A DNA stretch of 64,000 nucleotides from a virus. Below the pieces are notes generated by a model. That model ran no database searches, was not told where the DNA came from, and was given only the letters and a program-made list of their open reading frames with translations. Position numbers and translations under genes: made by a program. Each line of letters opens with the position of its first letter. Within the stretch, counting starts at the first letter, position 1. The DNA lies in IMG/VR virus record IMGVR_UViG_2551306471_000001, positions 2,242-66,241 of that record; one strand, given 5' to 3'. Positions 1-64,000 of this stretch are shown here, piece after piece.

Positions 1-784
1 GCGTGAACCAGAAATGGTCGTCCGAGCGATGCCGAAAGCTCATCAGGACCATGGCCTTCGTCGGCGAGAGCATCCGGGCTGCTCCGCTGGCCCTGCACCC
101 GTCGGGCGCGCGTACGACCGACAGGGCCACCCCGACGCTGCCGAGCATGGCCCTGAGCCTCGGGAGGAAACGGGCGGGCTGGCTGATGCTCGTGAGGGTC
201 CGGATCTCGGGAACGAGCGTGCGCAGCGCGTCGGGATCCCAGCACCCCGTTTGGATCAACGACGCCTCAAGCTCGCCAAGCCGCAGCCATGTGGTCGTGG
301 CGCCTTCGCTGGACGAGAAGGAGTTTGACGTCCTGAAGCGCGTCTCGCTGGTCGAGGCGTAACGCCGTGCCCAAGCGTCTGGCCCGTTCACGTTGAAGAA
401 CGCCAGTCGTTGCCGCACGGCGGAGCGCTTCTCGCCCTCGGTCATTCTCGCCCGCCCGGTCGAGCCCGGGATCGGCACGCGCTCCAGCCACTCGACAAAG
501 TGGCCTGACACGACGGCGCTGACGACCCGCTCCAACGCTTCCTCGTACCCGGATTGACGCCTGAGCCAGAAGCCCGGGGTGCCCCCGAGGACCGAGGCCA
601 ACTTGTCCGCGAGCTTGCCGTCGATCCGGACGCTGCCCGAGACCAGCCCACGCAGCGTCTCGATGCCGCCGTCCAGCGAAGCGGACACGTCCACAGCGCT
701 CAGATTGCGTCGCTCCATGAGCGAGAGCACCGAGTCGCCCGGCTTGGAGAACCAGTCGCGTTGGAGGGACTGCTCGTGGATCAT
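1..784 (-). CDS. higA: HigA-type HTH antitoxin fused to ImmA/IrrE metallopeptidase (3' end runs off window)
   Basis: Read by hand, not in ORF track: ATG at 784, MIHEQSLQRDWFSKPGDSVLSLMERRNLSAVD...LGGTPGFWLRRQ (HigA HTH); window ends in SFRHRSDDHFWFT, the motif that precedes HEXXH in HigA-ImmA fusions. ATGA overlap with upstream gene. Confidence 0.85.
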   Translation of the reverse strand, partial: MIHEQSLQRDWFSKPGDSVLSLMERRNLSAVDVSASLDGGIETLRGLVSGSVRIDGKLADKLASVLGGTPGFWLRRQSGYEEALERVVSAVVSGHFVEWLERVPIPGSTGRARMTEGEKRSAVRQRLAFFNVNGPDAWARRYASTSETRFRTSNSFSSSEGATTTWLRLGELEASLIQTGCWDPDALRTLVPEIRTLTSISQPARFLPRLRAMLGSVGVALSVVRAPDGCRASGAARMLSPTKAMVLMSFRHRSDDHFWFT

Positions 785-1104
785 GGACAACTGACAAGCT
801 CGACCAGCTTAAGATACCGGACCGTGGACCAGTTCGGCACGCCGTCGGCGGAGCGCTCGAATCTGACCCCGGCAGGCACGAGTGTCGCACGGAAGTAGGA
901 GCCGATCTCCACCTCGATAGACTTGTCACCCGAGATTTTAACGCCCGGCCAGAAACCTACCATCTCTTCCGCCGTCTCGAACGCTTCGAGGTCGGCTATC
1001 GTTGCGACGAGCGCTTGGGCAGCGGGGGCACCGAATGTCGCCTCGCCCTCATCGATCTTACAGCAGAGAACCTGCTGTTCCCTCGTTTGGTAGGAGATGA
1101 TCAC
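781..1104 (-). CDS. HigB/killer-like toxin partner
   Basis: About 107 aa from GTG at 1104 (VIISYQTREQQVLCC...VRYLKLVELVSCP); directly upstream of and coupled to the HigA-ImmA gene. Confidence 0.55.
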   Translation of the reverse strand: MIISYQTREQQVLCCKIDEGEATFGAPAAQALVATIADLEAFETAEEMVGFWPGVKISGDKSIEVEIGSYFRATLVPAGVRFERSADGVPNWSTVRYLKLVELVSCP

Positions 1105-1492
1105 GGTGATCCGCCGCCCGAGCCCGGCAGCACGCCGCGCCGCCCGGGAAAAGGTTTGGTTACGGGCCAGGCCAACGCAAGGGGCATGACGCAAACCCGG
1201 TCACGGATGGGCGCGGCGCGCGAACGCCGGCCTATCACGCGTCCGCTTTCAATGCTTGGACGCCGACAGCTGCCGGTCCGCTTTCGGCCACTATCGAGCG
1301 CTCGTGCCCCTTATCAGACTGCCCGAAAGCGGACGTGGCGAGGGCCTGCTTTGGGTCAGGAGTTCGCTTCAGGCTTGTTCGGGCGGATGCGCCACTTCCG
1401 TGCTTCGGTCCGCGCCGCCGGAGGGGCCGCTATTCCGCTGGCAGATGCCAATGGTGGAAGTGCGGTGAACACCGCCGCACGCGGTGTGCGCC

Positions 1493-1585
1493 TCGGACAA
1501 CGGACCAGAGTTCGTCGCCAAGTCGGTTCAGGCCTGGATCACCGGCGTCGGCGCCCAAACAGCCTACATCGCTCCCGGCTCGCCC
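1493..1585 (+). pseudogene. IS3-family transposase fragment (rve domain)
   Basis: Translates SDNGPEFVAKSVQAWITGVGAQTAYIAPGSP, the typical IS3 DDE-core segment; no flanking transposase sequence. Confidence 0.85.
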
Positions 1586-1695
1586 CGATGATCCGCGACA
1601 CGAAGGTGCTGCGGGACCTGTTCGGGGACGCGAAATCTCGGGACGCCGGCTCGACGCTGACGCACAAGCAGTTTCCCGGGGGTGCTATCACTGTC
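1585..1695 (+). pseudogene. gpA-type terminase large subunit fragment
   Basis: PMIRDTKVLRDLFGDAKSRDAGSTLTHKQFPGGAIT resembles the gpA ATPase segment (PM..DTP.L...SRD..NT...K.F.GG); stops soon after. Confidence 0.6.
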
Positions 1696-1726
1696 TCGGA
1701 AATATAGCATCTAACATCAAAGACTT

Positions 1727-1749
1727 AGCCGCCTCTGGGCGGCTTTTTC
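1727..1749 (+). terminator. Intrinsic terminator-like hairpin
   Basis: AGCCGCC-TCTG-GGCGGCT followed by TTTTC. Confidence 0.6.
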
Positions 1750-1835
1750 TATGGGTGAAGCTCGCGCCCGATCGAGTCCAATGAAATCAACAGCTTACGG
1801 TCATTCCCCGCGGTTTCCGGGCACTTCCGTTACGC

Positions 1836-2072
1836 ATGACTTTACGCACGAGGAGAGCAATGACCGACCGCCCCCCGAGCCCCGATGATGTCCTCTATGG
1901 TATGCCTGCAATCGCCGCCGCGTTTGGTTGGCGACAGCGGCAGGCCGAGCACCTGAAGGAGTCGCACGGCCTTCCGACCTTCAAGGTCGGAAAGACCGTC
2001 TGCGCCCGCCGCGGCGCCGTCGCTGCTTGGCTCGCCGATCGCGAGGCCGCAGGGCGGGAGCAGAAGCCGTGA
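1836..2072 (+). CDS. AlpA/excisionase-like small HTH DNA-binding protein
   Basis: 78 aa, DVLYGMPAIAAAFGWRQRQAEHL...LPTFKVGKTVCARRGAVAAWL: MerR/Xis-type wHTH pattern. Confidence 0.75.
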   Translation: MTLRTRRAMTDRPPSPDDVLYGMPAIAAAFGWRQRQAEHLKESHGLPTFKVGKTVCARRGAVAAWLADREAAGREQKP

Positions 2073-2383
2073 GTCGCCCGCGAGAGCTTAGCGAGGCGCG
2101 CATCACTCGGATCGACCTCAACCTTGAGCCGGGCGCGATCTCGGCCGGCGTCATAGCCCGCTTCGATTTCGTCTGCGGCCCAACCCTGGTGCGCGGCGCC
2201 CGCCTTCAGCGGCACGGCATCAGCAAGGAGCTGACCGTGTTCCTGCCGAAGACACGCTTCAAGGACGAGACGATCCGCTTCACCTGCGATGCTGCCCGAG
2301 TCCGCCTTGCTGAGGCGGCCGAGGCAGCGGTGGCCGCTGCGAGCGCGAGAGCGGCGGGATGGAGGGGCGACGCCGATGGCTGA
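2069..2383 (+). CDS. Hypothetical protein
   Basis: GTG overlaps previous TGA; coherent beta-rich sequence. Confidence 0.6.
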   Translation: MSRPRELSEARITRIDLNLEPGAISAGVIARFDFVCGPTLVRGARLQRHGISKELTVFLPKTRFKDETIRFTCDAARVRLAEAAEAAVAAASARAAGWRGDADG

Positions 2384-2696
2384 CCTCTCCGCCGCGGTAG
2401 CGCAGATGCTCATCAACGGCGAGGGCATCCGCCAGGAAGACAGCCCCGACGTGTGGGTCGACGCCATCCTCGACCGATGGCCCGAGATCTCGGTCGACGA
2501 GTTGGAGCGCGGCTTCCGCATCGAGATCGAGCTTCAGCGCGCAGACGACAGCCGAAGGTGCGGACCGATCAGGGCGCCTAGAAAGCCTCGCTCACGAGCC
2601 GTGGAACACCGGGCCGAAAAGGCGAGGCACAGCCGGCTACGAGATACAGCGCAACCGGCGCCCCAGACGATTCAACCCGCTCGGATCGTGCTTTAG
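2376..2696 (+). CDS. Hypothetical protein
   Basis: ATG at 2376 overlapping previous stop (MADLSAAVAQMLING...). Confidence 0.55.
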   Translation: MADLSAAVAQMLINGEGIRQEDSPDVWVDAILDRWPEISVDELERGFRIEIELQRADDSRRCGPIRAPRKPRSRAVEHRAEKARHSRLRDTAQPAPQTIQPARIVL

Positions 2697-3360
2697 GCAC
2701 ATTCTGCCATATCACTACTTACTACAGAATCGCTATTATCAGCTTTAACCTGCATAATAGAGTTAGCGAGGGCCTCAGAAAGCTGGGCCGATGTCGCATG
2801 GCTAAGCCATTTCCAGGCCGCCCGCGCTGCCGTCTCAAGACGATCAGCGAGATCTGAGGGGGCCCGAGTGGCGCGTATGTCCTCGATCAAGGCGTCAACC
2901 TTGCCGCGAATATAGTCAGAACTTATTGAAGTGCCATGCGGATCTGCAAGGCTTGATAGCTCGAATTCGAGAAGAAACCCCTTCATCCCAATGCTTTTGA
3001 ATAATATTTGCAGTTCATTTCTGGTAGTATGACGAAGTGACTTGTACATACAATGCGCGCTAACGGATAGAAGCACGCACCTCAAGTTGGCAAATGGGTT
3101 GAGATTTCCGAGATGTTCGTACATGTGGCGCTGGACCTCCGATAGATCGTTGATGGGTTTTGTCCTAAATAATATTTAGATCCATAAACAGGCGTGGCAT
3201 AGTCCACGGAAATGGCCAAACAAAATCAGCAAGCGCGCCGGCTAAAAATTTTTCGGCACTGGGTTTGAGCATCAAGCTCTGTATATTCTTATGATACTTT
3301 CGAAAGTCAGCATCAGCGACGGATTGTCATCGAGGTTCCGCTCTGGATTGCGTAGGACAG
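2693..3360 (-). pseudogene. AT-rich cargo gene, apparently frameshifted; intact 3' ORF 2693-3175
   Basis: Visibly lower GC than flanks; open segments continue upstream in two other frames. Confidence 0.4.
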
Positions 3361-3646
3361 ACCTGAAAATTCACGCATGATTAGACACCGGCGGCCGAAC
3401 GGAGATGCGCTTGCTCACAAGGGATGAGTATCAAACTCACCTAAATTGATAGCTTCAACCGCATTGAGAATGCTGTGCCCTGAGGTCATCGGTTGCTAAC
3501 CTACAGCGCCATCACAGAGGCTATCGCCGTCGTGGACGATCTGGGCGAAGCGATAGACCGCTTCCTCTAACAGGTTGTTGAAGTCGTGGATGTTGACTGC
3601 AGGACGTCGGCGGCGTGGCCACGACCATCGTGATGAAAAGGTGGCC

Positions 3647-3799
3647 TCAGAACGTGAGGCCCCAGGCTCCCGTCACCAGGGCCGCGGCGAACAGGGGAGC
3701 CCCGTACCCATCGGCGACGAACGCGATGGTGGCGATGGCGCCGGTGGTGACGTGACACGCCGGTGCCGTGCCGACGGTGAGACGCAAGAGGGCGTGCAT
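3647..3799 (-). CDS. Small hydrophobic protein
   Basis: MHALLRLTVG...LFAAALVTGAWGLTF; coupled to upstream ORF. Confidence 0.4.
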   Translation of the reverse strand: MHALLRLTVGTAPACHVTTGAIATIAFVADGYGAPLFAAALVTGAWGLTF

Positions 3800-4020
3800 C
3801 ACGCCTCCTGCGGGGTGTCTAGCTGCGAGACGATCTCGACGAGCTCGACGTGGGGGATGACGAGCCGGGCCGTGGCTAGCGCCTTGAGCAGGCCCAGGCG
3901 GGCGGCGGCGGTACGGACCTCGTCGGCCGCGGCGGCGCGCTTGCCGGCATACTCTGCCAGGTGGCGGCGGACGCCTTTCAGGGCGCGCGAGATCTCCTGC
4001 CTGCAGATCGGCGCCGGCAC
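3799..4020 (-). CDS. Hypothetical protein
   Basis: ORF track, 73 aa; stop overlaps next start. Confidence 0.5.
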   Translation of the reverse strand: MPAPICRQEISRALKGVRRHLAEYAGKRAAAADEVRTAAARLGLLKALATARLVIPHVELVEIVSQLDTPQEA

Positions 4021-4082
4021 GGTGACGGCCGACGAGCTGCGCGAGGCGGATTGGATGGCCCGAGGATAAGCAGGAGGGGCGC

Positions 4083-4394
4083 ATGCCCGGTTCGAACGGC
4101 GCCGCTCGCCGCCCGCTCCTGCCGATGCACTCCGCCGGCCCCTACAGCACCTACCGCCTGTTCGAGTGGTGCATGGCGACGATGATGGTGCTGAACGCCT
4201 TCACGGTCGCCATACCGGGGGACACGATGAAGCGCAACGCACTGAGGCCGATCGCCGAGATGGGCTTCAGCGAGGCCAACACGGCGCTGATCTTCGGATG
4301 CGCCAGTAGCGCGCGCGTCATGGCGCTGTTCCTCAACGGCTACATCAACAGCCATGGGCCCCTGCGAACCTGTGGGGTGCGAACCCCGATTTGA
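4083..4394 (+). pseudogene. Truncated paralogue of prophage membrane protein 52173-52616
   Basis: RLFEWCMATMMVLNAFTVAIPGDT...ARVMALFLNG matches REAEWLSAAILMAFALALLSPGST...VRMIGLWVNG; ends early. Confidence 0.55.
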
Positions 4395-4728
4395 ATTCTG
4401 GCGCCGCGCGGGACCTTTGCCGCCGGGACTTGAAGTTCTCGCCCCTCCCGGTAGGACCCGTGACCCCCACCCCCCTTCCGGGCCTGTTGGACCCCGGGGA
4501 GGGCAGGACGGGGACCGGGGCTGCCCAGCCCCCGAGGGGATCAAGCCTCATGCGTCGCCGCACCCGGCCAACCTCGCGGCCCCCCGTGCAACCGACAATC
4601 CGGATCCCGAACCTTGCCTCACGGCCTCACACGACAAGGCCCCTGGAGGGGGCTGGGCGGGCCTCGATGGGGACGGGGTGAGAGGGGCCGGGACGGGGGA
4701 CGGGCCTGCCTGGCGGGCTCCCAGGGTC

Positions 4729-5061
4729 TCAGACGGCAGGCGGTGCCAACCGGTTGGAGAGGGCCTGGTGCACGGCCTCGCGCTGCAGCGGGACGCCCCT
4801 GTTCGTGCGCCCGCGCAGGTGCCCCAGGGCGCGCCTGAGGATGTCGTCGAGCCGCACGGAGGGGCGGAGCGCGCCATGCCCCGACGTGCCCTGCAGGGCA
4901 TCCCGGAGGGCGTCGACGAGGGCGGCGTCGAGAGCCCGCGGATCGGGCGCGCCTGCCTCCCTGCGGGCGGCTCGCTCGGCGCGCTTGCGGTCGCGGTCGG
5001 CCTCGCGCCGGGCACGGGCGGAAACGGTGGGGGGATGGGGCATGGCAGGGGAGAGCATCAT
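4729..5061 (-). CDS. Hypothetical protein, paralogue of 22373-22783
   Basis: Shared RKRAERAARREAGAPDPRALDAALV / RKREERARRREAGIPDPRTVDAAII. Confidence 0.7.
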   Translation of the reverse strand: MMLSPAMPHPPTVSARARREADRDRKRAERAARREAGAPDPRALDAALVDALRDALQGTSGHGALRPSVRLDDILRRALGHLRGRTNRGVPLQREAVHQALSNRLAPPAV

Positions 5062-5207
5062 GGCCCCCGGATCTTGCCTACGGCCTTGGCAAGGCACCAT
5101 GCCCCCCTGAAACGACAACGCCCGCCGCGGGGTCACCGGGCGGGCGAAGGTCTGGTCGACAGTGTGGTGCAAAGTAGACCCGAGCAGAGATCTCTCGATC
5201 CCAGGAC

Positions 5208-7229
5208 TCAATGTAGACGGGCCTCGGGCGAGGAACAAGGCAGGTAGCGGTAGGGGTCTATACCGACCTTGGCGAGGCGGGCGAGTGCCTTGGGCCGGTT
5301 CAGGGGCTTGAGGCCGCCGGGGAAGAGCTTGCGCCCCTCTCCGACCTCCTCGTTGAACATGTACTGGGCGTACTCAATGTCCTCCCACTCGCAGCCCATG
5401 GGGCCGAAGGAGGCGCCGTTGCGGTTCGAGGCGCGGCACGACCTGGCATGTTCGTACAGGGCGAGAAGGCGCGACAGGGGGCCGTGCATCAGCCAGGTCG
5501 GGGTCTGGGGCTGTGACGCGGCCTGGGCCTTGCGGCGTCTGGGGCGGGCCTCAGGGGCCTTGGCGGCGGGGGCGGACGGTGCGAGGGTCTCGGGCGGGGC
5601 GGGGTGGGCAGGGCTGGCGTAGCCACCCTTTAGATTACGTGCCGTTTCTGAGACACCCTCCGAGACGGTCTCCTCCGACGGGACGGGCTCGCCCACCGCC
5701 TCGGCCGGGTGGGCATCGAGGGCGCGGTAGACCGTCGCGCGCGAGCAGTCGAGCAGGCGGGCGACCTCGGTCAGGGGCAGGTCCGTCGCCCCTTGGATCT
5801 CGCGGGCCAGCCTGGCGACCTCGGCGAGGGTCTGGGCGTGTTCGGCGCGGGCCGTGGCCCCCTCGCGCTGGCGCCGGGCCGCGGACCGCTCGGTGGCCGT
5901 GCGGACGGGCGCGTCGGGGCGGAGCAGGGTCAGGCCGAGTTCGTCGCACAGGTCGGAGGGCAGGTTCAGGTCGGACCGGACCTTGTCCAGCTTCGGGGTG
6001 TAGAGCGGGCTGTAGGCCCTGCCCTGGTGCATCCGCACCTCGCCGGCCTCGTGGGCACGCAGGCGCTTGGCGACCGACCCGAGGTAGGACCGGAGGGTCT
6101 CCTGCGTGAGGCCGTTGCCGACGACGTAGGGGCCGAACTCCATCGCCCAGGAATCTGCGTCGCCCCCAACGCCGGTCCGCGCCCGGGCGACGGCGACGTG
6201 GAAGCAGAGCAGGTCGCGCTTCTCCAGCCGGGCGAGACGCTCGGGACCGATGGCCAGGACGCGGAGGAGCTCGGCCTCGACGGCGCCCCACAGCCCGCGG
6301 GAATGCGTGCGCAGGCGCGACGGCGCGACCGGCTTGCCCTCGGCCCGGGCCTGCGCCTCGCGGGCGGCCCGGCGCGCGTCGCGCTCCTCGCGGTACAGCG
6401 TGGTCTCGGCGCGGGTGAACGGGAACACAGCGTCCGCGAGCGTGTCGAGGTCGTGGCGCTGCACGTCCTCCCAGCTCTCGGGCCACAGGAGGCGGACGCG
6501 CTCGCCGCTCTTCTCGTTCGTGCTGCCGGCGACGCGGTGGACGCGGGCCATGTCGCCGACGGACCAGTCGAGGTCCATGCCGGCCCAGATGGCGGCGTTG
6601 GCGGCGGCCTTGGCCTTCACGCGCTCGATGTTGGCAGCGCCGGTCTGGACGGCCTCGCCCCACAGGCAGCAGATGAGGCGGCGCACGCGGGCCTGGACGC
6701 GGGCCTTGAGGGGGCGGCGGGACAGCCACACGCACCACAGGCCGCGGCCCGAGAACAGGATGTAGGAGGGCCGCGGGATCCCGGCGGCATCCATGCGGGC
6801 GAGCAGGATGCCGGCGATCTCATGGGGCGGCATCCCGTGGAAGGGCGAGCCCGAGGAGATCTCGCAGTCCGCCCACATCAAGGCATTCACGCGCGCGAGG
6901 GCGTGGGCGCCGCGGCTCTCGTAGTGGCGCTGGAGAGAGATGTGGGAGGCGGCGTGCGCGGCCGGGTCCTTGACGAGCTCGCGCGTGCGGAGATGAACGC
7001 CCTCGGCGAACTTGCTGTCGACGATGACCGTGGCGTTGCCGCGGGCGTGGGGGGCGTGGAGGGTGCGGAGGTGGGCGAGCTTGGCCTGGAGGGCGGTGCG
7101 CTCCTCCTGCTCGCACAGCAGCGTCTCGACGTCGGGCCGGTCCATGAGGACGGACGGGGCCGGCGGGACGGCGTAGGGCTGGCGAGGGGGGAGTGGCATC
7201 GGGCTCTGCTGGGCGTCGCAGGGCACCAC
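5208..7229 (-). CDS. Replication protein, RepB/AEP-type DNA primase with C-terminal HTH
   Basis: ADCE, YILFSGRGLWCVWL and DMARVHRVAGSTNEKSG motifs; HTH LPLTEVARLLDCSRATVYRAL; paralogue of 48998-51241. Confidence 0.75.
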   Translation of the reverse strand: MVPCDAQQSPMPLPPRQPYAVPPAPSVLMDRPDVETLLCEQEERTALQAKLAHLRTLHAPHARGNATVIVDSKFAEGVHLRTRELVKDPAAHAASHISLQRHYESRGAHALARVNALMWADCEISSGSPFHGMPPHEIAGILLARMDAAGIPRPSYILFSGRGLWCVWLSRRPLKARVQARVRRLICCLWGEAVQTGAANIERVKAKAAANAAIWAGMDLDWSVGDMARVHRVAGSTNEKSGERVRLLWPESWEDVQRHDLDTLADAVFPFTRAETTLYREERDARRAAREAQARAEGKPVAPSRLRTHSRGLWGAVEAELLRVLAIGPERLARLEKRDLLCFHVAVARARTGVGGDADSWAMEFGPYVVGNGLTQETLRSYLGSVAKRLRAHEAGEVRMHQGRAYSPLYTPKLDKVRSDLNLPSDLCDELGLTLLRPDAPVRTATERSAARRQREGATARAEHAQTLAEVARLAREIQGATDLPLTEVARLLDCSRATVYRALDAHPAEAVGEPVPSEETVSEGVSETARNLKGGYASPAHPAPPETLAPSAPAAKAPEARPRRRKAQAASQPQTPTWLMHGPLSRLLALYEHARSCRASNRNGASFGPMGCEWEDIEYAQYMFNEEVGEGRKLFPGGLKPLNRPKALARLAKVGIDPYRYLPCSSPEARLH

Positions 7230-7763
7230 ACCCGCGAACCTGCACAGTGTGGGTCGCGTCGCGTCCTTTCACAAGCGTGGCGGTTCGGTCCCGAGGGTCC
7301 GAGGTTAACGCCCCGAAACCTTCCCGCGCGAGACCCTCAAACACGCCCCGCCAGGCCGCGTGGGTCGCCGCCACGCCATGCCGCGCGCACCGGCCGGTAG
7401 GGGAAGGACCGGCGATGCGATCCTGACCCCCTGACGGGCATCCAGGAGCCTCGAAAAAATCTTGGGCAATCCCTCGCGGCACCGCAGCACGGCCGGCGGT
7501 TGCCGGTTGCATGCGGCACTGAGTGGGGGATCACCCCCATTGAAATCATGTTGTTTTTTGGCGGTGTGTGGCTCTGGCACCGCTGGGCCGCCCACCTCCG
7601 CGTGGAGGAGCGCGAGGCCGAGCGCGCCAGGATCCAGGGTGAGCTCCGCCTCGGCTACCCGCGTCAGTAAAGAGAACCGAACACCAGTTAGCTACGCAGC
7701 GGCCCGGGGATAACTCTCCCGGGCCGCTTGCGTTTGGGCGAGGCCGTCCCAGGCTCATTAACC

Positions 7764-8444
7764 ATGGATCCGAACGCCCAACTCGCCCTCGTCATCGTTG
7801 CCGGCCTCCTCGCCTTCGCAGGGCTTTTCCGCCCCGAGGTCAGGAAGAAACTCGGCGACCTGCGAGCCCTCACGTTCCCGGGAGGCTCCGCTGACCTGAC
7901 CGGCGGCGAGGCGGCCGCCCAGATCGAGGCGCAGCGGCACGCCCCCGAGGCCGAGAAGCTGCCCGTTCCATCACCGGAGCCCGGCGAGAGACTCCCGGAG
8001 CTCCCGCCCCCCAGCCCCGTCTACGGACCGCTGGAGGCCGAGTTGCGCCACCGCATCGAGACCGTCGTGCCCGGCGGTGTGGACGTTCAGATGGCATGGG
8101 CCGTCCGGATCGCGGTGGCGGCGCAGGTCGAGCGCGATCACGAGCAGACTTATAGGTTAATATTCGGGAGTCAGATAACGGCCTTGAAAGAGTTGAACGT
8201 CCGAGGGCCCATAACAGTCGCGCAGGCCAAAGAGATCTATGCCCTCACCGCCGTGCGCAACAATCCTGATATATTCAAGCCTGAGACCTTCGAGGCGTGG
8301 GGCGATTACTTGCTCACGCGTGGGCTTGTGGCCGTTGAACGCCAGCCCGTCGACGATGATACTCGGGCCGCGCTTACACCGTTGGGGAAAGATTTCTTGA
8401 TGTTCCTGACCGGGCGCGGCCTGAGCGAGCACAAGTGGGGATGA
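7764..8444 (+). CDS. Membrane-anchored hypothetical protein (moron-like)
   Basis: N-terminal TM helix (AQLALVIVAGLLAFAGLF), soluble C-terminal domain; standalone orientation. Confidence 0.7.
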   Translation: MDPNAQLALVIVAGLLAFAGLFRPEVRKKLGDLRALTFPGGSADLTGGEAAAQIEAQRHAPEAEKLPVPSPEPGERLPELPPPSPVYGPLEAELRHRIETVVPGGVDVQMAWAVRIAVAAQVERDHEQTYRLIFGSQITALKELNVRGPITVAQAKEIYALTAVRNNPDIFKPETFEAWGDYLLTRGLVAVERQPVDDDTRAALTPLGKDFLMFLTGRGLSEHKWG

Positions 8445-8502
8445 GGTCGGACTAAGCGAGCGCTTAGTTCTGCCGTCCCGCCCCCGGAAACGAAACGATC
8501 GC

Positions 8503-8868
8503 TTAGTCGCCCGTCCCGAGGTCGGCGGTCCCCGAGGCGCATGCCTTCGTGTTGGCGGCGAGCTCGCCGTTCGGGAACAGAACCAGACGGCCGAGGCGCC
8601 CGACGTCGACCATCACCATCCCCATGGACAGCACCGCGACGCCTCGCGCCGTGCGCGCCGACCACCGCCCCGTCCGGGTGTCACGGATCTCGCACCGTAC
8701 CCGCACGCGCCACTCGCCCGGCGCCGCTCGCTTAAAATCCAGCCCCGTCGTCACGTTGAGGGGGCCGCGGCGCTCGACCGTCCCAGCGGACCACAGGGCC
8801 TGATCCATGACGCCGGCGCTTGCCGGAGCGGCCGCCACGAGGGCGACCACGAGACTGATGGCGCGCAT
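8503..8868 (-). CDS. Secreted small protein, paralogue of 57428-57853
   Basis: Signal peptide; WRVRVRC.I.D.RTGR motif; ends DLGTGD. Confidence 0.7.
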   Translation of the reverse strand: MRAISLVVALVAAAPASAGVMDQALWSAGTVERRGPLNVTTGLDFKRAAPGEWRVRVRCEIRDTRTGRWSARTARGVAVLSMGMVMVDVGRLGRLVLFPNGELAANTKACASGTADLGTGD

Positions 8869-8870
8869 GC

Positions 8871-9692
8871 TCAGATCTCCACCACGAGGGCCGGATCCCA
8901 GCCCGGGTTCTCGATCTCCTGCGAGGGCGCCCGGTGGCGGGATCCCGCGCTCTCGGTGACGTAGCCGCGGGGGTTCGCGACGATCCGCGTGCCGCCGACG
9001 ACGTAGTCACGGCACTCGTGGATGTGGCCGTGGATCCAGAGCGCCGGCGCGTGCGATCCCTCCAGGATGGCGCTCAGGTCGGAGGCGTAGGCCGCGTCGA
9101 GAGGCGTCCGCCAGCCGCCGCCGCGCAGGCTCCGCTCGTGCGGGGCGTGGTGCGTGACGACGACGGTCGGACCCGCGTACGGCTCCGCCAGCGCGGTCTC
9201 GATGCGGCGGCGCTGCTCGCGATGCAGGCTCCCGGAGACGCGCGGCAGGAACGCGCTGTAGTCCCGCGGCCCGCGCCGCCACTTGATCCGCCGGACGTCG
9301 CGCATCCCGCCTGCCCGAACCGCCCCCTCAGACGTTGCGCGGGCCCGCTCCTCGGGTCGCAGGTCCCAATCCGTCCAGAGGGTCGCGCCGACGAACCGGA
9401 CCCCAGCGAGCACGACCGTCTCGCCCTCGACGAGCAGGTGGATCCCGGCGGCGGCCGCCAGTTCGCGCGCCTCGGCGACCTCGCGCTGGTACGTGCAGCG
9501 CCAGAAATCGTGGTTGCCGGGCACGTAGACGACGGGCCCCGGGAAACGATCCCGCAGCCACGGCAGGACGCGGTCGCAGAGCTTCTCGGACACGTCCCCG
9601 GCGATGACCGCGACGTCGTGCGGCGGCGGGTCGAGATCGAGTGGGCAGACGTCGAGATGCAGGTCCGAGAGGACCCATAGGCGCGCGGTCAT
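8871..9692 (-). CDS. Calcineurin-like metallophosphoesterase
   Basis: SDLH, AGD, PGNHD, THH and GHIH motifs. Confidence 0.9.
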   Translation of the reverse strand: MTARLWVLSDLHLDVCPLDLDPPPHDVAVIAGDVSEKLCDRVLPWLRDRFPGPVVYVPGNHDFWRCTYQREVAEARELAAAAGIHLLVEGETVVLAGVRFVGATLWTDWDLRPEERARATSEGAVRAGGMRDVRRIKWRRGPRDYSAFLPRVSGSLHREQRRRIETALAEPYAGPTVVVTHHAPHERSLRGGGWRTPLDAAYASDLSAILEGSHAPALWIHGHIHECRDYVVGGTRIVANPRGYVTESAGSRHRAPSQEIENPGWDPALVVEI

Positions 9693-9714
9693 GGCGGGAA
9701 TCCTCCGGCCGGCG

Positions 9715-10056
9715 CTAGAGGAGCGCCCAGGCCGTTCCGTTGCTTGTGAATACGATCAGTCTACAGGCCAATACTTGATGAAACCCTGGGCGCACCGTGA
9801 AAACCTCGGCGTGCCAGGGGCTGTAGCCGACCTCGACGGCGCCCTCGGGGACGCCGGCGAAATCGGTGCGGCTGCCTCGCGCGACCGCATGGACCGACCG
9901 GACGCCGGTGCGCAGGCACGCCGCCCGGCCGCCGGGCTGCACCACCAGCCGCACGTCCCGCAGCGCGATCTCGGGGACGTGCGCGACGACGCGGCCGCCC
10001 TCGCGCACCGACCAGCAGCCGCCCGCGCGCCGGAGGTTGCGGTAGACGTCAGTCAT
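9715..10056 (-). CDS. Conserved phage hypothetical protein, paralogue of 57866-58201
   Basis: YRNL...WSVR..G.VVAHVP.IAL.D.R...VHA motif. Confidence 0.7.
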   Translation of the reverse strand: MTDVYRNLRRAGGCWSVREGGRVVAHVPEIALRDVRLVVQPGGRAACLRTGVRSVHAVARGSRTDFAGVPEGAVEVGYSPWHAEVFTVRPGFHQVLACRLIVFTSNGTAWALL

Positions 10057-10279
10057 CGAGGGGCGGCACGGGCAGGGGCGCGAACGCCATCGCCACGTTC
10101 TCCGCCTCCGCGGCGACGGCGGCCGCCTCGGCCGGGGACAGCATGCCGGCCCGGACGAGCCTGCCGGCGCGCAGGACGCGGGCGCGGAGCCCCCTGCCGG
10201 AGAGCGGGCAGATGCGCCCGCTCTCCCACGCCGCCTTGATCCGCGCGGCCGCCGCGGCGACGGGATCACCGGGGCTCAC
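10049..10279 (-). CDS. Small hypothetical protein, paralogue of 58198-58413
   Basis: AAWESGRIC...AEAENVAMAFAPLP vs TAWTSRRVC...REAEAVALCFSPLP. Confidence 0.65.
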   Translation of the reverse strand: MSPGDPVAAAAARIKAAWESGRICPLSGRGLRARVLRAGRLVRAGMLSPAEAAAVAAEAENVAMAFAPLPVPPLDD

Positions 10280-10496
10280 GGCGCGCCTCCTGCAGGTGCG
10301 GGAGGCCGAGGGCCCCGTTGAAGGCCTTGTTCGCCGCCACCAGGGCCTCGGGCCCGGTGATGGCGCGCTGGTCCGCGAGGCGGATGACGTGGAGCATGTA
10401 GGCCTCCATGCCCTGCGCCGCCTCGGGGTGGACGGTACCCGCGGCACGGTGGGCGCGGAGGGTCGACAGCAGGTAGTCGAGGACGGGAGCGTGCAT
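10266..10496 (-). CDS. Small hypothetical protein, positional equivalent of 58403-58603
   Basis: MHAPVLDYLLSTLRAH...; RBS-like GGAGG upstream. Confidence 0.6.
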   Translation of the reverse strand: MHAPVLDYLLSTLRAHRAAGTVHPEAAQGMEAYMLHVIRLADQRAITGPEALVAANKAFNGALGLPHLQEARREPR

Positions 10497-10510
10497 GTCC
10501 TGTCCTCCCG

Positions 10511-12124
10511 TCAATGCCGCGGACCATGGGCGCGGCTGTCGAGGCAGACCGCGACGCATGCCGTGAGCTCCCGGAGAGAACCGCCGCGCCAAAATGCCCG
10601 CAGGCTCTCCATCTCGGCCGCGTCGAGGACGGCCTCGGACGGGTGCATGCCCCGCTCGCGGCAGAGCGCCTCCGCTATCTGAGGCGCGAGGGCAGCGAGG
10701 TGCTCCCGGCCGGGACGCGGCACGTGGATGATGCGGCAGCGGTCCCGGAGCGGGCCGGCGACGCGCGCGAGCTCGTTCGCCGTGATGACGTACGAGACGG
10801 GCGACAGGTCGACCTCGCACTCCAGGTAGACGTCGTATAGCCGGCGCGCTGAGGTCGATTCGAGGTACGGCAGCAGCGTCGAAACGAGGCTTCCGTTGTG
10901 GTCCCCCGTCGCCGCCTTGTCCCCCTCGTCAATCACCACGAGCACGTTGGCGCGCCCCACCCGCCGGATGGCCTGCAGCGGGACGCTCGCGCGGCCCGTG
11001 TGGTAGGCCCGGGACGTGCCGCCGAACATCCCGTCCGCCACTCCGCCCGCGCCATAGAGCGTCGACGGCAGGCCCAGGATCTCGCCGAGCGCGAGCGCGG
11101 CGGACGTCTTCCCGGAGCCGGGCGGCCCGACGAGCAGCAGCGGCCGGACGCGGGCGTAGGGCGCCCCGACGAGATCGCCGGCGACGGCGTCGGCGAGGGC
11201 CGGTGCCCACGGCACGCGCCGCAGTAGGGCGGCGTGGACGGCCTGCGGGTCCGGCGCCGGCGTGACGGGCAGGACACGGTCGGCGACGTCACGGAACTCC
11301 GCCCGCGGGCCCGCCCGCGTGTCCGCGAGGTGCGTCAACGGCCCCGCCACCCGGACGCCGGCCGGGGGCGCCGCCTCGGCCTCTCCCAGGTCGAGGGGGT
11401 CGAAATCGGGGTCGCGCGGGTCCGCGCCCGTGTCGTCGCGGACCGGGCCCCTCCGGACCGCGCCCCGGAGGGCGGAGCGGCTCTCGCCCCGGTCTAGCGC
11501 CGCCCAGAACCGCGTGACCTCGGCCTCGGCGAGGAGCTCCTGGCCCGCTCGCTCGCGCAGGACGGCGCGGTGGACGGGCTGCTGGGGATCGTGCGTGCCG
11601 AGCAGGTTCTGATGCGCCACGTACGAGAGCTCGGTGCGCGTAAGCATCAGAGCCCATCGCTCGCAGTCGTCGAACGAGCCGCCCAGCGAGACGTCGGCCT
11701 CGTGCATTGCCCGCACGGCGCAGTCATAGTCACCGAGCCACGCGGCACTCAGCCGGCAGCGCGAGGCATGCTCCCGGCAGTCCTCGCGCACCGCCTTCGT
11801 GAGCCGGGTGTCGGCGGCGGCCTCGGCGAACGCCTCTGCCAGCGCGGCGGCGAGGGGCGCGGTGACGGTGCCCTCGTCGAGCGCGGCCAGGGCGTCGCGC
11901 AGGCCGCGGGGGAGCCCGTCCCGCCGGAGCGAGCGCGACCACGCCAGGAGGTCGGCCCCGGGGTGATTCCAGTACAGGGGCCAGCCGTCTAGGAGCTGGC
12001 GGAGGGTGGCGGGGAAGGTGACGGTGTCGGGGGGCGTGGACGCGTCGCGCTGCGCCCGGGCGCGCTGAGCGCGCCGGATCTCGTCGGTCATCGGATCCCT
12101 TTCCGGAGACGCCCCGTGTATCAC
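10511..12124 (-). CDS. Lon-like AAA+ ATPase without protease domain
   Basis: Walker A GPPGSGKT, Walker B VVIDEGDK, YDVYLECEVDLSPVSYVITAN and PLRDR (Lon AAA signature). Confidence 0.85.
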   Translation of the reverse strand: MIHGASPERDPMTDEIRRAQRARAQRDASTPPDTVTFPATLRQLLDGWPLYWNHPGADLLAWSRSLRRDGLPRGLRDALAALDEGTVTAPLAAALAEAFAEAAADTRLTKAVREDCREHASRCRLSAAWLGDYDCAVRAMHEADVSLGGSFDDCERWALMLTRTELSYVAHQNLLGTHDPQQPVHRAVLRERAGQELLAEAEVTRFWAALDRGESRSALRGAVRRGPVRDDTGADPRDPDFDPLDLGEAEAAPPAGVRVAGPLTHLADTRAGPRAEFRDVADRVLPVTPAPDPQAVHAALLRRVPWAPALADAVAGDLVGAPYARVRPLLLVGPPGSGKTSAALALGEILGLPSTLYGAGGVADGMFGGTSRAYHTGRASVPLQAIRRVGRANVLVVIDEGDKAATGDHNGSLVSTLLPYLESTSARRLYDVYLECEVDLSPVSYVITANELARVAGPLRDRCRIIHVPRPGREHLAALAPQIAEALCRERGMHPSEAVLDAAEMESLRAFWRGGSLRELTACVAVCLDSRAHGPRH

Positions 12125-12199
12125 CGCGGGCGTGCTATGAGGTCCTGCTCGCCGGCTTAGGCCGCACGTGACAGGCCCCCTTGGATACCGCGCGACTCG

Positions 12200-12799
12200 T
12201 TAAGATTTTGTCTCTAGCCCGAGGCGGATACGTCGAGCCAGGTCGGTCTCCTCGCGGATCTCCTCGACGAGGCCCTGGGCCGCGCGCAGGACGCCATGGA
12301 GCCGGCGGTCGAGGTCCTCGCGGTCGCTGTGCGAGAGCACGCCGGACCGGTGGTGCTCCTCATCGTCGCTGCCCATCTCGTCCCATACCGTTGCGACGGC
12401 GAGCAACTGGTACCCGACGGCGCGGGGGTGGTCGACGTACGCGGCGGACCCGAGCAGCTTCAAGACGGGCGTGGGCAGACCGAACTTGATGATCCGGTCG
12501 CGCTGGGCCGTGCGCTGCCCGAGCCGCGTCACGGCGACGAGGGGCGCGACCCACAGGTCGCCCCACAGCCTATTCGCCGCCGCCACGACCGCCCGCAACA
12601 GTGCCTCGGCGAGCACGGCATGCTCGACCGGCCGGCCGTCGACATAGGCCTGCCTGCCCTCGTACGAGAGGACCGCGCCCATCGTGGGGACGCGGCGGGT
12701 GAGCTTCGCCAGGCCGACCGACCCCACGCGGCCGACCGGTGTCCCTGGGATCCGGGGATCCTCGGGGACGGGGCAGAGCAGGATCTCCTCGATGTCCAT
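12200..12799 (-). CDS. HTH-like hypothetical protein, paralogue of 60330-60905
   Basis: AAANRLWGDLW...RDRIIKFGLP.PVL..LG.AA..HPRAVG matches 60330-60905. Confidence 0.7.
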   Translation of the reverse strand: MDIEEILLCPVPEDPRIPGTPVGRVGSVGLAKLTRRVPTMGAVLSYEGRQAYVDGRPVEHAVLAEALLRAVVAAANRLWGDLWVAPLVAVTRLGQRTAQRDRIIKFGLPTPVLKLLGSAAYVDHPRAVGYQLLAVATVWDEMGSDDEEHHRSGVLSHSDREDLDRRLHGVLRAAQGLVEEIREETDLARRIRLGLETKS

Positions 12800-12845
12800 C
12801 AGACCGTCCAGAGCGTAAAGTAGTGGACCACCACGAGGAGGCGGC

Positions 12846-12974
12846 CATGGTTAACACGGTCGCCGACGCCGGAGGCCGAATGGTTCGTATACGCGACATC
12901 GCGGGGATGGGGCGGTCCGGATGTCGCGTATAGAGGCCACTCTCGGAATCGCATGGTTAACGCGGTCGCCGACG
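12846..12974. promoter_or_regulatory. Divergent control region with 23-nt direct repeats flanking a 13-bp inverted repeat
   Basis: CATGGTTAAC(A/G)CGGTCGCCGACG at 12846 and 12952; TATACGCGACATC (12888-12900) / GATGTCGCGTATA (12920-12932). Confidence 0.7.
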
Positions 12975-13127
12975 TCGGCCGCCGGGCAACTCATATAGCT
13001 AGGGTCGGGCGCCCTAGGCCCCCGGATAACTCATTTACGAGTTCATCCAGACCCCTCACCGCCGTCAACATGGTTACCGCAACCGGCGGCAGGACCCCTG
13101 TTCCCGGCCCGCGCCGAGGGTAGCCTG

Positions 13128-13415
13128 ATGGGCATGAAGAAGGCGCATCCCATCCGCTGCCGGGCGCTCGCCGCCCGCCGTGCCCGTCCCTACGACCCGT
13201 TCATCGACGGCGACATCCGCCCGAGGATCCCGGGGCTGCCCAGCTTCGAGCCGCTCGAACTCGTCGCGCTGCCAGCCGGGGAGGCCGCCACGCCGCCGGC
13301 GTCCGGGATGCAGTTCGACGCCGAGGGCAACCCGACCGCCTACGTCATCCCATTGGATCCGCCGGCCCGCACCCGCGACGCCGACCTTCCCGCCGTGGGG
13401 TCCTTCCATGGCTGA
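13128..13415 (+). CDS. Hypothetical protein
   Basis: ORF track; overlaps next start. Confidence 0.5.
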   Translation: MGMKKAHPIRCRALAARRARPYDPFIDGDIRPRIPGLPSFEPLELVALPAGEAATPPASGMQFDAEGNPTAYVIPLDPPARTRDADLPAVGSFHG

Positions 13416-13770
13416 GATGACCTACGAGGAGTGCATCCGCGCCACCATGGCCCGCATGTGCGCCTCCCTCGACCTCTCCTGCGAGGAGGTGATGGCCGAG
13501 CGCGACCGTGACAAGCGCGAGCGCCTGCGGCGGATCTGGCGGGAGATGCAGGACCTCGCGAGCACGAGGGCGGCCGCCCTGTCGCCAGGCGCGGTGACCT
13601 ACTCGGTGGGCAGCACGGACAAGAAGCTAGCCCGCGAGCTGGCGCGCCGGCTCGACAGCGGCCGCCCGTTCACCCCGCGTCAGTGCCAGGTCGCCGCCTA
13701 CCTGGCATGGCGCTACCGCCGCCAGATCTCGGGGCGCATCGTTCCGGGCGGCCCAGTCGCGAAGCCGTAG
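13408..13770 (+). CDS. Hypothetical protein with ...RYRRQI tail shared with 20031-20972
   Basis: MAEMTYEECIR...DKKLARELA...QVAAYLAWRYRRQI. Confidence 0.65.
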   Translation: MAEMTYEECIRATMARMCASLDLSCEEVMAERDRDKRERLRRIWREMQDLASTRAAALSPGAVTYSVGSTDKKLARELARRLDSGRPFTPRQCQVAAYLAWRYRRQISGRIVPGGPVAKP

Positions 13771-13782
13771 GGGCCGCAACGC

Positions 13783-14082
13783 ATGAAGACCTCGATGTAC
13801 GACTTCTTCCTCTCGCGCGCCGACGGCGCCCACATCGCGGCGTGGCAGATCGGGGATCGGACGGTCTCGGAGGATGAGGCCCGGCGCCGGCTCTCCATCA
13901 TCGAGCTCTCGTCGGAGGACTGGGTGAACCCGGAGGGGGGCGAGCCGGGGGACCGTGACGACCTCGACATGGAGACATTCGGCGCGCAGGCTTGGACCGC
14001 CGAGCGGGTGCTCTTCACCATCGGCACATACGAGGGCGGCATGTGGGTCTACGGCGCTCCGCGCCATCCCCGGACACGGTGA
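13783..14082 (+). CDS. Hypothetical phage protein
   Basis: 99 aa with normal composition. Confidence 0.6.
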   Translation: MKTSMYDFFLSRADGAHIAAWQIGDRTVSEDEARRRLSIIELSSEDWVNPEGGEPGDRDDLDMETFGAQAWTAERVLFTIGTYEGGMWVYGAPRHPRTR

Positions 14083-14401
14083 CCTGACGGGCCCAAGCGG
14101 TTACGAATCGCTCGGCTTGAGAGACCCTGGCCGCGCGGTTCCCGTGCACGGCGGCCGCGCCCCGGCCGGGGGGCTTGCCGCGGCATGAGAGGGGTCCCCG
14201 GCGCGAACCGGGGCCCCTTCTGATTTCACACGAGCGAGGGAATGCCGGGGCCGGACGGGGGAATTCATCCGAGCGTCTGAACCTCGGGCGGCCGCCCCAC
14301 CGGTGTAGCGCGTCCCCGCCCAAACCCCGCCCAAGGCCCGGAAACGACAAAGGCGCCCCGGGGGCGCCTTGCGGAAAAACGTTTATTCTGTGGGGGTTAT
14401 T

Positions 14402-14451
14402 TGGTGGGCGCACTAGGGTTCGAACCTAGGACCCGCTGATTAAGAGTCAGC
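14402..14451 (-). tRNA. 3' fragment of tRNA-Lys(CTT), att core; not an intact tRNA
   Basis: Minus strand GCTGA-CTCTTAA-TCAGC-GGGTC-CTAGG-TTCGAAC-CCTAG-TGCGCCC-ACCA; D-arm and 5' acceptor strand absent. Confidence 0.92.
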
Positions 14452-14475
14452 CAGTCTGCGCGTTTCCCAGCGGCG

Positions 14476-14490
14476 GAACGTTTACCGAAC
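14476..14490. promoter_or_regulatory. Alphaproteobacterial LexA (SOS) box upstream of the integrase
   Basis: GAAC-GTTTACC-GAAC, exact GAAC-N7-GAAC. Confidence 0.6.
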
Positions 14491-14613
14491 GCGTAGTAAA
14501 AGCCCTTTCACTTCCGATAGCTGTGCGGGGCGCGCCGCGTAGCCTTGAAAGGGCAACGGGTTAGGGTGTTCTCATGCTCCCGCCCGAACCCGCCCGAGTT
14601 TTGAGCCGCCCGG

Positions 14614-16116
14614 ATGCCCCGCCTCGACCTGAACCTGAGCCACGTCCGGGACGCCAAGAAGGACGCCAAGCCCGGCGCCAAGGCCTATGACATCATCGAC
14701 ACCCGGGCACGCGGGCTCCTGCTCCGCGTCGGGCCCCGGGGATGCCGCTGGGCCTGGAAATTCGAGTTCGACCACCGCACCCGCCGCATGGACCTCGGCG
14801 ACGTGGACGAGTGGAGCATCGAGGACGCACGCACCGTGGCCGGCGAGGCGACGAAGCTCATCCGCGAGCGCCGCGGCCTGCCGGACGCCGCGTGGCTCGC
14901 CGCGCAGCGCGCCCGCTTCGGGAAGGCACCGCCGCCGGACGGGACCGTCGGGCTGCCACAACCGTTCAAGGCGTCGCCTGAGCCCAAGCCCTGGCAGGCC
15001 ATCCCCGACTTCCTCGCGTGGACCTACAGGGACGCCGTCGAGCGCTACCTCAAGCACGTCGCCGAGACGAAGCGGGTCGGGACGCTCAGGGACTACCGGA
15101 AGACGCTCAATCACCCGGCCTTCGACGAGCTCAAGCGCCTGCCCGTCTCCCGCATCACCGTCGACACGATGCAGAAGATCGTCGACGGCGTCGCGAAGGC
15201 CGGCCATCACACCAGCGCGGTCGGCATGACCGTGAAGGTGAAGACCTTCTGGAAGTGGCTGGCACGCCCGGGCGTCCGCGAGGGCTCGATGATCACGACC
15301 GAGGTCATGGCGCCGTTGCACAAGCCGGACCGCATCCGCCAGGTCGCCGCCCCCGGCGCGGCGCCCGCGCCGTCGAAAAAGAAGCGGCACTTCCCGCTCA
15401 TGCCCGAGCTCGGGCGCCTCGTCGCCCTGGCCCGGACGGGGGCGTTCGAGCCAGCCTACGACGTCGCCATCTTGCTGCTCGTCCTGGCGGCTCAGCGCAA
15501 CCATGCTGTCTGCTCGGCCGCGCGAGACGATTTCCAGGACTGCGACGAGGAGCCAGGCTGGGGCGTGTGGCGCATCCCGCCGCTGCACCGAAAGGGCGCC
15601 TCCGAGGAGGACGAGCAGGAGGAGCGGACGCACGCCGTCCCTCTGCCGCCCGCCGTGTGGGCCGTCGTGAAGGCGCGCCTCGCGACCCTGCCCGGGCAGC
15701 ACTGGCTGTTCCCCGGCATGCGTCCGCGGAAGAGGGGCGCTCCGGTCGGGCACATGAGCGAGAGCACCCTGACGCACCATTTCGACGCCATGCCCGGCAT
15801 CGTGGCGAGCCCGCACGACCTGCGCCGGGCGCTCCGGAGCCAGGGGCGCAAGCTGCTGCGGGTGACCCCGAAGGAGCTCTCGTTGATCCTCGACCATGCC
15901 GAGGGCAAGGCCGGGTCGGTGACGGAGGCGCACTACAGCGACGACGAGCAACTCGACGTCAAGCGTCCGATCCTGGAGCGCTGGTGGGAGATGGTCGAGA
16001 AGCACGCCGGCGCCGCGGCGCCGGACCTGCCGTCGGTCGAGGAGATCCGCGCCCACGTCAGTCGAGAGAAGCAGCGCCAGAAGGGCCGCGTCCAGGCTGA
16101 GGCCGAGGCAGCCTGA
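14614..16116 (+). CDS. int: Tyrosine recombinase/phage integrase with N-terminal arm-binding domain
   Basis: N-terminal GLLLRVGPRG..W pattern; catalytic R (AAQRN), HDLRR, H (LDHA) and Y (EAHY). Confidence 0.93.
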   Translation: MPRLDLNLSHVRDAKKDAKPGAKAYDIIDTRARGLLLRVGPRGCRWAWKFEFDHRTRRMDLGDVDEWSIEDARTVAGEATKLIRERRGLPDAAWLAAQRARFGKAPPPDGTVGLPQPFKASPEPKPWQAIPDFLAWTYRDAVERYLKHVAETKRVGTLRDYRKTLNHPAFDELKRLPVSRITVDTMQKIVDGVAKAGHHTSAVGMTVKVKTFWKWLARPGVREGSMITTEVMAPLHKPDRIRQVAAPGAAPAPSKKKRHFPLMPELGRLVALARTGAFEPAYDVAILLLVLAAQRNHAVCSAARDDFQDCDEEPGWGVWRIPPLHRKGASEEDEQEERTHAVPLPPAVWAVVKARLATLPGQHWLFPGMRPRKRGAPVGHMSESTLTHHFDAMPGIVASPHDLRRALRSQGRKLLRVTPKELSLILDHAEGKAGSVTEAHYSDDEQLDVKRPILERWWEMVEKHAGAAAPDLPSVEEIRAHVSREKQRQKGRVQAEAEAA

Positions 16117-16321
16117 CAGGTCGGGTTAAGCCTTCCTTCACCACGGCCGGGGTTGGCGCCGCCACCCCCGTTGACCGCTCGAATCCCGAGCTGCGATCCT
16201 TCCGTCAGTCGCCGCCTGAGAGGCCCCGATGAAACCGCGCATACGCCCCTTACCGACCGAGACCATCCCCCCGGGGGCGTGACGCCGCGCGCGCAGCCCC
16301 CCGCCACGGAGGCTGCCCATC

Positions 16322-16891
16322 ATGAAGACCCAATCCAACACCTTCTTCACCGCCGACCACCACTTCGGGCATGAGGGCGTCATCCGCATGTGCGGGCGCC
16401 CCTTCACCGACGCCCGCGAGATGGACGAGGCCCTGGTGCACGCCTGGAACGCCCGCGTCCGCCCCGGCGACACCGTGTGGTTCCTCGGCGACTTCGCCAT
16501 GGGCTCCAGCCCGGACCGGTGCCGGGAGCTCTTCGCCCGCCTGAACGGCACCAAGCACCTCGTGCGGGGCAACCACGACCGGCAGCGCGTCCTCGACCTG
16601 CCGTGGGCGTCCCAGCACGACCTCGTACAGACGACCGTCGACGGCGTCCGCCTAGTCCTCTGCCACTACGCCATGCGGTCGTGGCCCGGCGTCTGGCGCG
16701 GGTCGATCCATCTCTACGGGCACACCCACGCCACCCTGCCGCCGACCACGCAGTCCTGCGACGTGGGCGTCGACGCGTGGGCGTACCGGCCGGTGACGCT
16801 CGCCGAGATCCGGGAGCGCCTCGCCGGCGTCGAGGAGGAGCCCGAGGAGAAGCGCCGGGCCCGCGAGCGGGACGAAGAGGGCGACGCGTAA
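16322..16891 (+). CDS. Phage metallophosphoesterase
   Basis: DHHFGH, LGDF, GNHD, CHY and GHTH motifs. Confidence 0.9.
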   Translation: MKTQSNTFFTADHHFGHEGVIRMCGRPFTDAREMDEALVHAWNARVRPGDTVWFLGDFAMGSSPDRCRELFARLNGTKHLVRGNHDRQRVLDLPWASQHDLVQTTVDGVRLVLCHYAMRSWPGVWRGSIHLYGHTHATLPPTTQSCDVGVDAWAYRPVTLAEIRERLAGVEEEPEEKRRARERDEEGDA

Positions 16892-16894
16892 TGA

Positions 16895-16928
16895 GAGAGG
16901 GCCCCCGGAGCGCTCCGGGGGCCCTCTC
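16895..16928. terminator. Perfect 34-bp palindrome between convergent genes
   Basis: GAGAGGGCCCCCGGAG-CG-CTCCGGGGGCCCTCTC. Confidence 0.75.
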
Positions 16929-16930
16929 CG

Positions 16931-17197
16931 TCAGGGCATCAGCACGTCCGCCGTTCGGGCCGCCTCGTCGGCCTCGGCGTGCAGGGCTCGCGCCCGCTGC
17001 CAGAGTAGACCCACCAGGGCGGGGCGGACCCAGGCCGGGATCTCGCGCTGCCCGAGAGCCCAGCGGCTGACGAGGCGCTGGTCTAGCTCCTCGCGGGGGC
17101 CGTCCGGATGGAGTGGTCCGAGCGCCCGGGCGAGGGGCCGGCGCCAGTCGTCGCCGGCGAGCGCCCGACCGGCGCGTGCGAGGAGCTCCGGGTTCAC
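16931..17197 (-). CDS. Small XRE-like HTH protein
   Basis: AGRALAGDDWRRPLARALG...LVSRWALG pattern, shared with 56844-57431. Confidence 0.65.
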   Translation of the reverse strand: MNPELLARAGRALAGDDWRRPLARALGPLHPDGPREELDQRLVSRWALGQREIPAWVRPALVGLLWQRARALHAEADEAARTADVLMP

Positions 17198-17631
17198 AGC
17201 GACGGCCCGGCCGCGACGGCCTCGGCCTCGGCCTCGGGCTGCGCCTTCCGGGTCCTGCTCTTCGGCGGCGTGTAGCCCGGCGGCGGGACGCGCGGGCCGC
17301 GCTCACCGGCGGCCTTGGCCGCGTCCCGGTGGCGGTCCCATTCCCGGCTCTTCCCCATGCGGATGCCGCGCGCGTGGATGTCCGCCAGCATGTAGATGAT
17401 CCGGGGGGTCATGGACCCGTCGATGGTCTCGACCGCCCGGTCGATGTCGTTGCGGATGAGGCGGAGCGAGCCATGCCGCTCCTCCGCGCGGTAGTCGGGT
17501 GCCAGGCTCTCGTTGAGCCGGTCGAGGTCGAGGGCGGGGCGCTTGGCTTGGATGAGGGCCTGCCCGCGGGCCTCCAGGATGTCGGCGACCTGGGCGGCGA
17601 TTCGGTCGCTGATGGGGGTGTGCTTGGTCAT
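17194..17631 (-). CDS. Hypothetical protein
   Basis: MTKHTPISDRIAAQVADIL...; coupled chain of early genes. Confidence 0.65.
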   Translation of the reverse strand: MTKHTPISDRIAAQVADILEARGQALIQAKRPALDLDRLNESLAPDYRAEERHGSLRLIRNDIDRAVETIDGSMTPRIIYMLADIHARGIRMGKSREWDRHRDAAKAAGERGPRVPPPGYTPPKSRTRKAQPEAEAEAVAAGPSL

Positions 17632-17717
17632 GGATGCCGGTTTCCCTTGCTGAGCGGGCGGCAGCGCCATCCCGCGTGAGTGTAGAGTACGAAGGGCCAA
17701 GCATGCCGCAAGCGCCC

Positions 17718-17900
17718 TCAGTCCTCCCCCGCGAATCGCAGCCATGCGACGATGAGGCGGGCCCGGCCGGCGACGCGGGCCCGCGTGACGTCGTCGAGGC
17801 CCGCCACGGCCCGAGCCGCGGCGGTCTCGTCCCCGGCGAGGAGCGCGTCGGCCAGCGCGTCGACGCGCCGGGTCTCCTCGCGCCAGGCGGCGGCGGTCAT
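17718..17900 (-). CDS. Small hypothetical protein
   Basis: MTAAAWREETRRVDAL...; ATGA overlap. Confidence 0.5.
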   Translation of the reverse strand: MTAAAWREETRRVDALADALLAGDETAAARAVAGLDDVTRARVAGRARLIVAWLRFAGED

Positions 17901-18205
17901 GGCGTGGCGTCCCCATCCCCGCGGGCGGCGATGCCGGCGGCGAGATCGCGCCGGCGGGCGGCGACGGCGGCCCGGGCCGCGAGGAACGCCGCGTCCGTCT
18001 GGGGCACGTCGGGCGCGTTGTCGACGACGAGGCGCGGGCGGCGGGCACGCCACCAAGCGCGGCGCTCGGCCTCGTCCCGGTCGTGCTGCATGATGATCTC
18101 GTCGAGCGTGGGCGGTGGCGCGTCCGGGTCGTCGCCGCACGCCCGGGACAGATCCGCGTAGATCTGCTCGACGCTGACGTTCTCGTTGTCGGGCGTCGGG
18201 TGCAT
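17897..18205 (-). CDS. Hypothetical protein
   Basis: MHPTPDNENVSVEQIYADL...; TGATG overlap. Confidence 0.55.
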   Translation of the reverse strand: MHPTPDNENVSVEQIYADLSRACGDDPDAPPPTLDEIIMQHDRDEAERRAWWRARRPRLVVDNAPDVPQTDAAFLAARAAVAARRRDLAAGIAARGDGDATP

Positions 18206-19305
18206 CAGGACCTCCCCGCTGCGGCGACGTCGGCGCGGACCCAAGCGATGGCCTCGTCGCGCGAGAGGCCGGTGTCCCGCGCCAGCGTGACGGCGAGCGA
18301 CAGGTCGGCGAGCGGGAGCCGCCCGGGCGGCAGGTCGACGTAGACGACGAGCTCTGTCCCCCTGTCGGCGGCCGGGGCGGCCGCACTGACCTGCACCTCC
18401 TTCGGCTTCCGGGGGCGACCGCCGGCCGGCAGGCCCAGGCGCTGCCATGCCTGGTAGACGGCGTTGACCGTGACGCCGTAGCGCGCGGCGAGCATCGACG
18501 CGGGCTGGTCGCCGGCGTGGTCGAGGCGCAGGGTCTCGACGTCGGGCATGCGCCCCCGGGCGCGGACCGTCAGGACCGGCGCGGCGCTTCCCTCGGTCGG
18601 CTGGGGCGCGGAGGCCTCCGGCGCGGCGGGCAGCACGATCTCGGACGTGGGGGAGAGGAGTGTCACAGGGGCGGCCTCGGGCGCGGGGGCGACGGGTGGC
18701 GATTCGGGGGCGACGGTCAGTCCGAGGCCCGGGAACACCGCGGCCACGGCGGTCGGGTCCTCCCCGGCCAGGGCGGCGCGCAGCGCGTCGCCGACCGGCG
18801 GCAGGACGTACCGGCCGGTCGTCGGTTGCTCGGGGACGAGGCGGAGCGCGGCGCGGATCACCCGCCCGACGGCGGCCTCGTGCGCGTGCATCGCGTCCCG
18901 CTCCGCGATGGCCGCGGCGTCGCCCCGGTTGGCGGCGTGCCCGATCCGCGCAGCCCGGCCGCGCTCCTCGGCCGACACGCGCACGTAGTCGAGGCCGCGC
19001 ATGTCGAAACACGAGCGACCGCCATTGTCGTAGATCCCGGCGGCTCGCTCGCCCCGAGTCGTGCTGCCGAGGACGTAGGAGGCCTCGACAGCGACGGCGG
19101 CATCCTCGTCCGTGTATGAGCGGGCGCGGCGCGCCCGCGGGGCCTCGCCCATGACGGCGCGTCCGGTCCGGGCGATGGCGCAGAGCGTGCGCTCGTCCAT
19201 CCAGTGCCACCGGGCGGCCGCGGCCTCCAGGCCGTGGGAGGCGACGAGGCGCGCGACGGCCTCCGGCTTGGGCCGCATGTAGGCGGCCTGATCGACGCAC
19301 GTCAC
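18205..19305 (-). CDS. Hypothetical protein with C-terminal HTH-like segment
   Basis: SMLAARYGVTVNAVYQAWQRLGL; Pro/Ala linker. Confidence 0.65.
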   Translation of the reverse strand: MTCVDQAAYMRPKPEAVARLVASHGLEAAAARWHWMDERTLCAIARTGRAVMGEAPRARRARSYTDEDAAVAVEASYVLGSTTRGERAAGIYDNGGRSCFDMRGLDYVRVSAEERGRAARIGHAANRGDAAAIAERDAMHAHEAAVGRVIRAALRLVPEQPTTGRYVLPPVGDALRAALAGEDPTAVAAVFPGLGLTVAPESPPVAPAPEAAPVTLLSPTSEIVLPAAPEASAPQPTEGSAAPVLTVRARGRMPDVETLRLDHAGDQPASMLAARYGVTVNAVYQAWQRLGLPAGGRPRKPKEVQVSAAAPAADRGTELVVYVDLPPGRLPLADLSLAVTLARDTGLSRDEAIAWVRADVAAAGRS

Positions 19306-19577
19306 AGCAAGGTCTCCTGGGTTGGGGCCGCGGCGCGCGGCAGCCGGGGCGCCGGGCGCGGCGTCGGCGGGAAGGGGCGGACGGCGACGACGGCCGGGCG
19401 GGGCTCGGGCGCGAGCGGCGCGAGGGGGACGAGCGCCGGGCGGGGCGCCGACGCGTCGAACGAGGGCGACGGCGGCAGCATCAGGACGGCGAGGAACTCG
19501 GGGAAGCCGCGGGCGATCTCAGCCTCGACGCGCTCGCGGGACCAGTACGTCGGCTGGACGGCGGCGGCCTCGCTCAC
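19302..19577 (-). CDS. Pro-rich hypothetical protein
   Basis: Coupled to both neighbours. Confidence 0.55.
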   Translation of the reverse strand: MSEAAAVQPTYWSRERVEAEIARGFPEFLAVLMLPPSPSFDASAPRPALVPLAPLAPEPRPAVVAVRPFPPTPRPAPRLPRAAAPTQETLL

Positions 19578-19795
19578 GACCGGCCTCCCACGGGGACGAT
19601 GCGGCGCTCCAGGCCGAGGCCGGCGAGGAGGCGGTCCCCGGCGGGGCGGCGGCCGTGGCGGACGTCCAGGACATAGGCCGTCGACAGCCCCATGCGGCGC
19701 GCGACCGCCGCGGCGGAGCCCTCCGTCTCAATCGCGTCCCTCAGTAGTTCTCGCGGGTCGGGCGCGCCCCCACCCGGTTGCACCGTAGTTATCAT
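19574..19795 (-). CDS. Cro-like HTH protein
   Basis: GSAAAVARRMGLSTAYVLDVRHGRRPAGDRLLAGLGL; first gene of the leftward early operon. Confidence 0.75.
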   Translation of the reverse strand: MITTVQPGGGAPDPRELLRDAIETEGSAAAVARRMGLSTAYVLDVRHGRRPAGDRLLAGLGLERRIVPVGGRS

Positions 19796-19878
19796 TTTGG
19801 CTCCCTGAGGCTCCCGCCAGCACAGTTGCGTGGCTGTTGCCAACAGACATGCGCTTTCACTGCCGATTCGGGAAGACC

Positions 19879-19916
19879 CCGTTCAATGCGACAAGAAAAG
19901 TTGTCGCATTGAACGG
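19879..19916. promoter_or_regulatory. Perfect 16-bp inverted repeat (operator-like) in divergent promoter region
   Basis: CCGTTCAATGCGACAA-GAAAAG-TTGTCGCATTGAACGG. Confidence 0.75.
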
Positions 19917-20030
19917 CTGAAGGCGATCCTTCGAAATTCGAAGCTTTCTTTTTTCGGCTGGAATACTTGCGGTGGGGCGGGCGGAGGTCCACGCTTAGGC
20001 AGTTGCCAATTGCCACGCAGGATTCGCCCC

Positions 20031-20972
20031 GTGATCACGCTCCTCCTCCTCGCCCTCACCGTCGCGGCGCTCGCCGCCTCGGCCGCCGCGGCGGTCTCCC
20101 GCCCCCTCGACGAGCCGGTCCCCGTCGAGGCTGCCCTGCCGGTCGCAGCCCTGGGGCTGTCCTGGCGCCGCCTACGTGAAGTCCAGACGCGGAACGGCGA
20201 CCGCGTCCTCTGGGCCGGAGAGGGCGACGCGACGGCCTACTCGCGGGCCTACAGCCTCGCCCGGGACGCGCTGCGCGCAGCCGGGTTCTCGTGGGGGACC
20301 GCCGAGCGCTCCGGCGGCCGGTTGATCCCGCTGTGCTGGGAGGACCCGGCGGCTGAGCCCGCGTCGCTCGACGCCGCACTGGCAGCGGCCGACGCGGCGC
20401 TCGCGGCCGACGACGCCCGAATCGAGCGCGGTGAGCGCATGAAGAAGGAGATGCGGGAGGACGCCGCCCGCCGGGTCGCCGACGACAGCCGGGCCGCCCT
20501 GGCGGCGCTACGCGAGAGCCTCGACCGGCTGCACTGGGCCTGGCCGAAGAAGAAGCGCGACGTCGCGGAGACGCTCCTGCGCGAGCCGATGGAGGTCGAC
20601 GACGTGCCCCGTGTCGCCGTCGCCGACCTCGCGCGGAAGCTCGTCTCCCAGGTCGACGAGGCCATCCAGCGGGTGCGGGAGCGCCTCGCCCGCGACCCGA
20701 GCCACGACTGGGTGGCGCGGGCGCAGGACCCCGAGGTGCGCCGGGCCGTCCTGACGGCGGTGCAGATCCTCTGCAGCCACGACGAGGATCGGGCGTCGCT
20801 GGAGAACGGCGTCGGCTGGGGCAAGAGCCACTCGCACGCGGGGCACGTCCTCGGCAGCCTGAGCGAGCTCTCCGTCATCGAGGCTAGCCAGGCGCTCGCG
20901 GCGGTCTACCGGCATCGGAAGCAGATCAGGCCGGAGCTCCGGGCGGCCATCTTCGGCTCTTCGGAGGCCTAG
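20031..20972 (+). CDS. Hypothetical protein with N-terminal hydrophobic segment
   Basis: GTG start inferred; C-terminal D.A..ENGVG.GK...AGH.L....RHRKQI motif. Confidence 0.65.
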   Translation: MITLLLLALTVAALAASAAAAVSRPLDEPVPVEAALPVAALGLSWRRLREVQTRNGDRVLWAGEGDATAYSRAYSLARDALRAAGFSWGTAERSGGRLIPLCWEDPAAEPASLDAALAAADAALAADDARIERGERMKKEMREDAARRVADDSRAALAALRESLDRLHWAWPKKKRDVAETLLREPMEVDDVPRVAVADLARKLVSQVDEAIQRVRERLARDPSHDWVARAQDPEVRRAVLTAVQILCSHDEDRASLENGVGWGKSHSHAGHVLGSLSELSVIEASQALAAVYRHRKQIRPELRAAIFGSSEA

Positions 20973-21047
20973 CCATCCGCCCTGGTCTCTTGCTCGCCCC
21001 CGCCGAAAATACCCCTGTCACCCCATTCTCAAGGATCACCCGTCCCC

Positions 21048-21641
21048 ATGCGCCGTCTCCTCATCGCCGCCATCCTTGCTATCCTGTCCGCCCCCCGGCT
21101 CGTCCTCGAAGCCGGCAAGTGGGTCCTGAGGTCCTTCGCTGCCCCGCCCATGCCGGCGGGCCTGGAGGTCGAGCAGGCCATGGATGCCGTCCGGCACGCC
21201 GCGGCCCCCACGCCCGCCCCGGCGGCGGACACCGTCCCCTCCGAGGACACCGTCCACGTCGCGCAGCCCTTCGTCAGCCGGACACCGTCCGAGGCGGAGG
21301 AGGCCCTCAGGGAGTGGGGCCGCATCGCAAGGGCCTACGCGAACACCCGCTGGTCGACGGACCCGGAACCGGACATGCGCGCCCTGGACGAGTCGGCGGA
21401 GGCCTGGCTGCGGTCGCTGACCGACAAAGAGTGCCTCCGCCTCCTGGACTTCTCCCCGCGCCGCGTGAGCGACCACATGACTGGCTCGCACCTGATCTCG
21501 GGCCTGCCCCGCTGCATCGTCCGCCCGGCCTGGATGCAGCCCATCGAGCTCATCCCCTCCGACGGTGATCTGTACGAGGCGGTGAAGGCCGACCAAGCCA
21601 GGGACCCCTCGCTCGTCCCCGGGTACCGCGTCGCCGCCTGA
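21048..21641 (+). CDS. Hypothetical protein with N-terminal hydrophobic segment
   Basis: 197 aa, followed by terminator. Confidence 0.65.
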   Translation: MRRLLIAAILAILSAPRLVLEAGKWVLRSFAAPPMPAGLEVEQAMDAVRHAAAPTPAPAADTVPSEDTVHVAQPFVSRTPSEAEEALREWGRIARAYANTRWSTDPEPDMRALDESAEAWLRSLTDKECLRLLDFSPRRVSDHMTGSHLISGLPRCIVRPAWMQPIELIPSDGDLYEAVKADQARDPSLVPGYRVAA

Positions 21642-21663
21642 GGCCTGCCCCCCCGGAACGACT

Positions 21664-21699
21664 GAGGCCCGCTCCCTTCCGGGGCGGGCCTCTTCTTTT
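21664..21699 (+). terminator. Intrinsic terminator
   Basis: GAGGCCCGCTCC/GGGGCGGGCCTC stem followed by TTCTTTT. Confidence 0.75.
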
Positions 21700-21763
21700 G
21701 CCTGCGCGCACCTGCGACAGCCTGCCGCGCATCGGGCCGCGGAAAGGGCGAGAAAAGTGTTGC

Positions 21764-21822
21764 GCCTTGCCCTGTGCACACTTGTGCGCACACGAGAGCA
21801 TGACGTCGTGCGCACGTCATGC
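21764..21822. repeat. 28-bp conserved motif plus hairpin, copy 1 of 3
   Basis: GCCTTGCCCTGTGCACACTTGTGCGCAC, identical at 42308 and 47809. Confidence 0.9.
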
Positions 21823-21833
21823 CGACGTCATGC

Positions 21834-22184
21834 TCACGCAGCCCGGAGCTCCCGGGCGGCCTTGGCGAGGCGGACGAGGCGGCCCTCGGCCTCCAGGGCG
21901 CGCGACCGCATCCGGGCGAGGTCGTCGCGCAGCCGGGCATTCTCGGTCCGGATGGCGGCGTTCTCGGCCCGGAGGCGGGCGGCCTCCTGCTGCGAGGCGA
22001 CGAGCGCGGCGCGCTGGCGCTCGACGGCGTAGACCGCGCGCTCAGTGGCGCTGGCGTTGCGGTGGGCCTGGGCCTCGTCGGCTGCGGCTTGCCGGGCGCG
22101 TCCGGCCTGGATGCTGTTGTGGAGGGCCCCGGCCAGAGCGAGGCCACCGCGGTCGAAGGTGTTGGCGATGGAGTGCGGGTTCAT
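21834..22184 (-). CDS. Coiled-coil hypothetical protein
   Basis: 116 aa; GGAGG RBS upstream. Confidence 0.65.
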   Translation of the reverse strand: MNPHSIANTFDRGGLALAGALHNSIQAGRARQAAADEAQAHRNASATERAVYAVERQRAALVASQQEAARLRAENAAIRTENARLRDDLARMRSRALEAEGRLVRLAKAARELRAA

Positions 22185-22372
22185 GGCGGGCCTCCCTACG
22201 TGAGTGAGGCCACGATCCCAGCTCAGGGACTCGCCGTGAAGCCGGGGTCAAGGGTTTTCCCTGGGCGCGGTGGTGACCGGACACCGCCGCAGGACCTTTG
22301 ATGAGAGGGTGGTTAGCAACCCGTTACTTCAGTCGAATGTAACGCGGTGTGGGAAGTACGCCGTCCGCCGAT

Positions 22373-22783
22373 TCAGCGCCCCAGGCCGAGCCGGATGAGC
22401 ACGGCCCGCTTGGCCTGGGGCTGCCCGATGCCCTTCGCCTCGACGAGCTCCTGCATGGCGCCGACGACGACGTCCTGGAGGCTGATGTTCAGGCCGCCGA
22501 GCTTCTTCGTCTGCGCGATGGTGCGGACGTGCCCCCGGCGGGCGCAGGCTGCGACGACCGCGCCGATGATGGCGGCGTCGACGGTGCGCGGGTCGGGGAT
22601 GCCCGCCTCGCGACGCCTGGCCCGCTCCTCCCTCTTGCGCTCGGCTTCGGCCCGCTTGGCAGCGGCGGCCCGGGCGGATGCGGTCTCGGGAGCCCCGGAC
22701 GCGTCCGGCTCCGGGGCGGCCGCCGGCGCGAGGCCCGGCGCGAAATCGTCGTTGGGGGCCGGGAATGCCTCGATGTCGAACAT
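22373..22783 (-). CDS. Hypothetical protein, paralogue of 4729-5061
   Basis: EAGIPDPRTVDAAII motif; GGAGG RBS. Confidence 0.7.
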   Translation of the reverse strand: MFDIEAFPAPNDDFAPGLAPAAAPEPDASGAPETASARAAAAKRAEAERKREERARRREAGIPDPRTVDAAIIGAVVAACARRGHVRTIAQTKKLGGLNISLQDVVVGAMQELVEAKGIGQPQAKRAVLIRLGLGR

Positions 22784-22868
22784 GGGGTACCTCCGTGGTG
22801 ATGGAGGCCATGGTCCCCCTCGGAGGGGAAACCCACAACGGATGGTGTCCGGCGGATGGTGTCCGGGT

Positions 22869-23282
22869 TCAGCCAGCCGCCGGCGTCCGCGGGCGCAGGG
22901 TGATGACGACCTCGTAGCCGAGGCTGTTGGCCACCGCGAAGAGCCTGTCCCAGCCCCAGCGCGCCAGGTGCCCTGCGCGGAGCTCGCCGCGGGTCAACGG
23001 GTCCTTCATGCCCTCGGGCCGGGAGAGCCGGCACGGCTTGGCCGAGGGGACCGCCCCCTTCACCTTGCGGCAGAACGCCATGACGTCGCCGCGGAAGGCG
23101 GTGGCGATCTGCGCCGCGAATCCGTCGCGGGCGATGGCGGCGTCGGCCCGTCCCCGGGCGGCGTCGTGGCGGGCGACGAGCTCGTCGCCGGTGACGCCGT
23201 GCAGGCGGCGGGCCGCCAGAATGGCCGAGGCGAGGACCGCCCGGGCCGCGAGTTCGTCCTGGTGATGCTGAGCCGACTGCAC
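22869..23282 (-). CDS. XRE-family HTH protein
   Basis: C-terminal RAGHLARWGWDRLFAVANSLGYEVVITL. Confidence 0.65.
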   Translation of the reverse strand: MQSAQHHQDELAARAVLASAILAARRLHGVTGDELVARHDAARGRADAAIARDGFAAQIATAFRGDVMAFCRKVKGAVPSAKPCRLSRPEGMKDPLTRGELRAGHLARWGWDRLFAVANSLGYEVVITLRPRTPAAG

Positions 23283-23328
23283 GACGCTAACCCCCGAGCG
23301 CCGCTCGGTTTTCCGAATCGCGCGCTGA

Positions 23329-23343
23329 GAACAGCGTACGAAC
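23329..23343. promoter_or_regulatory. LexA (SOS) box upstream of the XRE gene
   Basis: GAAC-AGCGTAC-GAAC, exact GAAC-N7-GAAC, 47 nt from the GTG at 23282. Confidence 0.6.
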
Positions 23344-23451
23344 GGGGTGCGCAGTCACAATGGCAGGCGTGTCCCGTTCAGCGTCGCACCGGGCAGGTCG
23401 TTGGCCCGCTGGTCCCGAACCGGGCGCCCCCGAGCGCGTTGGGTCGCCCCC

Positions 23452-23742
23452 TCAAGCCGCGGCGGGTGGCGATTCGTCCGCGTACCCCACCCATACCCCG
23501 ACACGGATCTCGACCGGGATGCCGAGGCGGCGGGCTATCGCAATGAGCCGGTCGGGCCCCCAGCGCAGTTGGCCCTCCTTCAGCTTCCAGTGCGAGTTCC
23601 GGTCCCACCGGTCGAGGCCGGCGCGCTCCTGGAACTCCTGCCACGTCATGGGCGGGACGTCGCGGGACGGGTGCAGCACGCGGAGGATCTCCGCGTGGAG
23701 GTGCTTGCAAAGCGTCGCGATGGGGCCGTCGGGTGCGTGCAT
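23452..23742 (-). CDS. XRE-family HTH protein
   Basis: LKEGQLRWGPDRLIAIARRLGIPVEIRV, related to 22869-23282. Confidence 0.6.
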   Translation of the reverse strand: MHAPDGPIATLCKHLHAEILRVLHPSRDVPPMTWQEFQERAGLDRWDRNSHWKLKEGQLRWGPDRLIAIARRLGIPVEIRVGVWVGYADESPPAAA

Positions 23743-23818
23743 GCCGCCATGGTCGCCCGGGGCGCGCCCGGCGCCAGCGGCCCGGGGCCCCGCCGTAGGC
23801 CCGCCGGTCCCGACCGCG

Positions 23819-24649
23819 TCAGGGGGCGACGGAGAACGGGGTGTAGGCGTTCGAGTGGCTCGGGTCGGCGGTGGTGTTCAGCCGCGAGTTCGAGCTCACG
23901 GCCAGCGTCTGCAGGGTGCCGAGCTTGTCGTACAAGTCGGCCACGATGGCATCCAGCGTCTTCTTCCGCGTGGCGTCCCGGACGATGCTCGACGAGTACA
24001 TCTCGCCGACGGCGACGCGCGCCCAGTACGGCGCCGGGATCTTGAACCCCCCGCCGACGTCGAGGTCGAACGTGGCGCCCGGCGCGGTCCCGGGCGGGGC
24101 CTCCCAGTAGAGCTGATAGTAGTAGGTGAACCCGGCCTCGCTCACGAGGATCTGGTCGTTGACCTGGTACTGCACGTTCGCGTCGTACATGCCCCGGAAG
24201 CGGACGGCGTCCCGCCCGGCCGGGACCATCAGCACCAGGCGCGACGCCTCGACGTCCAGCCGCAGGCTGCCCATCGGGTTCGGCACGGTCGGGTCCGGCG
24301 TCGCGGCCGCGGTGTGCCCCGTCAGGACGAAGTAGGCGCCGGGCTTGGGATGGATGTCGAGGCCGACGACGACGATGTCGCCCGGGACGTAGGTCGCCCC
24401 GGCCTGCCAGGGGCCGCGGAAGCGGACCGGCTTGGACGGCAGTTGGAACGGGCCGAACGACCGGTTGGCCGTCGTCAGGACGGTGACCGTGGCGGCGTCG
24501 GCGTCCCACTCGATGGACCGCAGGCCCTCCATCGCGCCGAGCGCGCGCAGGGTGTCGATGGCGTCGTCGAGCGCCTCGAAGTTGGCGTCCATCTCCTCGG
24601 GGGAGAGCGGACGCCCGCCGAGGTCCTTCCAAAGTGAGAGCGCGGTCAT
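23819..24649 (-). CDS. Tail fibre/receptor-binding-like protein
   Basis: N-terminal GRPLSPEEMDANFEAL fibre anchor motif; two FRG.W/Y...Y...D.V repeats (CBM-like). Confidence 0.7.
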   Translation of the reverse strand: MTALSLWKDLGGRPLSPEEMDANFEALDDAIDTLRALGAMEGLRSIEWDADAATVTVLTTANRSFGPFQLPSKPVRFRGPWQAGATYVPGDIVVVGLDIHPKPGAYFVLTGHTAAATPDPTVPNPMGSLRLDVEASRLVLMVPAGRDAVRFRGMYDANVQYQVNDQILVSEAGFTYYYQLYWEAPPGTAPGATFDLDVGGGFKIPAPYWARVAVGEMYSSSIVRDATRKKTLDAIVADLYDKLGTLQTLAVSSNSRLNTTADPSHSNAYTPFSVAP

Positions 24650-24656
24650 GACGCCG

Positions 24657-24693
24657 AGGCTGCCCGGCGCCGCGTGTCCCGTTCCAGTCCACG
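24657..24693 (-). promoter_or_regulatory. Putative late promoter; leaderless start predicted
   Basis: CGTG-N13-CACGC dyad, GGGACAC, 11 nt, CAGCCT, 7 nt, ATG. Confidence 0.75.
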
Positions 24694-24707
24694 GGCGCCG
24701 GCGCGCC

Positions 24708-25097
24708 CTAGAACGACGTCGCCCAGTTCGAGCCGGGGAACACCCCCGAGAAGGCGTCGGTCGCCGTGCCCTTCGACGGGTTCGACGCGTCGACGAGGGT
24801 GGGGTCGGCGCGCCAGCCGACGACCTGGGCCGAGACGATGACCGTGGTCACGCGCGTGCCGTCGGCCTGGTCCCGGACGTCGGCGAAGATCGGGCTGGGC
24901 GCGTAGCTGACGTAGGCGAACGAGGCGAGCGCCGAGCCGACGTCGACCGCCGCCTCGTAGCCGGGGGTCGTCCCGTCGAGGGGCGCCGCCCCGCTGCGCG
25001 CGGCCAGCATCGCCTGCTCGCGCTGCTTGGCCTCGATGAGTTGGTTGACCGCCCGGGCGAACTCGTTGGGGGTCACCGTGATGCCGTTGTCAGCCAT
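24708..25097 (-). CDS. Tail tip-associated hypothetical protein
   Basis: Position between hub and fibre genes. Confidence 0.6.
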   Translation of the reverse strand: MADNGITVTPNEFARAVNQLIEAKQREQAMLAARSGAAPLDGTTPGYEAAVDVGSALASFAYVSYAPSPIFADVRDQADGTRVTTVIVSAQVVGWRADPTLVDASNPSKGTATDAFSGVFPGSNWATSF

Positions 25098-25100
25098 GGC

Positions 25101-27596
25101 TCAGAATCCCGCTGCCTGGAGGTCGAGCCCCTTCGGGCTCTTCGTGAGTTGGGCGTGGACGCGGCCCGAGCGCTGCAGGACGCCGGTCTGGAACATTGGC
25201 CGCATGGCGATGTCGAGCGTCGTCGGCATGTCCCGCGGGACGCCGCGGGGGTCCCGCCCGGCGACCATCCGGGCGAAGAACTCGCCGATCTGGAGGCCGA
25301 CCGAGTTCCGCACGAAGCACTCCAGGCACGAGTAGAAGGGGTCCGACAGCCGGTAGGCGTCGATGGGCAGGACGAGCGGGTCCAGCGTCAGGGCCCACTC
25401 GACGTCGTCGCCGGTCGAGTAGATCCCGCTCGTGTCCGAGACGACCGACGGCGCCAGGTAGGCCGGCGTGTTCACCTTCGTGTACGTCGGGTCGACGTAG
25501 CCGGCCTGGACGTACTGGCTCGCGGCGTGCGCCGGCGCGACGTCGTCCCGGCCGGTGCCGAGGCACGGCTGGATGGTCACCTTCACCTTCGCCGGCTCGT
25601 TGCCGCCGAGCATGCGCTCGACCGCCGTCACCTTGCCCTGGACCACCTTGCGGACGTCGCCGTCGCGGATGGTCATCGTGACCTCGTCGCGCAGGTCGAC
25701 GTCCCGGGCGACGGACCACGGGTAGACCTTGGACAGGGTCGGGGCCTGGAGCCGGGCGTACGCCACCCGGCGCATGCGCATCAGGGCGTGGCTGAGGGCG
25801 CCGCGGCCGCGCGCGGTGTCGAAGAAGGTCGGGCTCCGGTAGTCGCGCAGCGGCGCGAGCGTGCCGAGGTCGAGCCAGTCGACTGGGTCCTGGTTGAGCC
25901 GCATGCGGCCGCCGCTCAGGACGGTCCACGTGACGCGCCAGAAGAACTGCGTCCCGTCCCTCAGGCACTCGTAGACCCGGCCGCCGACGATGACGCGGTC
26001 CCCCTTGTGGTAGACGGTGCCCGGCTGGAACGGGTCGGCGCCGGGCACGCCCAGCAGGTCGCCCAGGGTGAACGTCCCGAGGTCGACCTCTTCGGTGCCG
26101 AGCAGGGTGTCCTGCACGTCGACGTCGAGGATCAGGTCGACGACCTCGCGGCGCTGCTGCGAGTAATCGTAGGTCACCCAGAACGCGTTGTACTGCGTGC
26201 GGAAGACGTTCACCGCGCAATACTCGGAATGGACAACGGTGAAGGGCTGGCCCTGTTGCTGGTAGGGCTGCCTGACCTCGCCCGTCAGCGGGTCCTTCGA
26301 GACCGGGTAGAGGGTGTCGTACCGGTACTCGACCGCGATGGTGCGCCCGGTCGGCATCTGGGGCGTGCGCGAGAGCGACGCCCGGACGCTGGTCTTGCCC
26401 CGGCTGAACCCGTTCCACATCCTGAATTCGAGCTTGGGGTCGCCCTGCGGCTCGGCCACTTTCTCGGCCATGGACTGGACCGCGGGCGAGCCGCCGGCCT
26501 GGACGGCGGCCGTCGCGATGACCGGAGCCAGGTCGACGCCGCCGACGGCGCGCTGGGTCCAGTCCGCGACGACCCGGGCCCGGATGCGCCTGGCCGGGGT
26601 CTCGTCGAACGTGATCTCGAACGAGGTCTCGTCGCCGCCGCCCCCGAGGTCGACGACGCGCCGGCCGACGATGGTGTCCTCCAGGGTGATGGCGTGCGTG
26701 ACGGGGTCGGTGTGCCAGAAGCTGCGCCGGCCGACGATGGCCGCGGTCGACGGGTCGTTCGGGTCGTAGCCGAAGGTCGCGTCCCACCACGGCAGCGCGG
26801 CCGCCGTCGGGTCCCCGGCAGGCGCCGGCGACACGCCCGAGATGACGAGGTCCGGGTCGGCGAGGTTGACCTCGACGTCCACCGAGCCGTTCAGCCCGGG
26901 GCTCGCGGACATGACCTTGCCCTGCGTGAACTCGACCGCGTGGGAGGGGTCCTTGTCCCCCGACACCCCGATGTGGGCGAACAGCTTCTTCTGGGCCGCC
27001 AGGTAGGCCTGGGCGGCGTGGGCGGCGGGGATGGTGAGCACGAGGCGGGCGTTGGCGACCGTCAGCACCCGCCACGAGATCTTCGCGTAGGGCGTGCGGA
27101 CGAGGTCCTGCTGGATGACGCCGGCGACCGGGACGGCCCGGGTCCGGAGCACGCTCCAGGCAGCGCCCGCGGCCCCGGAGAACGCGACGGCGATGGAGCC
27201 GACGCCCGGCGCCGGGATCACCTTCACCGTCAGGCCCGGGATGGCCGCGCCGCTGGTCGCCTCCTGCGCCGCGTTGCGGAGGTCCTGCTTGTGGCTCGCC
27301 GGCGCGAAGGTGAGGCCGATGGTGGCGTGCTGGCCCTGGAACTTGGGCAGCTTGCCGACGCGGGCGCGCCCGAGGAACGCCGCGTCCTCCAGGCGGCCGG
27401 TCGGCGTCTCCAGCAGCGCGAGGTAGCTCGACTGCTGCAGGATCTTGAGGCCCGGAGACTTCACCTCGATGGTGCCGGTGGCGGGCGTGCCCCGCTTCAG
27501 GGACTGCCTCAGCTTGAGGATGCCCCCGGCGTCCCGGAGCATGTCCTGCGTGACGGGCTGCTGCAGGTCGTTGAGGAAGACGGCGTAGGCGGGCAT
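25101..27596 (-). CDS. Tail tip hub/Tal-like protein
   Basis: 831 aa after the Dit-like gene; internal PFQPGTVYHKGDRV...YEC CBM5/12-like motif. Confidence 0.7.
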   Translation of the reverse strand: MPAYAVFLNDLQQPVTQDMLRDAGGILKLRQSLKRGTPATGTIEVKSPGLKILQQSSYLALLETPTGRLEDAAFLGRARVGKLPKFQGQHATIGLTFAPASHKQDLRNAAQEATSGAAIPGLTVKVIPAPGVGSIAVAFSGAAGAAWSVLRTRAVPVAGVIQQDLVRTPYAKISWRVLTVANARLVLTIPAAHAAQAYLAAQKKLFAHIGVSGDKDPSHAVEFTQGKVMSASPGLNGSVDVEVNLADPDLVISGVSPAPAGDPTAAALPWWDATFGYDPNDPSTAAIVGRRSFWHTDPVTHAITLEDTIVGRRVVDLGGGGDETSFEITFDETPARRIRARVVADWTQRAVGGVDLAPVIATAAVQAGGSPAVQSMAEKVAEPQGDPKLEFRMWNGFSRGKTSVRASLSRTPQMPTGRTIAVEYRYDTLYPVSKDPLTGEVRQPYQQQGQPFTVVHSEYCAVNVFRTQYNAFWVTYDYSQQRREVVDLILDVDVQDTLLGTEEVDLGTFTLGDLLGVPGADPFQPGTVYHKGDRVIVGGRVYECLRDGTQFFWRVTWTVLSGGRMRLNQDPVDWLDLGTLAPLRDYRSPTFFDTARGRGALSHALMRMRRVAYARLQAPTLSKVYPWSVARDVDLRDEVTMTIRDGDVRKVVQGKVTAVERMLGGNEPAKVKVTIQPCLGTGRDDVAPAHAASQYVQAGYVDPTYTKVNTPAYLAPSVVSDTSGIYSTGDDVEWALTLDPLVLPIDAYRLSDPFYSCLECFVRNSVGLQIGEFFARMVAGRDPRGVPRDMPTTLDIAMRPMFQTGVLQRSGRVHAQLTKSPKGLDLQAAGF

Positions 27597-27597
27597 G

Positions 27598-28134
27598 TCA
27601 GGCCTCCTCGAAGCTCATGGTCCAGTCGAGGCGCCCCTCGATCTCGGGCATCGACAGGGCCCGGCTCGCGAGCACCGCGTCGAGCTCCATTCGCCAGGTC
27701 ACGGAGACCGGCGCGTTCCGGGGCGCGTCGATGGTCACCGCTTGCCCGTCCACCGACACGGGGATGAGGTACTCCTCCTCGTCAAAGGCCAGGCGCGCCC
27801 GGACGCTGCCCGGGACGATGCGGCGATTGACGATGACGGTGGTCTGCCCGGGCAGGATGACGTCGGTCTGGGGCGTGATGCACTGGATGGTGACCGGGTC
27901 GCCCCGGCGGATGCGGGCGAAGGCCGGGGCCCAGCGCACCGCCGGGCCTGACGCCGCGAGCGACACACGCCACTTCGGATTCCAGAGAGGACGGAACACG
28001 ACGACCCCGCCGTTGAGGTCGCGGGCGAGCTCGGTCGGGTCGATCTCCTCCAGCTTCTCGGTGAGCCCGACGAAGGACCCGAACGGCAGCAGGATGGTGG
28101 AGGCCTTGAAGCGGGTGTCCCACATGGCGCTCAT
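27598..28134 (-). CDS. Distal tail (Dit)-like protein
   Basis: ATGA overlap with tape measure stop; beta-rich 178 aa. Confidence 0.65.
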   Translation of the reverse strand: MSAMWDTRFKASTILLPFGSFVGLTEKLEEIDPTELARDLNGGVVVFRPLWNPKWRVSLAASGPAVRWAPAFARIRRGDPVTIQCITPQTDVILPGQTTVIVNRRIVPGSVRARLAFDEEEYLIPVSVDGQAVTIDAPRNAPVSVTWRMELDAVLASRALSMPEIEGRLDWTMSFEEA

Positions 28135-31100
28135 CCGAAGGCGGGGTTGCCGTCCAGCGCCGCGAGCTGGCTGAGGAGCCCGCCGCGCTGCTGGTCGTCC
28201 TGGGTCGCCTTGAACGAGAGCGGCCCGATGTTGACGTTGAGGGGGTTCGCCGCCGGCGCGCTGCCGGACGGCTCGCGGACGATGGGCGCGGCGGTGAACG
28301 CCTTGGCGGCGTCGCGGTAGCCGGCTTCCTCGACCTCTCGGGCCCACCTCGACATCGCGTCGGGGTTCGCCTGCTGCGAGCTCGGCGCGTACCCGCCCTG
28401 ACGGCGGAGCTGGTCGAGGTACCGGCTGTGGGCGTACCGGGCCTGCCCCTCGGGCGTGGCCATCGTCGCCTTGATCTCGGCCTCGCGCGCGATCTGATCC
28501 CAGCCCACCTCGGTCATGACCGAGGTGTCCCGCGGCTTGAACGCCGGGGCCGCCTGCGACGCGGACGAGGGGTCGGGCTCGCCCGGGTAGCGGGAGCGGT
28601 ACCCGGCATAGGCGCCGTAGGCCGCGCCCGCGGCCCCGCCGATGAGCGTGCCGCCGGGGCCGAACATGGACCCGATGCCGGCGCCGGCCGCGCCGTACGT
28701 CAGCGCCCCGCCGGCAATCGACATGCCGTCGCCGAGTGCGCCCTCCGGGGCGAAGTGGCTGAGCGCCATGCCGGCCGCGCCGAGGCCGAGGAGGCGCATG
28801 CCGGTGAGCGCGCCGGCGGCGCCCTTCACGGCGTCCCTGAATCGGTCCCACTTGCCGGCGGCACCGCCCGCCGCGTCGCCCGCTCGGCCGGCCAGGACGC
28901 CGAAGTTCGACAACGCGCCCGCGAGCCCGCCGGCTGCGACGGCGCCCGCACCGGCCGCGCCGACTGCACCGGCCGCGGCCCCCGCGGCGCCGGCCCCGCC
29001 GACGGCGGCCGCGACGCCGCCGATGCTGCCCCGGAGCAGGCCCATGCCGAGCGCGACGCCCTGCAGCATCCAGCCGAACGTGCGGGCCACCCCTAGGAGC
29101 GTGCCCATGGTCGCGACCAGGATCAGCGTCTCAAGGTTCAGGTTGCCGAGCGTGACGTGCTTCACGACGCTGTCGAGCGTCTGGAAGATGCTCTTGAAGA
29201 TCTCCCACGCAGCCGAGAAGTCCTTCGCCAGGTCGCGCACCTGCCCGGCGACGGTCTTGATCCAGGCGAAGTTGTACTGGTCGTTCGGGCCGGTCTTGCC
29301 CTCCCACACCTTCTGCAGGTCGGACCAGACCTTCTTCACCTCGCCCACGAACGACCAGAAGACGGCCTTGCCCTTCTCAAACTTGTCGAGCACCCAAGCG
29401 AACCAGCGCCCGAGGCCGGTCTCGCCCTGGCCGCCGTTCCAAACCTCGCCGAGCTCGCGCCACCGGGCGCGCACGTAGTCGACGAAATCGACCACGGCCT
29501 GCCGGGCCGCGAACATCCAGGGGAACCGGACGTCGGCCGGCGCGTCGCCGCCGGACAGCGCGGCCCACGCCTCGCGCCCGAACTCGCGCACCCAGCCGAT
29601 GGCATCCGAGATGGCCTGCCGGATGCGCAGGATGACCGGGAACTCCTGGACCCGGTCGTCCTGCCCGGTGATGGCGAACCAGGCCTCGCGCGCGGCCCGT
29701 CCGGCGGTGAGCAGGCCGTCGCGCAGGGTGAGCAGCCACGTGAACCGGGTGACGTCGGCGTCGCGCCCGGAGACCGTCGCCCACAGGTCGCGCCAGAACG
29801 GCATCGTCGCCTTGGCCGCGGCCTCGGCGTAGAACAGCACCGACACCAGGTCGACGACGCCCTGCCGCGCCTCGATCCACACCTGCTTGTTCGGGGAGGC
29901 CTGCTGGGCCCGGATGCCCTCGTAGGCGCGCACCGCCTCGGCGCCGAGGTCGCGCATGGCGAGCGCGAACGTGCGGGCCTGGTAGGTGCCCTCGACCAGC
30001 ACCCGGAACCAGAGGTGCTTCTGGTAGAACGCCGCCGAGATCCGGCCGGCCGCGTTGAGCCCCTCGGTCGCGACGTAGTACAGGACCTGCCCGACGCTGT
30101 ACGCGTCCTTCATGAAGGCGGCGACCTTCTGGCGGTTGTCGGCGATGGTCCAGGCCAGGGTCTCCAGGCCGCGGATCACCTCGTTGCCGACGGCCCGGCT
30201 GATGGTCTGCTTCAAGCCGGCCCAGGCGTCGGACAGGTCCGCGGTCGCGGCCCGGTAGGCCCGCATCCGCAGGATGTCCTCCGGCCCGATGATGGTGCCG
30301 AAGCGGGCCTGCCGCTGCCAGCCGGCCGCGACCACCCCGTCGTTGGGGTTCATCATCGACCGGACGAGGGGGTACAACTTCTCCCAGTTCTCGTAGGACC
30401 CGAACACCCGCGTCAGGATGTTGACCTGGTCCTGCATGCCGAGGCCGCGCAGCCGGGGCATGATCTGGTTGAGGATGGTCGAGGTGTCGTACAGGCGGCC
30501 GTAGACGTCGGTCGTGCGCACGCCGATCTGCGTCAGCCAGCTCGCGAGCTCGGGGTCGGCATTGAGGTTGCGCAGGGTCGTCTGCGCCGCCTGCAGGCCG
30601 GTCTCGAAATCCTTCATCGCGACGCCGGAGGTCTTCGCGGCGCCGGCCAGGGCCTGGTAGCCCTGCATGTTGATGCGCTGGTCGATGCTCTTCTCGAACA
30701 CCGTCCCGGCCCGCTCGGCCGTGTCGCCGGTGGCCCGCTGGGCGAAGCGCACGCCGGCGATGCCCGCGGCGGTGCCGGCGAGCACGCCCTTCAGGGCGAG
30801 GTCCTTGCCGATGGAGGCGACCTTGGCGGCGGCGCCGACGGCGGCCGAGCCGAGACGCTCCAGCAGCGAGACCGCGCCGGAGCCGAGCTCGTAGGCGAGG
30901 TGCCCGGCCGCGGTGACCGCGTGCCCGCCGATGGACAGCAGGCCCGCGCCGACGGAGCCGACGAGGCCGAGCGTCCCGGTGAGGGCGCGCCCCGCCGCCG
31001 AGGTGACGCCGAAGGCGGTCGAGACCACCCGCGCCCCGAGCCCCCACGCCGTCGGCAGGAATCCCCGGGTGGTCAGGCTGGACCACAGGCTGCCCGCGGG

Positions 31101-33485
31101 GTTCATCAGCCCGAGGCGTGGCAGGTTCCGGCGCACCCGGCCGATGGTGTCGGCGGCGTCCTTCCAGGCCTTGGCGGCGCGCTTGGCCGCCTGCTCCTCG
31201 GCCCGCGCGGAGGCCTCCGCCGCCCGGCGGATGAACGCCTCGGCCCGGACCGCGGCGGCCCGCTTCGCCTGCGCGGTGGCGCCGGCCTTACGGGCGGTCT
31301 CCTCCAGGAGCGCGATCTTCTCGGCCTCGAAGTGGGCGAGCACCGCGAGCTCGGCGTCGGACTGCCCGGCCGCCTTCGCGGCCGCCAGCTTCCGCCGGCT
31401 CTCGGCCTGGCCGGCGAGCATGGCGTCGATGGCCGCCTGCTCGGCGCGCCGGGCGGCGACCGCGTCGCGGATGGCGGCCTGCGCCGAGGCGGCGTCGAGC
31501 GGGCGGTTGCCGGCGGGCCCGGTCGGGACGCCGCGGCGACGGGGCTCGGGGCCGCGGCGCGCGCCGGCCGCGCCACCGCCCTGGGCACCGGCGGCGTTCC
31601 GCTGGGCGTCGCGCTCGGCGCGCTCCGCCTCGCGGGCAGCCTTGTCCGCCTCCTTGGCGGCCTTCTCGGCCTCCTTGGCAGCGGCGGCCACGCGCTTCGC
31701 CTCGGTGACGGCCGCGGCGGCGGTCTCGCGCGCGATTCGCACCCGTTCGGCGGCGGCTGCCTTCTCGGCCTGGACCGCGGCCGCGCTCGCCTGCAGCGTC
31801 GCGGCCAACTGCGTCTCGGCCGCGCTCACGGCAGCGGCGGCAGCCTCAGCGGCCGCCTTCAGCCGGTCCTTGTGGGCCTTCGCCTCGGCGGCCGCGGCCT
31901 TCTGCGCGGCGCGGACCTGGGCCGCGGCGGCGGCCTCGGCGGCCGTCGTCTCCTGCGCCAGGATGCGCTCGGCATCCTGCAGGGCGGCCTGCGCGGCGGC
32001 GAGCTTGGCCTCGCGAGCCGTCTTGCCGGCGTTGAGCTTGTCGGCCTCGGCCGCGCGGACGGCCTGGATCTCCGCCTCGATCTCGGCCCGGCGCGCCGCC
32101 TCCTGCGGGGCGCGGCCGGCCTCCACCGCCTCGGCGCGCGCGAGGCGGCGCTGCAGGCCGGGAGCCGCGGCGGTCTGGTTCGCAAGGTTGCCCGCGGACC
32201 GTTCGAGCCGCGTCTGCCCGTCGCGCAGCCGCTTGTACCGGTCCTTCTCCAGGCGGTCGAATTCCGCGTCCACGGCGTCCGGGCCTTGGCCCTCGTGAGA
32301 CCGCGTGGCACGACGGGCGAGGAGTGCGGTGGACTCCCTGTTCGCGCGCCGAACCTGCTTCCGGGCCTCGGCCTCGCCCACCCGGTTGAGCTCTATAACT
32401 CTGGTGTTTTCGGCGGCGTGCCGACGTGCCTTCTCCAGGGCATCGCGCCGGGCCTCGGCGCGGGCGTCGATCCGGGCGCGCTCGGCCAACAGCGCCGTCT
32501 CGCGCTCGGTGACCGGGCCGGCCTCGAACCGGGCCCGGGCAGCGGCGCGCGCGGCCTCGTCCCGCGCCGCACCGCGCTCGTCGATGTCGAAGGAGCGGTC
32601 GGCACGACGCTCCATGGCCCTGACGCCAGTCGCCCTCTTCTCGTACTCGCGAGCCTGCGCAATCAGCTCATTGAACCGCTTCGTCCGGGCCGTTGCCTCC
32701 TTCTCGGCCATCTCATCGACGTCGAAGTCGCTCATGCCCGGGTTCTGGGCACGGAACTCCTTGAAGAGGGCGTTCACCGAGGACTTGGCCCTGAGCTCTT
32801 CGGCCTGCCGCTTGAACGCGGCGGCCTGGGCGCGCAGGACCGGCTCGTTCTCGCGCGCCTCGATGGCGCGACGGCGCGCCCCGTCGGTCGCGGCCTTCCG
32901 GGCGGCGGCACGGCGGTCGATGGCGGCGAGCTCATCCCGCAGACCGGCCTCGCGTGCGGCCTCGCGGGCCGAGGCCTCCTCGCGCTCGGCCTTCTCGGAC
33001 TGCGCGGCGAGGCGGCGCTCCTCCTCGAACCGGGCACGGGCGGCGGCGGTGGCGGCGCGGGCGGCCTGCACGGCCTGGGACTGCGCGGCGCCGGGGACAC
33101 CCTGTCCGGCGGCGGTACGGGCCGACGCGGCGGACGGGGCGGTCTTGAGATCCCGCGCCGCCTTCTCGGCCTCGGCCTTGGCCTTGGCGACGGCCTCGCG
33201 GGCGGCCCGCTCGCGCTCCTGCGCCCGCAGGATGGTCTGGCCGAGGCTGTCCCGGGCCGAGCCCTCGGCCTGCGAGACGCTCTCGCGCATCCGGCGGTTG
33301 GCCGCGACGACGGCGTCGGCCGCACGGGAGGACGCCTGCCCGGCGGCGCTGAGGTCGCCCTCGGCCTGGCGAGCCTGGCGGCCGGCGGCCTCCAGCGCGC
33401 CGGCGGTCGCCCCGAAGGCGGCGCGCACCTGGTCGAGGCCGACGACCCCGAACCTGGTGACGATCTCCTCGACCTCGCGCCTCAT
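28131..33485 (-). CDS. Tape measure protein
   Basis: About 1780 aa, Ala-rich helical; W..G.D...F.W repeats; Gly/Ala hydrophobic C-terminal region; follows chaperone genes. Confidence 0.9.
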   Translation of the reverse strand: MRREVEEIVTRFGVVGLDQVRAAFGATAGALEAAGRQARQAEGDLSAAGQASSRAADAVVAANRRMRESVSQAEGSARDSLGQTILRAQERERAAREAVAKAKAEAEKAARDLKTAPSAASARTAAGQGVPGAAQSQAVQAARAATAAARARFEEERRLAAQSEKAEREEASAREAAREAGLRDELAAIDRRAAARKAATDGARRRAIEARENEPVLRAQAAAFKRQAEELRAKSSVNALFKEFRAQNPGMSDFDVDEMAEKEATARTKRFNELIAQAREYEKRATGVRAMERRADRSFDIDERGAARDEAARAAARARFEAGPVTERETALLAERARIDARAEARRDALEKARRHAAENTRVIELNRVGEAEARKQVRRANRESTALLARRATRSHEGQGPDAVDAEFDRLEKDRYKRLRDGQTRLERSAGNLANQTAAAPGLQRRLARAEAVEAGRAPQEAARRAEIEAEIQAVRAAEADKLNAGKTAREAKLAAAQAALQDAERILAQETTAAEAAAAAQVRAAQKAAAAEAKAHKDRLKAAAEAAAAAVSAAETQLAATLQASAAAVQAEKAAAAERVRIARETAAAAVTEAKRVAAAAKEAEKAAKEADKAAREAERAERDAQRNAAGAQGGGAAGARRGPEPRRRGVPTGPAGNRPLDAASAQAAIRDAVAARRAEQAAIDAMLAGQAESRRKLAAAKAAGQSDAELAVLAHFEAEKIALLEETARKAGATAQAKRAAAVRAEAFIRRAAEASARAEEQAAKRAAKAWKDAADTIGRVRRNLPRLGLMNPAGSLWSSLTTRGFLPTAWGLGARVVSTAFGVTSAAGRALTGTLGLVGSVGAGLLSIGGHAVTAAGHLAYELGSGAVSLLERLGSAAVGAAAKVASIGKDLALKGVLAGTAAGIAGVRFAQRATGDTAERAGTVFEKSIDQRINMQGYQALAGAAKTSGVAMKDFETGLQAAQTTLRNLNADPELASWLTQIGVRTTDVYGRLYDTSTILNQIMPRLRGLGMQDQVNILTRVFGSYENWEKLYPLVRSMMNPNDGVVAAGWQRQARFGTIIGPEDILRMRAYRAATADLSDAWAGLKQTISRAVGNEVIRGLETLAWTIADNRQKVAAFMKDAYSVGQVLYYVATEGLNAAGRISAAFYQKHLWFRVLVEGTYQARTFALAMRDLGAEAVRAYEGIRAQQASPNKQVWIEARQGVVDLVSVLFYAEAAAKATMPFWRDLWATVSGRDADVTRFTWLLTLRDGLLTAGRAAREAWFAITGQDDRVQEFPVILRIRQAISDAIGWVREFGREAWAALSGGDAPADVRFPWMFAARQAVVDFVDYVRARWRELGEVWNGGQGETGLGRWFAWVLDKFEKGKAVFWSFVGEVKKVWSDLQKVWEGKTGPNDQYNFAWIKTVAGQVRDLAKDFSAAWEIFKSIFQTLDSVVKHVTLGNLNLETLILVATMGTLLGVARTFGWMLQGVALGMGLLRGSIGGVAAAVGGAGAAGAAAGAVGAAGAGAVAAGGLAGALSNFGVLAGRAGDAAGGAAGKWDRFRDAVKGAAGALTGMRLLGLGAAGMALSHFAPEGALGDGMSIAGGALTYGAAGAGIGSMFGPGGTLIGGAAGAAYGAYAGYRSRYPGEPDPSSASQAAPAFKPRDTSVMTEVGWDQIAREAEIKATMATPEGQARYAHSRYLDQLRRQGGYAPSSQQANPDAMSRWAREVEEAGYRDAAKAFTAAPIVREPSGSAPAANPLNVNIGPLSFKATQDDQQRGGLLSQLAALDGNPAFG

Positions 33486-33504
33486 CGCCACCGGGGCGCC
33501 CTCC

Positions 33505-33912
33505 TCAATGCGTCTGTCGCTTGACCCAGCCCTTCCACCACTCGGCGTCGGCACCGCCCGCCCGGACCGCGAACGCGGCCTGCAGGAGGTCCTGGCGGCC
33601 GCGCTCGGCCTCCAGGATGGCCAGGTACGCGAGCTGGGCCGGGGTGTAGTTCCAGGCCTGCGGGTACCGGGGGGTCATCTCCCAGGCGAGGCGGACCATG
33701 GCGACGAGGGCGTTGCGGGTGATGTCCCGCCGGATGCCCTCGGCCTCGCCCCACCCGTCGTCCTCGATGAACTGCATCGAGGACAGGGCATCGGTCAGGC
33801 CGACGGCTTCGCCTTCCCGCGCTTCGGCTTGGTCGGGCCGTCCGTCTCCAGACTGTCCGCGATCACCGCGTCCAGGCCCGCCAACTCCCGGCCCACCTCG
33901 CCGAAAAAACCC
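33505..33912 (-). CDS. Tail chaperone gpT-like extension, reached by -1 frameshift or own start
   Basis: Open -1 frame relative to 33795-34334; ...WNYTPAQLAYL... Confidence 0.6.
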   Translation of the reverse strand, partial: GFFRRGGPGVGGPGRGDRGQSGDGRPDQAEAREGEAVGLTDALSSMQFIEDDGWGEAEGIRRDITRNALVAMVRLAWEMTPRYPQAWNYTPAQLAYLAILEAERGRQDLLQAAFAVRAGGADAEWWKGWVKRQTH

Positions 33913-34334
33913 GCGGGGTCGGACCCCCAGGTCTTGCGGCCGCCGACCTTCAGGATGCGGGCCTGGACGGAGGCCGGCATGCGCATGAAGGAAGCCTGGA
34001 CAGCCGGGTCGCCGGGATGGCGCAGGAACACCGCGCCCATGCAGGCCTTCACCTCGGGACCGCTGTCGATGTTCTCGTTCAGCAGGGCCTGGAGGTCGAA
34101 ACGCTCCGGGCGCTCGATGCCCTGGGCGAGCGCGAGCTCCTCCGAGGCGCCCAGGGTGAAGGTCTGCCGGACCGAGGCGTTCGGGCGGACGACGAAGGCG
34201 ATCCACTCGGCGGCCGAGGCGCCGCCGACGGGGACCGAGTGGCCGGGGACGATCTCGACGAGCTCGTCGGGCGCGTGCGCCAGGTCGAGGATGGCGAGGG
34301 TCTCGGCGGCGGTGAGCTTGGTGTGCAGCGTCAT
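33795..34334 (-). CDS. Tail assembly chaperone (gpG-like)
   Basis: Between tail tube and tape measure; in-phase slippery GCG GGT TTT TTC at 33914-33903. Confidence 0.7.
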   Translation of the reverse strand: MTLHTKLTAAETLAILDLAHAPDELVEIVPGHSVPVGGASAAEWIAFVVRPNASVRQTFTLGASEELALAQGIERPERFDLQALLNENIDSGPEVKACMGAVFLRHPGDPAVQASFMRMPASVQARILKVGGRKTWGSDPAGFFGEVGRELAGLDAVIADSLETDGPTKPKRGKAKPSA

Positions 34335-34382
34335 GGGGGGCGGGTTCCTGCGGCGGGACGGGCGGGGCCAGGGTGGGCCGGA

Positions 34383-35147
34383 TTACTCCGGCTCACCGAT
34401 GGCGGTGGCCCAGCCGCGCTCCTTCCCGGCCTCCTGGGTCGAGTCGTGCAGGATGCGCATGGTGATCTCGGTGGAGCTCTGCGAGCCGTCGTTGCCGACG
34501 CCACCGATGGTCCCGTTGGTCGCGAGCGTGACGCGCGGGATCACGTACTCGTAGTTCGTGCCCACCGCGTTGTCCTGGGTGAGCGAGAACCGCCCCCGGA
34601 TCAGCGGCTTGCTGAACAGGCGCATGAAGTGCTTTCGGTCGGCGGCCGTGATGGCGGCGGCCGTGTAGGTGATGACCACCTCCGCGGCGTCGGCGGCGAA
34701 GGCCACGCGGCCGGTGCGGGCGTCAATGCTCGCGGCGCCGGCGGGCTCGACCTTGCTCATCACGACACCGTAGAGCCGGCGGCCGGCGTTGTCGGTGAGG
34801 ACGGCGCGGTCGCCCTCGCGGACGTCGGTGAAGGTCTTGGTGCCGGCGGCCATGGCCGGCTGGGTCCAGTTCTCGTACGGGACCGCCATGTGGCTGATGG
34901 CCATGATGAAGGCGTCGAACGAGAAGAGCTCGACCTTGATGTCGCCGTTGAGGTCAGTGACGACCTGGTCAACGATGGGACGGGTCCGCACCTCGTTGGT
35001 GCGCAGGTCGAGCAGCTCGCTCTTGAGCTCGAAGCCGAGCTTCACCGAGCCGAGCGGGCGCTCGTAGGCGTCGCCCTCGATGATCAGGGTGCCCTGGCCG
35101 CGCGGGACGCGCTGGGTGACGCCGGACATGGTGGGAAGCGTGGACAT
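34383..35147 (-). CDS. Major tail tube protein
   Basis: Size, position and beta-rich siphovirus tube pattern. Confidence 0.8.
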   Translation of the reverse strand: MSTLPTMSGVTQRVPRGQGTLIIEGDAYERPLGSVKLGFELKSELLDLRTNEVRTRPIVDQVVTDLNGDIKVELFSFDAFIMAISHMAVPYENWTQPAMAAGTKTFTDVREGDRAVLTDNAGRRLYGVVMSKVEPAGAASIDARTGRVAFAADAAEVVITYTAAAITAADRKHFMRLFSKPLIRGRFSLTQDNAVGTNYEYVIPRVTLATNGTIGGVGNDGSQSSTEITMRILHDSTQEAGKERGWATAIGEPE

Positions 35148-35158
35148 GACGGCTCTCC

Positions 35159-35650
35159 TCAGCCTCTCAGACGTTCGATGACGCCAGGGGTGTTCTCGCG
35201 GGACCAGAAGGTGACGGCGCAGTTCAGCGTGTGGCCGGCCTGGCGGCCGCTCTCGGACGGGTAGTCCTCGGGCGAGACGGCCAGGACCTTCGCGTCGAGC
35301 AGGCAGACCTCGAACCGGCGGAAGCCGGAGAGCGCGGTCCGCACCCGGTCGGACAGCCCCCGGACGATGGCCGCGAACGACCGCAGCGTGGCGTTGACCG
35401 ACACGATGACGACGACCTGCAGGGTCCGCTCGACGAGCCGGTTCGGGGGCGTGTCGCCCTCCTGGTACTCGACCTGCTCGTGGCCGATCTCGACGATGAC
35501 GACGGGGGTGTCCTCAGCGGCGAGCGGCTTGTCGACGAGCTTCAGCACGCCCTTCACCGGGATGCCGAGCGCGTCCGTGACCTCGGGCGTCATGAGCGAC
35601 GCCTTGAGGACCCGAATGAGCTCGTCCTGGATCTGGGTGTGTGCGTCCAC
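35159..35650 (-). CDS. Tail terminator (gpU-like)
   Basis: GTG at 35650 with GAGGAAGG RBS; directly upstream of the tube gene. Confidence 0.65.
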   Translation of the reverse strand: MDAHTQIQDELIRVLKASLMTPEVTDALGIPVKGVLKLVDKPLAAEDTPVVIVEIGHEQVEYQEGDTPPNRLVERTLQVVVIVSVNATLRSFAAIVRGLSDRVRTALSGFRRFEVCLLDAKVLAVSPEDYPSESGRQAGHTLNCAVTFWSRENTPGVIERLRG

Positions 35651-35675
35651 GCGTGCGCCTTCCTCGACGCTCACG

Positions 35676-35713
35676 AGGCTGCCGGGGGGCGCGTGTCCCG
35701 ATCTAGTCCACGC
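35676..35713 (-). promoter_or_regulatory. Putative late promoter
   Basis: 39 nt (35675-35713) identical to 41891-41929. Confidence 0.8.
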
Positions 35714-36281
35714 GCCGGAGCGCGAGCCGGGTCCAGCCAGCGGCCCAGGGCGACGTGCCGAGGACCTCGAACGTCGCGCCGTCGTCGTCGGCCGCGAGCT
35801 CGGTGCCCGCCGGAATTCCGGACAGTCCGGGGTCCTGCGTCACCGCGGCGACGGCTGCGCCGACGGCGGCCGCGAGTTGCCCGGAGGGGTCGCTCGCGCC
35901 AGCCAGGTAGAGCCGGCCCCTCCGGGCCTGCCCGCCCGAATCCTCCCAGGCCGCGCGCGAGGCCTGCCCGTCCTCCAGGTCGCAGCGCAGCCGGCCGCGG
36001 CCGGTCGAGAGCGCCCGGCGGATGGCGTAGAGCCGCCCGTCGACGAGGACGAGGTCGCCGCTGTCCGTGCCGGGTCCGGAGGCCTCCTCCATGATCAGCG
36101 TCGGGGTCGCGTCGAGCATCGGCACCTTGGACCCGTCGCGGTCCTGCTGGACCTCCTGCCGGCCGAACGTCACCATCAGGCGCAGCGTGCCGTGGGCCTC
36201 GGTCTCCAGCACCGCGGCCTGCCCGAGCGCCGGGGCGCGGGCGAGCCCCCGCGCCAGGAGCCGCATGGCCGGCGAGGTCAC
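35703..36281 (-). CDS. Head-tail joining (gpFII-like) protein
   Basis: GDLVLVDGRLYAI motif; GTGA overlap with upstream gene. Confidence 0.55.
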   Translation of the reverse strand: MTSPAMRLLARGLARAPALGQAAVLETEAHGTLRLMVTFGRQEVQQDRDGSKVPMLDATPTLIMEEASGPGTDSGDLVLVDGRLYAIRRALSTGRGRLRCDLEDGQASRAAWEDSGGQARRGRLYLAGASDPSGQLAAAVGAAVAAVTQDPGLSGIPAGTELAADDDGATFEVLGTSPWAAGWTRLALRRVD

Positions 36282-36808
36282 GCCGCGGCCCCGGCGAGGA
36301 TGGCGTCGACCCCGGCGGCGGTGGTGACCGTCCCGGCCTCGATGCCGGCCAGGGCGGTGAACAACAGGCCGAAGGTCGCCTTCACGTGGGACCGCATGGC
36401 GATGGCGACGGCCTGCATGTCGGCGTTCGACAGGGGTCGGGGAACGCCGTCTGCGAACTCGAACTGCTCCCCGTCCTGGCGCACGCCGAGGTCGATGGCC
36501 GAGAGCTCGCCGTTGACCAGCGTCTTCGAGCGGTCGTCGGTGGCGACGGGCATCCCGTTCCAGGTCGTGCCGGCGACCTCGCGCTCCCACCGGGCGTTGG
36601 CCGCGTAGGCCGCGAGGTCCGCCGCGGAGGCGACCGGTGCCGGGCGCTCCACGAGCTCGGCGCCGGCCGGGAGCGGGTAGCCTGGGAAGGCCTCCCCGTC
36701 GAAGCGCCACAGGGAGAGCCCGTCCCACACGGGGTTCGCCGCGGCGGAGGCGAGGTCGGAGACGGCGACGACGGGAGCGCCGTGGGCGGAGGCGACGAGG
36801 ACGCGCAT
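36278..36808 (-). CDS. DUF4376-like fibre assembly/accessory protein
   Basis: LAAYAANARWEREVAG...TDDRSK...F.FADG...L....MQAV pattern. Confidence 0.6.
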   Translation of the reverse strand: MRVLVASAHGAPVVAVSDLASAAANPVWDGLSLWRFDGEAFPGYPLPAGAELVERPAPVASAADLAAYAANARWEREVAGTTWNGMPVATDDRSKTLVNGELSAIDLGVRQDGEQFEFADGVPRPLSNADMQAVAIAMRSHVKATFGLLFTALAGIEAGTVTTAAGVDAILAGAAA

Positions 36809-36823
36809 GGGGATTCATCCGGG

Positions 36824-38365
36824 TCAGGCGAGGTCGATGACCTCGACCGCGACGGCGCCGCGGGTCGAGTTGCGGGAGACGACGAGGACGCGGTCCGGAC
36901 CGATGCGCTCGACGGCGGCGAGGACCAGGGCGTCCCCGGCGGCGGCGCCCGGGATGGCGGTGCCGAGGCTGACCGGGACCTGCGCGGCCTGGGCGAACGG
37001 GGAGGCCGTCGCCTCGGCCCCGACGGGCGCGGCGAGGTCGAGCGCGACCGTCGTCAGGTTGAACGCCCAGCCGGCCGACAGCGTCCAGACCCCGAGCTTC
37101 GAGGCCGAGAACGGGGTCGCCTCGACCATGACCTGCCCCATGATGCCCGCCGCATCCCGCAGCCCGCGCCAGGTCATGCGCCCGTTCGCCGGGTCGCGGG
37201 TCACGAGGAACGAGCCGTACTCGCCGGCCGTCGAGTAGGCGACGACGTAGGCGTCGGGCGAGACCGGGGCGAGGCGGCCGGTGCCCGCGATGGCGTAGGG
37301 CAGGCTCACGCTCGCGGCCGAGCCGCGGTGGCTGTCGTCGACGTAGGCGAGCCCGACCTTGCCGCTGTACTGCGGCGTACCGCGCCCGACGCTCTGCCCG
37401 TCCGTCAGCGTGACGAAGGCGTGCGCGCCGATGCGCTCCATGCAGAAGATGTCGACCGACGCGTTGGGCGAGGGCGCGACCGGGCCGCCGTCGACCGGCA
37501 GCGAGCCGGGCAGGCGGTCGACAAGGAACGCGGAGAGCTGCGCCCGGCCGACGAACTGCGCGTCCTGCGAGTTGACGTAGCCGGGGAATGCCACGGAATA
37601 CGTGCCGACCGCCCAGCCCTTCCGGCGGAAGAACCCGCTGGTGTTAACCTGCTGGATCGCGGCGGGCATGTTGCCGAAGCTGTCTTGGTTCCGGCTGAGG
37701 TCGACGTCCTTGGTGACCGTCAGGGTGTTGGCGTTGTTGTCGACGTTGAGGACGTAAGTCGAGAGCGAGTAGTGCCCCCAGTAGTAACCGCTGGTGGCCG
37801 CCGCCAGGTGCATCGCCCTGATCTTGAACGCGGTGTCCGAGACGCGTGCGACCTGCGCCATGCTCCGGTACAAGGTCACGCCGCCGTTGGGGAAGAAGGC
37901 CTGACCCTGGACGTTGCTCTGGCGGACGAGCGTCACGGTGCCGTCGGCGGCCACGTCGAGGACCGTCGCCGTCACGGCGCCCGTGCCGGGGTTCCCGTTG
38001 ACGCCCGAGGCGTTCCAGGTCGCGACGACGTAGCGCTTGGCGCCGCCGGCGAGGTCGGCGAGCCAGGCCACGGAGGCGCGCCCGTCGGCGTCGAGGAAGC
38101 CGCCGCTGGTGCCGGTCAGGACGAGGCCGCCCTTGCGGGTGGCGGAGGTCCAGCCAGGCACGGCCTTGGCCGAGTAGACATGGGCCCCGGCGCCGTCGAC
38201 CGGCCCGCTCCCGTACGAGGACTGGCGGCGCAGGAACGATTCGAGCGCGGCGGCCCTCGCGTCGAGCCTGGCCTCCCGGGCGTCGAGCTCGACCTTCTGG
38301 GCGTCGAGCTTGGCGAGCAGGTCGGGCGGGAGGACGGTGCCGGCGAAGGTGGGAAGCGCGGGCAT
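36824..38365 (-). CDS. Fibre/spike-like structural protein
   Basis: N-terminal coiled coil, then beta-rich repeats; Asn/Tyr-rich core. Confidence 0.55.
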   Translation of the reverse strand: MPALPTFAGTVLPPDLLAKLDAQKVELDAREARLDARAAALESFLRRQSSYGSGPVDGAGAHVYSAKAVPGWTSATRKGGLVLTGTSGGFLDADGRASVAWLADLAGGAKRYVVATWNASGVNGNPGTGAVTATVLDVAADGTVTLVRQSNVQGQAFFPNGGVTLYRSMAQVARVSDTAFKIRAMHLAAATSGYYWGHYSLSTYVLNVDNNANTLTVTKDVDLSRNQDSFGNMPAAIQQVNTSGFFRRKGWAVGTYSVAFPGYVNSQDAQFVGRAQLSAFLVDRLPGSLPVDGGPVAPSPNASVDIFCMERIGAHAFVTLTDGQSVGRGTPQYSGKVGLAYVDDSHRGSAASVSLPYAIAGTGRLAPVSPDAYVVAYSTAGEYGSFLVTRDPANGRMTWRGLRDAAGIMGQVMVEATPFSASKLGVWTLSAGWAFNLTTVALDLAAPVGAEATASPFAQAAQVPVSLGTAIPGAAAGDALVLAAVERIGPDRVLVVSRNSTRGAVAVEVIDLA

Positions 38366-38374
38366 TGGGTGGCC

Positions 38375-38680
38375 TTACGGTGTCGCGGGGTTGAGGGTGC
38401 CGTCGAGGCGGAGGAGCGGGTCGGAGAGGTCGACGCCGGGGTCGTCGAGCCGCCACGAGCCGCCGCCCTTGAGGCCGACCGGCACGTCGTCGCCGTTCGC
38501 GAACCGCGCCACGACGCGCCGCGGGGTGACGCGCTCCAGCCCGGCGAGTGCGCCGGTGCCGATGGCGGCCGGGACGACCGCGGGCTTGCCGGACTTGAAG
38601 AGCACCCGGGCCTGCCCGTCGGCGTCGAGCTCGACGGAGACCGGCTTGCGCGGGGCGCCGCCCTGGAAGGGGGAGAGCAT
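38375..38680 (-). CDS. Hypothetical virion protein
   Basis: Coupled in the structural operon. Confidence 0.55.
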   Translation of the reverse strand: MLSPFQGGAPRKPVSVELDADGQARVLFKSGKPAVVPAAIGTGALAGLERVTPRRVVARFANGDDVPVGLKGGGSWRLDDPGVDLSDPLLRLDGTLNPATP

Positions 38681-39063
38681 CAGGCGGAGCCGCCGAGCCA
38701 GGCGGCCTCCATCACGCGGACGTCGAGGGTGACGCCCGGCTCGGCGAGGAAGCGCACGCCGGGCTGGTCCGCGTCCGAGCAGGTGAAGGTGCCGGTCTGG
38801 CGCAGCGGGTACATGCGCGCCCGGGCCTGCGGGACCGTCAGCCCGGCAAGGTCCTTCGCCCGCCCGACGTACAGGATGGTGTCCGGCGGAACGTCGATCA
38901 GGAACACGGAGGCGCGCGGGTCCGTGTCGGCCGGGAACGGCGCGAGGGCGTCGCCGGTGACCGGCAGCGGATAGGTCTTGCCGCCGAGGGAGAAAGCCTG
39001 GACGGCGTCGCCGTCTCCGGCCTGGTAGCGCGCGGTCGAGAGGATGCGGTCTTCGCTCGCCAT
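38680..39063 (-). CDS. Hypothetical virion protein
   Basis: Follows the capsid gene terminator. Confidence 0.6.
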   Translation of the reverse strand: MASEDRILSTARYQAGDGDAVQAFSLGGKTYPLPVTGDALAPFPADTDPRASVFLIDVPPDTILYVGRAKDLAGLTVPQARARMYPLRQTGTFTCSDADQPGVRFLAEPGVTLDVRVMEAAWLGGSA

Positions 39064-39083
39064 GGGAGCCCCCGGTCAGCCTG

Positions 39084-39122
39084 GAAAGGAAAGGGGCCGG
39101 GTCGGTGTCCCGCCCGGCCCCC
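39084..39122 (-). terminator. Terminator after major capsid gene
   Basis: GGGGCCGGG/CCCGGCCCC stem followed by TTTCCTTTCC on the minus strand. Confidence 0.65.
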
Positions 39123-39149
39123 GAAAGGTCACGTCCCGGTGCCCGGGGC

Positions 39150-40178
39150 TCAGTCCATCGGACCGGCGATGTTGACCTTGATCACCGACTGCGGGCGGGC
39201 GAAGTAGTTGAGCACGTAGCTCTCAACCAGCATCTCGATGCCCTTGTTGTTCTTCAGCGGCTCCTTGGAGACGTAGAAGGGCAGCGGGTTGTTGAAGTAT
39301 TCCTCGATGTCCGAGGGGCCGTAGATCGTGCGGGCGAATCCGGGGCCGACCGGCACGAGGTACGCGGCGTTGTCGTCGATGAAGCCGCCCGAGGCGCCCT
39401 GGCCCGAGATCAGGCGCGCCCTGCCGTAGTCGACCACGTCGACGTCTTCCATCAGGCGGACGCCCTGGCGGTTGTCGCGGACCTGGAGCAGGTAGCCGGC
39501 GGCATCCTGCGCGGCGATCTTGAAGTCCTTGTTCCGACGCAGGCGGCGGCCGGCGTTGCGGCCGGTGAGCAGCACGTAGCCCGTGATCGGCACGCCGCCG
39601 AGGAAGTCCTCGGAGGTCTGCTTCAGGGCGATGACCTGCTCCTGCAGGTCGAACCCGGCCTTGGAGAGGTCCCAGTTCGCGACGACCTGCTGGCCGCCGA
39701 GGAGCTGGAACAGGTCGGCCAGCACGGTGCCGTCGACGTCGGTGAGCAGGCCGTCCAGGGCGCGGGCGCGCTGGTGGTCGTTGGTGTGGATGAGGCGGGC
39801 GCCCATCCGCTGCAGGCGGCGGTTCCGCTCGCCCTCCAGCGTCTTGAGCGCGAGCGTGCCGGTGTCGCGCACGCCCATGATCGAGGAGTTCAGGACCGCG
39901 TCGCGCTCGGCGAAGCCGGGGATGCGGACGATGGCGGTGCCGCGCTGGGTACGCTTGGCGACCGGGGCCTCGCCGTTCCGCGGCGTGGTCGGGAGCAGAT
40001 AGATCAGGCCGCTCTCGTGGTCGAGCGAGACGGTGTCGGTGAGGGAGGTGTCGACCTCCCAGGTGAAGATCTTGTCGAGGCCATCCGACACGAACTGCAT
40101 GTCGACGATGGCATTCGTCATCGCGACGGTGTCGAACGCGGCTGACGTGGAGAGGATATTCGCGGCCTGGACGGACAT
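39150..40178 (-). CDS. Major capsid protein, lambda gpE-like
   Basis: 342 aa; F.T..MT.AI, LLPTTPRNG and ES..L...RP patterns typical of Phage_cap_E. Confidence 0.85.
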   Translation of the reverse strand: MSVQAANILSTSAAFDTVAMTNAIVDMQFVSDGLDKIFTWEVDTSLTDTVSLDHESGLIYLLPTTPRNGEAPVAKRTQRGTAIVRIPGFAERDAVLNSSIMGVRDTGTLALKTLEGERNRRLQRMGARLIHTNDHQRARALDGLLTDVDGTVLADLFQLLGGQQVVANWDLSKAGFDLQEQVIALKQTSEDFLGGVPITGYVLLTGRNAGRRLRRNKDFKIAAQDAAGYLLQVRDNRQGVRLMEDVDVVDYGRARLISGQGASGGFIDDNAAYLVPVGPGFARTIYGPSDIEEYFNNPLPFYVSKEPLKNNKGIEMLVESYVLNYFARPQSVIKVNIAGPMD

Positions 40179-40216
40179 GGGAGCCCCCTTTTGTCTTTGC
40201 TTCTACTGTCCGCCGG

Positions 40217-40591
40217 TCAGCGGAGGATGATGCCGAGGAGCCTCAGCCCCGCGATGCACTCGGCCTTGTCGGCGGCGACCTGGGCCGCGTCCGCCCCGTC
40301 GGTCGGGTAGATCATGCGGCCGCCCTCGTCCGTGACCTCGCCCATGCGGGTCATGGCCGAGACCTTCTGGGTCGCGCCGGCGCCGAGGGCGGGGGTGCCG
40401 TGGCGCAGGATGCCGACGACGTCGTTGCGGTCGTCGCCGGTCGCCATGGGCGCGAACTTGCCGGCGACGAGCTTCACGACGAGGCCCGACCGGCGCTCCA
40501 CGGAGGCGTCCACGACGCCGTTGTCGTAGGAGTAGGTGCCGAAGTCGCGGACGATGAATTCGCCGTCGTGGGGCTTCTCGGTCGAGTACAT
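40217..40591 (-). CDS. Head decoration protein (gpD-like)
   Basis: 124 aa immediately upstream of the gpE-like gene; ends LRLLGIILR. Confidence 0.7.
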   Translation of the reverse strand: MYSTEKPHDGEFIVRDFGTYSYDNGVVDASVERRSGLVVKLVAGKFAPMATGDDRNDVVGILRHGTPALGAGATQKVSAMTRMGEVTDEGGRMIYPTDGADAAQVAADKAECIAGLRLLGIILR

Positions 40592-40652
40592 GGCGGCCTC
40601 CTAGGCTGCTGGTCCGGGGTGCCGTCGCCGGCGGATGGGTGGGGCCGTCGCC

Positions 40653-41867
40653 TCAGCGCTTGTTGCGCTGGGCGAGGGCGGTCTCGTTGAAGGAGCGGAG
40701 GACCGGCTTCTCGGCGCCCGAGCCCTGGGTGCGGTTGCCGGTCGGGGTCGAGGTCGACAGGCCGCCGGAGCGGACCGCGGCCATCGCCACGTCCTTCAGG
40801 TCCTTGAGGGTGCCGCCGGCGGCGCGGATGGCGTCGAAGGCCTCCAGGGTGCGCTTGCCCCGGCGCTGGGCGACGGTGCGCAGGCCGCGGACCACCGCGG
40901 CGCGCTTGGCGCGCTTGCGGTCCTCCTCCTCGTCGTCGTCGCGCTCGTCGTCGGTCTCGTCACCGTCGCGCTCGCCGTCCTGGTCGTCGCCGTCGCGCTC
41001 CTCGTCGGTCTCGTCGCCGTCGCGCTCGCCGTCCTGGTCCTCGTCGCGCTCGTCGGCGTCATCCTCGTCGCGCTCGTCGGCGTCGTCGTCGCGCTTGGCG
41101 CGGGTCGCCTGGAAGCCGGCCTTCTTGCGGGCGGCCTCCAGGGCGGCGCGGGCGCGCTCCAGGTTCTCCTTGGCCTCGGCGACGGCGGCCTTCTGCTTGC
41201 GGGTGGCCATGGCGGCGGTCCTCGTGGTGCTGGTTGAAGCGGGGGTGCGCCGGGCGCCCGAGGGCGTCGGCTTCGCGCCGGCGGCGCGGATCTGGGCGGT
41301 GGCGTCGGCGGGGATGGCGACCAGCGAGCCCTCGGCGGGCTGCCAGCCGGTCACGGTCACCAGGGGGCACTTGCCGTCCCGCTCCTGGTAGGTCTCCTCG
41401 AACCGGTCGAAGCCGACCGAGAGGTTCTTGAGGATGCCCTTGCGGACGCCGTCGATGACGTCCTCCAGGTCGGGCCGGTCCCACATGCGGGCCCGGATGA
41501 TGAGTTGCTTCCCCTCGACCCTGGCCGCCTCGATGACGCCCACGACCGACTGCAGCGAGTAGCTGGAGTGCATGTTGAGCAGCGGGGCGCCGACCAGTTG
41601 GTCGACGGACCGGATGCCCTCCATGCTGAGGACCTCGTCGACGTCCACGATGTCGTAGCCGTCGGGCGAGAACCGGTAGGACCGGCAGGGCGTCTCGGAC
41701 GCGAGCACGCCCTCGAACGAGAGGGTGTCCTCGTCCCAGGACTGCAGGCCGATGGTCGCCGCCCGCTGGCCGCGCTGGAACTTGACGCCGGGCACGGTGC
41801 GACCCTGGACCGGCACACCGCGCCGACCCGACTTCGCCTTGCCCGTTCTGGTTCTGGCCTTCGCCAA
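40653..41867 (-). CDS. HK97-type prohead protease with acidic scaffold-like C-terminus
   Basis: APLLNMH, GILKNLSVGF and EGSLVAIPAD motifs; D/E-rich tandem repeats; TTG start with AGGAGAGG RBS. Confidence 0.85.
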   Translation of the reverse strand: MAKARTRTGKAKSGRRGVPVQGRTVPGVKFQRGQRAATIGLQSWDEDTLSFEGVLASETPCRSYRFSPDGYDIVDVDEVLSMEGIRSVDQLVGAPLLNMHSSYSLQSVVGVIEAARVEGKQLIIRARMWDRPDLEDVIDGVRKGILKNLSVGFDRFEETYQERDGKCPLVTVTGWQPAEGSLVAIPADATAQIRAAGAKPTPSGARRTPASTSTTRTAAMATRKQKAAVAEAKENLERARAALEAARKKAGFQATRAKRDDDADERDEDDADERDEDQDGERDGDETDEERDGDDQDGERDGDETDDERDDDEEEDRKRAKRAAVVRGLRTVAQRRGKRTLEAFDAIRAAGGTLKDLKDVAMAAVRSGGLSTSTPTGNRTQGSGAEKPVLRSFNETALAQRNKR

Positions 41868-41891
41868 AGCCGCCTCTCCTGTGACGGTGAG

Positions 41892-41929
41892 AGGCTGCCG
41901 GGGGGCGCGTGTCCCGATCTAGTCCACGC
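41892..41929 (-). promoter_or_regulatory. Putative late promoter
   Basis: Same motif and spacing as 35676-35713. Confidence 0.8.
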
Positions 41930-42051
41930 CCCGCGGGGCGCGGCGCCGGGGGGGGGCGAGACACGGAGGCCGGCGTGCTCTAAACCCCGCGCCCTCGCGC
42001 CGGGCCAGGGTCCGCCCGTCGCGCAGGCGGACAGGGACCGGAGGTGAAGGC

Positions 42052-42270
42052 ATGGGCAAGCCGGGCGAGCAGATGGCGCGGATTGGCGCGGGGGTCCGCC
42101 AGCGGATGGAGCGGGTGCGCGACGAGGCGGCCGACACGCTGCAGGGGATGCTCGACGCGGGCATGGACCCGAACCACCCCGGCGCGCAGCACGTCGCGGC
42201 CGTGCGCGACCGCGCGGCCGCAGCGGTGGAGGAGCTCACCCCCAAGGCCGCGGACGGCGACGAGAACTAA
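42052..42270 (+). CDS. Small antisense moron protein
   Basis: GGAGGTG RBS; 72 aa amphipathic; opposite strand to the head operon. Confidence 0.65.
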   Translation: MGKPGEQMARIGAGVRQRMERVRDEAADTLQGMLDAGMDPNHPGAQHVAAVRDRAAAAVEELTPKAADGDEN

Positions 42271-42307
42271 GCCGCCGGGCGCCGAAAAAGCGGCGCTAGG
42301 GGGTTGT

Positions 42308-42367
42308 GCCTTGCCCTGTGCACACTTGTGCGCACCACGTCGGCATGCGGGAGCATCCCGTCATGCC
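42308..42367. repeat. 28-bp conserved motif plus hairpin, copy 2 of 3
   Basis: Identical core; lies just after the portal stop. Confidence 0.9.
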
Positions 42368-42375
42368 GGCGCGGG

Positions 42376-44040
42376 CTAGGCCTGCACCGCGGGCTCGAAC
42401 TCGTCGAGGGCCGCGTCCGCGACGAAGGCCCCGTCCACCAGGTCGCGCTCGGACTGCTCCTCGGCCATGACCTGGCTCCAGATGCTCTCCGAGACCGACG
42501 TCGCCGACGGGTTCCAGCGCGGAGCCTGCTGCGACCCGGCCGGGCCGCCGGTGGCCGGCGCCGTCGTGCCCGCACCGCCACCGGCGGCCGGGGGAGCGGC
42601 CCTGCCGGACGCGGCCGCCGGCGCCGCGGGGGCGCCTGGGGCGGCGAGCGGCTCGAAGCCGACGGCCTGGCGGCGGGCCTCCGCCTCCGCGAGGCCGCGG
42701 GTGACGACCTCGTGCCGGCGCCCGAACAGGTTCTGCGTGGCGTAGCCGGGATCCACGATGCCAGCCGCGATGCCCTGGGCGAAGGCGTTGATGTCGGTCG
42801 ACAGGTTGTTGAGCTGGATGATGGGCCAGTCCCAGTCGACCTGGTAGACCTCCCAGGCCGGGGTGTTGGCCGGGAGCTCGAACCGCCCCGACGCAAGGGC
42901 GTGGTCCACGAACTGGTGCCAGCAGGCGTTGACGCCCTGGTCCTCCAGGTCTTGGCGCTCGCATTCGATGGTGCGCTTGAAGTCCAGCCCCGCGAATCGC
43001 TCGGTGCGGTCCGAGAGCCCGTCGTGGTTCCCGGTCACCAGGTGCACCGGCACGCGCACGCTCGCGCAGATGGCGTAGAGGTGCCAGCGGATGCTCGCGA
43101 TGAGGTTCTGCGGGCTGTCCGGCGGGGCCTGGAGGTTGGCCTTGTAGCCGGCCGGCATCTCGAAGATCCCGCCGGGCTGCAACTGGATGGCGCTGATCAG
43201 GTCGTCGATGTCGTCGACCGACGGGAACAGGCTGTCGTCCGTGACGCCGTCCAGCGGCCGCTCGATGAACAGGCTGAGGAAGGTCGCGCTGATCTTCCGG
43301 CGGAGCTCGGCGTCCTCGTACGTCGCCAGCTTCAGGGCGCGGACGATGGCGGCCGCGATGGGCACCTCGCCCCGGGGCGACCCCGTCGGGCCCTTGAACA
43401 GGTGGGCGGCCCGCGAGACCGGCGTGAACTCGGGCGTCCAGTGCGTGGTCGGGTTCGCGTAGAGGTCGCGCGGATGGACCGGGTAGAACCAGTAGCCCTC
43501 GCGCTTGTCCGTGCGGCGGCCGTTCTTCATCCGGTACTGGATGCCGGCGACGGTGAAGCTCTCGCCGTCGTTCTCGGACCGGATGAGCTCGGGCGGGCAG
43601 TAGTCGGACGTCAGGGTCTGGATGCGCGTCGGCACCAGCAGTCCGTCGTCCTCGTCCTCGTCGAAGTCGAACTGGAGGAAGGTCTCGCCGTCGATGAACT
43701 TGTTCTTGCAGATGTCGTCGCGCCAGAGCTTGCCCCAGCCCGAGACCCCGCGGGCATCGAACTTGGCGGCGCTCGCCATGAACAGGTCGGCGAGGCGGTT
43801 GTGGCGCGACCGGGGGACCGGGCCGGTGCCGACGACGTAGGCCGTCCAGGTGTCGACCAGCGCACGCACCCAGGGGTCGTTGCGGTACAGGTGCCGCGCC
43901 AGCCACATCAGGCGCCGCTGGTAGACGACGGTGTCGATGGGCCCGATGTCGGGCACGAAGGGGATAAGGGCGGAGGTCGAGGCGGCCTGGTAGGCGGCCT
44001 CGACGGAGCGGCCGCGGCCGCCGTTGAGAAGGACGGCCAT
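42376..44040 (-). CDS. Portal protein, lambda family
   Basis: ARHLYRNDPW, DGETF, RGE.P and LKLATYEDAEL..KI.A motifs. Confidence 0.9.
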   Translation of the reverse strand: MAVLLNGGRGRSVEAAYQAASTSALIPFVPDIGPIDTVVYQRRLMWLARHLYRNDPWVRALVDTWTAYVVGTGPVPRSRHNRLADLFMASAAKFDARGVSGWGKLWRDDICKNKFIDGETFLQFDFDEDEDDGLLVPTRIQTLTSDYCPPELIRSENDGESFTVAGIQYRMKNGRRTDKREGYWFYPVHPRDLYANPTTHWTPEFTPVSRAAHLFKGPTGSPRGEVPIAAAIVRALKLATYEDAELRRKISATFLSLFIERPLDGVTDDSLFPSVDDIDDLISAIQLQPGGIFEMPAGYKANLQAPPDSPQNLIASIRWHLYAICASVRVPVHLVTGNHDGLSDRTERFAGLDFKRTIECERQDLEDQGVNACWHQFVDHALASGRFELPANTPAWEVYQVDWDWPIIQLNNLSTDINAFAQGIAAGIVDPGYATQNLFGRRHEVVTRGLAEAEARRQAVGFEPLAAPGAPAAPAAASGRAAPPAAGGGAGTTAPATGGPAGSQQAPRWNPSATSVSESIWSQVMAEEQSERDLVDGAFVADAALDEFEPAVQA

Positions 44041-44042
44041 GG

Positions 44043-44333
44043 TCAGAGCTCCCAGGGGCGGGTGCGGCGGTAGCCGAAGCCGTAGCCGCTGTTGGGGACG
44101 ATCTGGGTGTAGTTCCACCGGCGGCGCGCCGGCTTGCCCGCACGCCGGTCGAGCTCGTCGAGGACCTCCTCGCGGATGCGCTGCATGGAGCGCAGGCCGG
44201 TCACGGCGGCGGACGCGCCGAGGCCGTCGGAGGTCGACGCGAGGGCGCTGTCGATCTGCTCCGTAAGGTAGCGGACCTTCTCCCGGAGCTGCTCCTCCGA
44301 GTAGAAGTCGGGGCCGTAGGCGCGCGAGGGCAT
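44043..44333 (-). CDS. Head completion protein (gpW-like)
   Basis: 96 aa between TerL and portal. Confidence 0.65.
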   Translation of the reverse strand: MPSRAYGPDFYSEEQLREKVRYLTEQIDSALASTSDGLGASAAVTGLRSMQRIREEVLDELDRRAGKPARRRWNYTQIVPNSGYGFGYRRTRPWEL

Positions 44334-44338
44334 GGGGC

Positions 44339-46717
44339 TCACCAGTTCAGGAGGCTGTTCGACCGGCGCGCCCGGCGGGCGGCGCGGTCCGATGCGGTGG
44401 GGACGGCGGGGGCGACGGGAGCGGCAGGCGCGGGCGCGGGCGCCGGGGCCGCGGGCGCGGCCTGGGCGGCGAGCCTGGCCTCGAAGCGGTCGCCGGCATC
44501 CTCGACGCCTTTCGCCACCTCGGCGAGCATCCGCCGGGTCTCGACCGGCAGCCGCTCCCAGGTGTCCTGCGCCTGCGCCTTCGCCCGCTTCCGCTTCACA
44601 TCCCCGCCTCCCGGCGCCGCCGCCGCGCGCCGCACGCGCGACAGCCGCTGCTGGACCTCGGCGCCCGCCGAACGGTCCGGTCCATCGTGAGGCTCGTAGG
44701 GCGGGCGTGTCCCGATCAAGGCCACGTCGGCCGCGAGCTCGCGCCGGGCCTTGGCCGAGCCCGCCAGGTCGAGGCACATGGCGGCGTAGCAGTAGACCAT
44801 GAGGTCGAGGGCCTCGTTGGCGGCGTCGGCCTTCTCCTTGTCCCACCAGGTGCGCTTGTTCTCCTCGAACAGGCGCTCGGCGGTGACCTGCTGCCAGAAG
44901 TCGTCCTGCTCGCGCAGGGACAGGGGGGCGTGGATGCTCTCGGGCTCGCCGACGCGGATGCCCCACATCCGGTGGATGGTGTCCTTGATCGACTGAGTGC
45001 CCAAATTGATGAAGTCGAGGCCGTCCCGGCGGCTGCGGTTCACGCTCTTGGCGATGGCCGGCGCGCGGCTGCCGTGGGCCTCCTTCCGGCCCTTCACGGG
45101 CACGATCTTGGCCTTGCGGGATTCGGCGAGGTTGCAGGCCTGCAGGGCCCGGTTCAGGTCGTAGCCGATGTCGACCGCGACCCGGGACGGGGTCAGCGTC
45201 GTGCCGTCGGCCTTGCGCCACGCCGCGGTGGAGATCTCCAAGACCTGGCGCCAGGCGTCCGGGCTGAACGGCTCGACCTGCTCGCGGGTGACCGTGACCT
45301 CGCCGGTCTCGGGGTCGACGACCTCGACGTTGACGCCGTCGACGACGAACCGGCCCAGGATGAACACCTCCCGGCCGGGGCCGACGCCCCAGAACAGGCC
45401 CTCGTGCCGTGGCGGGTGGCCGGTCCGGAACGACCCACGTTGGCTGTCCCAAGCGCCGTAAATCCGGACAACCGCGTCCGGCACCGGCGCGGCGTATGGC
45501 TCGCACCTCTCGGCCAGCTTGTGCGGTTCGAGCACGCCGGTGCTGTCCGCGACGAATGCCTGAGCGAGCCACAGATTGGTCCACTCCTGGGCCTCGCTCG
45601 GGTTCGCCCGTTGCGAGAGGTACTTCTCGACGATCTTCGGCCAGCGGTGCGCAGGGTCCCGGCTGTGGATCGCCCACCAATAGAACCCGACGTGCCCCTT
45701 CACCGGGGCCTTCCGGGTGGGGACGTACCTCGCCTCCTCCATGGCCCGGTTGCGCTGGTCCTCGCGCATCCAGACCCCGCAGGCCGCGCACTGGTAGCCG
45801 ATCTCCGTGACCTCGCGGGTGACGGTGACCTTGCCGGTCTGCGGGTCGAGGTCCTCGACCGTCTCGCAGCGGAACTTCAGCCCGGCCCCGGGGATCTCGT
45901 CCCGGGTGCCGGCCTCCGAGACCTGCGGCAGGAACTCCTGGACCCTCCCGCAGCAGGGGAAGGGAACGCGCATGGTGCGCTTGTCGGTCTTCTCCCACTC
46001 CAAGACCACCACGCAGTCCGGGGTCGTGGGGGTGCCGCCGATCAGGATGTGCGGCTCGGCGTACTCCGCGAATCGGGTTTCAGCCTGCCCGACCTTCGTG
46101 CCCTCGGAGCCCTTGGCCCCCTTGAAGGCCGGGTCGCCAGCCTCGTCCATGCCGACGGAGGGGGCCTGGATGGCCTTGAAGTTGCTGTCCGTCTGGACGC
46201 CGCGCTGCTGCAGGGCGGCGCCGTTGATCAGGTAGATGTCGCTCCAGCTATCCTGGATGCCGGACCTGCTGTCGGGGCGCAGCAGGGCCCGCAGGTACGG
46301 GCTCGCCTCCAGCATGGGGCGGAGCTTCTTGTCGTGCCAGTTCTGCGCCTCGCCGTCCGAGCGCTCGTAGAAGATGGTGTTCTCGCCGTCGTAGGCGGCC
46401 TTCTTGCTGAACAGCGCCGAGGTGAACGTCGAGAAGCCGCCACGGGGCGGCTTGAGCGCGACGACGTGGGTGTTCTCCGGCTCGTCCAGGGCATCGGCGA
46501 CGGCCGCCTGGGTCACGTCCAGCTTCATCGGCCCCGGCCTGGAGCCGTTTGGGACCACGACGTGGCGCTCGATGAAGGCGCGGTTGCCCATCGGGGGATT
46601 CGGGACGAGGTTCCTCGCCGCCCGGCGCACGAGCGCCTTGAAGCCATCCAGGCCCGGACGGGTCAGCAGGTCGACGGCACCCAGCAGCCGGGGATCGAGC
46701 TCAGGCTGCGGCGTCAT
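44339..46717 (-). CDS. terL: Terminase large subunit, gpA family
   Basis: VALKPPRGGFST (gpA-type Walker A), GMDEAG, GTPT, PCC and NEALDL.VY motifs. Confidence 0.92.
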   Translation of the reverse strand: MTPQPELDPRLLGAVDLLTRPGLDGFKALVRRAARNLVPNPPMGNRAFIERHVVVPNGSRPGPMKLDVTQAAVADALDEPENTHVVALKPPRGGFSTFTSALFSKKAAYDGENTIFYERSDGEAQNWHDKKLRPMLEASPYLRALLRPDSRSGIQDSWSDIYLINGAALQQRGVQTDSNFKAIQAPSVGMDEAGDPAFKGAKGSEGTKVGQAETRFAEYAEPHILIGGTPTTPDCVVVLEWEKTDKRTMRVPFPCCGRVQEFLPQVSEAGTRDEIPGAGLKFRCETVEDLDPQTGKVTVTREVTEIGYQCAACGVWMREDQRNRAMEEARYVPTRKAPVKGHVGFYWWAIHSRDPAHRWPKIVEKYLSQRANPSEAQEWTNLWLAQAFVADSTGVLEPHKLAERCEPYAAPVPDAVVRIYGAWDSQRGSFRTGHPPRHEGLFWGVGPGREVFILGRFVVDGVNVEVVDPETGEVTVTREQVEPFSPDAWRQVLEISTAAWRKADGTTLTPSRVAVDIGYDLNRALQACNLAESRKAKIVPVKGRKEAHGSRAPAIAKSVNRSRRDGLDFINLGTQSIKDTIHRMWGIRVGEPESIHAPLSLREQDDFWQQVTAERLFEENKRTWWDKEKADAANEALDLMVYCYAAMCLDLAGSAKARRELAADVALIGTRPPYEPHDGPDRSAGAEVQQRLSRVRRAAAAPGGGDVKRKRAKAQAQDTWERLPVETRRMLAEVAKGVEDAGDRFEARLAAQAAPAAPAPAPAPAAPVAPAVPTASDRAARRARRSNSLLNW
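44690..44726 (-). promoter_or_regulatory. Putative late promoter embedded in terL coding sequence
   Basis: CGTGGCCTTGATCGGGACACGC, 11-nt spacer, GAGCCT. Confidence 0.65.
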
Positions 46718-47336
46718 CGTCCGGCTCGGCCTCCAGGGCCTTACCCACCGCGTCCTCCGCCCCCTTCAATGCCGCGCGGCACTGGTCGAGCGCCTTCCGG
46801 CGCCAGGCTTTCGTCAGGTCCTCCGGGAAGCCGCCCATCTCGCGGAAGATCACGTCCGGGATGGACATGACCGCCTGCCGCACCGCGTTGTTGGACCGCT
46901 CCAGGACGTCGGCGAGCCGGTCGAACATCACGAGCTCGCCGGCCTTCTCGGCGACCTTCATCAGGCTGAGCTGCGCGTCGAAGGCCTTCTTCGGCTCCCG
47001 GATGCCCATCCAACTGAAGCCGCCCTCGCCATCCAAGCCGGACGCGGCGGCCGCCTTCAAGGCCTCGGCCTTCGTCTGCTCGACGTGCCAGCGCCAGACC
47101 TTGCCGATGTCGAGCTCGTAGGGCTCGCCTGGGCCGCCCTCGCGCTCGACCGGGCACCCCTTGGCCCGCCAGGCATCGATGGTCCCCCGGTCCCAGCCGG
47201 TGAGCTTCGACAGGGCGTTGACCGACATCAGCCGGTCGGCCCGCTCGACCCGATCCACGGCCGCCTCGACCGCCTCGGAGACGTCCCGGCGAAGCAGGCG
47301 GCGGGGCTTGTGCCGGGGTCCGTAGGGGCCGCTCAC
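46701..47336 (-). CDS. terS: Terminase small subunit, Nu1-like
   Basis: MSVNALSKLTGWDRGTIDAWRAKGCP...YELDIGKVWRW wHTH; overlaps terL. Confidence 0.88.
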   Translation of the reverse strand: MSGPYGPRHKPRRLLRRDVSEAVEAAVDRVERADRLMSVNALSKLTGWDRGTIDAWRAKGCPVEREGGPGEPYELDIGKVWRWHVEQTKAEALKAAAASGLDGEGGFSWMGIREPKKAFDAQLSLMKVAEKAGELVMFDRLADVLERSNNAVRQAVMSIPDVIFREMGGFPEDLTKAWRRKALDQCRAALKGAEDAVGKALEAEPDDDAAA

Positions 47337-47542
47337 CGGGTCTGCCCCCGCGGACCGCGGGTGTCCGGCGCCCCGAGCCGGTTGTTCACGCCACGTTCTC
47401 CGGGCGCCCGTGCCGCGACGGGGGACCCCGCAACCGCCTCCGGGGATTTCCGTGCGGTTTCAGGGGCTTGCCGGGGGTGCTGTTGCTGGGTGCCCATCAA
47501 AATGATTCCACAAGTACCGAGCTATCGCGGCGCAAATGCTCC

Positions 47543-47564
47543 CCGCACGGCATTCCCCCCGTAA
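47543..47564 (-). other. Predicted cosN with 12-nt 5' cohesive end GGGGGAATGCCG
   Basis: TTACG-GGGGGAATGCCG-TGCGG parallels lambda TTACG-GGGCGGCGACCT-CGCGG; upstream of terS. Confidence 0.55.
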
Positions 47565-47683
47565 GGGGTCCCCATCGGGGGGGGTGGGGGGTGCCCCTAG
47601 GGGGGGCGCGACCCCCCCCCGGGGTGGGAGAGCCGCCCCCGCCCCCAGCGACGGCTCTCCCGCTCGGCGGACCGAGGCGACCC

Positions 47684-47721
47684 ACGCTGCCCGGCAGCGC
47701 GTGTCCCGATCCAGGCCACGC
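47684..47721 (-). promoter_or_regulatory. Putative late promoter for the terS operon
   Basis: Motif, 11-nt spacer, CAGCGT. Confidence 0.7.
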
Positions 47722-47808
47722 CCCGGGGCGGCGCCGGGCGGGCCCGGGGGCGGCGGGGGCACGCGAAAAAGTGCGGGGACCGCCGGATTTCCGGCGCGGG
47801 GGTGTTGT

Positions 47809-47882
47809 GCCTTGCCCTGTGCACACTTGTGCGCACACGAGATGCGCACGTCGGCACGCGGCGGCATGACGGGATGCCGCCG
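47809..47882. repeat. 28-bp conserved motif plus hairpin, copy 3 of 3
   Basis: Identical core; hairpin CGGCGGCAT/ATGCCGCCG. Confidence 0.9.
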
Positions 47883-47887
47883 GGCGG

Positions 47888-48763
47888 TCAGGCGGCCATG
47901 CGGGTCGGGGCGCGCTTGGCGGCGTGCGCCAGGTTGTCGGCCAACTGCTCCGCCATGATCTGCGGGATGCGCGCGGCCGCAGCCTGGCAGGCCTCCTCCC
48001 AGGGGCGCTCCAGGATGGGCTTGTAGGTCGCCCGGTCGACGGCGAGGAACAGGATGCGGGGGTGGTCGATGTCCCGCATCCGCCGCCCGACGTTGACCAC
48101 GCGCCCGCCCCGGCGGTTCGAGAAGATCTGCGCGGTCTCGCCGGTGTCGACGGCCACGCGCGGCGGCCGGGCGATGTAGGCGAGCCTGGGCTGGCCGTGC
48201 AGGTTGATCGTCCCCTTGTAGACGCCCCACCTCGACGCCGTGGACGCCCGCGCCTTGGCCTTGGTGCCCGCCGCCTCGCGCGACAGGCGTGCCAGGAAGC
48301 CCCTCGGCACGCCCCCGTACTGGGTCGGCTGGACGCCCTGCGTCAGGGTGATGTTCTGCCAGAACGGGATCAGGATCTTGTCCTGCGCCAGGCCGACGTC
48401 GCCCGGCAGGCGCGTGTTGTCCTGTACGCCGAACAGGTACTTCAAGTAGGTGCTCTGGCGCGGCATGACGTAGACGGCCGAGAACAGCCCATCCACGTTC
48501 GTGCCCGCCTCGATGGCGTTGAGACCCGCGGCCGAGGAGCGCTTGTACTTGATGGCCGACTGCGTCCAGGGCGTGTTCCGCTTCAGGTGCTTGTGGAACT
48601 GCGCGCGGATGCCGACGACGGCGTGCTTGGCCACCTCGTCGACCGCCCAGCCGGCGGCCCTCCGATACTTGGCCTCGCCGACGGTCGAGACGAAGCGGTC
48701 GCGCCAGGCGGCGATGGGGCCGGCGACGTCGGCGGCGATGCGGACACGGAAGGTCGTGCTCAT
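47888..48763 (-). CDS. Late-expressed phage protein, possibly gpZ-like tail completion
   Basis: TPWTQSAI.Y..S...YL.YL pattern; preceded by a late-promoter copy. Confidence 0.5.
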   Translation of the reverse strand: MSTTFRVRIAADVAGPIAAWRDRFVSTVGEAKYRRAAGWAVDEVAKHAVVGIRAQFHKHLKRNTPWTQSAIKYKRSSAAGLNAIEAGTNVDGLFSAVYVMPRQSTYLKYLFGVQDNTRLPGDVGLAQDKILIPFWQNITLTQGVQPTQYGGVPRGFLARLSREAAGTKAKARASTASRWGVYKGTINLHGQPRLAYIARPPRVAVDTGETAQIFSNRRGGRVVNVGRRMRDIDHPRILFLAVDRATYKPILERPWEEACQAAAARIPQIMAEQLADNLAHAAKRAPTRMAA

Positions 48764-48770
48764 GCCCGGC

Positions 48771-48808
48771 AGGGTGCGCCGCCGGGTGTGACCCGTTCCA
48801 GGCTACGC
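48771..48808 (-). promoter_or_regulatory. Putative late promoter; leaderless start predicted
   Basis: CGTAGCCTGGAACGGGTCACAC, 11-nt spacer after GGGTCAC, CACCCT, 7 nt, ATG. Confidence 0.65.
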
Positions 48809-48997
48809 CGCAGGCATGGATGGGCCGAGGAATCCTCGCCATGCCCGAGGCGCATGATTGGCCGCCCTTGACGCTGGACACCCGCGCTAGGCGCGTGCCC
48901 GCACAATCCATGGGCGACACTCACGCCGATGCCTAATATTTGCGCACGTTCTTTTTAGCGGACGGTTCGTCCCGACGCCTCGGCAGGGGCGCCCGAA

Positions 48998-51241
48998 ATG
49001 CTGGTTCAGGCCCTCCAATCGGGTTTTGGCCTCGCCACCGGCGAACGGGTGCGTGGCGGGGCTCCCTGGGGCGGTCCAGGGTGGCCAGGTGCATGCCACC
49101 CTCGCATTCGGGTTTGGAGGTGGATGGCGCGCGCGGATCGCGCCTCGGGGCGGCTCTGGCGCCTTTCCAGGCGGGGTGGGAGACTTCCGGCACGTCGCGT
49201 CGGGTCGTGCTGCCCCGTCGCAACCGGACCCGGACCCGTCGCCTTGCTCCATCTCCCCAGCGCCGCCTTCGTTCGCCTCGACCCGTTCGCGCAGAAGCTC
49301 CTGCCGGCGTCCGAGTTGGCGCGCCTGAAAGAGGCGTTCCGCGCCCGCGTCCACGCCGGCCCGCGCGCCGCACATGTAAGGACGCTGCATCCGGATCTTG
49401 CCTGCACCAAGGGCAAGGTGTCGCTAATGCGGGTGTCCGGCAGCGAGGGCGACGAGCGCTGGGAGACCCGCGTCGTCACCGTCAGTGAGCTCGCCACGTC
49501 CGACGCCCTGCTCTGGGCGACCCACATCAGCATGCAGCGCTTCTACGGCGCGCGCGGCTCCACCTCGCTCACCCAGGTCCAGTCCCTGATCGCGGACGTG
49601 GACTGCCACGACAAGGCGGACTTTCGCGGGCTCACTCCCGAGGAGATGGCCGGCGAGATGATCGAGCGCCTCCGGGCGGCCGCCAAGCCACTGCCGTCGT
49701 ACATCGTCTTCTCCGGCCGCGGCCTGCATTGCGTGTGGCTGCACCAGCCCCTCATGGCGACGCCGGGCGTGATCCGTCGGCACCGGTCGGTCCAGCGGCA
49801 CATGCACGGCCCCAAGGGCGGCAAGCCGAGCGCCACCGTCCGCACCGCCTCGGGCACCCGCCTCCAGGACCCCGAGGTCATCGCCCATGAGGAGACGATG
49901 GCTGCGGTCTGGCGCGGAACCGGCCTCGACCGCGGCGCCGCCGACCCCGCCCGCGTCCTGCGCCTCGCCGGGTCGTATAACCACAAGTCGGGGCAGGTCG
50001 CGCGGCTGGTCTGGCCAGCATCTTGGGCCGACGTCGAAAGGCACGATTTCGAGGACCTGGCCGACGCGTTCCTGCCGTTCACCCGCGACCAGATGGCGGC
50101 CATCAAGGCCGAGCGCCAGGCATCGTACGAGCAGCGCGAGAAGGCGCGCCAGGAGCGCCGAGCCGAGCAGGAGGCCGCCGGCATCCCGTTCGTCGATGAG
50201 CAGCCCCGCCGCCGGAATTCCGGCGGATACTGGGCGAGCGTCGTCGGGGCCCTCGATGCCGTCCGGGTAAACCGGTGGGGCGGGACTCCTCCCGAGGGCA
50301 AGCGCGAGCTGTGGGCGTTCCTGAGCGCCTGCGCCATCGCCCAGGCCGAGGGCGGGGACGCGGCATCGTGGGCCGCGCGCCTTTGCGGCCCTGCGGGCCT
50401 GACCGAGGCCGAGCTCCGCACGAGCCTCGGCGCGCTGGATCGCATCCTGCGCCGGGCCGAGGCCGGGGAGACGAGCGGCGACGATGCCGAGCGCCCGGTC
50501 GGCTACGTCTACTCGAAGGCCCGGATGCTGAGCCTGCTCGGTCTGTCCGAGGACGACGCCCGCGCCGCCGGGGGCGATGCGCTGCTGCCCGGCGGTGTGC
50601 GGCGGTCGGAGCAGGCCCGCAGCGCGGACCGTCGGGCGGAGGCGGGCGCCACGCCCCACGCAGTCACCGTCTCCGCCCGGCTGGCCGACGGTCGCGAGGC
50701 CCTCATCCTGCAGGCCGCCGGGAAGAGCATGCGCGAGATCGTGGCGGCCTTCTCCGGGCGCCGCCGCGAGACGAGCCTGCGCCGGGCGATGGCCGAGGCG
50801 GCTGCGGAGACCCCCGTCGAGACCCTGCCCGAGACCGTCGCGGCGGCCCCCGTCGAAAGCGTCTCCGAGACCGTGGAGGATCAGTCCGTCGAAGGTCCTC
50901 ACGGTTCGACCACTACTATAGTGGCCCTGCCGGGGCTCTATGCCCCCTCGGGCGCCGAGACCGACGACGAGCCCTTCCGCCACCCCCTTCTGGACCCGCC
51001 GCAAGCCGGTTTTTGGACCTCGTCCCCGTCAGACCACCTGGCAGCCTCGTGTAGCGGTTTCGGCGCATGGATGAGGAATGATCCAGCCTCGCCTTCTCGG
51101 CCACTGATCTCGGCCTTCCCTGCGCCTCGGTCTGGAGCCGTGCAGTCTCAGAATGCGGCGGCTGGCGCTGTCGGAAGGGTCCCGGTCCCGGCCTTCCTGC
51201 TCAAGGCCCTGGGAGGGGTGCCGGGGCGCCCGTCCGCTTGA
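48998..51241 (+). CDS. Replication protein, RepB/AEP-type primase (true start uncertain)
   Basis: ADVD, YIVFSGRGLHCVWL and DPARVLRLAGSYNHKSG motifs. Confidence 0.78.
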   Translation: MLVQALQSGFGLATGERVRGGAPWGGPGWPGACHPRIRVWRWMARADRASGRLWRLSRRGGRLPARRVGSCCPVATGPGPVALLHLPSAAFVRLDPFAQKLLPASELARLKEAFRARVHAGPRAAHVRTLHPDLACTKGKVSLMRVSGSEGDERWETRVVTVSELATSDALLWATHISMQRFYGARGSTSLTQVQSLIADVDCHDKADFRGLTPEEMAGEMIERLRAAAKPLPSYIVFSGRGLHCVWLHQPLMATPGVIRRHRSVQRHMHGPKGGKPSATVRTASGTRLQDPEVIAHEETMAAVWRGTGLDRGAADPARVLRLAGSYNHKSGQVARLVWPASWADVERHDFEDLADAFLPFTRDQMAAIKAERQASYEQREKARQERRAEQEAAGIPFVDEQPRRRNSGGYWASVVGALDAVRVNRWGGTPPEGKRELWAFLSACAIAQAEGGDAASWAARLCGPAGLTEAELRTSLGALDRILRRAEAGETSGDDAERPVGYVYSKARMLSLLGLSEDDARAAGGDALLPGGVRRSEQARSADRRAEAGATPHAVTVSARLADGREALILQAAGKSMREIVAAFSGRRRETSLRRAMAEAAAETPVETLPETVAAAPVESVSETVEDQSVEGPHGSTTTIVALPGLYAPSGAETDDEPFRHPLLDPPQAGFWTSSPSDHLAASCSGFGAWMRNDPASPSRPLISAFPAPRSGAVQSQNAAAGAVGRVPVPAFLLKALGGVPGRPSA

Positions 51242-51514
51242 TGTAGGCCCGGGCGCGGGATACATTCTCCCTCGCCGACAGGTCCAGATGCAGCACATCT
51301 TGGGAAGCCCGCTCCGCCGCAAGGTTGGGCGGGCTTCGTCGTCTTGGTTCCCACCTGGCGGGACCAGCGGGCCAAGCATCTAGGCTCCACTCCCTATCCG
51401 ACGCGCCGCCCCTGACGGACGCTCCCCGACGTCGCCACACGTCGGGACCCGCCATGCGCCCCATCACCTACGTCGCCTGCCACCACCAGCCCTGCCGCCG
51501 GGCGGCCTGACGCC

Positions 51515-51883
51515 ATGCAGCGCGGCAATCCCAACGGCATCCGGGCCCGGGTCACGGATCACGCCCTCCGCCGCTACGCCGAGCGTGCGCTGGGCGTGAC
51601 GGTCGACGCCTCGGTCGAGGACGACGAGGCCATCCTGGAGCTCCGCCGGCGCCGCGTGCCCGTCGGGTCCATCCGCCGGCACCTCTCCATCGTCGGGGGC
51701 CTCGGGGTCGCCAACGGGGCGCAGGCCGTCATCGCCGAGGGCCTGAAGCTTATCATCGCCGACCGGGCCGTCGTGACCGTCCTGGCGAAGAAGCTGCGCG
51801 CTGACATCGCCGCCGCGGCGGGCCCTTCCTCCCCGGTCCCGTCCCGCCCCCGGACCTGCCTCGAACTGGGAGCGCCGGCATGA
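51515..51883 (+). CDS. Phage hypothetical protein
   Basis: VTDHALRRYAER motif. Confidence 0.65.
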   Translation: MQRGNPNGIRARVTDHALRRYAERALGVTVDASVEDDEAILELRRRRVPVGSIRRHLSIVGGLGVANGAQAVIAEGLKLIIADRAVVTVLAKKLRADIAAAAGPSSPVPSRPRTCLELGAPA

Positions 51884-52176
51884 CCGCCGAACCCGCCTTC
51901 CTCACCTTCGACACCTGTGCCGATGCCGAGGCATGCCGGGCCGGCATCCGCCCGCTGCTCGCCCCGGGCATGGACTGGTCCGAGGTCCACTGCGGCCGCT
52001 GCGGGCGCCAGGGCATCGTCCGCCACGCCGACCTCTCGCCGGCCAATCCCGAGCCCGTCCCGGCGCCCGCCGAGGCCCCGCAGCCGACCGAGCCGGCCGA
52101 AATCGAGACGGCGTCAGATTCGGTGCCTGAGCCCGCGGCGTCGCCCCAGGCGGCTCCCAAGGGAGGTCGGTCGTGA
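51880..52176 (+). CDS. Small Cys-containing protein
   Basis: CGRCG motif; coupled. Confidence 0.55.
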   Translation: MTAEPAFLTFDTCADAEACRAGIRPLLAPGMDWSEVHCGRCGRQGIVRHADLSPANPEPVPAPAEAPQPTEPAEIETASDSVPEPAASPQAAPKGGRS

Positions 52177-52616
52177 CCCGGCTCCTCAACGCCCCGCACG
52201 TCTCGCGCGAGGCCGAGTGGCTGTCGGCCGCCATCCTCATGGCCTTCGCCCTGGCGTTGCTCTCGCCGGGCTCGACCTTCTCCCGGCCGGTGTTCGTCAA
52301 CCTCGCCGCGGTGGCCCCCGAGGGCACCTGGGGCATGGCGCTCCTCGGCATCGCCACGGTCCGCATGATCGGGCTGTGGGTGAACGGTAACTGGCGCCGC
52401 TCGCCAACGCTCCGGTTCCTGACCTCGGCCGCCGGCGCCTGCGTGTGGCTCTGGCTCGCCCGCCTGTTCTCCGACGACGGCTACTCCGGCCTCAACACGG
52501 GGGCCCTCGTCTATCTCGCGGTCGGGCTCTTCGATCTGTACGCGGCCGGGCGCAGCCTCGCCGACCAAGGCAAGAACGACCAGCGGTACGCGCTGGCACG
52601 CCGGGGGACCGCCTGA
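52173..52616 (+). CDS. Multi-TM membrane protein (holin-associated)
   Basis: About four TM helices at the start of the lysis cluster. Confidence 0.65.
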   Translation: MTRLLNAPHVSREAEWLSAAILMAFALALLSPGSTFSRPVFVNLAAVAPEGTWGMALLGIATVRMIGLWVNGNWRRSPTLRFLTSAAGACVWLWLARLFSDDGYSGLNTGALVYLAVGLFDLYAAGRSLADQGKNDQRYALARRGTA

Positions 52617-52954
52617 TGCTCGCCGATGCCTACGCGGCCATCCTGTCTATCCCGGACGGCGTCCTGAAGGCGGCCGGTGCCGTGCTCGGCGCCGCCGCCA
52701 CGGTCGGTTTCTACCTGTGGGGCCGCCTGCGCACCCTGCGCCCGGCACCCGAAGCGGCCGTGCCCCGCGTCGGGCTGACCGAGACCGACCGCCAACTCGG
52801 CTTCACCATCATCCGCACGGGGACCGATCTGACCCGGGCTCTGAGCGACCACGCCGAGATCCTGGCCCGCGCATTCCCGGCCGCCGCCCCGGCGCCCGAG
52901 CCCGATCCCATCCCCCCACGTCGGGCCCACCGGCCCCGGAGGCCGCAGCCGTGA
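52616..52954 (+). CDS. Single-TM protein
   Basis: GVLKAAGAVLGAAATVGFYLWGR; coupled. Confidence 0.6.
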   Translation: MLADAYAAILSIPDGVLKAAGAVLGAAATVGFYLWGRLRTLRPAPEAAVPRVGLTETDRQLGFTIIRTGTDLTRALSDHAEILARAFPAAAPAPEPDPIPPRRAHRPRRPQP

Positions 52955-53184
52955 GGAAGCCCAAGCTCGTCTCGAACGCCAAGGCCGTCGCCCGGCATAG
53001 CTGGTCGTTCCAGCTCAACGTCGTCGCGACGGTGGCCTCGTCCGTCGTGCTCGGCATGTCGGTCCTGGCCGGCGCGCCACCCATCAACCCGGTCTGGTTC
53101 GCGGCGCTCTACGGCGCGGTGAACCTCGTGGCCGCCGGGGCGCGCTTCATCGCGCAGCCCGAGGTCTCCGGGGAGGCGTCCTGA
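52951..53184 (+). CDS. Holin-like protein
   Basis: LVSN...ARHSWSFQL plus two TM helices, directly before the endolysin. Confidence 0.7.
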   Translation: MRKPKLVSNAKAVARHSWSFQLNVVATVASSVVLGMSVLAGAPPINPVWFAALYGAVNLVAAGARFIAQPEVSGEAS

Positions 53185-53774
53185 TGCTCGCCTTCCTGCG
53201 CAAGCTCGGCGTCGCGGCCGCCGTCGGCAGCGTCAGCGCCGCTCCCCGGGCCGCTGCAGCGGCCCCGCTGGCCGCCGTCGCCGCGACGAGGACCTCCACG
53301 AAGGCCGGGGTCGGCTCCCGGCTGAAGCGGTCCGCCGCGGCGGCCGCGCTGTGCACCGGCCTTGTCGGCGGGTTCGAGGGCCTGCGCACCTCGGCCTACC
53401 CCGACCCGGCGACGGGACGGGAACCCTGGACCGTGTGCTTCGGCGAGACCGCCGGGGTGAAGCGGGGCGACACCTACACGGTAGCCCAGTGCAAGGAGAT
53501 GCTCGCCCGGAGCCTGGAGGGATACGCCCTGAAGCTGGAGGGCTGCGTCACCCGGCCGATGGCCGACGAGACCTACGCCGCCTTCCTGAGCCTCTCCTAC
53601 AACATCGGCTCGGGTGGCTTCTGCAAGTCGTCGGTCGCGCGCCTCTGGAACGCCGGGGAGAGCCGCGCCGCCTGCGACGCGATGCTGAAGTTCAACCGCG
53701 CCGCGGGCGTCACGATGCCGGGGCTGACCCGGCGCCGGACGCAGGAACGCGCCCTCTGCCTGAAGGGAATCTGA
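53184..53774 (+). CDS. Endolysin, GH24 lysozyme with probable SAR/N-terminal anchor
   Basis: FEGLRTSAYPD...WTVCFGET; SLSYNIG; GLTRRR..ER..CL. Confidence 0.92.
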   Translation: MLAFLRKLGVAAAVGSVSAAPRAAAAAPLAAVAATRTSTKAGVGSRLKRSAAAAALCTGLVGGFEGLRTSAYPDPATGREPWTVCFGETAGVKRGDTYTVAQCKEMLARSLEGYALKLEGCVTRPMADETYAAFLSLSYNIGSGGFCKSSVARLWNAGESRAACDAMLKFNRAAGVTMPGLTRRRTQERALCLKGI

Positions 53775-54049
53775 TGTCGACCCTCGCGATCCTCGCCGTC
53801 TCGGCGTGCGCCCTCATCGGGTGGTGCGCCCTCGTCCAGGCTGTCCGGGAGGTCCTTCTCGCCCGGGCGCAGCCCCCAGCCTGCCCCTGCCGTGACCTCA
53901 CCTCCCTGACGCTGACCCCTGGGACCGTCGTCGAGCTCCCGCCCGGGACGAAGGCGGTGGACCTGGCCACGCGGTTCGGCACCACCGGCGTCGAGGAAGT
54001 CCAGGCCGCCTTCGGCGACGTCGCCCGCACCCTCAGGAAGGGGCACTGA
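53774..54049 (+). CDS. Small membrane protein with tape-measure-like C-terminus
   Basis: N-terminal TM helix; C-terminal TRFGTTGVEEVQAAFG. Confidence 0.6.
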   Translation: MSTLAILAVSACALIGWCALVQAVREVLLARAQPPACPCRDLTSLTLTPGTVVELPPGTKAVDLATRFGTTGVEEVQAAFGDVARTLRKGH

Positions 54050-54471
54050 TGATGGACGCCAGGAAGCTCGGCATCCGAGCCCTCAGCCTGCTGCCGTACT
54101 GCCTCGTCGCGGTGGCCTTCGGTTCCGTCTGGCCTGCCGTGACGCTCCTGCTCGCCCGGTACGCCGCGACCCTGCTGACGGCCGGGACGGCCCTCGCGGT
54201 CATCGTCGTTCGCCTTTCCCCAGTGGATCGCATGGCCCTGGACCTGATCTCGGACGGGGATCTCATCAATCGGGCTCTGAGGTCCATGCTCACCGTCCCG
54301 GCCCTGCTGGCTCATCACGCCATCAGGGCATGGCTGGTCTGGATGCTCTCGGCCCCGTCCTACGCGGTGGAGATGCTGGCCTTCATCCTCGTGCTGTCGA
54401 CCCTGCAGCTCGGGCGCGTCGCGATCTTCGGAATGCCGCCCCTCCCACCGAGGTTCGCCGACCGTGCTTGA
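54049..54471 (+). CDS. Multi-TM membrane protein
   Basis: Hydrophobic throughout; coupled. Confidence 0.55.
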   Translation: MMDARKLGIRALSLLPYCLVAVAFGSVWPAVTLLLARYAATLLTAGTALAVIVVRLSPVDRMALDLISDGDLINRALRSMLTVPALLAHHAIRAWLVWMLSAPSYAVEMLAFILVLSTLQLGRVAIFGMPPLPPRFADRA

Positions 54472-54844
54472 CCTGGCGCTCGCCCTCGTCGTCACGCCCG
54501 CCGGAATTGCGGCGCTCGTCGCCATGGCGGCCGCCGGGCTCGCGGTGGTCTACGCCCCGCGTCTGGCCGTCCCGGTCGCGCTGGTCGCGGTGATCCTCGT
54601 CGGGGTCGCCTACGTCACCCGGCTCCGGGACGAGGTCGCCTCGACCCGCCGGGAGCGCGACGAGGCCCGCGAGCTCGCCGAGGTCCGCGGCCGGGCGGTC
54701 TCCGCCCTGCAGGGCGAGCACCAGGCCAGCGCCAAGCGGAACCGGGCGACGGCGGCCGCCCACGACCGCATCCGACGCGCCCCGGCATCCGACGACGGCC
54801 CGCTCGCCCCCGTGCTCCGGGACGCCCTGGAGGCCGGACAGTGA
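54464..54844 (+). CDS. Inner-membrane spanin (Rz-like)
   Basis: N-terminal TM, coiled coil, C-terminal DDGPLAPVLRDAL. Confidence 0.75.
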   Translation: MLDLALALVVTPAGIAALVAMAAAGLAVVYAPRLAVPVALVAVILVGVAYVTRLRDEVASTRRERDEARELAEVRGRAVSALQGEHQASAKRNRATAAAHDRIRRAPASDDGPLAPVLRDALEAGQ

Positions 54845-55077
54845 CCCGCATCCTCGCCGTCGGGCTGTTAGCACTCTCCCTCGGCGGCTGCCAGCACGCC
54901 GCCGGTCCCCTTGCCGAGATCCCGGACGAGCTCCTCACCTGCTCGGGCGCGCCCGCCTGGCGCCGTGGCGGGACGCAGCGGGACGCCGCCGGGCACGTCG
55001 TCGACCTCCGGGCCGCGCACGCGGACTGCCGCGGCAAGCTCGGCGCGGTCCGGGCCATCGCGAGGCCGGGCCCATGA
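54841..55077 (+). CDS. Outer-membrane spanin lipoprotein (Rz1-like)
   Basis: Lipobox LGGC; P..LL.C...P and DC..KL motifs. Confidence 0.8.
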   Translation: MTRILAVGLLALSLGGCQHAAGPLAEIPDELLTCSGAPAWRRGGTQRDAAGHVVDLRAAHADCRGKLGAVRAIARPGP

Positions 55078-55335
55078 CGCCGGCCGCGGGGCTCGTGGCC
55101 CTCTACTGCCTCGCGGCCGCCCCGGCGCCCGTCGTCGGCTCGGACGTCCACCGCGCCCTCCGGGGCCAGGCCGTCGCCGCGGCCCCCGCTCGGGAGACCG
55201 TCGCCGATGCCGCCCGGAGCGCGGCCGCCCGCCACCACCGGAGCCGCCGATGACCGCCGCGACCGCATTCATCGTCGGGTTCCTGATCGGGCTCTGCCTC
55301 GCCGACCTTCCGCCGCGCCCCCCGTGGAGATCCGC

Positions 55336-55506
55336 ATGACCGAGGCCGCCCGCGCCGTCGTCGAGGCCGCCCGCGAGCTCGTGCGGAGCCGGCGCTGGGC
55401 CATGGAGCTCCCGCCGGACCGGCCGCTGCCGTCCCGCCTGGAGGACGCACTGGAGAAGGCGGTCGCCGCCCTCGACGCCGCGGATGCCGACCGTGCCCGG
55501 GGCTGA
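55336..55506 (+). CDS. Small hypothetical protein
   Basis: MTEAARAVVEAARELV...; GGAGA RBS. Confidence 0.45.
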   Translation: MTEAARAVVEAARELVRSRRWAMELPPDRPLPSRLEDALEKAVAALDAADADRARG

Positions 55507-55705
55507 TCCCTGCCGCCGGGCGCTGACGCCCACCGAGGAGGCCGCGCTGTTCGCCCGGGACGCCATTCGGGCCGCCCGGCACGTCATGTCCGGAAATCCG
55601 GCGGGACCGGAGGACGCCGCCTATCTCGCCGTCTACGCCATGCTCGCCGCGACCGCCCTCAGCCAGGGGGATGCCCGGGAGCCGGCGGGCGAGGATGCGG
55701 GTTGA
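55484..55705 (+). CDS. Small hypothetical protein
   Basis: ORF track, 73 aa. Confidence 0.45.
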   Translation: MPTVPGADPCRRALTPTEEAALFARDAIRAARHVMSGNPAGPEDAAYLAVYAMLAATALSQGDAREPAGEDAG

Positions 55706-55852
55706 GCCCCGACCCCTGCGGGGGGGCGTCGGCTCAGGCGACGCCCTCGGCGCGCGAAGTCCCGACCGCCGGAAAGTCGGCACCCCCCTTCCGGGATGGT
55801 TAACGAATCGCTTTAATCACGTGCAGCCCGTTGAAGGGTCGGCCCCCGGCCG

Positions 55853-56761
55853 GTGGTGAGACACCGCGCCGAGGACCTCACTCCAGACCCGGATGGTCCC
55901 GTGTCCGAAGCTGCGCAGAACCGTAACACGTCCCTGGCCCCCAGTCCCGTCGTCGATGTCATCGACGGGGCGGCGGTCGCCGACACCCGCGACATCGCGG
56001 CCTTCTTCAACAAGAGCCACAAGGCGGTGCTCGTCGCCGTGCGCACCGCGGTCGTGCGGCGCCCCGAACTGCTTGGGCGCAAAATTGTGCCGATGTTCGA
56101 CGCCGTCGAGATCGGCAACGGCGCCTCCCGCGAGGTCCTGGCCTACCGCCTCGACCGGGACGCGTTCTCCCTCATCGTCATGGGATTCACCGGCGAGCGG
56201 GCTTTCCAGTGGAAGGTCGACTACATCGAGGCCTTCAACCGCATGGAGGAGAGGCTCCGCCAGACGCAGGCCCAGCCGTTCGACCCGAACGACCCGGCCG
56301 CCCTGCGGCACCTGCTCATCGGCTACTCCGAGCAGCTCCTCCTCGCCCGGGCCGAGACCGCCGAGGTCAAGCGCGAGCTCGTCGTCGTCCAGGCGGTCGT
56401 CGAGGAGCAGCAGCCGAAGGTCGACGCCTACCACGCCTTCCTCGACGACGAGGGCCTGTGCAACCTGCGCACCGCGGCGCGCTTCTGCGACGCCGCGAGC
56501 CAGCTCTTCATCGACTGGATGAAGGACAAGGGCTACGTCATCCGCGAGAACGGCGACCTCCAGCCGTCCGCCGGGATGCGTCGCGACGGCTACATGAAGC
56601 TGCGGGCGAGGCCCGACGCCAACGGCAAGATGCGCGGCCAGGCACTGGTCACCCGCGCCGGCTTGGGATGGCTGCGCCAGCGCTGGTCCGTCGGCCCCGG
56701 CAAGGTCATCGCCCTGCAGGCCGCAGTCGCCGCGAGGCAGGGCGAATTCCCCGGCATTTGA
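55853..56761 (+). CDS. Rha-family regulator fused to antirepressor KilA-C domain
   Basis: DIAAFFNKSHKAVL...LDRDAFSLIVMGFTGERAFQWKVDYIEAFNRME (Rha); QPKVDAY...VTRAGLGWL (ANT). Confidence 0.9.
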   Translation: MVRHRAEDLTPDPDGPVSEAAQNRNTSLAPSPVVDVIDGAAVADTRDIAAFFNKSHKAVLVAVRTAVVRRPELLGRKIVPMFDAVEIGNGASREVLAYRLDRDAFSLIVMGFTGERAFQWKVDYIEAFNRMEERLRQTQAQPFDPNDPAALRHLLIGYSEQLLLARAETAEVKRELVVVQAVVEEQQPKVDAYHAFLDDEGLCNLRTAARFCDAASQLFIDWMKDKGYVIRENGDLQPSAGMRRDGYMKLRARPDANGKMRGQALVTRAGLGWLRQRWSVGPGKVIALQAAVAARQGEFPGI

Positions 56762-56843
56762 GGCATCCCCCTAATCAGTAGCGAAGGCCCCTTCGCTACA
56801 AGCCGGCCGGCCGCATCCACGCGGCCGGCCCCGGCGGCTACGC

Positions 56844-57431
56844 ATGAGAGGGAGGCCCGACGTGGCCGAGGCAGAGAACATCAACATCGTCGACGTCGAG
56901 GAATACATCGCCACGGCCGTCGCCCGGGAGCGCCGGGCCGACGAGAAGAGCGCCTTCCGGGAGCGGCACGCCGCCGCCGAGGCCGCCCTGAGGGCCAGGC
57001 GCGCCGAGGTCGAGGAGCGGGCCGCCCTGCGCCGGGCCGCCGGAAATCCGGCGGATGCCGCGGGCGGCAACGGAGGGCCCGGGCTCGAACTCCCGCCGTC
57101 CTACGACGCGCTGGAGCGCATCGGACGCGTCGTCTACGGCGACCACTGGGAGGGGAAGCTGGCGGCGGACATCGGGGAGCAGGATCGCACGATCCGGCGC
57201 TGGCGCGCGGGCGAGGCAGCGACGACGCCCGAGGCTATGGCCGCGGCGCGGCTGTGGGCCATCGAGGCCGCCGCGGGGCTCCTCGCCGCGGCGGGCGAGG
57301 AGGATCTCGCCGGCGAGGTGCGGGCCCGGGAGCAGTCCATGCGCCTCCGGAACGCCGAGCGCGCCGCCGCCCGGCACGCGGCCAACGTCGCGAAGGCCAA
57401 GGCCGCGGCAGCCGCGAAGGCCGGGACCTAG
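56844..57431 (+). CDS. XRE-like HTH protein with coiled coils
   Basis: IGRVVYGDHWEGKLAADIGEQDRTIRRWRAG. Confidence 0.65.
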   Translation: MRGRPDVAEAENINIVDVEEYIATAVARERRADEKSAFRERHAAAEAALRARRAEVEERAALRRAAGNPADAAGGNGGPGLELPPSYDALERIGRVVYGDHWEGKLAADIGEQDRTIRRWRAGEAATTPEAMAAARLWAIEAAAGLLAAAGEEDLAGEVRAREQSMRLRNAERAAARHAANVAKAKAAAAAKAGT

Positions 57432-57853
57432 TCGCCCGAGGAGAGGTCCCCAACGCCGCGCCGGGGGCACTCCGCGATGCCGTCCATCTCGCCGTAGAGC
57501 GCCAGGTTCTCGGGGGCCGCGGCGTCCTGGGACACGATGAAAGAGCCGCACCGCCCGTCGGGCAGGTCCCACCGCCCGCCGAATCCGGGCATCCGCGCGC
57601 GGGTGCTCGTGCCGGTGCCCACGACGCGGCTGACGACGCGCCCGGTGCGGGGATCCTCGAACCCGCACTCGACGCGGACCCGCCACGTGGACCGCCCGGC
57701 GGGCTCGGCGTCGACGTAGCCGTACCGCCGGAGGCCTCCCGGAGCCGGCTCCGTGACGGCCCAGCGCCACCCGCTGTCGAAGCCCGGCCAGAGCTCTGTC
57801 GCGAGCGCCGGGGCAGGAATGGCGACCAGCGCGACAAGGATCAGCGTTCGCAT
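57428..57853 (-). CDS. Secreted small protein, paralogue of 8503-8868
   Basis: Signal peptide; WRVRVECGFEDPRTGR; ends DLSSGD. Confidence 0.7.
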   Translation of the reverse strand: MRTLILVALVAIPAPALATELWPGFDSGWRWAVTEPAPGGLRRYGYVDAEPAGRSTWRVRVECGFEDPRTGRVVSRVVGTGTSTRARMPGFGGRWDLPDGRCGSFIVSQDAAAPENLALYGEMDGIAECPRRGVGDLSSGD

Positions 57854-57865
57854 TCTGAGTGTCCT

Positions 57866-58201
57866 TCAGGAGGGATTGAGGGCCCACGCCGAGCCGTCCG
57901 CTTCAAGCCAGACGGCCTCGGCGCGGGAGATGACGGCGCCCGTGTCCCGGCGCCGGAAGCCGGGCTCGCTCAGGCGGTACCCGATGCGGACGGCGGGCCG
58001 CGGGCGCGGCCTTTCGAGGGGCGTCCCCGCCACCCAGGCATGGGCGTCCCGGGTGCCCGACCGCAGGCACCGGAGGCGGGACGCCTCCGAAGCCCGGAAC
58101 CGGCAGTCTGACAGGGCCAGGGCGGGCACGTGGGCGACGACGAGGCCGCGCACGCGGACCGACCAGCACCGCCTGACGCGGTTGTAGTAGGCCTGCGTCA
58201 G
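57866..58201 (-). CDS. Conserved phage hypothetical protein, paralogue of 9715-10056
   Basis: YYNRVRRCWSVRVRGLVVAHVPALALSD; start codon uncertain (CTG at the equivalent position). Confidence 0.65.
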   Translation of the reverse strand: MTQAYYNRVRRCWSVRVRGLVVAHVPALALSDCRFRASEASRLRCLRSGTRDAHAWVAGTPLERPRPRPAVRIGYRLSEPGFRRRDTGAVISRAEAVWLEADGSAWALNPS

Positions 58202-58413
58202 AGCGTCGGGAGCGGCGAGAAGCACAGCGCGACCGCCTCCGCCTCGCGGGCCATCCGGATGGCGTCCGTCCGGCTGATGCGCCCCGCGGCGTCGAGGGCG
58301 ATGACGCGCTCGATGCGGATCATCGCGGCGATGCCGACGAGGCCGCAGACACGCCGGGACGTCCACGCGGTGCGGACGCCGTCGCGGATGGCGTGGAGAT
58401 CCTCAGGCTGCAT
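58198..58413 (-). CDS. Small hypothetical protein, paralogue of 10049-10279
   Basis: Shared motifs with 10049-10279. Confidence 0.65.
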   Translation of the reverse strand: MQPEDLHAIRDGVRTAWTSRRVCGLVGIAAMIRIERVIALDAAGRISRTDAIRMAREAEAVALCFSPLPTL

Positions 58414-58603
58414 CGGAGGCCTCCCCCGTCTCGGCCTGGGCGGGCGCCGCGGGGAGCGCGTCGCGGATGGCTCGGACCGCCTCGACGACGGCCAGGGCGT
58501 CCACGCCGTGGAGCTCGCCCGCCATGGCCCAGCGGGCCACGTTGAGCCCGAGCACCCCGAGTTGCTGGCGACGGAGGGCGAAGTCGGTGTCGTTCTGCTG
58601 CAT
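58403..58603 (-). CDS. Small hypothetical protein
   Basis: MQQNDTDFALRRQQL...; GAGGGAGG RBS. Confidence 0.6.
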   Translation of the reverse strand: MQQNDTDFALRRQQLGVLGLNVARWAMAGELHGVDALAVVEAVRAIRDALPAAPAQAETGEASDAA

Positions 58604-58614
58604 GATCCCCTCCC

Positions 58615-60258
58615 TCAGTTGGCCAGCTTCGGATCGGACCGGAGCGCGACGAGGCGTTCGATGGCCCGGCGCAGCGGTCGCATCGAGCCCCCCTGCCAGC
58701 CCTGCAGCGCCCGGAGCTCGGACGCATCCAGATCGGGCGTCCAGGCCGGGTCCAGACCGCCCTCCCGGCGCATCGCCCGGAGGATGCCGCGGGCGACGAC
58801 GGGGAGGTCCTGGCGCCGCGGGGCGGGCCACTGGATGACCGTGAACCGGTCGAGGAGCGGCCCCCGCAGCGGCTCCGTGCCGTTCGCCGTCGCCAGGAAA
58901 CTCACGCCCGAAAGGTCGCAGGCAGCCTCCAGCGCCGGGTCGTGATAGGCGTGCCGCCGCGTCGGTTCGATCATCGCGAGAATGGCCGAATGGTGCGACC
59001 CGTTGTGGTCCGAGCGGGCGCACTTATCGAGCTCGTCGTGGATCGAGCATACGGTCATGCAGCGTTCGGCCAGGATCTGCTGGGCGGCGCCGTTCAGCCG
59101 GGTAGTCGACCAAGCCCGGGACGTGCCACCCCACTGCCCATCTGCCAGCCCCCCGCACGGTACGACCGTCGTCGGCAGGCCGAGCATTTCGGCGATGGCG
59201 ACCGCAGCCTCGGTCTTGCCTGTGCCCTGCGCTCCGACGAGCAGGTACGGGGGCAGCACGACGCGGTCCCGGCCGACGAGCGGCGAGAGCATGCGGGCGA
59301 TCTCGGCGGTGGCCCAGGGCATGCCCTCGGCGAGCCGCTCGCGGACCTCGGCGAGGTCGGGAACGGGGACCGACCGGAGGGGCTGTGTGGCCGTCAGCCT
59401 GTAGTCCTTGAGGGGGCCGCCCTTGAGATGATCCAGGCTGCCGGACACGAGCGGGCGAAGCGCCGGGCCGGCCGTCGGCGCCGAGGTGTCCGGGGCCGCG
59501 GGGGCGATACTCTTCGCCAGCTTCGCCGAGGGCCGCAGCGGCTTGCGACGCAGGGGGCCAGGACGCTCCAGGTCCATGAAGTCGAAGTCGTCGTGCGGGA
59601 GGTCCTGGCCGATGTCGTCGACGATGGCCGCGGTCGCGGCCTCGTGGAGCAGCACGACCTCGGTCGCCATCGACAGGCGCTGCCGGGCGATGAGCCGGGA
59701 CGGCAGCCGCGGGATCGGGCCGTAGTCGTCGGGCTCGTCCGCGCCGCGCCCGTCCGTCGCGACGTGCAGCGCCTCCGTGAGCGTCACCCAGAGCTCGTAG
59801 TGCACGAGGGAGCTGTGGTTGCCGGCGAGCAGCAGCGCGAACGCCTTCCGGACGGCCATCCGGGCGCCGACGCGGTCGCCCGCGATCATCAGGAGCACCG
59901 CCGCGTGGTCGCGCCACTGCTGGTGCGCCATCCGGGCGGCGGGCCACTCGGCCTCGTCCCGGGCGACGGCGTCGCAGGCGCAGGCGAGCCGGCGGAGGCG
60001 CTGCAGGCTGGGCTCCCGGCGGACGCCCTCCAGCGCCTCCCGGACCTCGTGCCTGAGCGGGTGGTTCCGCGGCGCCGCGAGGGCCGCCTCGGCCGCCGCG
60101 GCGGCCTGATCCAGGACGTCGCCGGGCTCGGCGCCCTGGTAGAGCTCGTCGAGGGTCAGGACGTGGTCGTGGGGGCGTGTTTGGGCTGCCCGGTCTGCGG
60201 CGAGGATCTCGGCGCGCATCTCCGCGACAGCCGCCTCGAAAGGCTGCTTGGTCATCAT
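58615..60258 (-). CDS. Lon-like AAA+ ATPase without protease domain
   Basis: GAQGTGKT, IHDELDK, YHDPALEAACDLSGVSFLATAN and PLLDRF motifs. Confidence 0.85.
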   Translation of the reverse strand: MMTKQPFEAAVAEMRAEILAADRAAQTRPHDHVLTLDELYQGAEPGDVLDQAAAAAEAALAAPRNHPLRHEVREALEGVRREPSLQRLRRLACACDAVARDEAEWPAARMAHQQWRDHAAVLLMIAGDRVGARMAVRKAFALLLAGNHSSLVHYELWVTLTEALHVATDGRGADEPDDYGPIPRLPSRLIARQRLSMATEVVLLHEAATAAIVDDIGQDLPHDDFDFMDLERPGPLRRKPLRPSAKLAKSIAPAAPDTSAPTAGPALRPLVSGSLDHLKGGPLKDYRLTATQPLRSVPVPDLAEVRERLAEGMPWATAEIARMLSPLVGRDRVVLPPYLLVGAQGTGKTEAAVAIAEMLGLPTTVVPCGGLADGQWGGTSRAWSTTRLNGAAQQILAERCMTVCSIHDELDKCARSDHNGSHHSAILAMIEPTRRHAYHDPALEAACDLSGVSFLATANGTEPLRGPLLDRFTVIQWPAPRRQDLPVVARGILRAMRREGGLDPAWTPDLDASELRALQGWQGGSMRPLRRAIERLVALRSDPKLAN

Positions 60259-60329
60259 TCGGTCCCTTGGCCGGTACGCCCCGGACGATCCGTTGGCGCA
60301 GGTTGGAGACCGTACTAGCAGGGGATTCC

Positions 60330-60905
60330 TTACTCGTCGGTTAAAGGAGGGCGCCAGCTATCCTGGTATAGGCGCTCGTTCTCGGCGGCCTCCCGCCGGG
60401 CCCGGAACGTCTCGCGCTCGGCCATGACCTCGTCGAGGACGAAGAGGGCCCGGCGGTACGTCGCGGCCGTCGCCAGGTTCCGTTCGACGATGTCGACGGC
60501 GGCCGGCCGGCCGGACGCGTGCGAGGCGGTCGTGTGGGCCTCCTGGAGCTCCACGACGCACATCAGGGCGTGTCCGAGGGCGCGCGGGTGGGCGTGCGCC
60601 GCGGCCTGTCCGAGGAACGCCAGGACGTAGTCGGGCAGCCCGTGCTTCGCGATGCGGTCCCGGGACGTCGAGCGCCGGTTGAGCTGCATGAGGCGCGCGA
60701 GGCCATTGATCCACTCGTGCCCCAGGACGCGGGTCGCGGCGTCGTCAACGGCCTCGACAAGGTCCTGGGCGACCTCGGCCTGCGTGAGCACCCGGCCGCC
60801 GGCGTGGTACTCGCGCCCGATCAGCGTGATGGGGTCCCCGTCGTATGTGCCGATGGTGGTGCCCTTGGGGGCCTGGGGCATGGGAGTGAGGACGAGGCGG
60901 GGCAT
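60330..60905 (-). CDS. HTH-like hypothetical protein, paralogue of 12200-12799
   Basis: Shared motifs with 12200-12799. Confidence 0.7.
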   Translation of the reverse strand: MPRLVLTPMPQAPKGTTIGTYDGDPITLIGREYHAGGRVLTQAEVAQDLVEAVDDAATRVLGHEWINGLARLMQLNRRSTSRDRIAKHGLPDYVLAFLGQAAAHAHPRALGHALMCVVELQEAHTTASHASGRPAAVDIVERNLATAATYRRALFVLDEVMAERETFRARREAAENERLYQDSWRPPLTDE

Positions 60906-60979
60906 GCGGGGCTCCTGACGTGCGGAAGGGCGGCCCCGGCGGGACCGCCCCGATGGTGTGCTCGCCGTGGCGTTGGGCG

Positions 60980-61264
60980 TCAGGCGTAGACGGAGCGCGG
61001 GACGACGACGAAGCGCTGCCGCTGGTGGCGCCGGTCGATGAGCAGGTGCGTCCCGTCCCAGGACCTGACGTCGATCCCGTTGCCGATGTGGGCCGGGACG
61101 TCGCCGCCGTACGTCGGCAGGTCCGCGAGGTCGAGGCCGCCCTCGGTCGTAGCGACGCCCTGGTCGCGGCAGGCCTCGGCGTAGTCCTCGACCGCATCCC
61201 AGAGGCGGAGGAGGGAGGGCGCCGCGAGGGCGCGCTCCACGGTGGTCCGGAGGGTTTGGGTCAT
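60980..61264 (-). CDS. Hypothetical protein
   Basis: LPTYGG...SWD motif; GAGGGG RBS. Confidence 0.6.
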   Translation of the reverse strand: MTQTLRTTVERALAAPSLLRLWDAVEDYAEACRDQGVATTEGGLDLADLPTYGGDVPAHIGNGIDVRSWDGTHLLIDRRHQRQRFVVVPRSVYA

Positions 61265-61274
61265 GTCCGCCCCC

Positions 61275-61697
61275 TCAGGCGCCGCGGCCGGCGTTGATGT
61301 CGGCGAGGTCGCGCTTGGCTAGGATCTTGCGCAGCGCGGCCAGCAGGGGCGTCTCGTCGAGGCGCTGGACCCTGGCGAGGGCACGCACGCCGTCGCCGTC
61401 CTGCCCGGCCAGGCACCAGTCGGCCCACTCGCGGGCGCTGGCGAACCGGCCGGCACCGTCCTCGGACGGGTCGGAGGCGAGGGCCTCGTCGGCGATGTCC
61501 CGGACGACGTCGGCCGCGGTGACGTACTCGATGGCGAGGTCGCCCTTGGCCGCCTCGACGGTCTTGCCGAGGCTGTCGGCGAGCTCGGCGTAGCTGCCGT
61601 AGCCGGCCGAGCGGGCGTACCCGTCGAGGGCCTGCTCGATGGTCTCGACCTCGAAGACCTGGCTGGCGGCGGGGGTGTCGATGCGGATGTAGGACAT
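61275..61697 (-). CDS. Hypothetical protein
   Basis: 140 aa; first gene of the leftward unit. Confidence 0.6.
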   Translation of the reverse strand: MSYIRIDTPAASQVFEVETIEQALDGYARSAGYGSYAELADSLGKTVEAAKGDLAIEYVTAADVVRDIADEALASDPSEDGAGRFASAREWADWCLAGQDGDGVRALARVQRLDETPLLAALRKILAKRDLADINAGRGA

Positions 61698-61829
61698 GGT
61701 GGTCTCGATCCCTGTGGTCGGAAGGCCCGGACGCTCCGTGGCCTCACAATGTCATATTTAGAGCGACATTAACCGAGTTGCAAGTGCTGAAACGAAAAAG
61801 GCCCGCCTAGCGGCGAGCCTCTCTCGTTC

Positions 61830-62131
61830 GCCCTCCCGTCGGGAGGTTTGCGTTCCCCGCAGTCGCGGGGATCATCCGGCTGGTCTGCCCTCCCGCGGGG
61901 GGAGGATCGCAGGTCGCCCCGAGCGAGTGGGGGCCGTCCGGGGTTGCCCTCCCGAGGGGGAGGAGTGAGACACTGGTGGGTCTGGACCCGCTTCGGTCTG
62001 GTCTGCCCCCCGCCGAAGCGTGGGACGTCACGATCATCTGGTTCCCCCGCCAGCGCCGTCAAGACCTCCAGCCACTCGCATTGTGGATAGCGAGCCCGAG
62101 GGGGAGCCTCCCGTCAGGCGGAGCGGGAGGC
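61830..62131 (+). repeat. Array of GC hairpins with about 58-nt period
   Basis: GCCCTCCCG..GGGAGG at 61830, 61887 and 61945; degenerate copies at 62005 and 62106. Confidence 0.6.
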
Positions 62132-62138
62132 GATTCGG

Positions 62139-62540
62139 ATGGGCGAGCGCGAGTTCTACTGGGTGCGGGTCAAGGGCGAGGATGCCGACGCACTGGCCGA
62201 GGTGACGACGAACGCGAAGGGCGTCCGCCACTTCATGCTGCCGGGGCGCTTCCTGCCCCGCTACGAGGGGCAGGTCGACATCGTGGCGCGCGTCTCGGCG
62301 CCGGGCGAGCCCCTCTCCCCCGGGGACGAGGCCGCCGTCCTGGATCGCGCCATTGAGCGCATGGGGTGGCCGGAAATCCGGGCGTACGAGGCCGAACTCG
62401 CCCGCGGGCAGGGCGTCGCCGAGGACGCGGGCGGCTACATGCTGCGGGCGCTCCGTCGCCTGTTCGGGCTGCCGCCGAATCGCTCGCGAATCCAGACGTA
62501 CCGGGACGCGGCGCGCGCCCTCGTCCGGAGGGCGGCCTGA
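62139..62540 (+). CDS. Hypothetical protein
   Basis: First of four coupled ORFs. Confidence 0.6.
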   Translation: MGEREFYWVRVKGEDADALAEVTTNAKGVRHFMLPGRFLPRYEGQVDIVARVSAPGEPLSPGDEAAVLDRAIERMGWPEIRAYEAELARGQGVAEDAGGYMLRALRRLFGLPPNRSRIQTYRDAARALVRRAA

Positions 62541-62938
62541 TGCTGACGGACGTAGAGCTCCAGGGCCTCGCCCGCACCGTGGCCGACCTGCCGCCGGATC
62601 AGGAACGCGCCGTCGCCGACGCGGTCGCCGAGATCCGCGCCGAGCGCGCCCGGCTGGATGAGGAGCGCCTCGCCGGCCTCCGGTCGATGACCGACCTGCA
62701 GGTGGTGACCCTGATGCGGGTGCAGGACCTCCCGGGCGAGGCGGCCGTGACGCTCCTGCGCGAGGCCGGCTTCGTCCGGGCCGCCGTCCTGGAGAAGGCC
62801 TACCGCGAGGGTTACGAGCGCGGCGCCTTTGACGCCCACACCGGCCCCGGGGCGGTGCCAACCCTGCCGGACGAGGACGACCTCGACTACGTCGCGATGC
62901 GCCGATGCGACCTCGCCGACCTGATGAAGGGGTGGTGA
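62540..62938 (+). CDS. Hypothetical protein
   Basis: MLTDVELQGLARTV...; TGATG overlap. Confidence 0.6.
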   Translation: MLTDVELQGLARTVADLPPDQERAVADAVAEIRAERARLDEERLAGLRSMTDLQVVTLMRVQDLPGEAAVTLLREAGFVRAAVLEKAYREGYERGAFDAHTGPGAVPTLPDEDDLDYVAMRRCDLADLMKGW

Positions 62939-62939
62939 C

Positions 62940-63272
62940 ATGACCGAGCGCGAGACCCTGACCCTGGTCCGGCTCGCCCCGGTGTTCGAGGCGCACGCCG
63001 TCCCGGCCGGGGACCGCCCCTTCCTCTACCGGGCCTTCGACCGCCTGATCGAGGATGACTACGACAACGAGACCGTTGCCGGCGCCGTCGCCAACGGGGT
63101 CGTGGGCGCCGACGCCTACGAGGACCTCCTGCAGCAGCACGACCGAGGGCACCGTCGGAACCGTGCCTGGTTCCGTGCGCAGGCGTTCGAGGACGCGGTC
63201 CCGACCCGGCGAGGCCGCGCCCTGCTGCGGGACCTAGTGGCGGTCAACCCCGACTGGCAGGACCCCGCATGA
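62940..63272 (+). CDS. Hypothetical protein
   Basis: Coupled. Confidence 0.6.
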   Translation: MTERETLTLVRLAPVFEAHAVPAGDRPFLYRAFDRLIEDDYDNETVAGAVANGVVGADAYEDLLQQHDRGHRRNRAWFRAQAFEDAVPTRRGRALLRDLVAVNPDWQDPA

Positions 63273-63505
63273 CCGTTGCCGCCCGCCAGGCGCTGCGGAT
63301 GCCGGACCTGTCGGCGGTCCCGGCGCCGCTCGCCCAGCTCGCGGAGTGGCACCGGGCCGCCTGCCGCGTCGCGGAGCGCCACGGCCTCAACATGGGTGAC
63401 CCGGCGGACCACCCGCGCATCGCCGCCCTCATGGGGTGGACCCTGGGCGAGGTGGCCGGCCATGCCGCGCGCCGGGAGGGCGCGCCCCCCTTCCTCGCGC
63501 GCTAG
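63269..63505 (+). CDS. Hypothetical protein
   Basis: ATGA overlap. Confidence 0.5.
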   Translation: MTVAARQALRMPDLSAVPAPLAQLAEWHRAACRVAERHGLNMGDPADHPRIAALMGWTLGEVAGHAARREGAPPFLAR

Positions 63506-64000
63506 GGGCCGGGGGGCGCGAACTTGATGTGCGCGTCCTCGGGGAACTCCTGGGCGTCGAGATACTCGATGACGCGGGCCTCCAGGTCCGACGCCGTCTC
63601 CTCGCGCGGCTGCTGCTTGAGCGCCCACCCCCGACCGGGATGGAGCACATCCCACATCGGCACCAGGCCGGCGCGGCGGCCGCCGCCCGGATCGTGGTTT
63701 CCGAAACCGTCGAGCATGCGGTTCCAGACCGGCTGGAACTTGCCGATCAGCAGCGTCTCGCCCAGGGGTATCCAGATGTCGTCGACGACGAGCCAGCGCG
63801 CCGCGAAGTCGTCAATGTCGAGGTTCTCCGCCGCCACCACGCTCTCGGCGTGCTCGCGCAGGCGGTTGTGCAGGAATCGGCCCCGGATCTCGGAGAAGAC
63901 CGAGGCCCCGCGCCGGCCGCCCGAGGGGATGGCCTTCCCGATGTAGATCGGGATGGTCCATGCCTCGGCGTTCGCCTCGGCCAGGCGCGCGTATGCGGGG
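63502..64000 (-). CDS. Eco29kI-family GIY-YIG restriction endonuclease (5' end beyond window)
   Basis: PIYIGKAIP.GGR.G, RLREH, WIPLGETLLI, WN..LDGFGNHDPG.GR and WDVLHPGRGWA motifs. Confidence 0.9.
   Translation of the reverse strand, partial: PAYARLAEANAEAWTIPIYIGKAIPSGGRRGASVFSEIRGRFLHNRLREHAESVVAAENLDIDDFAARWLVVDDIWIPLGETLLIGKFQPVWNRMLDGFGNHDPGGGRRAGLVPMWDVLHPGRGWALKQQPREETASDLEARVIEYLDAQEFPEDAHIKFAPPGP

Follow-up and report, generated by a model that had tools for sequence, protein, structure and literature searches.

Two diverged copies of a compact operon around a predicted protease-less Lon-type motor in neighbouring mobile elements

In the window, that is, the whole stretch of 64,000 nucleotides analysed here, we identified a tightly packed operon in two diverged copies, each built around a Lon-type motor that appears to lack its protease and each carried by one of two neighbouring mobile elements. 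The operon would most likely help its element against the host or rivals. As a preliminary description of this DNA had stated, no system with the same layout was found in the family libraries or the literature searched; the remodelling, anti-defence or exclusion role that it suggested is compatible with the evidence below. The ORFs were named A to F in both copies, with the suffix 1 for the left copy and 2 for the right copy, and M1 denotes the metallophosphoesterase (Table 1).

Table 1. Genes of the two operon copies and the control region, in window coordinates
Feature	Positions	Strand	Description
F1	8503..8868	-	121 aa; putative Sec-type signal peptide MRAISLVVALVAAAPASA, conserved C-terminal G(T/S)GD
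M1	8871..9692	-	273-aa predicted calcineurin-like metallophosphoesterase, phrog_1649 type; left copy only
E1	9715..10056	-	113-aa beta-rich PF25735 (Phage_L5_gp82) protein
D1	10049..10279	-	76-aa small protein
C1	10266..10496	-	76-aa small protein
B1	10511..12124	-	predicted Lon-type AAA+ ATPase without protease domain; variable N-terminal ~300 aa; AAA+ module at residues ~328-527
A1	12200..12799	-	199 aa; probable XRE/Cro-type HTH regulator
Control region	12800..13127		divergent, upstream of A1; direct repeats of ~33 nt, three copies at 12846, 12952 and 13060
F2	57428..57853	-	141-aa protein with putative signal peptide
E2	57866..58225	-	PF25735 protein
D2	58198..58413	-	71 aa
C2	58403..58603	-	66 aa; counterpart of C1 by position, no significant similarity
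B2	58615..60258	-	547 aa, paralogue of B1
A2	60330..60905	-	191 aa, paralogue of A1

Layout and age of the two copies

All 12 ORFs and the metallophosphoesterase gene proved to be open minus-strand frames with the coordinates given in the preliminary description, and both gene strings were present as claimed there. Two of its gene starts were revised. B1 measures 537 aa from the GTG at 12124 and 526 aa from the ATG at 12091; the ATG is most likely the start, because all homologues begin with MTDE and an identical database protein has 526 aa. The E2 start at 58201 proved to be a CTG when the DNA was read, and the in-frame GTG at 58225 is the probable start. Pairwise BLASTP of copy against copy supported the homology claimed for five of the six pairs, with 28-42% amino acid identity: A1/A2 (E 1e-22, 30%), B1/B2 (E 1e-57, 33% over 461 aa), D1/D2 (E 3e-14, 42%), E1/E2 (E 2e-19, 36%), and F1/F2 (E 2e-8, 28%). 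C1 and C2 gave no BLASTP match to each other, and the C-family HMM reached C2 only at E 0.0024 in a three-sequence search, in line with the view that this pair is mainly positional.

The B-to-F junctions of the left copy ranged from -14 to +22 nt and those of the right copy from -11 (or -28) to +12 nt, with start and stop codons overlapping from B through F, and the gaps between A and B were 71-75 nt. Both copies are old, in keeping with the earlier view that they are no recent duplication. Synonymous differences between them were saturated (pS 0.45-0.62), which makes dN/dS of copy against copy unusable. Against orthologues in other strains, dN/dS was 0.12-0.25 for B, 0.34 for C, 0.61 for D, 0.33 for E, 0.24-0.33 for M, and 0.33 for F; these values indicate purifying selection on all genes and agree with the selection that had been anticipated.

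The ATPase and the genes around it

The assignment of B as a Lon-like AAA+ protein was borne out. B1 matched PF00004 in Pfam (8.7e-9), and TIGR00763 (lon) matched B over the AAA+ segment only (model positions 356-497, 77 bits against a cut-off of 608). The match to Lon structures in the PDB (E 1e-20, ~200 residues) spanned the alpha/beta and lid subdomains end to end. Residue-level alignment used 3m6a and 8k3y as references. Aligned to Bacillus subtilis Lon, B had Walker A GPPGSGKT, Walker B DEGDK, sensor-1 TAN, GPLRDR, and the pore-loop RAY/RTY, with sensor-2 also in register; B thus carries Walker A and B, sensor-1, arginine finger, sensor-2, and the pore-loop aromatic residue, which was invariant in 16 family members. 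The Pfam search yielded no match to PF05362 (Lon_C, with the Ser-Lys dyad), and B stops ~10 residues past the lid; residues 1-320 had no Pfam match, including to the LAN domain PF02190, and an atlas feature search with residues 1-300 yielded nothing of use. B is a LonA-derived AAA+ module that retains all ATPase motifs as well as the pore-loop tyrosine but has no protease domain. Its N-terminal half evolves faster than the remainder (dN/dS 0.38 vs 0.16; column conservation 0.35 vs 0.6). The family comprises at least 150 clusters at 50% identity (E<1e-106), all with generic names such as 'AAA family ATPase', and is thus large and without a specific name. The host's own Lon was a separate match (L010).

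Compared with LonA proteases (B. subtilis Lon 3m6a, Meiothermus Lon 4ypl), B aligns over the AAA+ module with the motifs in register, but it lacks the C-terminal Ser-Lys protease domain and the LAN/PUA-like N-domain, has instead an unannotated, fast-evolving N-terminal half of ~300 residues, and is encoded on mobile elements, whereas Lon is a housekeeping gene. Remodelling by an unfoldase ring without an attached peptidase is an established mode, as with ClpX in Mu transposition. Such stand-alone remodellers are host enzymes borrowed by the phage; the B motor, in contrast, is encoded by the element itself.

IetAS/IteA, reportedly an anti-phage system of the class described by Gao et al. in 2020, resembles the operon in that its AAA+ ATPase is likewise encoded in a small accessory gene cluster of mobile DNA. 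NF042959 scored 12-18 bits on B against a cut-off of 510, the PADLOC IetA model gave E 1e-4 to 5e-3 over ~45 residues, and the Pfam search found no protease gene, such as the subtilase-type serine protease partner IetS, in either copy. B does not qualify as a member of this system: the matches are confined to the P-loop region, IetS is missing, and the partner genes differ.

C1 had homologues at the same position in five other loci (L003, L004, L031, L043, and L051), and D1 had one in L042. The C-family HMM matched D1 (E 1.5e-7), and D is possibly a distant paralogue of C. E1 and E2 exceeded the Pfam gathering cut-off of PF25735 (64.2 and 52.6 bits against 27; positions 9-117 of 120). The predicted model of E1 (pLDDT 94) found no match in a PDB structure search. 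In BFVD, the same fold was detected within phage proteins of 766-1403 aa at TM(query) 0.81-0.86 (E 1e-4 to 3e-6), and these giant proteins also carry ART-PolyVal, zeta toxin, PcfJ-like, and LT_GEWL domains; phrog_2774 (1263 positions) matches E1 at 537-603. By model comparison, the predicted E fold recurs as one domain of giant phage "polyvalent" proteins, from which E differs as a free-standing 113-aa protein in an operon that is not part of an injected giant protein. In the account of Iyer et al. (2017, PMC5512222), which does not mention the B family or metallophosphoesterases, polyvalent-type domains are also encountered on their own, close to phage or T4SS genes.

M1 exceeded the Pfam cut-offs for PF00149 and PF12850 (32.3 bits against 21.5 and 31.1 bits against 27, respectively) and matched phrog_1649 at 7e-40. 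The metal-binding motifs LSDLHLD, AGDVS, PGNHDF, VTHHAP, and HGHIHE were read in its translation, and M is predicted to be catalytically complete. F1 had homologues in F2 and in two other loci (L004, 141 aa; L042, 137 aa). Putative signal peptides with cleavage sites were read by eye from the translations of F1 (MRAISLVVALVAAAPASA/G) and F2 (MRTLILVALVAIPAPALA/T), and the same pattern was read in the positional counterparts of L003, L004, L042, and L043. Across loci, the secreted protein at the end of the operon comes from two or more unrelated families; F is conserved mainly by position, and the periplasmic component is probably an add-on rather than a machine part.

The AlphaFold model of A1 (pLDDT 89) comprised a small N-terminal beta domain, a helical core (59-143), and a long C-terminal helix (157-198). 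Residues 59-133 superposed on 2ox6, 3fmy, 3f51, 3eus, 2kpj, and 2ef8 at Z 5.6-6.3, a non-decisive range, with an rmsd of 2.4-3.5 A. Pfam and PHROG gave no match to A, and Foldseek gave no significant one; the 33 homologues of A2 were all hypothetical and mostly from Methylobacterium. From the model, A is probably an XRE-type DNA-binding regulator.

ClpX remodels complexes for Mu and DnaK does so for lambda. By analogy, B might remodel a repressor, replication, or integration nucleoprotein complex as element housekeeping, with A acting like Cro or CII and the remaining genes being nin-like fillers. We consider this improbable. The lambdoid early operon has the order O-P-nin-NinI, which the order of HTH protein, ATPase, small genes, and phosphoesterase would recall; a primase/polymerase-like protein is common to both elements, and the control region at which the operon begins is divergent and contains repeated sites. 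The lambda nin region encodes NinI/lambda phosphatase, with which M shares the calcineurin-like phosphoesterase type and a place amid small genes towards the distal end of an early phage operon. Unlike NinI, however, M belongs to phrog_1649, a family mainly of large virulent phages, and no close solved structural relative was found for it. Housekeeping is at odds with the placement of B in the Lon branch, with a protein-threading pore loop, outside the DnaA/DnaC initiator clade. No iteron cluster was found within or adjoining A, and the operon ends in convergent transcription, with no lead into late genes (at its stop codon, F2 shares 4 nt with the end of the convergently transcribed gene 56844-57431(+)).

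Recurrence and mosaicism on mobile elements

Co-occurrence beyond the two copies had been set as a check beforehand, and it was found: B followed by the gp82-like E gene occurred in ten further loci (L003, L004, L006, L029, L030, L031, L042, L043, L045, and L051), often with M and a terminal signal-peptide protein as well. Among 33 B loci, the partners were M (13), a DUF6634-like domain (~12), E (11), A (7), and a zinc-ribbon protein (6). M, which had been regarded as an extra of the left copy, is therefore the commonest partner of B. The pair B and M occurs bare on the Microvirga plasmid pR24_2.

In 201 genomes, PF25735 was found at seven places, and its location directly downstream of B at four of them speaks for the reading favoured below. 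Two counts weigh against that reading. E occurred without B at three of the seven places. In a class-wide sample, none of A, C, D, E, F, and M was present at any of 10 further B places, and the linkage therefore holds for part of the B family only.

The fixed six-gene unit of the preliminary description did not hold up. A was 100% identical in nucleotides in L006 and 45% identical in amino acids in L051, against 85-98% for B; A is exchanged independently of B. C and D are variable parts of the operon: L006 has a replacement for the C/D segment, and elsewhere a zinc-ribbon protein of 205 aa stood in place of D or of C and D. It is accordingly conceivable, though we give it little credence, that the genes have no joint function and are unrelated early or moron genes co-inherited through recombination at gene boundaries, with B, E, M, and F each acting alone. 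The differing histories of A, the C/D segment, and the E-M-F segment relative to B would fit such a scenario, as would the absence of each partner from some loci and the E homologues of cultured phages, whose neighbours are small early genes and include no ATPase or phosphoesterase. It is harder to reconcile with the B-E adjacency, which survives between paralogues with just 33-50% identity and in each of three copies of one genome, with the B-M adjacency in three arrangements (M-B, B-M, and B-x-E-M) besides the bare plasmid pair, or with the overlapping codons from B to F.

B was found on prophages, plasmids, and transposon-like elements, which differ wholly in replication and integration machinery, a further point against housekeeping. 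In prophages, the operon lay by convergent antirepressor and lysis genes; on a conjugative plasmid, B adjoined T4SS genes; other neighbours were Tn7-like genes, an integrase, and DUF3987. These mobile settings count towards the reading favoured below. A rival reading is a defence or superinfection exclusion system carried by prophages or plasmids, in which B would sense an invader or be triggered by it, M (elsewhere nucleases or proteases) would be the effector, and F would block entry from the periplasm. We regard this as rather unlikely. It would be in keeping with the accessory prophage positions next to immunity and antirepressor regions, with the presence of as many as three diverged copies in a genome, carried by different elements, and with the variable N-domain of B. 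One locus has a LexA/S24-type repressor directly upstream on the same strand, which recalls rexAB behind cI, and distant B members adjoin an FtsH-like AAA+/M41 protease, 3'-5' exonucleases, and a ClpB-like ATPase, resembling the effector sets of conflict systems. The weak matches of B to IetA/IteA and of M to the PADLOC candidate PDC-S10 (2.5e-10) point the same way, and the latter counts against the reading we favour. The IetA/IteA matches, however, cover the Walker A region only (12-20 bits against 510) with no IetS-type protease, and no gene was matched by a known defence model at a meaningful score.

A tentative reading of function

With less than even confidence, we favour an early or accessory mosaic operon of mobile elements, with B as its unfoldase core, that serves the element in counter-defence or host takeover. 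Its carriers would be mobile elements of Alphaproteobacteria, temperate phages among them, here with one operon in each neighbouring element. The conserved core B would be a hexamer-type, Lon-derived AAA+ unfoldase, whose fast-evolving N-terminal half may recognise the target, and its partners would be drawn from a small guild that includes E, M, C, and D and, elsewhere, the DUF6634-like domain or the zinc-ribbon protein. A would be the operon's own XRE-type DNA-binding regulator and F a periplasmic add-on. Once the operon is turned on at entry or induction, B, powered by ATP, would thread a protein of the host or of a rival element, picked by the N-domain, and unfold it or take it apart, with the small partners as adaptors or co-effectors; M may hydrolyse a phosphoester target, be it a nucleotide signal, the end of a nucleic acid, or a phosphoprotein. 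The net outcome would favour the element.

We propose this direction of benefit because members of the E and M families are frequent among virulent phages, including T4-like rhizobiophages, jumbo Caulobacter phages, and cluster C mycobacteriophages, and because the E fold sits in polyvalent proteins, which have been interpreted as early-invasion effectors (Iyer et al. 2017, PMC5512222). Neither would be expected of host-protecting genes. Independent early genes would, on the other hand, give the same mosaic exchange between neighbours, and a prophage site beside immunity genes together with a terminal secreted protein fits exclusion or defence equally well.

A more specific version of the favoured reading, which we think doubtful, is a new class of mobile-element unfoldase serving as a counter-defence weapon: the variable N-domain, helped by E and the C/D adaptors, would capture proteins with which the host achieves immunity or silencing, the Lon-derived ring would unfold them without degrading them, and M would destroy nucleotide alarm signals.

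Apart from the operon, a 673-aa protein at 5208-7229(-) was 38% identical over 460 aa to a 747-aa protein at 48998-51241(+); the paralogy of the two elements extends past the six-gene string. The 'RNA' runs were contigs, with flat depth genome-wide.

Two diverged copies of one operon

The window was taken from a provirus record in IMG/VR (69,435 bases; G+C content about 72%), whose closest genome match was Methylobacterium dankookense. Translation of the left and right copies confirmed the preliminary description in that both gene strings are open on the minus strand. The genes are termed A to F in operon order, with suffixes 1 and 2 for the left and right copies. A encodes a probable XRE-type regulator, B a protease-less Lon-type AAA+ ATPase, C and D small proteins, E a PF25735 (Phage_L5_gp82) protein, M a calcineurin-like metallophosphoesterase, and F a terminal signal-peptide protein.

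Genes of the two operon copies in the window
Gene	Position	Strand	Copy and reading frame
A1	12200-12799	-	left copy, open ORF
B1	10511-12124	-	left copy, open ORF
C1	10266-10496	-	left copy, open ORF
D1	10049-10279	-	left copy, open ORF
E1	9715-10056	-	left copy, open ORF
M1	8871-9692	-	left copy, open ORF
F1	8503-8868	-	left copy, open ORF
A2	60330-60905	-	right copy, open ORF
B2	58615-60258	-	right copy, open ORF
C2	58403-58603	-	right copy, open ORF
D2	58198-58413	-	right copy, open ORF
E2	57866-58201 (57866-58225 from in-frame GTG)	-	right copy, open ORF
F2	57428-57853	-	right copy, open ORF

The start of B1 is probably the ATG at 12091 instead of 12124 as first read, because MTDE opens all homologues and an identical protein in the database is 526 aa long. 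In E2, codon 58201 is CTG and the GTG at 58225 lies in the same frame. BLASTP identities between the copies were 30% for A (1e-22), 33% for B (1e-57), 42% for D (3e-14), 36% for E (2e-19), and 28% for F (2e-8). C1 and C2 gave no BLASTP match, in line with the earlier remark that this first small pair is mainly positional. The junctions from B to F range from -14 to +22 nt; therefore, the operon is tightly packed. A promoter/terminator scan gave no signal better than chance, and the RNA-labelled runs containing the stretch were uninformative on transcription because they are stored as contigs, with depth flat over genomic pieces of tens of kilobases. The divergent control region 5' of A1 carries three direct repeats of ~33 nt (CATGGTTAAC...CGCCGACG...; 12846-12878, 12952-12984, and 13060-13092) at a spacing of 106-108 nt, and a perfect 13-nt inverted repeat at 12888-12932. 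These direct and inverted repeats are probable operator sites.

A, C, D, and F matched no model of Pfam, PHROGs, NCBIfam, or PADLOC, and the A profile matched no PDB sequence. In the AlphaFold model of A (pLDDT 89), a helical core (59-143) lies between a small beta domain and a long C-terminal helix, and the core aligned with several XRE/Cro-type HTH domains (Z 5.6-6.3). The label 'HTH-like' given to A is plausible, but falls short of proof. Since the C-family HMM picked up D1 (E 1.5e-7), C and D may be old tandem paralogues. F1 and F2 both begin with a putative Sec-type signal peptide, as read from the translations, and have in common two cysteines and a C-terminal G(T/S)GD motif.

The protease-less Lon-type ATPase

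B has a complete LonA-type AAA+ module. phmmer matched its residues 328-527 to ~30 Lon structures (E 1e-14 to 1e-20), which upholds the initial Lon-like AAA+ assignment. Walker A (GPPGSGKT), Walker B (DEGDK), sensor-1 (TAN), GPLRDR, and sensor-2 aligned in register with Lon, as did the pore-loop-1 tyrosine (RAY vs RTY in Lon). The ATPase-motif positions were invariant in 16 family members, the aromatic residue being always W or Y. The Lon protease domain and the LAN domain were sought by family models, and both were absent. B therefore resembles the ATPase half of LonA, but of the three features that define LonA it lacks these two, and it is classed as a Lon derivative, not a Lon. Residues 1 to ~300 matched nothing in any search; this N-terminal part is more variable than the ATPase, with mean column conservation of 0.35 vs 0.6 and dN/dS of 0.38 vs 0.16.

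A profile search of 1.84 billion representative proteins placed at least 150 clusters in the B family at E<1e-106, nearly all of 500-570 aa and covering the profile almost end to end. The 3,042 matches at E<1e-30 were not used as a count because true Lon proteases are probably among them. Named members are called 'AAA family ATPase' or 'hypothetical' throughout. Despite its size and recurring partner genes, the family has no description in the sources searched, nor do protease-less Lon-type motors of phages, plasmids, or transposon-like elements.

Several candidate explanations were rejected. A replication initiator with its helicase loader is contradicted by the lack of iterons in or near A and because B groups with the Lon branch and outside the initiator clade. 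An assignment to IetAS was dismissed, as the IetA/IteA matches were weak, confined to the P-loop, and far below cut-off, and the IetS partner has no counterpart beside B. Long B-family members were considered as N-terminal fusions (Rosetta stone), but AAA is the only Pfam match in them, and their ORFs were probably called too long. Poisoning of host Lon by B as a decoy is unlikely, given its ~32% identity and the lack of Lon's N-domain. In M. dankookense, a 98.5%-identical B1 orthologue (locus L006) has a 1-nt deletion near its 3' end, at the equivalent of window ~10599, producing a 682-codon ORF fused across the downstream small genes; the frameshift may be real or stem from an error in the draft assembly.

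Recurrence and exchange of the genes

The gene association extends beyond the two copies from which it was proposed. B was followed by E within about 1.5 kb in ten further loci: six Logan/JGI/ENA contigs (L003, L004, L042, L043, L045, and L051), all three copies in M. dankookense (L006, L029, and L030), and one in another genome (L031). The usual order was (A)-B-small gene(s)-E-(M)-secreted protein, and L004 and L042 repeated the right-hand arrangement together with convergent antirepressor and lysis genes. Among 201 species genomes of the same family, with relatives drawn around the M. dankookense genome as centre, B relatives were present in about 14; PF25735 occurred at seven places, four of them directly downstream of B. 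Chance adjacency at that level would be vanishingly rare. A related-loci search with single proteins or tighter alignment returned no more than a single genome locus and three viral contigs with weak matches.

The neighbours of B were clustered over 33 loci, a sample picked by similarity. M was found in 13 of them, E in 11, a DUF6634-like domain in about 12, A in seven, and a zinc-ribbon protein in six. The phosphoesterase had been described as an extra of the left copy; at 13 of 33 loci, it is instead the commonest partner of B. Its arrangements are M-B, B-M, and B-x-E-M, and the Microvirga plasmid pR24_2 carries B+M as a bare pair. In a class-wide sample, B was present in nine of 400 genomes, and the ten additional places from this sample carried none of A, C, D, E, F, or M; their mobile contexts included Tn7-like TnsA/TnsB, a tyrosine integrase, a DUF3987 primase-helicase, DUF3102, and a ClpB-like ATPase. 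Further members adjoin FtsH-like AAA+/M41 protease or 3'-5' exonucleases, and one adjoins T4SS genes on a conjugative Bradyrhizobium plasmid. In L066 (5021-9131), a distant B-family gene directly precedes TnsA-like and TnsB-like (Mu transposase/rve) genes, which places it within a Tn7-like transposon or at its edge.

The reading of the six genes as one functional unit held only in part, since A, C/D, and the distal segment are exchanged apart from B. Compared with M. dankookense, A was 100% identical in DNA and B 98.5%, E, M, and F were 83-89% identical, and an unrelated segment, whose D resembles D2, took the place of C/D. Compared with L051 at the protein level, B to F were 81-87% identical and A only 45%. 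These differences by segment indicate that A, the C/D segment, and the distal segment recombined independently of B. In other loci, a 205-aa cysteine-rich (zinc-ribbon-like) protein replaces D or C and D, and the terminal signal-peptide protein is of a different family. All genes were under purifying selection relative to orthologues, with dN/dS of 0.12-0.61, values probably inflated by high GC3; the dN/dS between the window copies that had been proposed as a check is unusable because synonymous sites are saturated. Such segment-wise exchange would suit genes with no joint function, a reading considered improbable.

We conclude that this operon type, carried by alphaproteobacterial mobile elements, is real, ancient, recurrent, and undescribed. 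A protease-less Lon-type ATPase with PF25735 and/or a phosphoesterase forms the stable core, whereas regulator, small proteins, and secreted protein can be exchanged. The earlier statement that no described system has this layout held for the PADLOC, NCBIfam, Pfam, and PHROG models and the literature searched, including searches on Lon-like/phosphoesterase prophage systems, which yielded nothing relevant. AAA+ unfoldases and phage accessory operons are known kinds, and this operon is a variant of both.

The zinc-ribbon-like protein (L003:2762-3379, L043:9031-9651, and L045:6731-7357) belongs to no Pfam family, has a conserved KEKFGT(L/A)RWY motif and a C-terminal CxxC...CxC..H cluster, and stands after C or directly after B in six loci. 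The DUF6634-like domain (L004:5905-6270, L030, L033, L035, L038-L041, and L059) is either a 115-150-aa protein 3' of B or the C-terminus of a 360-400-aa protein just 5'; neither window copy has one, and no paper mentioning DUF6634 was found.

Genes E and M and the possible role of the operon

E1 and E2 scored 64 and 53 bits against PF25735 (cut-off 27). The predicted model of E is a beta-rich domain (pLDDT 94) that matched nothing in the PDB by Foldseek (best E about 1) or by exhaustive VIA-align structural search (best Z 2.5), and its relatives in the AlphaFold DB are all uncharacterised; the domain is a candidate unsolved fold. In a viral structure library, the fold recurred as one domain (TM 0.81-0.86) within giant phage proteins whose annotation includes ART-PolyVal, zeta-toxin, PcfJ-like, lytic transglycosylase, or tail-lysozyme domains. 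The PHROG match of E1, to positions 537-603 in a family of 1,263 positions, agrees with this. In describing such polyvalent proteins, Iyer et al. 2017 (PMC5512222) argued for their delivery along with invading DNA and noted that uncharacterised LPD domains also occur solo near phage/T4SS genes as likely early-invasion facilitators; the B family and metallophosphoesterases go unmentioned there. E homologues occur beside small early genes in virulent and temperate phages, namely cluster C and A mycobacteriophages and Salinibacter, Roseobacter, and Myxococcus phages. M is of the phrog_1649 type (7e-40), with every metal-binding motif present in its translation; a PDB sequence search gave a single weak match (6unc, E 1.7e-4) and no close solved relative. 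Its homologues belong mainly to large virulent phages of Rhizobium, Caulobacter, Brevundimonas, Vibrio, and E. coli. Literature searches on L5 gp82 and PDC-S10 yielded nothing relevant.

Genes kept by virulent phages are likelier to serve the phage than to protect the host. Because virulent phages keep E and M homologues and B occurs in plasmid and transposon contexts, a role serving the element is favoured, and we infer function from comparative evidence of this kind. Tentatively, B would be an ATP-driven unfoldase dismantling a target chosen by its variable N-domain, with the small partners as its adaptors or co-effectors and the phosphoesterase as a second effector. Defence of the host or exclusion, to which the same phage distribution runs counter, is rather unlikely, and a housekeeping role in the life cycle is improbable. 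Should the motor take host proteins apart on behalf of the element, this way of countering defence or taking over the host would be new; should it instead protect the host, the defence system would be new. In both cases, PF25735, a domain widespread in phages with a predicted fold lacking a solved relative, would gain a function, as would a phosphoesterase family that is common among large virulent phages. The two adjacent diverged copies and the close orthologues in other strains are natural variants ready for experiments.

Some features of the surrounding elements were also noted. Window 3000-14430 is near-identical in contigs from the runs of one other organism, which end there, and those of another organism continue; the 50-nt piece 14401-14451 was assembled separately in all four runs. 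The left element, free of structural genes, is therefore considered to end near 14430, which assigns the integrase at 14614-16116 to its right-hand neighbour; the junction sequence 14401-14451 has no second copy in the record. Just 3' of the integrase lies an unrelated second metallophosphoesterase (16322-16891, plus strand, 189 aa; phrog_547, 3e-52). A second paralogous pair is shared between the elements: proteins of 673 aa (5208-7229, minus strand) and 747 aa (48998-51241, plus strand), 38% identical over 460 aa. The pair had no significant Pfam match, and a PDB sequence search with the 673-aa protein was empty; weak matches were obtained to the PHROG 'DNA polymerase/primase' family (phrog_2478) and to HTH_23. 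The 673-aa gene also lies 3' of the module in L051.

Follow-up and report, generated by a model that had tools for sequence, protein, structure and literature searches.

The window analysed here, the whole stretch of 64,000 nucleotides (positions 2,242 to 66,241 of the IMG/VR record IMGVR_UViG_2551306471_000001), holds a lambda-like prophage of Methylobacterium, and it raises the question of how the virion genes of such a phage would be switched on. The head genes are of the lambda type (Nu1, gpA, portal, gpD and gpE, by Pfam), the lysis genes lie on the plus strand, and the virion genes lie on the opposite, minus strand. To our knowledge, late-gene control has been worked out in detail for very few phages, which infect enterobacteria or Firmicutes, and almost nothing has been described for temperate phages of high-GC alphaproteobacteria. 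The six sites described below would be, with a probability that we place at about 0.65, late promoters that lack a usable -35 and depend on a factor of the prophage itself, which would read a phage-specific element centred near -33; their promoter activity, their start sites and the phage origin of the factor are what we infer from the sequence.

Six copies at the junctions of the virion modules

A first-pass annotation of the window had proposed six copies of a motif on the minus strand, and all of them were found where it had placed them, at module junctions and oriented along transcription. Each is formed by a 19-bp imperfect dyad, then exactly 11 nt (a spacing that, as had been claimed, holds in six of six) and then a hexamer. 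The dyad itself is real, but the form CGTG-N13-CACGC in which it had been written is better replaced by GTGGMC-N7-GGMCAC, with the interior CTnGAWCGGG in the six window copies.

Following transcription, copy 6 (48771..48808, on the minus strand like all the features of this paragraph; 39.3 bits with the matrix described below) consists of the core GTAGCCTGGAACGGGTCAC, 11 nt, the hexamer CACCCT and 7 nt, after which comes the ATG at 48763 of the first late gene (P0002, 47888..48763), whose 291-aa product is an HK97-gp10 or minor-tail-like virion protein according to PHROG 1924 (E 6e-11), Atlas features and BFVD fold matches. Copy 5 (47684..47721; 42.7 bits), with the core GTGGCCTGGATCGGGACAC and the hexamer CAGCGT, has orthologues in M. 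alsaeris and in the genomes G061 and G113, and lies upstream of a cos-like leader and terS; this leader (47337..47683), non-coding and rich in G-runs and C-runs as read from its sequence, is probably the cos region, judging by its position alone. The terminase block that follows (44339..47336) comprises a Nu1-type terS (46701-47336; Pfam Phage_Nu1) and a gpA-type terL (44339-46717; Pfam GpA_ATPase and GpA_nuclease), the pair matching PHROG 15 and 57, the latter being that of terS. Copy 4 (44690..44727; 36.4 bits; hexamer GAGCCT), in the C-terminal tail of terL, would serve a 99-aa gene (44043-44342) and a lambda-type portal gene (42376-44118; Pfam Phage_portal_2), both placed by the GC3 gene map of the block 42376..44342. 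Copy 3 (41892..41929; 37.5 bits; hexamer CAGCCT) is followed by a 24-nt leader, which contains a GGAGAGG ribosome site, and by a TTG start at 41867, and would serve the head module (39150..41867; Pfam S78, HDPD and Phage_cap_E), that is, the protease/scaffold (40653-41867), the decoration protein gpD (40217-40591) and the major capsid protein (39150-40178). Copy 2 (35676..35713; 37.5 bits; family D3), which overlaps the stop codon of the gene before it (35703-36281), heads the tail block (24708..35674; PHROG 807, the GC3 gene map and synteny with M. alsaeris and Leaf104), where a major-tail-like gene (34383-35147), the tape measure (28131-33554) and an 831-aa distal tail protein (25101-27596) are found among others; as had been noticed, it shares 39 identical nt with copy 3 (41891-41929 = 35675-35713). 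Finally, copy 1 (24657..24694; 40.2 bits; hexamer CAGCCT) occupies entirely a 58-nt intergenic gap before the 276-aa gene of the last late unit (23819-24649), and the 7 nt reported between hexamer and ATG are exact both here, at 24649, and at 48763.

The copy at 44.7 kb does lie inside a coding sequence with its spacing kept, as the annotation held, beginning at codon 665 of the 792 of terL, in phase 0. It is kept in that phase in four phages, within a protein tail that is otherwise unalignable and non-conserved, and in these four it alters the amino acids so as to follow the motif class of each phage.

The core pattern originally proposed is exact in five of the six copies and has two mismatches in the sixth; when three mismatches are allowed, 100 shuffles give a mean of 0.75 matches per shuffle, and never 7. 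A position matrix trained on 44 sites, all from other genomes, gives the six copies scores of 36.4-42.7 bits, against 13.0 bits for the best of the remaining sites in the window and a maximum of 10.6 bits in twenty Markov-simulated windows. The scan of the window with this matrix agrees that the left element has no copy, and it places none upstream of the lysis genes. The site with 13.0 bits (14537..14574, plus strand), which precedes the integrase gene by 40 nt, was set aside as a marginal, degenerate match barely above noise. The partial seventh copy of the annotation (23367..23384, minus strand) is not supported as a promoter, since of the core it has the right half alone, TGAACGGGACAC, with an unusable hexamer and a score below 8 bits; M. 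alsaeris has a degenerate site orthologous to it.

Composition and conservation of the sites

The annotation had suggested a scan of related prophages, and in the syntenic ones of Methylobacterium every copy is kept at the same module boundaries. Between the orthologous sites of the window and M. alsaeris, identity is 91% in the core, 89% in the hexamer and 45-50% in the spacer and flanks. Across 50 sites of 13 elements the core is rich in information and the 11-nt spacer almost devoid of it, and within the hexamer the information resides in A2 (2.1 bits) and T6 (2.3 bits), the other four positions carrying 0.1-0.4 bits. This nAnnnT hexamer is the signature of a -10 element of the sigma70 type (groups 1-3), its A falling at -11 and its T at -7. 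A consensus scan between 33 and 52 kb gave no site for a consensus sigma70 promoter, and the interior of the motif matches TTGACA in 3-4 of 6 positions at 18-nt spacing, which falls short of a self-sufficient -35. With its -35-like interior, TTGAAC or TGGAAC, separated by 18 nt from the hexamer, the motif might still allow a weak activity that needs no factor. By geometry, the dyad has its centre 33 nt before the inferred start, and the element spans from about -42 to -24; the public runs labelled as RNA, whose contigs have flat depth, are uninformative on transcript starts.

Copies 1 and 6 fill all the space up to the ATG, and therefore leave no room for a Shine-Dalgarno sequence, so that the genes following them are predicted to be expressed from leaderless mRNAs. 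The annotation had made the same prediction for these two copies, and the geometry is indeed conserved: for the gene that follows copy 6, all 13 orthologues have their ATG 6-7 nt past the hexamer, even where protein identity has fallen to about 40%, and for the gene that follows copy 1 this is true of the three orthologues, those of M. alsaeris and Leaf104 included.

In the genus as a whole, the motif is present in 59 of 144 genomes, within prophage-sized clusters or integrase-bearing elements, and this limitation to mobile elements means that it is not a core host regulon. The prophage of Leaf104 has a GGCCAC right half in its seven sites, with the identical core GTGGCCTTGCACGGGCCAC in six of them, a variant that forms a perfect 6+6 inverted repeat; a second element in the same genome bears the motif of the window type. 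In genome G035 the left half-site is fixed and the right one considerably variable, a pattern which fits an asymmetric, sigma-like reader as well as a dimer. The literature gave no description of the motif, which thus appears to be undescribed, as the annotation maintained.

How the element would be read

In the mechanism that we favour, each site would combine a weak -10 of the sigma70 type (nAnnnT) with the 19-bp phage-specific inverted repeat, which, 11 bp upstream, would take the place of the -35. Host RNA polymerase would be unable to use the six sites unaided, and a factor of the prophage's own, probably dimeric, would bind the dyad and recruit or re-target the polymerase, so that the virion genes would be switched on jointly as six units: the gp10-like gene; cos, terS and terL; the 99-aa gene and the portal; the protease, decoration protein and capsid; the tail block; and the 276-aa gene. 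The mRNAs of the first and the last of these units would be leaderless, beginning with the A of the ATG or a nucleotide adjacent to it.

The annotation had opposed a distributed, activator-dependent regulon to a single promoter of the lambda Q type. The latter is excluded, because the lysis genes do not share a strand with the head genes and there are several promoters; the dependence on an activator, for its part, is something that we infer from the sequence, because a -35 is absent, the variants are lineage-specific and the motif is restricted to mobile elements. Among the scanned proteins, none showed a domain of the Mor/C, Ogr, sigma-factor, RinA or Q-like kind. For the Mor family, the Pfam and PHROG scans covered the non-structural proteins of the window, in a record that ends short of the right end of the prophage, and small divergent proteins could escape them; the Ogr/Delta zinc-finger protein had no match in the Pfam scans, the MotA and AsiA families were absent from the scans, neither a CII homologue nor a Q-like gene was found, and no scanned protein matched Sigma70_r2 or r4 above threshold. 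The sole hint of a sigma factor is a non-significant match (E 0.075) in a 102-aa ORF which has no homologue in the other motif-bearing elements.

Among the other explanations, the one that survives best, unlikely as we consider it, is that the sites are read by an alternative sigma factor, phage-encoded or hijacked from the host (of the ECF type or other), in which case GTGGCCTGGAAC, the conserved left-hand part, would act as an extended -35. It would account for the presence in many copies of GGAAC, the usual ECF -35 core, for the CGT that ends several hexamers, and for the constant left half and variable right half of G035. However, GATC or GCAC replaces GGAAC in many copies, and the 21 nt between GGAAC and CGT exceed the distance between the -35 core and CGT in ECF promoters; moreover, the A2/T6 pattern belongs to sigma factors of groups 1-3, the perfect inverted repeat of Leaf104 is that expected for a dimer, and the scanned proteins hold no sigma domain above threshold.

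It seems quite improbable that the dyads are the operators of a phage repressor which silences self-sufficient late promoters in the lysogen, in the manner of the C1 operators of P1 or the stoperators of mycobacteriophages. A protein bound from -42 to -24 would occlude the polymerase, the sites are dispersed and all oriented with transcription, and the 3-4 of 6 matches to TTGACA with 18-nt spacing could suggest a promoter beneath. But that core promoter, with A2/T6 only and a poor -35 at non-optimal spacing, would be too weak by itself; the exact distance to the hexamer, needless for an operator, is conserved; and the early and immunity promoters, the first expected targets of a repressor, have no copy. 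Finally, a non-transcriptional role, either as recombination-promoting sequences at module boundaries (where the copies do lie, two of them with 39 shared nt that would allow exchange) or as an RNA processing or antitermination element in one long late transcript (the dyad might fold into a short hairpin), is very improbable, since the fixed 11-nt link to nAnnnT and the 6-7 nt link to the starts would have no role there, the unconserved flanks limit the exchange substrates to less than 40 nt, and the arm changes are uncompensated (A5 opposite G15 in the window copies; the variable right arm of G035 facing a constant left one), so that no hairpin has been selected.

Known systems and the scope of a possible switch

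The late promoters of Mu (Plys, PI, PP and Pmom), activated by C of the Mor/C family, carry an imperfect 16-bp dyad at -43.5 that is bound by a phage-encoded dimer (PMC2582627). They share with our putative promoters the dispersed arrangement, a recognisable -10, the lack of a typical -35 and an imperfect dyad overlapping the -35 region, and, as with Plys, class-B relatives have a late promoter immediately before the lysis genes. Unlike in Mu, the dyad is here of 19 bp and near -33, with an unrelated sequence, the promoters number six to seven, of which two are predicted to give leaderless mRNAs and one lies within a coding region, and the scans gave no Mor/C-family match. The middle promoters of T4 offer another parallel, that of sigma appropriation, in which a sigma70 -10 is combined, at a fixed short distance, with a phage element standing in for the -35. 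The centre of the MotA box lies at -30 and its distance to the -10 is 12 +/- 1 bp (PMC2988021); in geometry alone, our element is MotA-like, lying near -33 and ending 11 bp from the hexamer. The MotA box, however, is a 9-bp asymmetric sequence read by a monomer, while our element has the form of an inverted repeat of 19 bp; homologues of MotA and AsiA did not appear in the scans, and the phage is temperate and lambda-like, the genes served being late rather than middle.

P2 Ogr and P4 delta act on a TGT-N12-ACA dyad centred near -55, in a system that satellites can also use. The analogy with it, already drawn in the annotation, stands for the regulatory logic, as in both cases the late operons are dispersed and a conserved dyad precedes the -10 of every one, but not for the sequence of the dyad (here GTGGMC-N7-GGMCAC) nor for its position near -33, and the zinc-finger protein is missing from the Pfam results. 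The half-sites of lambda CII straddle the -35 region of pRE, pI and paQ, likewise promoters without a good -35. The repeat of CII, TTGCN6TTGC (PMC2629481), is nevertheless direct rather than inverted, and its promoters serve lysogeny genes and not virion genes. With the lambda Q/pR' system the phage shares the lambda-like head genes, but it differs in its six separate promoters and its head and lysis genes on opposite strands, and neither a copy before the lysis genes nor a Q-like gene was found in it.

As the scans found none of the known activator families, the motif is a direct handle, as pull-down bait or in a reporter, for a possibly new phage transcription factor. Tentatively, and with less than even confidence, we suggest that the 19-bp element is read by a late-gene activator or a sigma-remodelling pair, in either case of an undescribed family with no relation to Mor/C, Ogr, Lpa, Q, RinA or MotA, and that this switch is common to a large group of Methylobacterium prophages. 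If so, there would be specificity classes co-evolving with their promoters, compact capsid-less elements with the same promoters may pirate the switch, and an outward-facing copy beside attP would be productive only once the genome circularises. In any case, the sequence by itself suffices to recognise a sharply defined, putative promoter module of 38 nt in dozens of prophages of this plant-associated and biotechnologically used genus, and the module is useful for annotating late operons, leaderless starts and prophage boundaries; the element could also become an inducible promoter part, tightly off until induced, for use in Methylobacterium. The two proteins that constantly occur with the motif resemble a virion protein and a protein of the ParE/RelE fold.

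Six fixed-geometry copies and their genomic setting

At six positions of the minus strand (24657-24694, 35676-35713, 41892-41929, 44690-44727, 47684-47721 and 48771-48808, copies 1 to 6), a direct reading of the sequence finds a 19-nt core with G/C flanks, then exactly 11 nt, and then a hexamer. The core reads GTGGACTGGAACGGGACAC, GTGGACTAGATCGGGACAC (twice), GTGGCCTTGATCGGGACAC, GTGGCCTGGATCGGGACAC or GTAGCCTGGAACGGGTCAC, and the hexamer CAGCCT (three times), GAGCCT, CAGCGT or CACCCT. The first-pass annotation had described six copies of constant geometry, and its core pattern is indeed found on this single strand five times exactly and a sixth time with two mismatches, while shuffled sequence yields a mean of 0.75 matches at three mismatches; the 39 identical nucleotides it attributed to two copies are those over which copies 2 and 3 match. 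A matrix trained without the window sites recovers exactly the six copies, at 36–43 bits, against 13 bits for the next match in the window and at most 10.6 bits in simulated sequences. The six-copy observation is real and highly non-random. The partial seventh copy proposed at 23367-23384 is not supported, as it scores below 8 bits with the same matrix and has no usable hexamer.

The window has a G+C content of 72% and belongs to a 69-kb provirus record, whose gene layout was drawn from a third-position G+C gene map together with Pfam and PHROG scans. The minus strand carries a lambda-like virion module, which starts with P0002 (a 291-aa gene, 47888-48763) and comprises a Nu1-type terS and a gpA-type terL, a 99-aa gene followed by a lambda-type portal, an S78 protease/scaffold, a gpD-like decoration protein and a gpE-type capsid (the terminase and capsid-group assignments being from Pfam/PHROG), a fibre-like cassette placed between the capsid genes and the tail block, the tail block itself with a 1807-aa tape measure, and finally a 276-aa gene. 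To the right of this module, the plus strand carries a primase-like gene (49244-51241), P0001 (122 aa, 51515-51883), a holin, an endolysin, an Rz1-like gene and, at 55901-56761, a Rha/KilAC gene. The six copies precede P0002, terS, the 99-aa gene and portal (the copy lying within terL), the protease, the tail block and the final gene, so that each fronts virion genes, in agreement with the proposal that every copy stands ahead of a morphogenesis block. The proposal that there is no lambda Q-type single promoter is likewise sustained by the presence of six copies and by the divergence of the head and lysis genes, since a single lambda-type late transcript would be unable to serve both.

Several other features lie in the same region. 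The 340 nt from copy 5 to terS are non-coding and packed with G and C runs, and would be the expected place of a lambda-like cos site. A second repeat family (21736-21791, 42280-42335 and 47781-47836) is made up of a G+C hairpin and a conserved 33-nt block with the palindromes TGTGCACA and GTGCGCAC; each of its copies comes after a stop codon on the gene strand, and two lie upstream of promoter copies 5 and 3, at distances of 60-350 nt, as though to end one late unit ahead of the next promoter. The palindrome GTGGCCAGGTGCATGCCAC (49081-49099), between promoter copy 6 and the primase-like gene, has the half-sites of the motif and its 7-nt gap, but neither the conserved interior nor the hexamer, and may serve for binding without acting as a promoter. 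GAAC-N7-GAAC, of the alphaproteobacterial LexA-box type, has three exact matches, one (14476-14490) upstream of the integrase, one (23329-23343) upstream of the XRE-like gene 22869-23282 and one (47384-47398) within the cos-like leader, a number that is not significant against the 1.15 expected. The right arm of the prophage holds a restriction-modification pair, formed by an Eco29kI-type endonuclease and a C5 cytosine methyltransferase (63502-64000, continuing beyond the window in L044:743-2547).

Conservation among Methylobacterium elements

The motif is retained in related prophages, and 50 sites were gathered from 13 elements. The syntenic prophage of M. alsaeris has six minus-strand copies with spacings nearly equal to those of the window, and a seventh on the plus strand, and the related prophage of Leaf104 has six sites that share one and the same variant core, GTGGCCTTGCACGGGCCAC, with a GCAC interior and a GGCCAC right half; this core is a perfect 6+6 inverted repeat, and the seventh site is a degenerate version of it. 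When the six orthologous pairs of the window and M. alsaeris are compared without gaps, 91% of the core positions and 89% of the hexamer positions are identical, as opposed to 50% of those in the spacer and 45-50% of those in flanks of 60 nt, a contrast that amounts to a clear phylogenetic footprint. Over the 50 sites, cGTGGCCTnGAACGGGnCACgc has a high information content throughout and the spacer almost none; in the hexamer only the A at position 2 (2.1 bits) and the T at position 6 (2.3 bits) are informative, and these are the bases flipped out of the -10 element by sigma70-family factors.

The copy said to be hidden in terL with its spacing kept is found in four phages, the window's among them; each time the motif starts in phase 0, in a C-terminal terL tail that cannot otherwise be aligned. 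The tripeptide it encodes varies with the motif class of each phage, that is, with its lineage-specific core variant: ATC GGG ACA (I-G-T) in the window, AAC GGG ACA (N-G-T) in M. alsaeris, CAC GGG CCA (H-G-P) in Leaf104 and AAC GGG TCA (N-G-S) in the Methylobacterium genome G035. To judge from these codons, it is the DNA signal that is maintained and the protein sequence that yields.

When 185,579 species genomes were scanned for exact matches to the 22-nt extended core, only Methylobacterium gave any, and the viral contig collection gave none besides the window's own record. Within the genus the motif is present in 59 of 144 genomes, in prophage-sized clusters or beside integrases, and isolated matches, with one mismatch allowed, are no commoner than for a control pattern; it therefore does not belong to a core host regulon. 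Different variants coexist within one genome, each being uniform inside its element.

Some relatives carry an extra copy (L016:13540 in M. alsaeris, L025:9257 in G061, L027:6609 in G113, L034:7856 in G035 and L022:9086 in Leaf117), which faces outward at about 200 bp inside the attachment site, a tRNA-Val, tRNA-Lys or tRNA-Pro. The window's record ends short of the point at the right end where a plus-strand copy like that of relatives would lie. Behind the extra copy come a conserved leader of about 120 nt and direct repeats resembling integrase arm sites, and, once the genome was circularised, the copy would read across attP. Compact elements (L036/L037 in G084, L038/L039 in G037, and also G135:C90) have the primase-like gene, P0002, P0001 and three motif copies, with no terminase, portal or capsid genes seen, and may be satellites or remnants using the same promoters. 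The single copies L021:9724 (M. dankookense) and L023:9372 (Leaf104 contig 1) adjoin an integrase-sized gene and are directed towards a 53-54-aa ORF, after which comes a phage-type metallophosphoesterase, a homologue of window 16322-16891.

The promoter reading and its relation to known systems

The reading of these sites as late promoters is well supported by the independent comparative evidence. If the start is set 7 nt past the hexamer, the half-sites fall at about -42 to -37 and -29 to -24, with the dyad centre near -33. The interior of the motif (TTGAAC, TGGAAC, TAGATC or TTGCAC) matches TTGACA in only three or four of six positions, at 18-nt spacing, and a consensus sigma70 promoter scan of window 33-52 kb found none, for which reasons the sites should be nearly silent alone. 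Dependence on a phage-encoded factor would be the most economical inference, firstly, because the motif lies outside the core host regulon, and secondly, because variants coexist in one genome while each remains uniform in its element.

Literature searches found no description of the motif, which agrees with its having been called undescribed, nor of late control in Methylobacterium phages. Phage Mu follows the same logic, having four late promoters with -10 hexamers, no -35 and a 16-bp C-dimer dyad (PMC2582627), although there the dyad is centred at -43.5 and here near -33. The analogy with P2 Ogr and P4 delta that had been drawn holds for this logic but not for the sequence or the dyad position, and no cognate protein was found in the Pfam scans. 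Nearer in geometry are the T4 middle promoters, where a phage element centred at -30, 12 +/- 1 bp from the sigma70 -10, replaces the -35 (PMC2988021). There is also a resemblance to the lambda CII sites in the placing of half-sites across the -35 region. The repeats of the CII site straddle -35. The motif belongs to none of these systems: the sequence and dyad position differ, and none of the cognate proteins was found in the proteins scanned.

The first-pass annotation had placed an ATG just after the hexamer and predicted two leaderless mRNAs. This geometry is kept: in 13/13 orthologues of P0002, down to about 40% protein identity, the hexamer is followed by the ATG after 6 or 7 nt, and the gene after copy 1 has the same distance in all three phages that possess it. 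The A of the ATG would therefore fall at or beside the expected start, leaving no room for a ribosome-binding site, and both mRNAs are predicted to be leaderless. By contrast, good Shine-Dalgarno sequences are present in the leaders, about 24 nt long, that follow copies 2 and 3. Four public runs labelled RNA-Seq (X1-X4) contain the prophage, with contigs of up to 115 kb that break only at the 39-nt repeat, where depth doubles, and with a uniform depth of about 330 over window 33000-52900; this coverage looks like that of DNA.

Candidates for the proposed activator

The main interest of the motif is the prospect of a new activator family, and it is immediately usable for annotating Methylobacterium prophages. 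P0002 and P0001 are the only proteins that accompany it in all 15 elements. Their structure models (mean pLDDT 71 and 78) gave no significant Foldseek match in the PDB. P0002 is unlikely to be the activator in view of its model-based likeness to a virion protein of the HK97-gp10 or minor-tail type, and P0001 in view of a weak ParE/RelE-like fold (toxins; Z about 4) and of relationships that do not track motif class. The protein of 665 aa encoded between them is not an RNA polymerase but a replication protein of the RepB-primase/PriCT type, with an HTH, and its type does not follow motif class. The XRE-like pair at the tail end (22869-23282 and 23452-23742) is found only in phages with this tail module and is absent from the motif-bearing G035, and a 102-aa ORF beyond the window, with a sigma-region-4-like helix (E 0.075, not significant), has no homologue in the other elements. 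The Rha/KilAC gene, the small genes 55324-55705 and the genes at the 61.3-63.5 kb switch are further candidates. Iterated profile searches with all the non-structural proteins brought up no other regulator common to all the elements; the right end of the prophage lies outside the record.

P0002 and P0001 are linked throughout the genus, being divergent, adjacent or fused (a 481-aa ORF, L039:8032-9477, in G037), an arrangement that recalls phage head or neck proteins bearing toxin domains.
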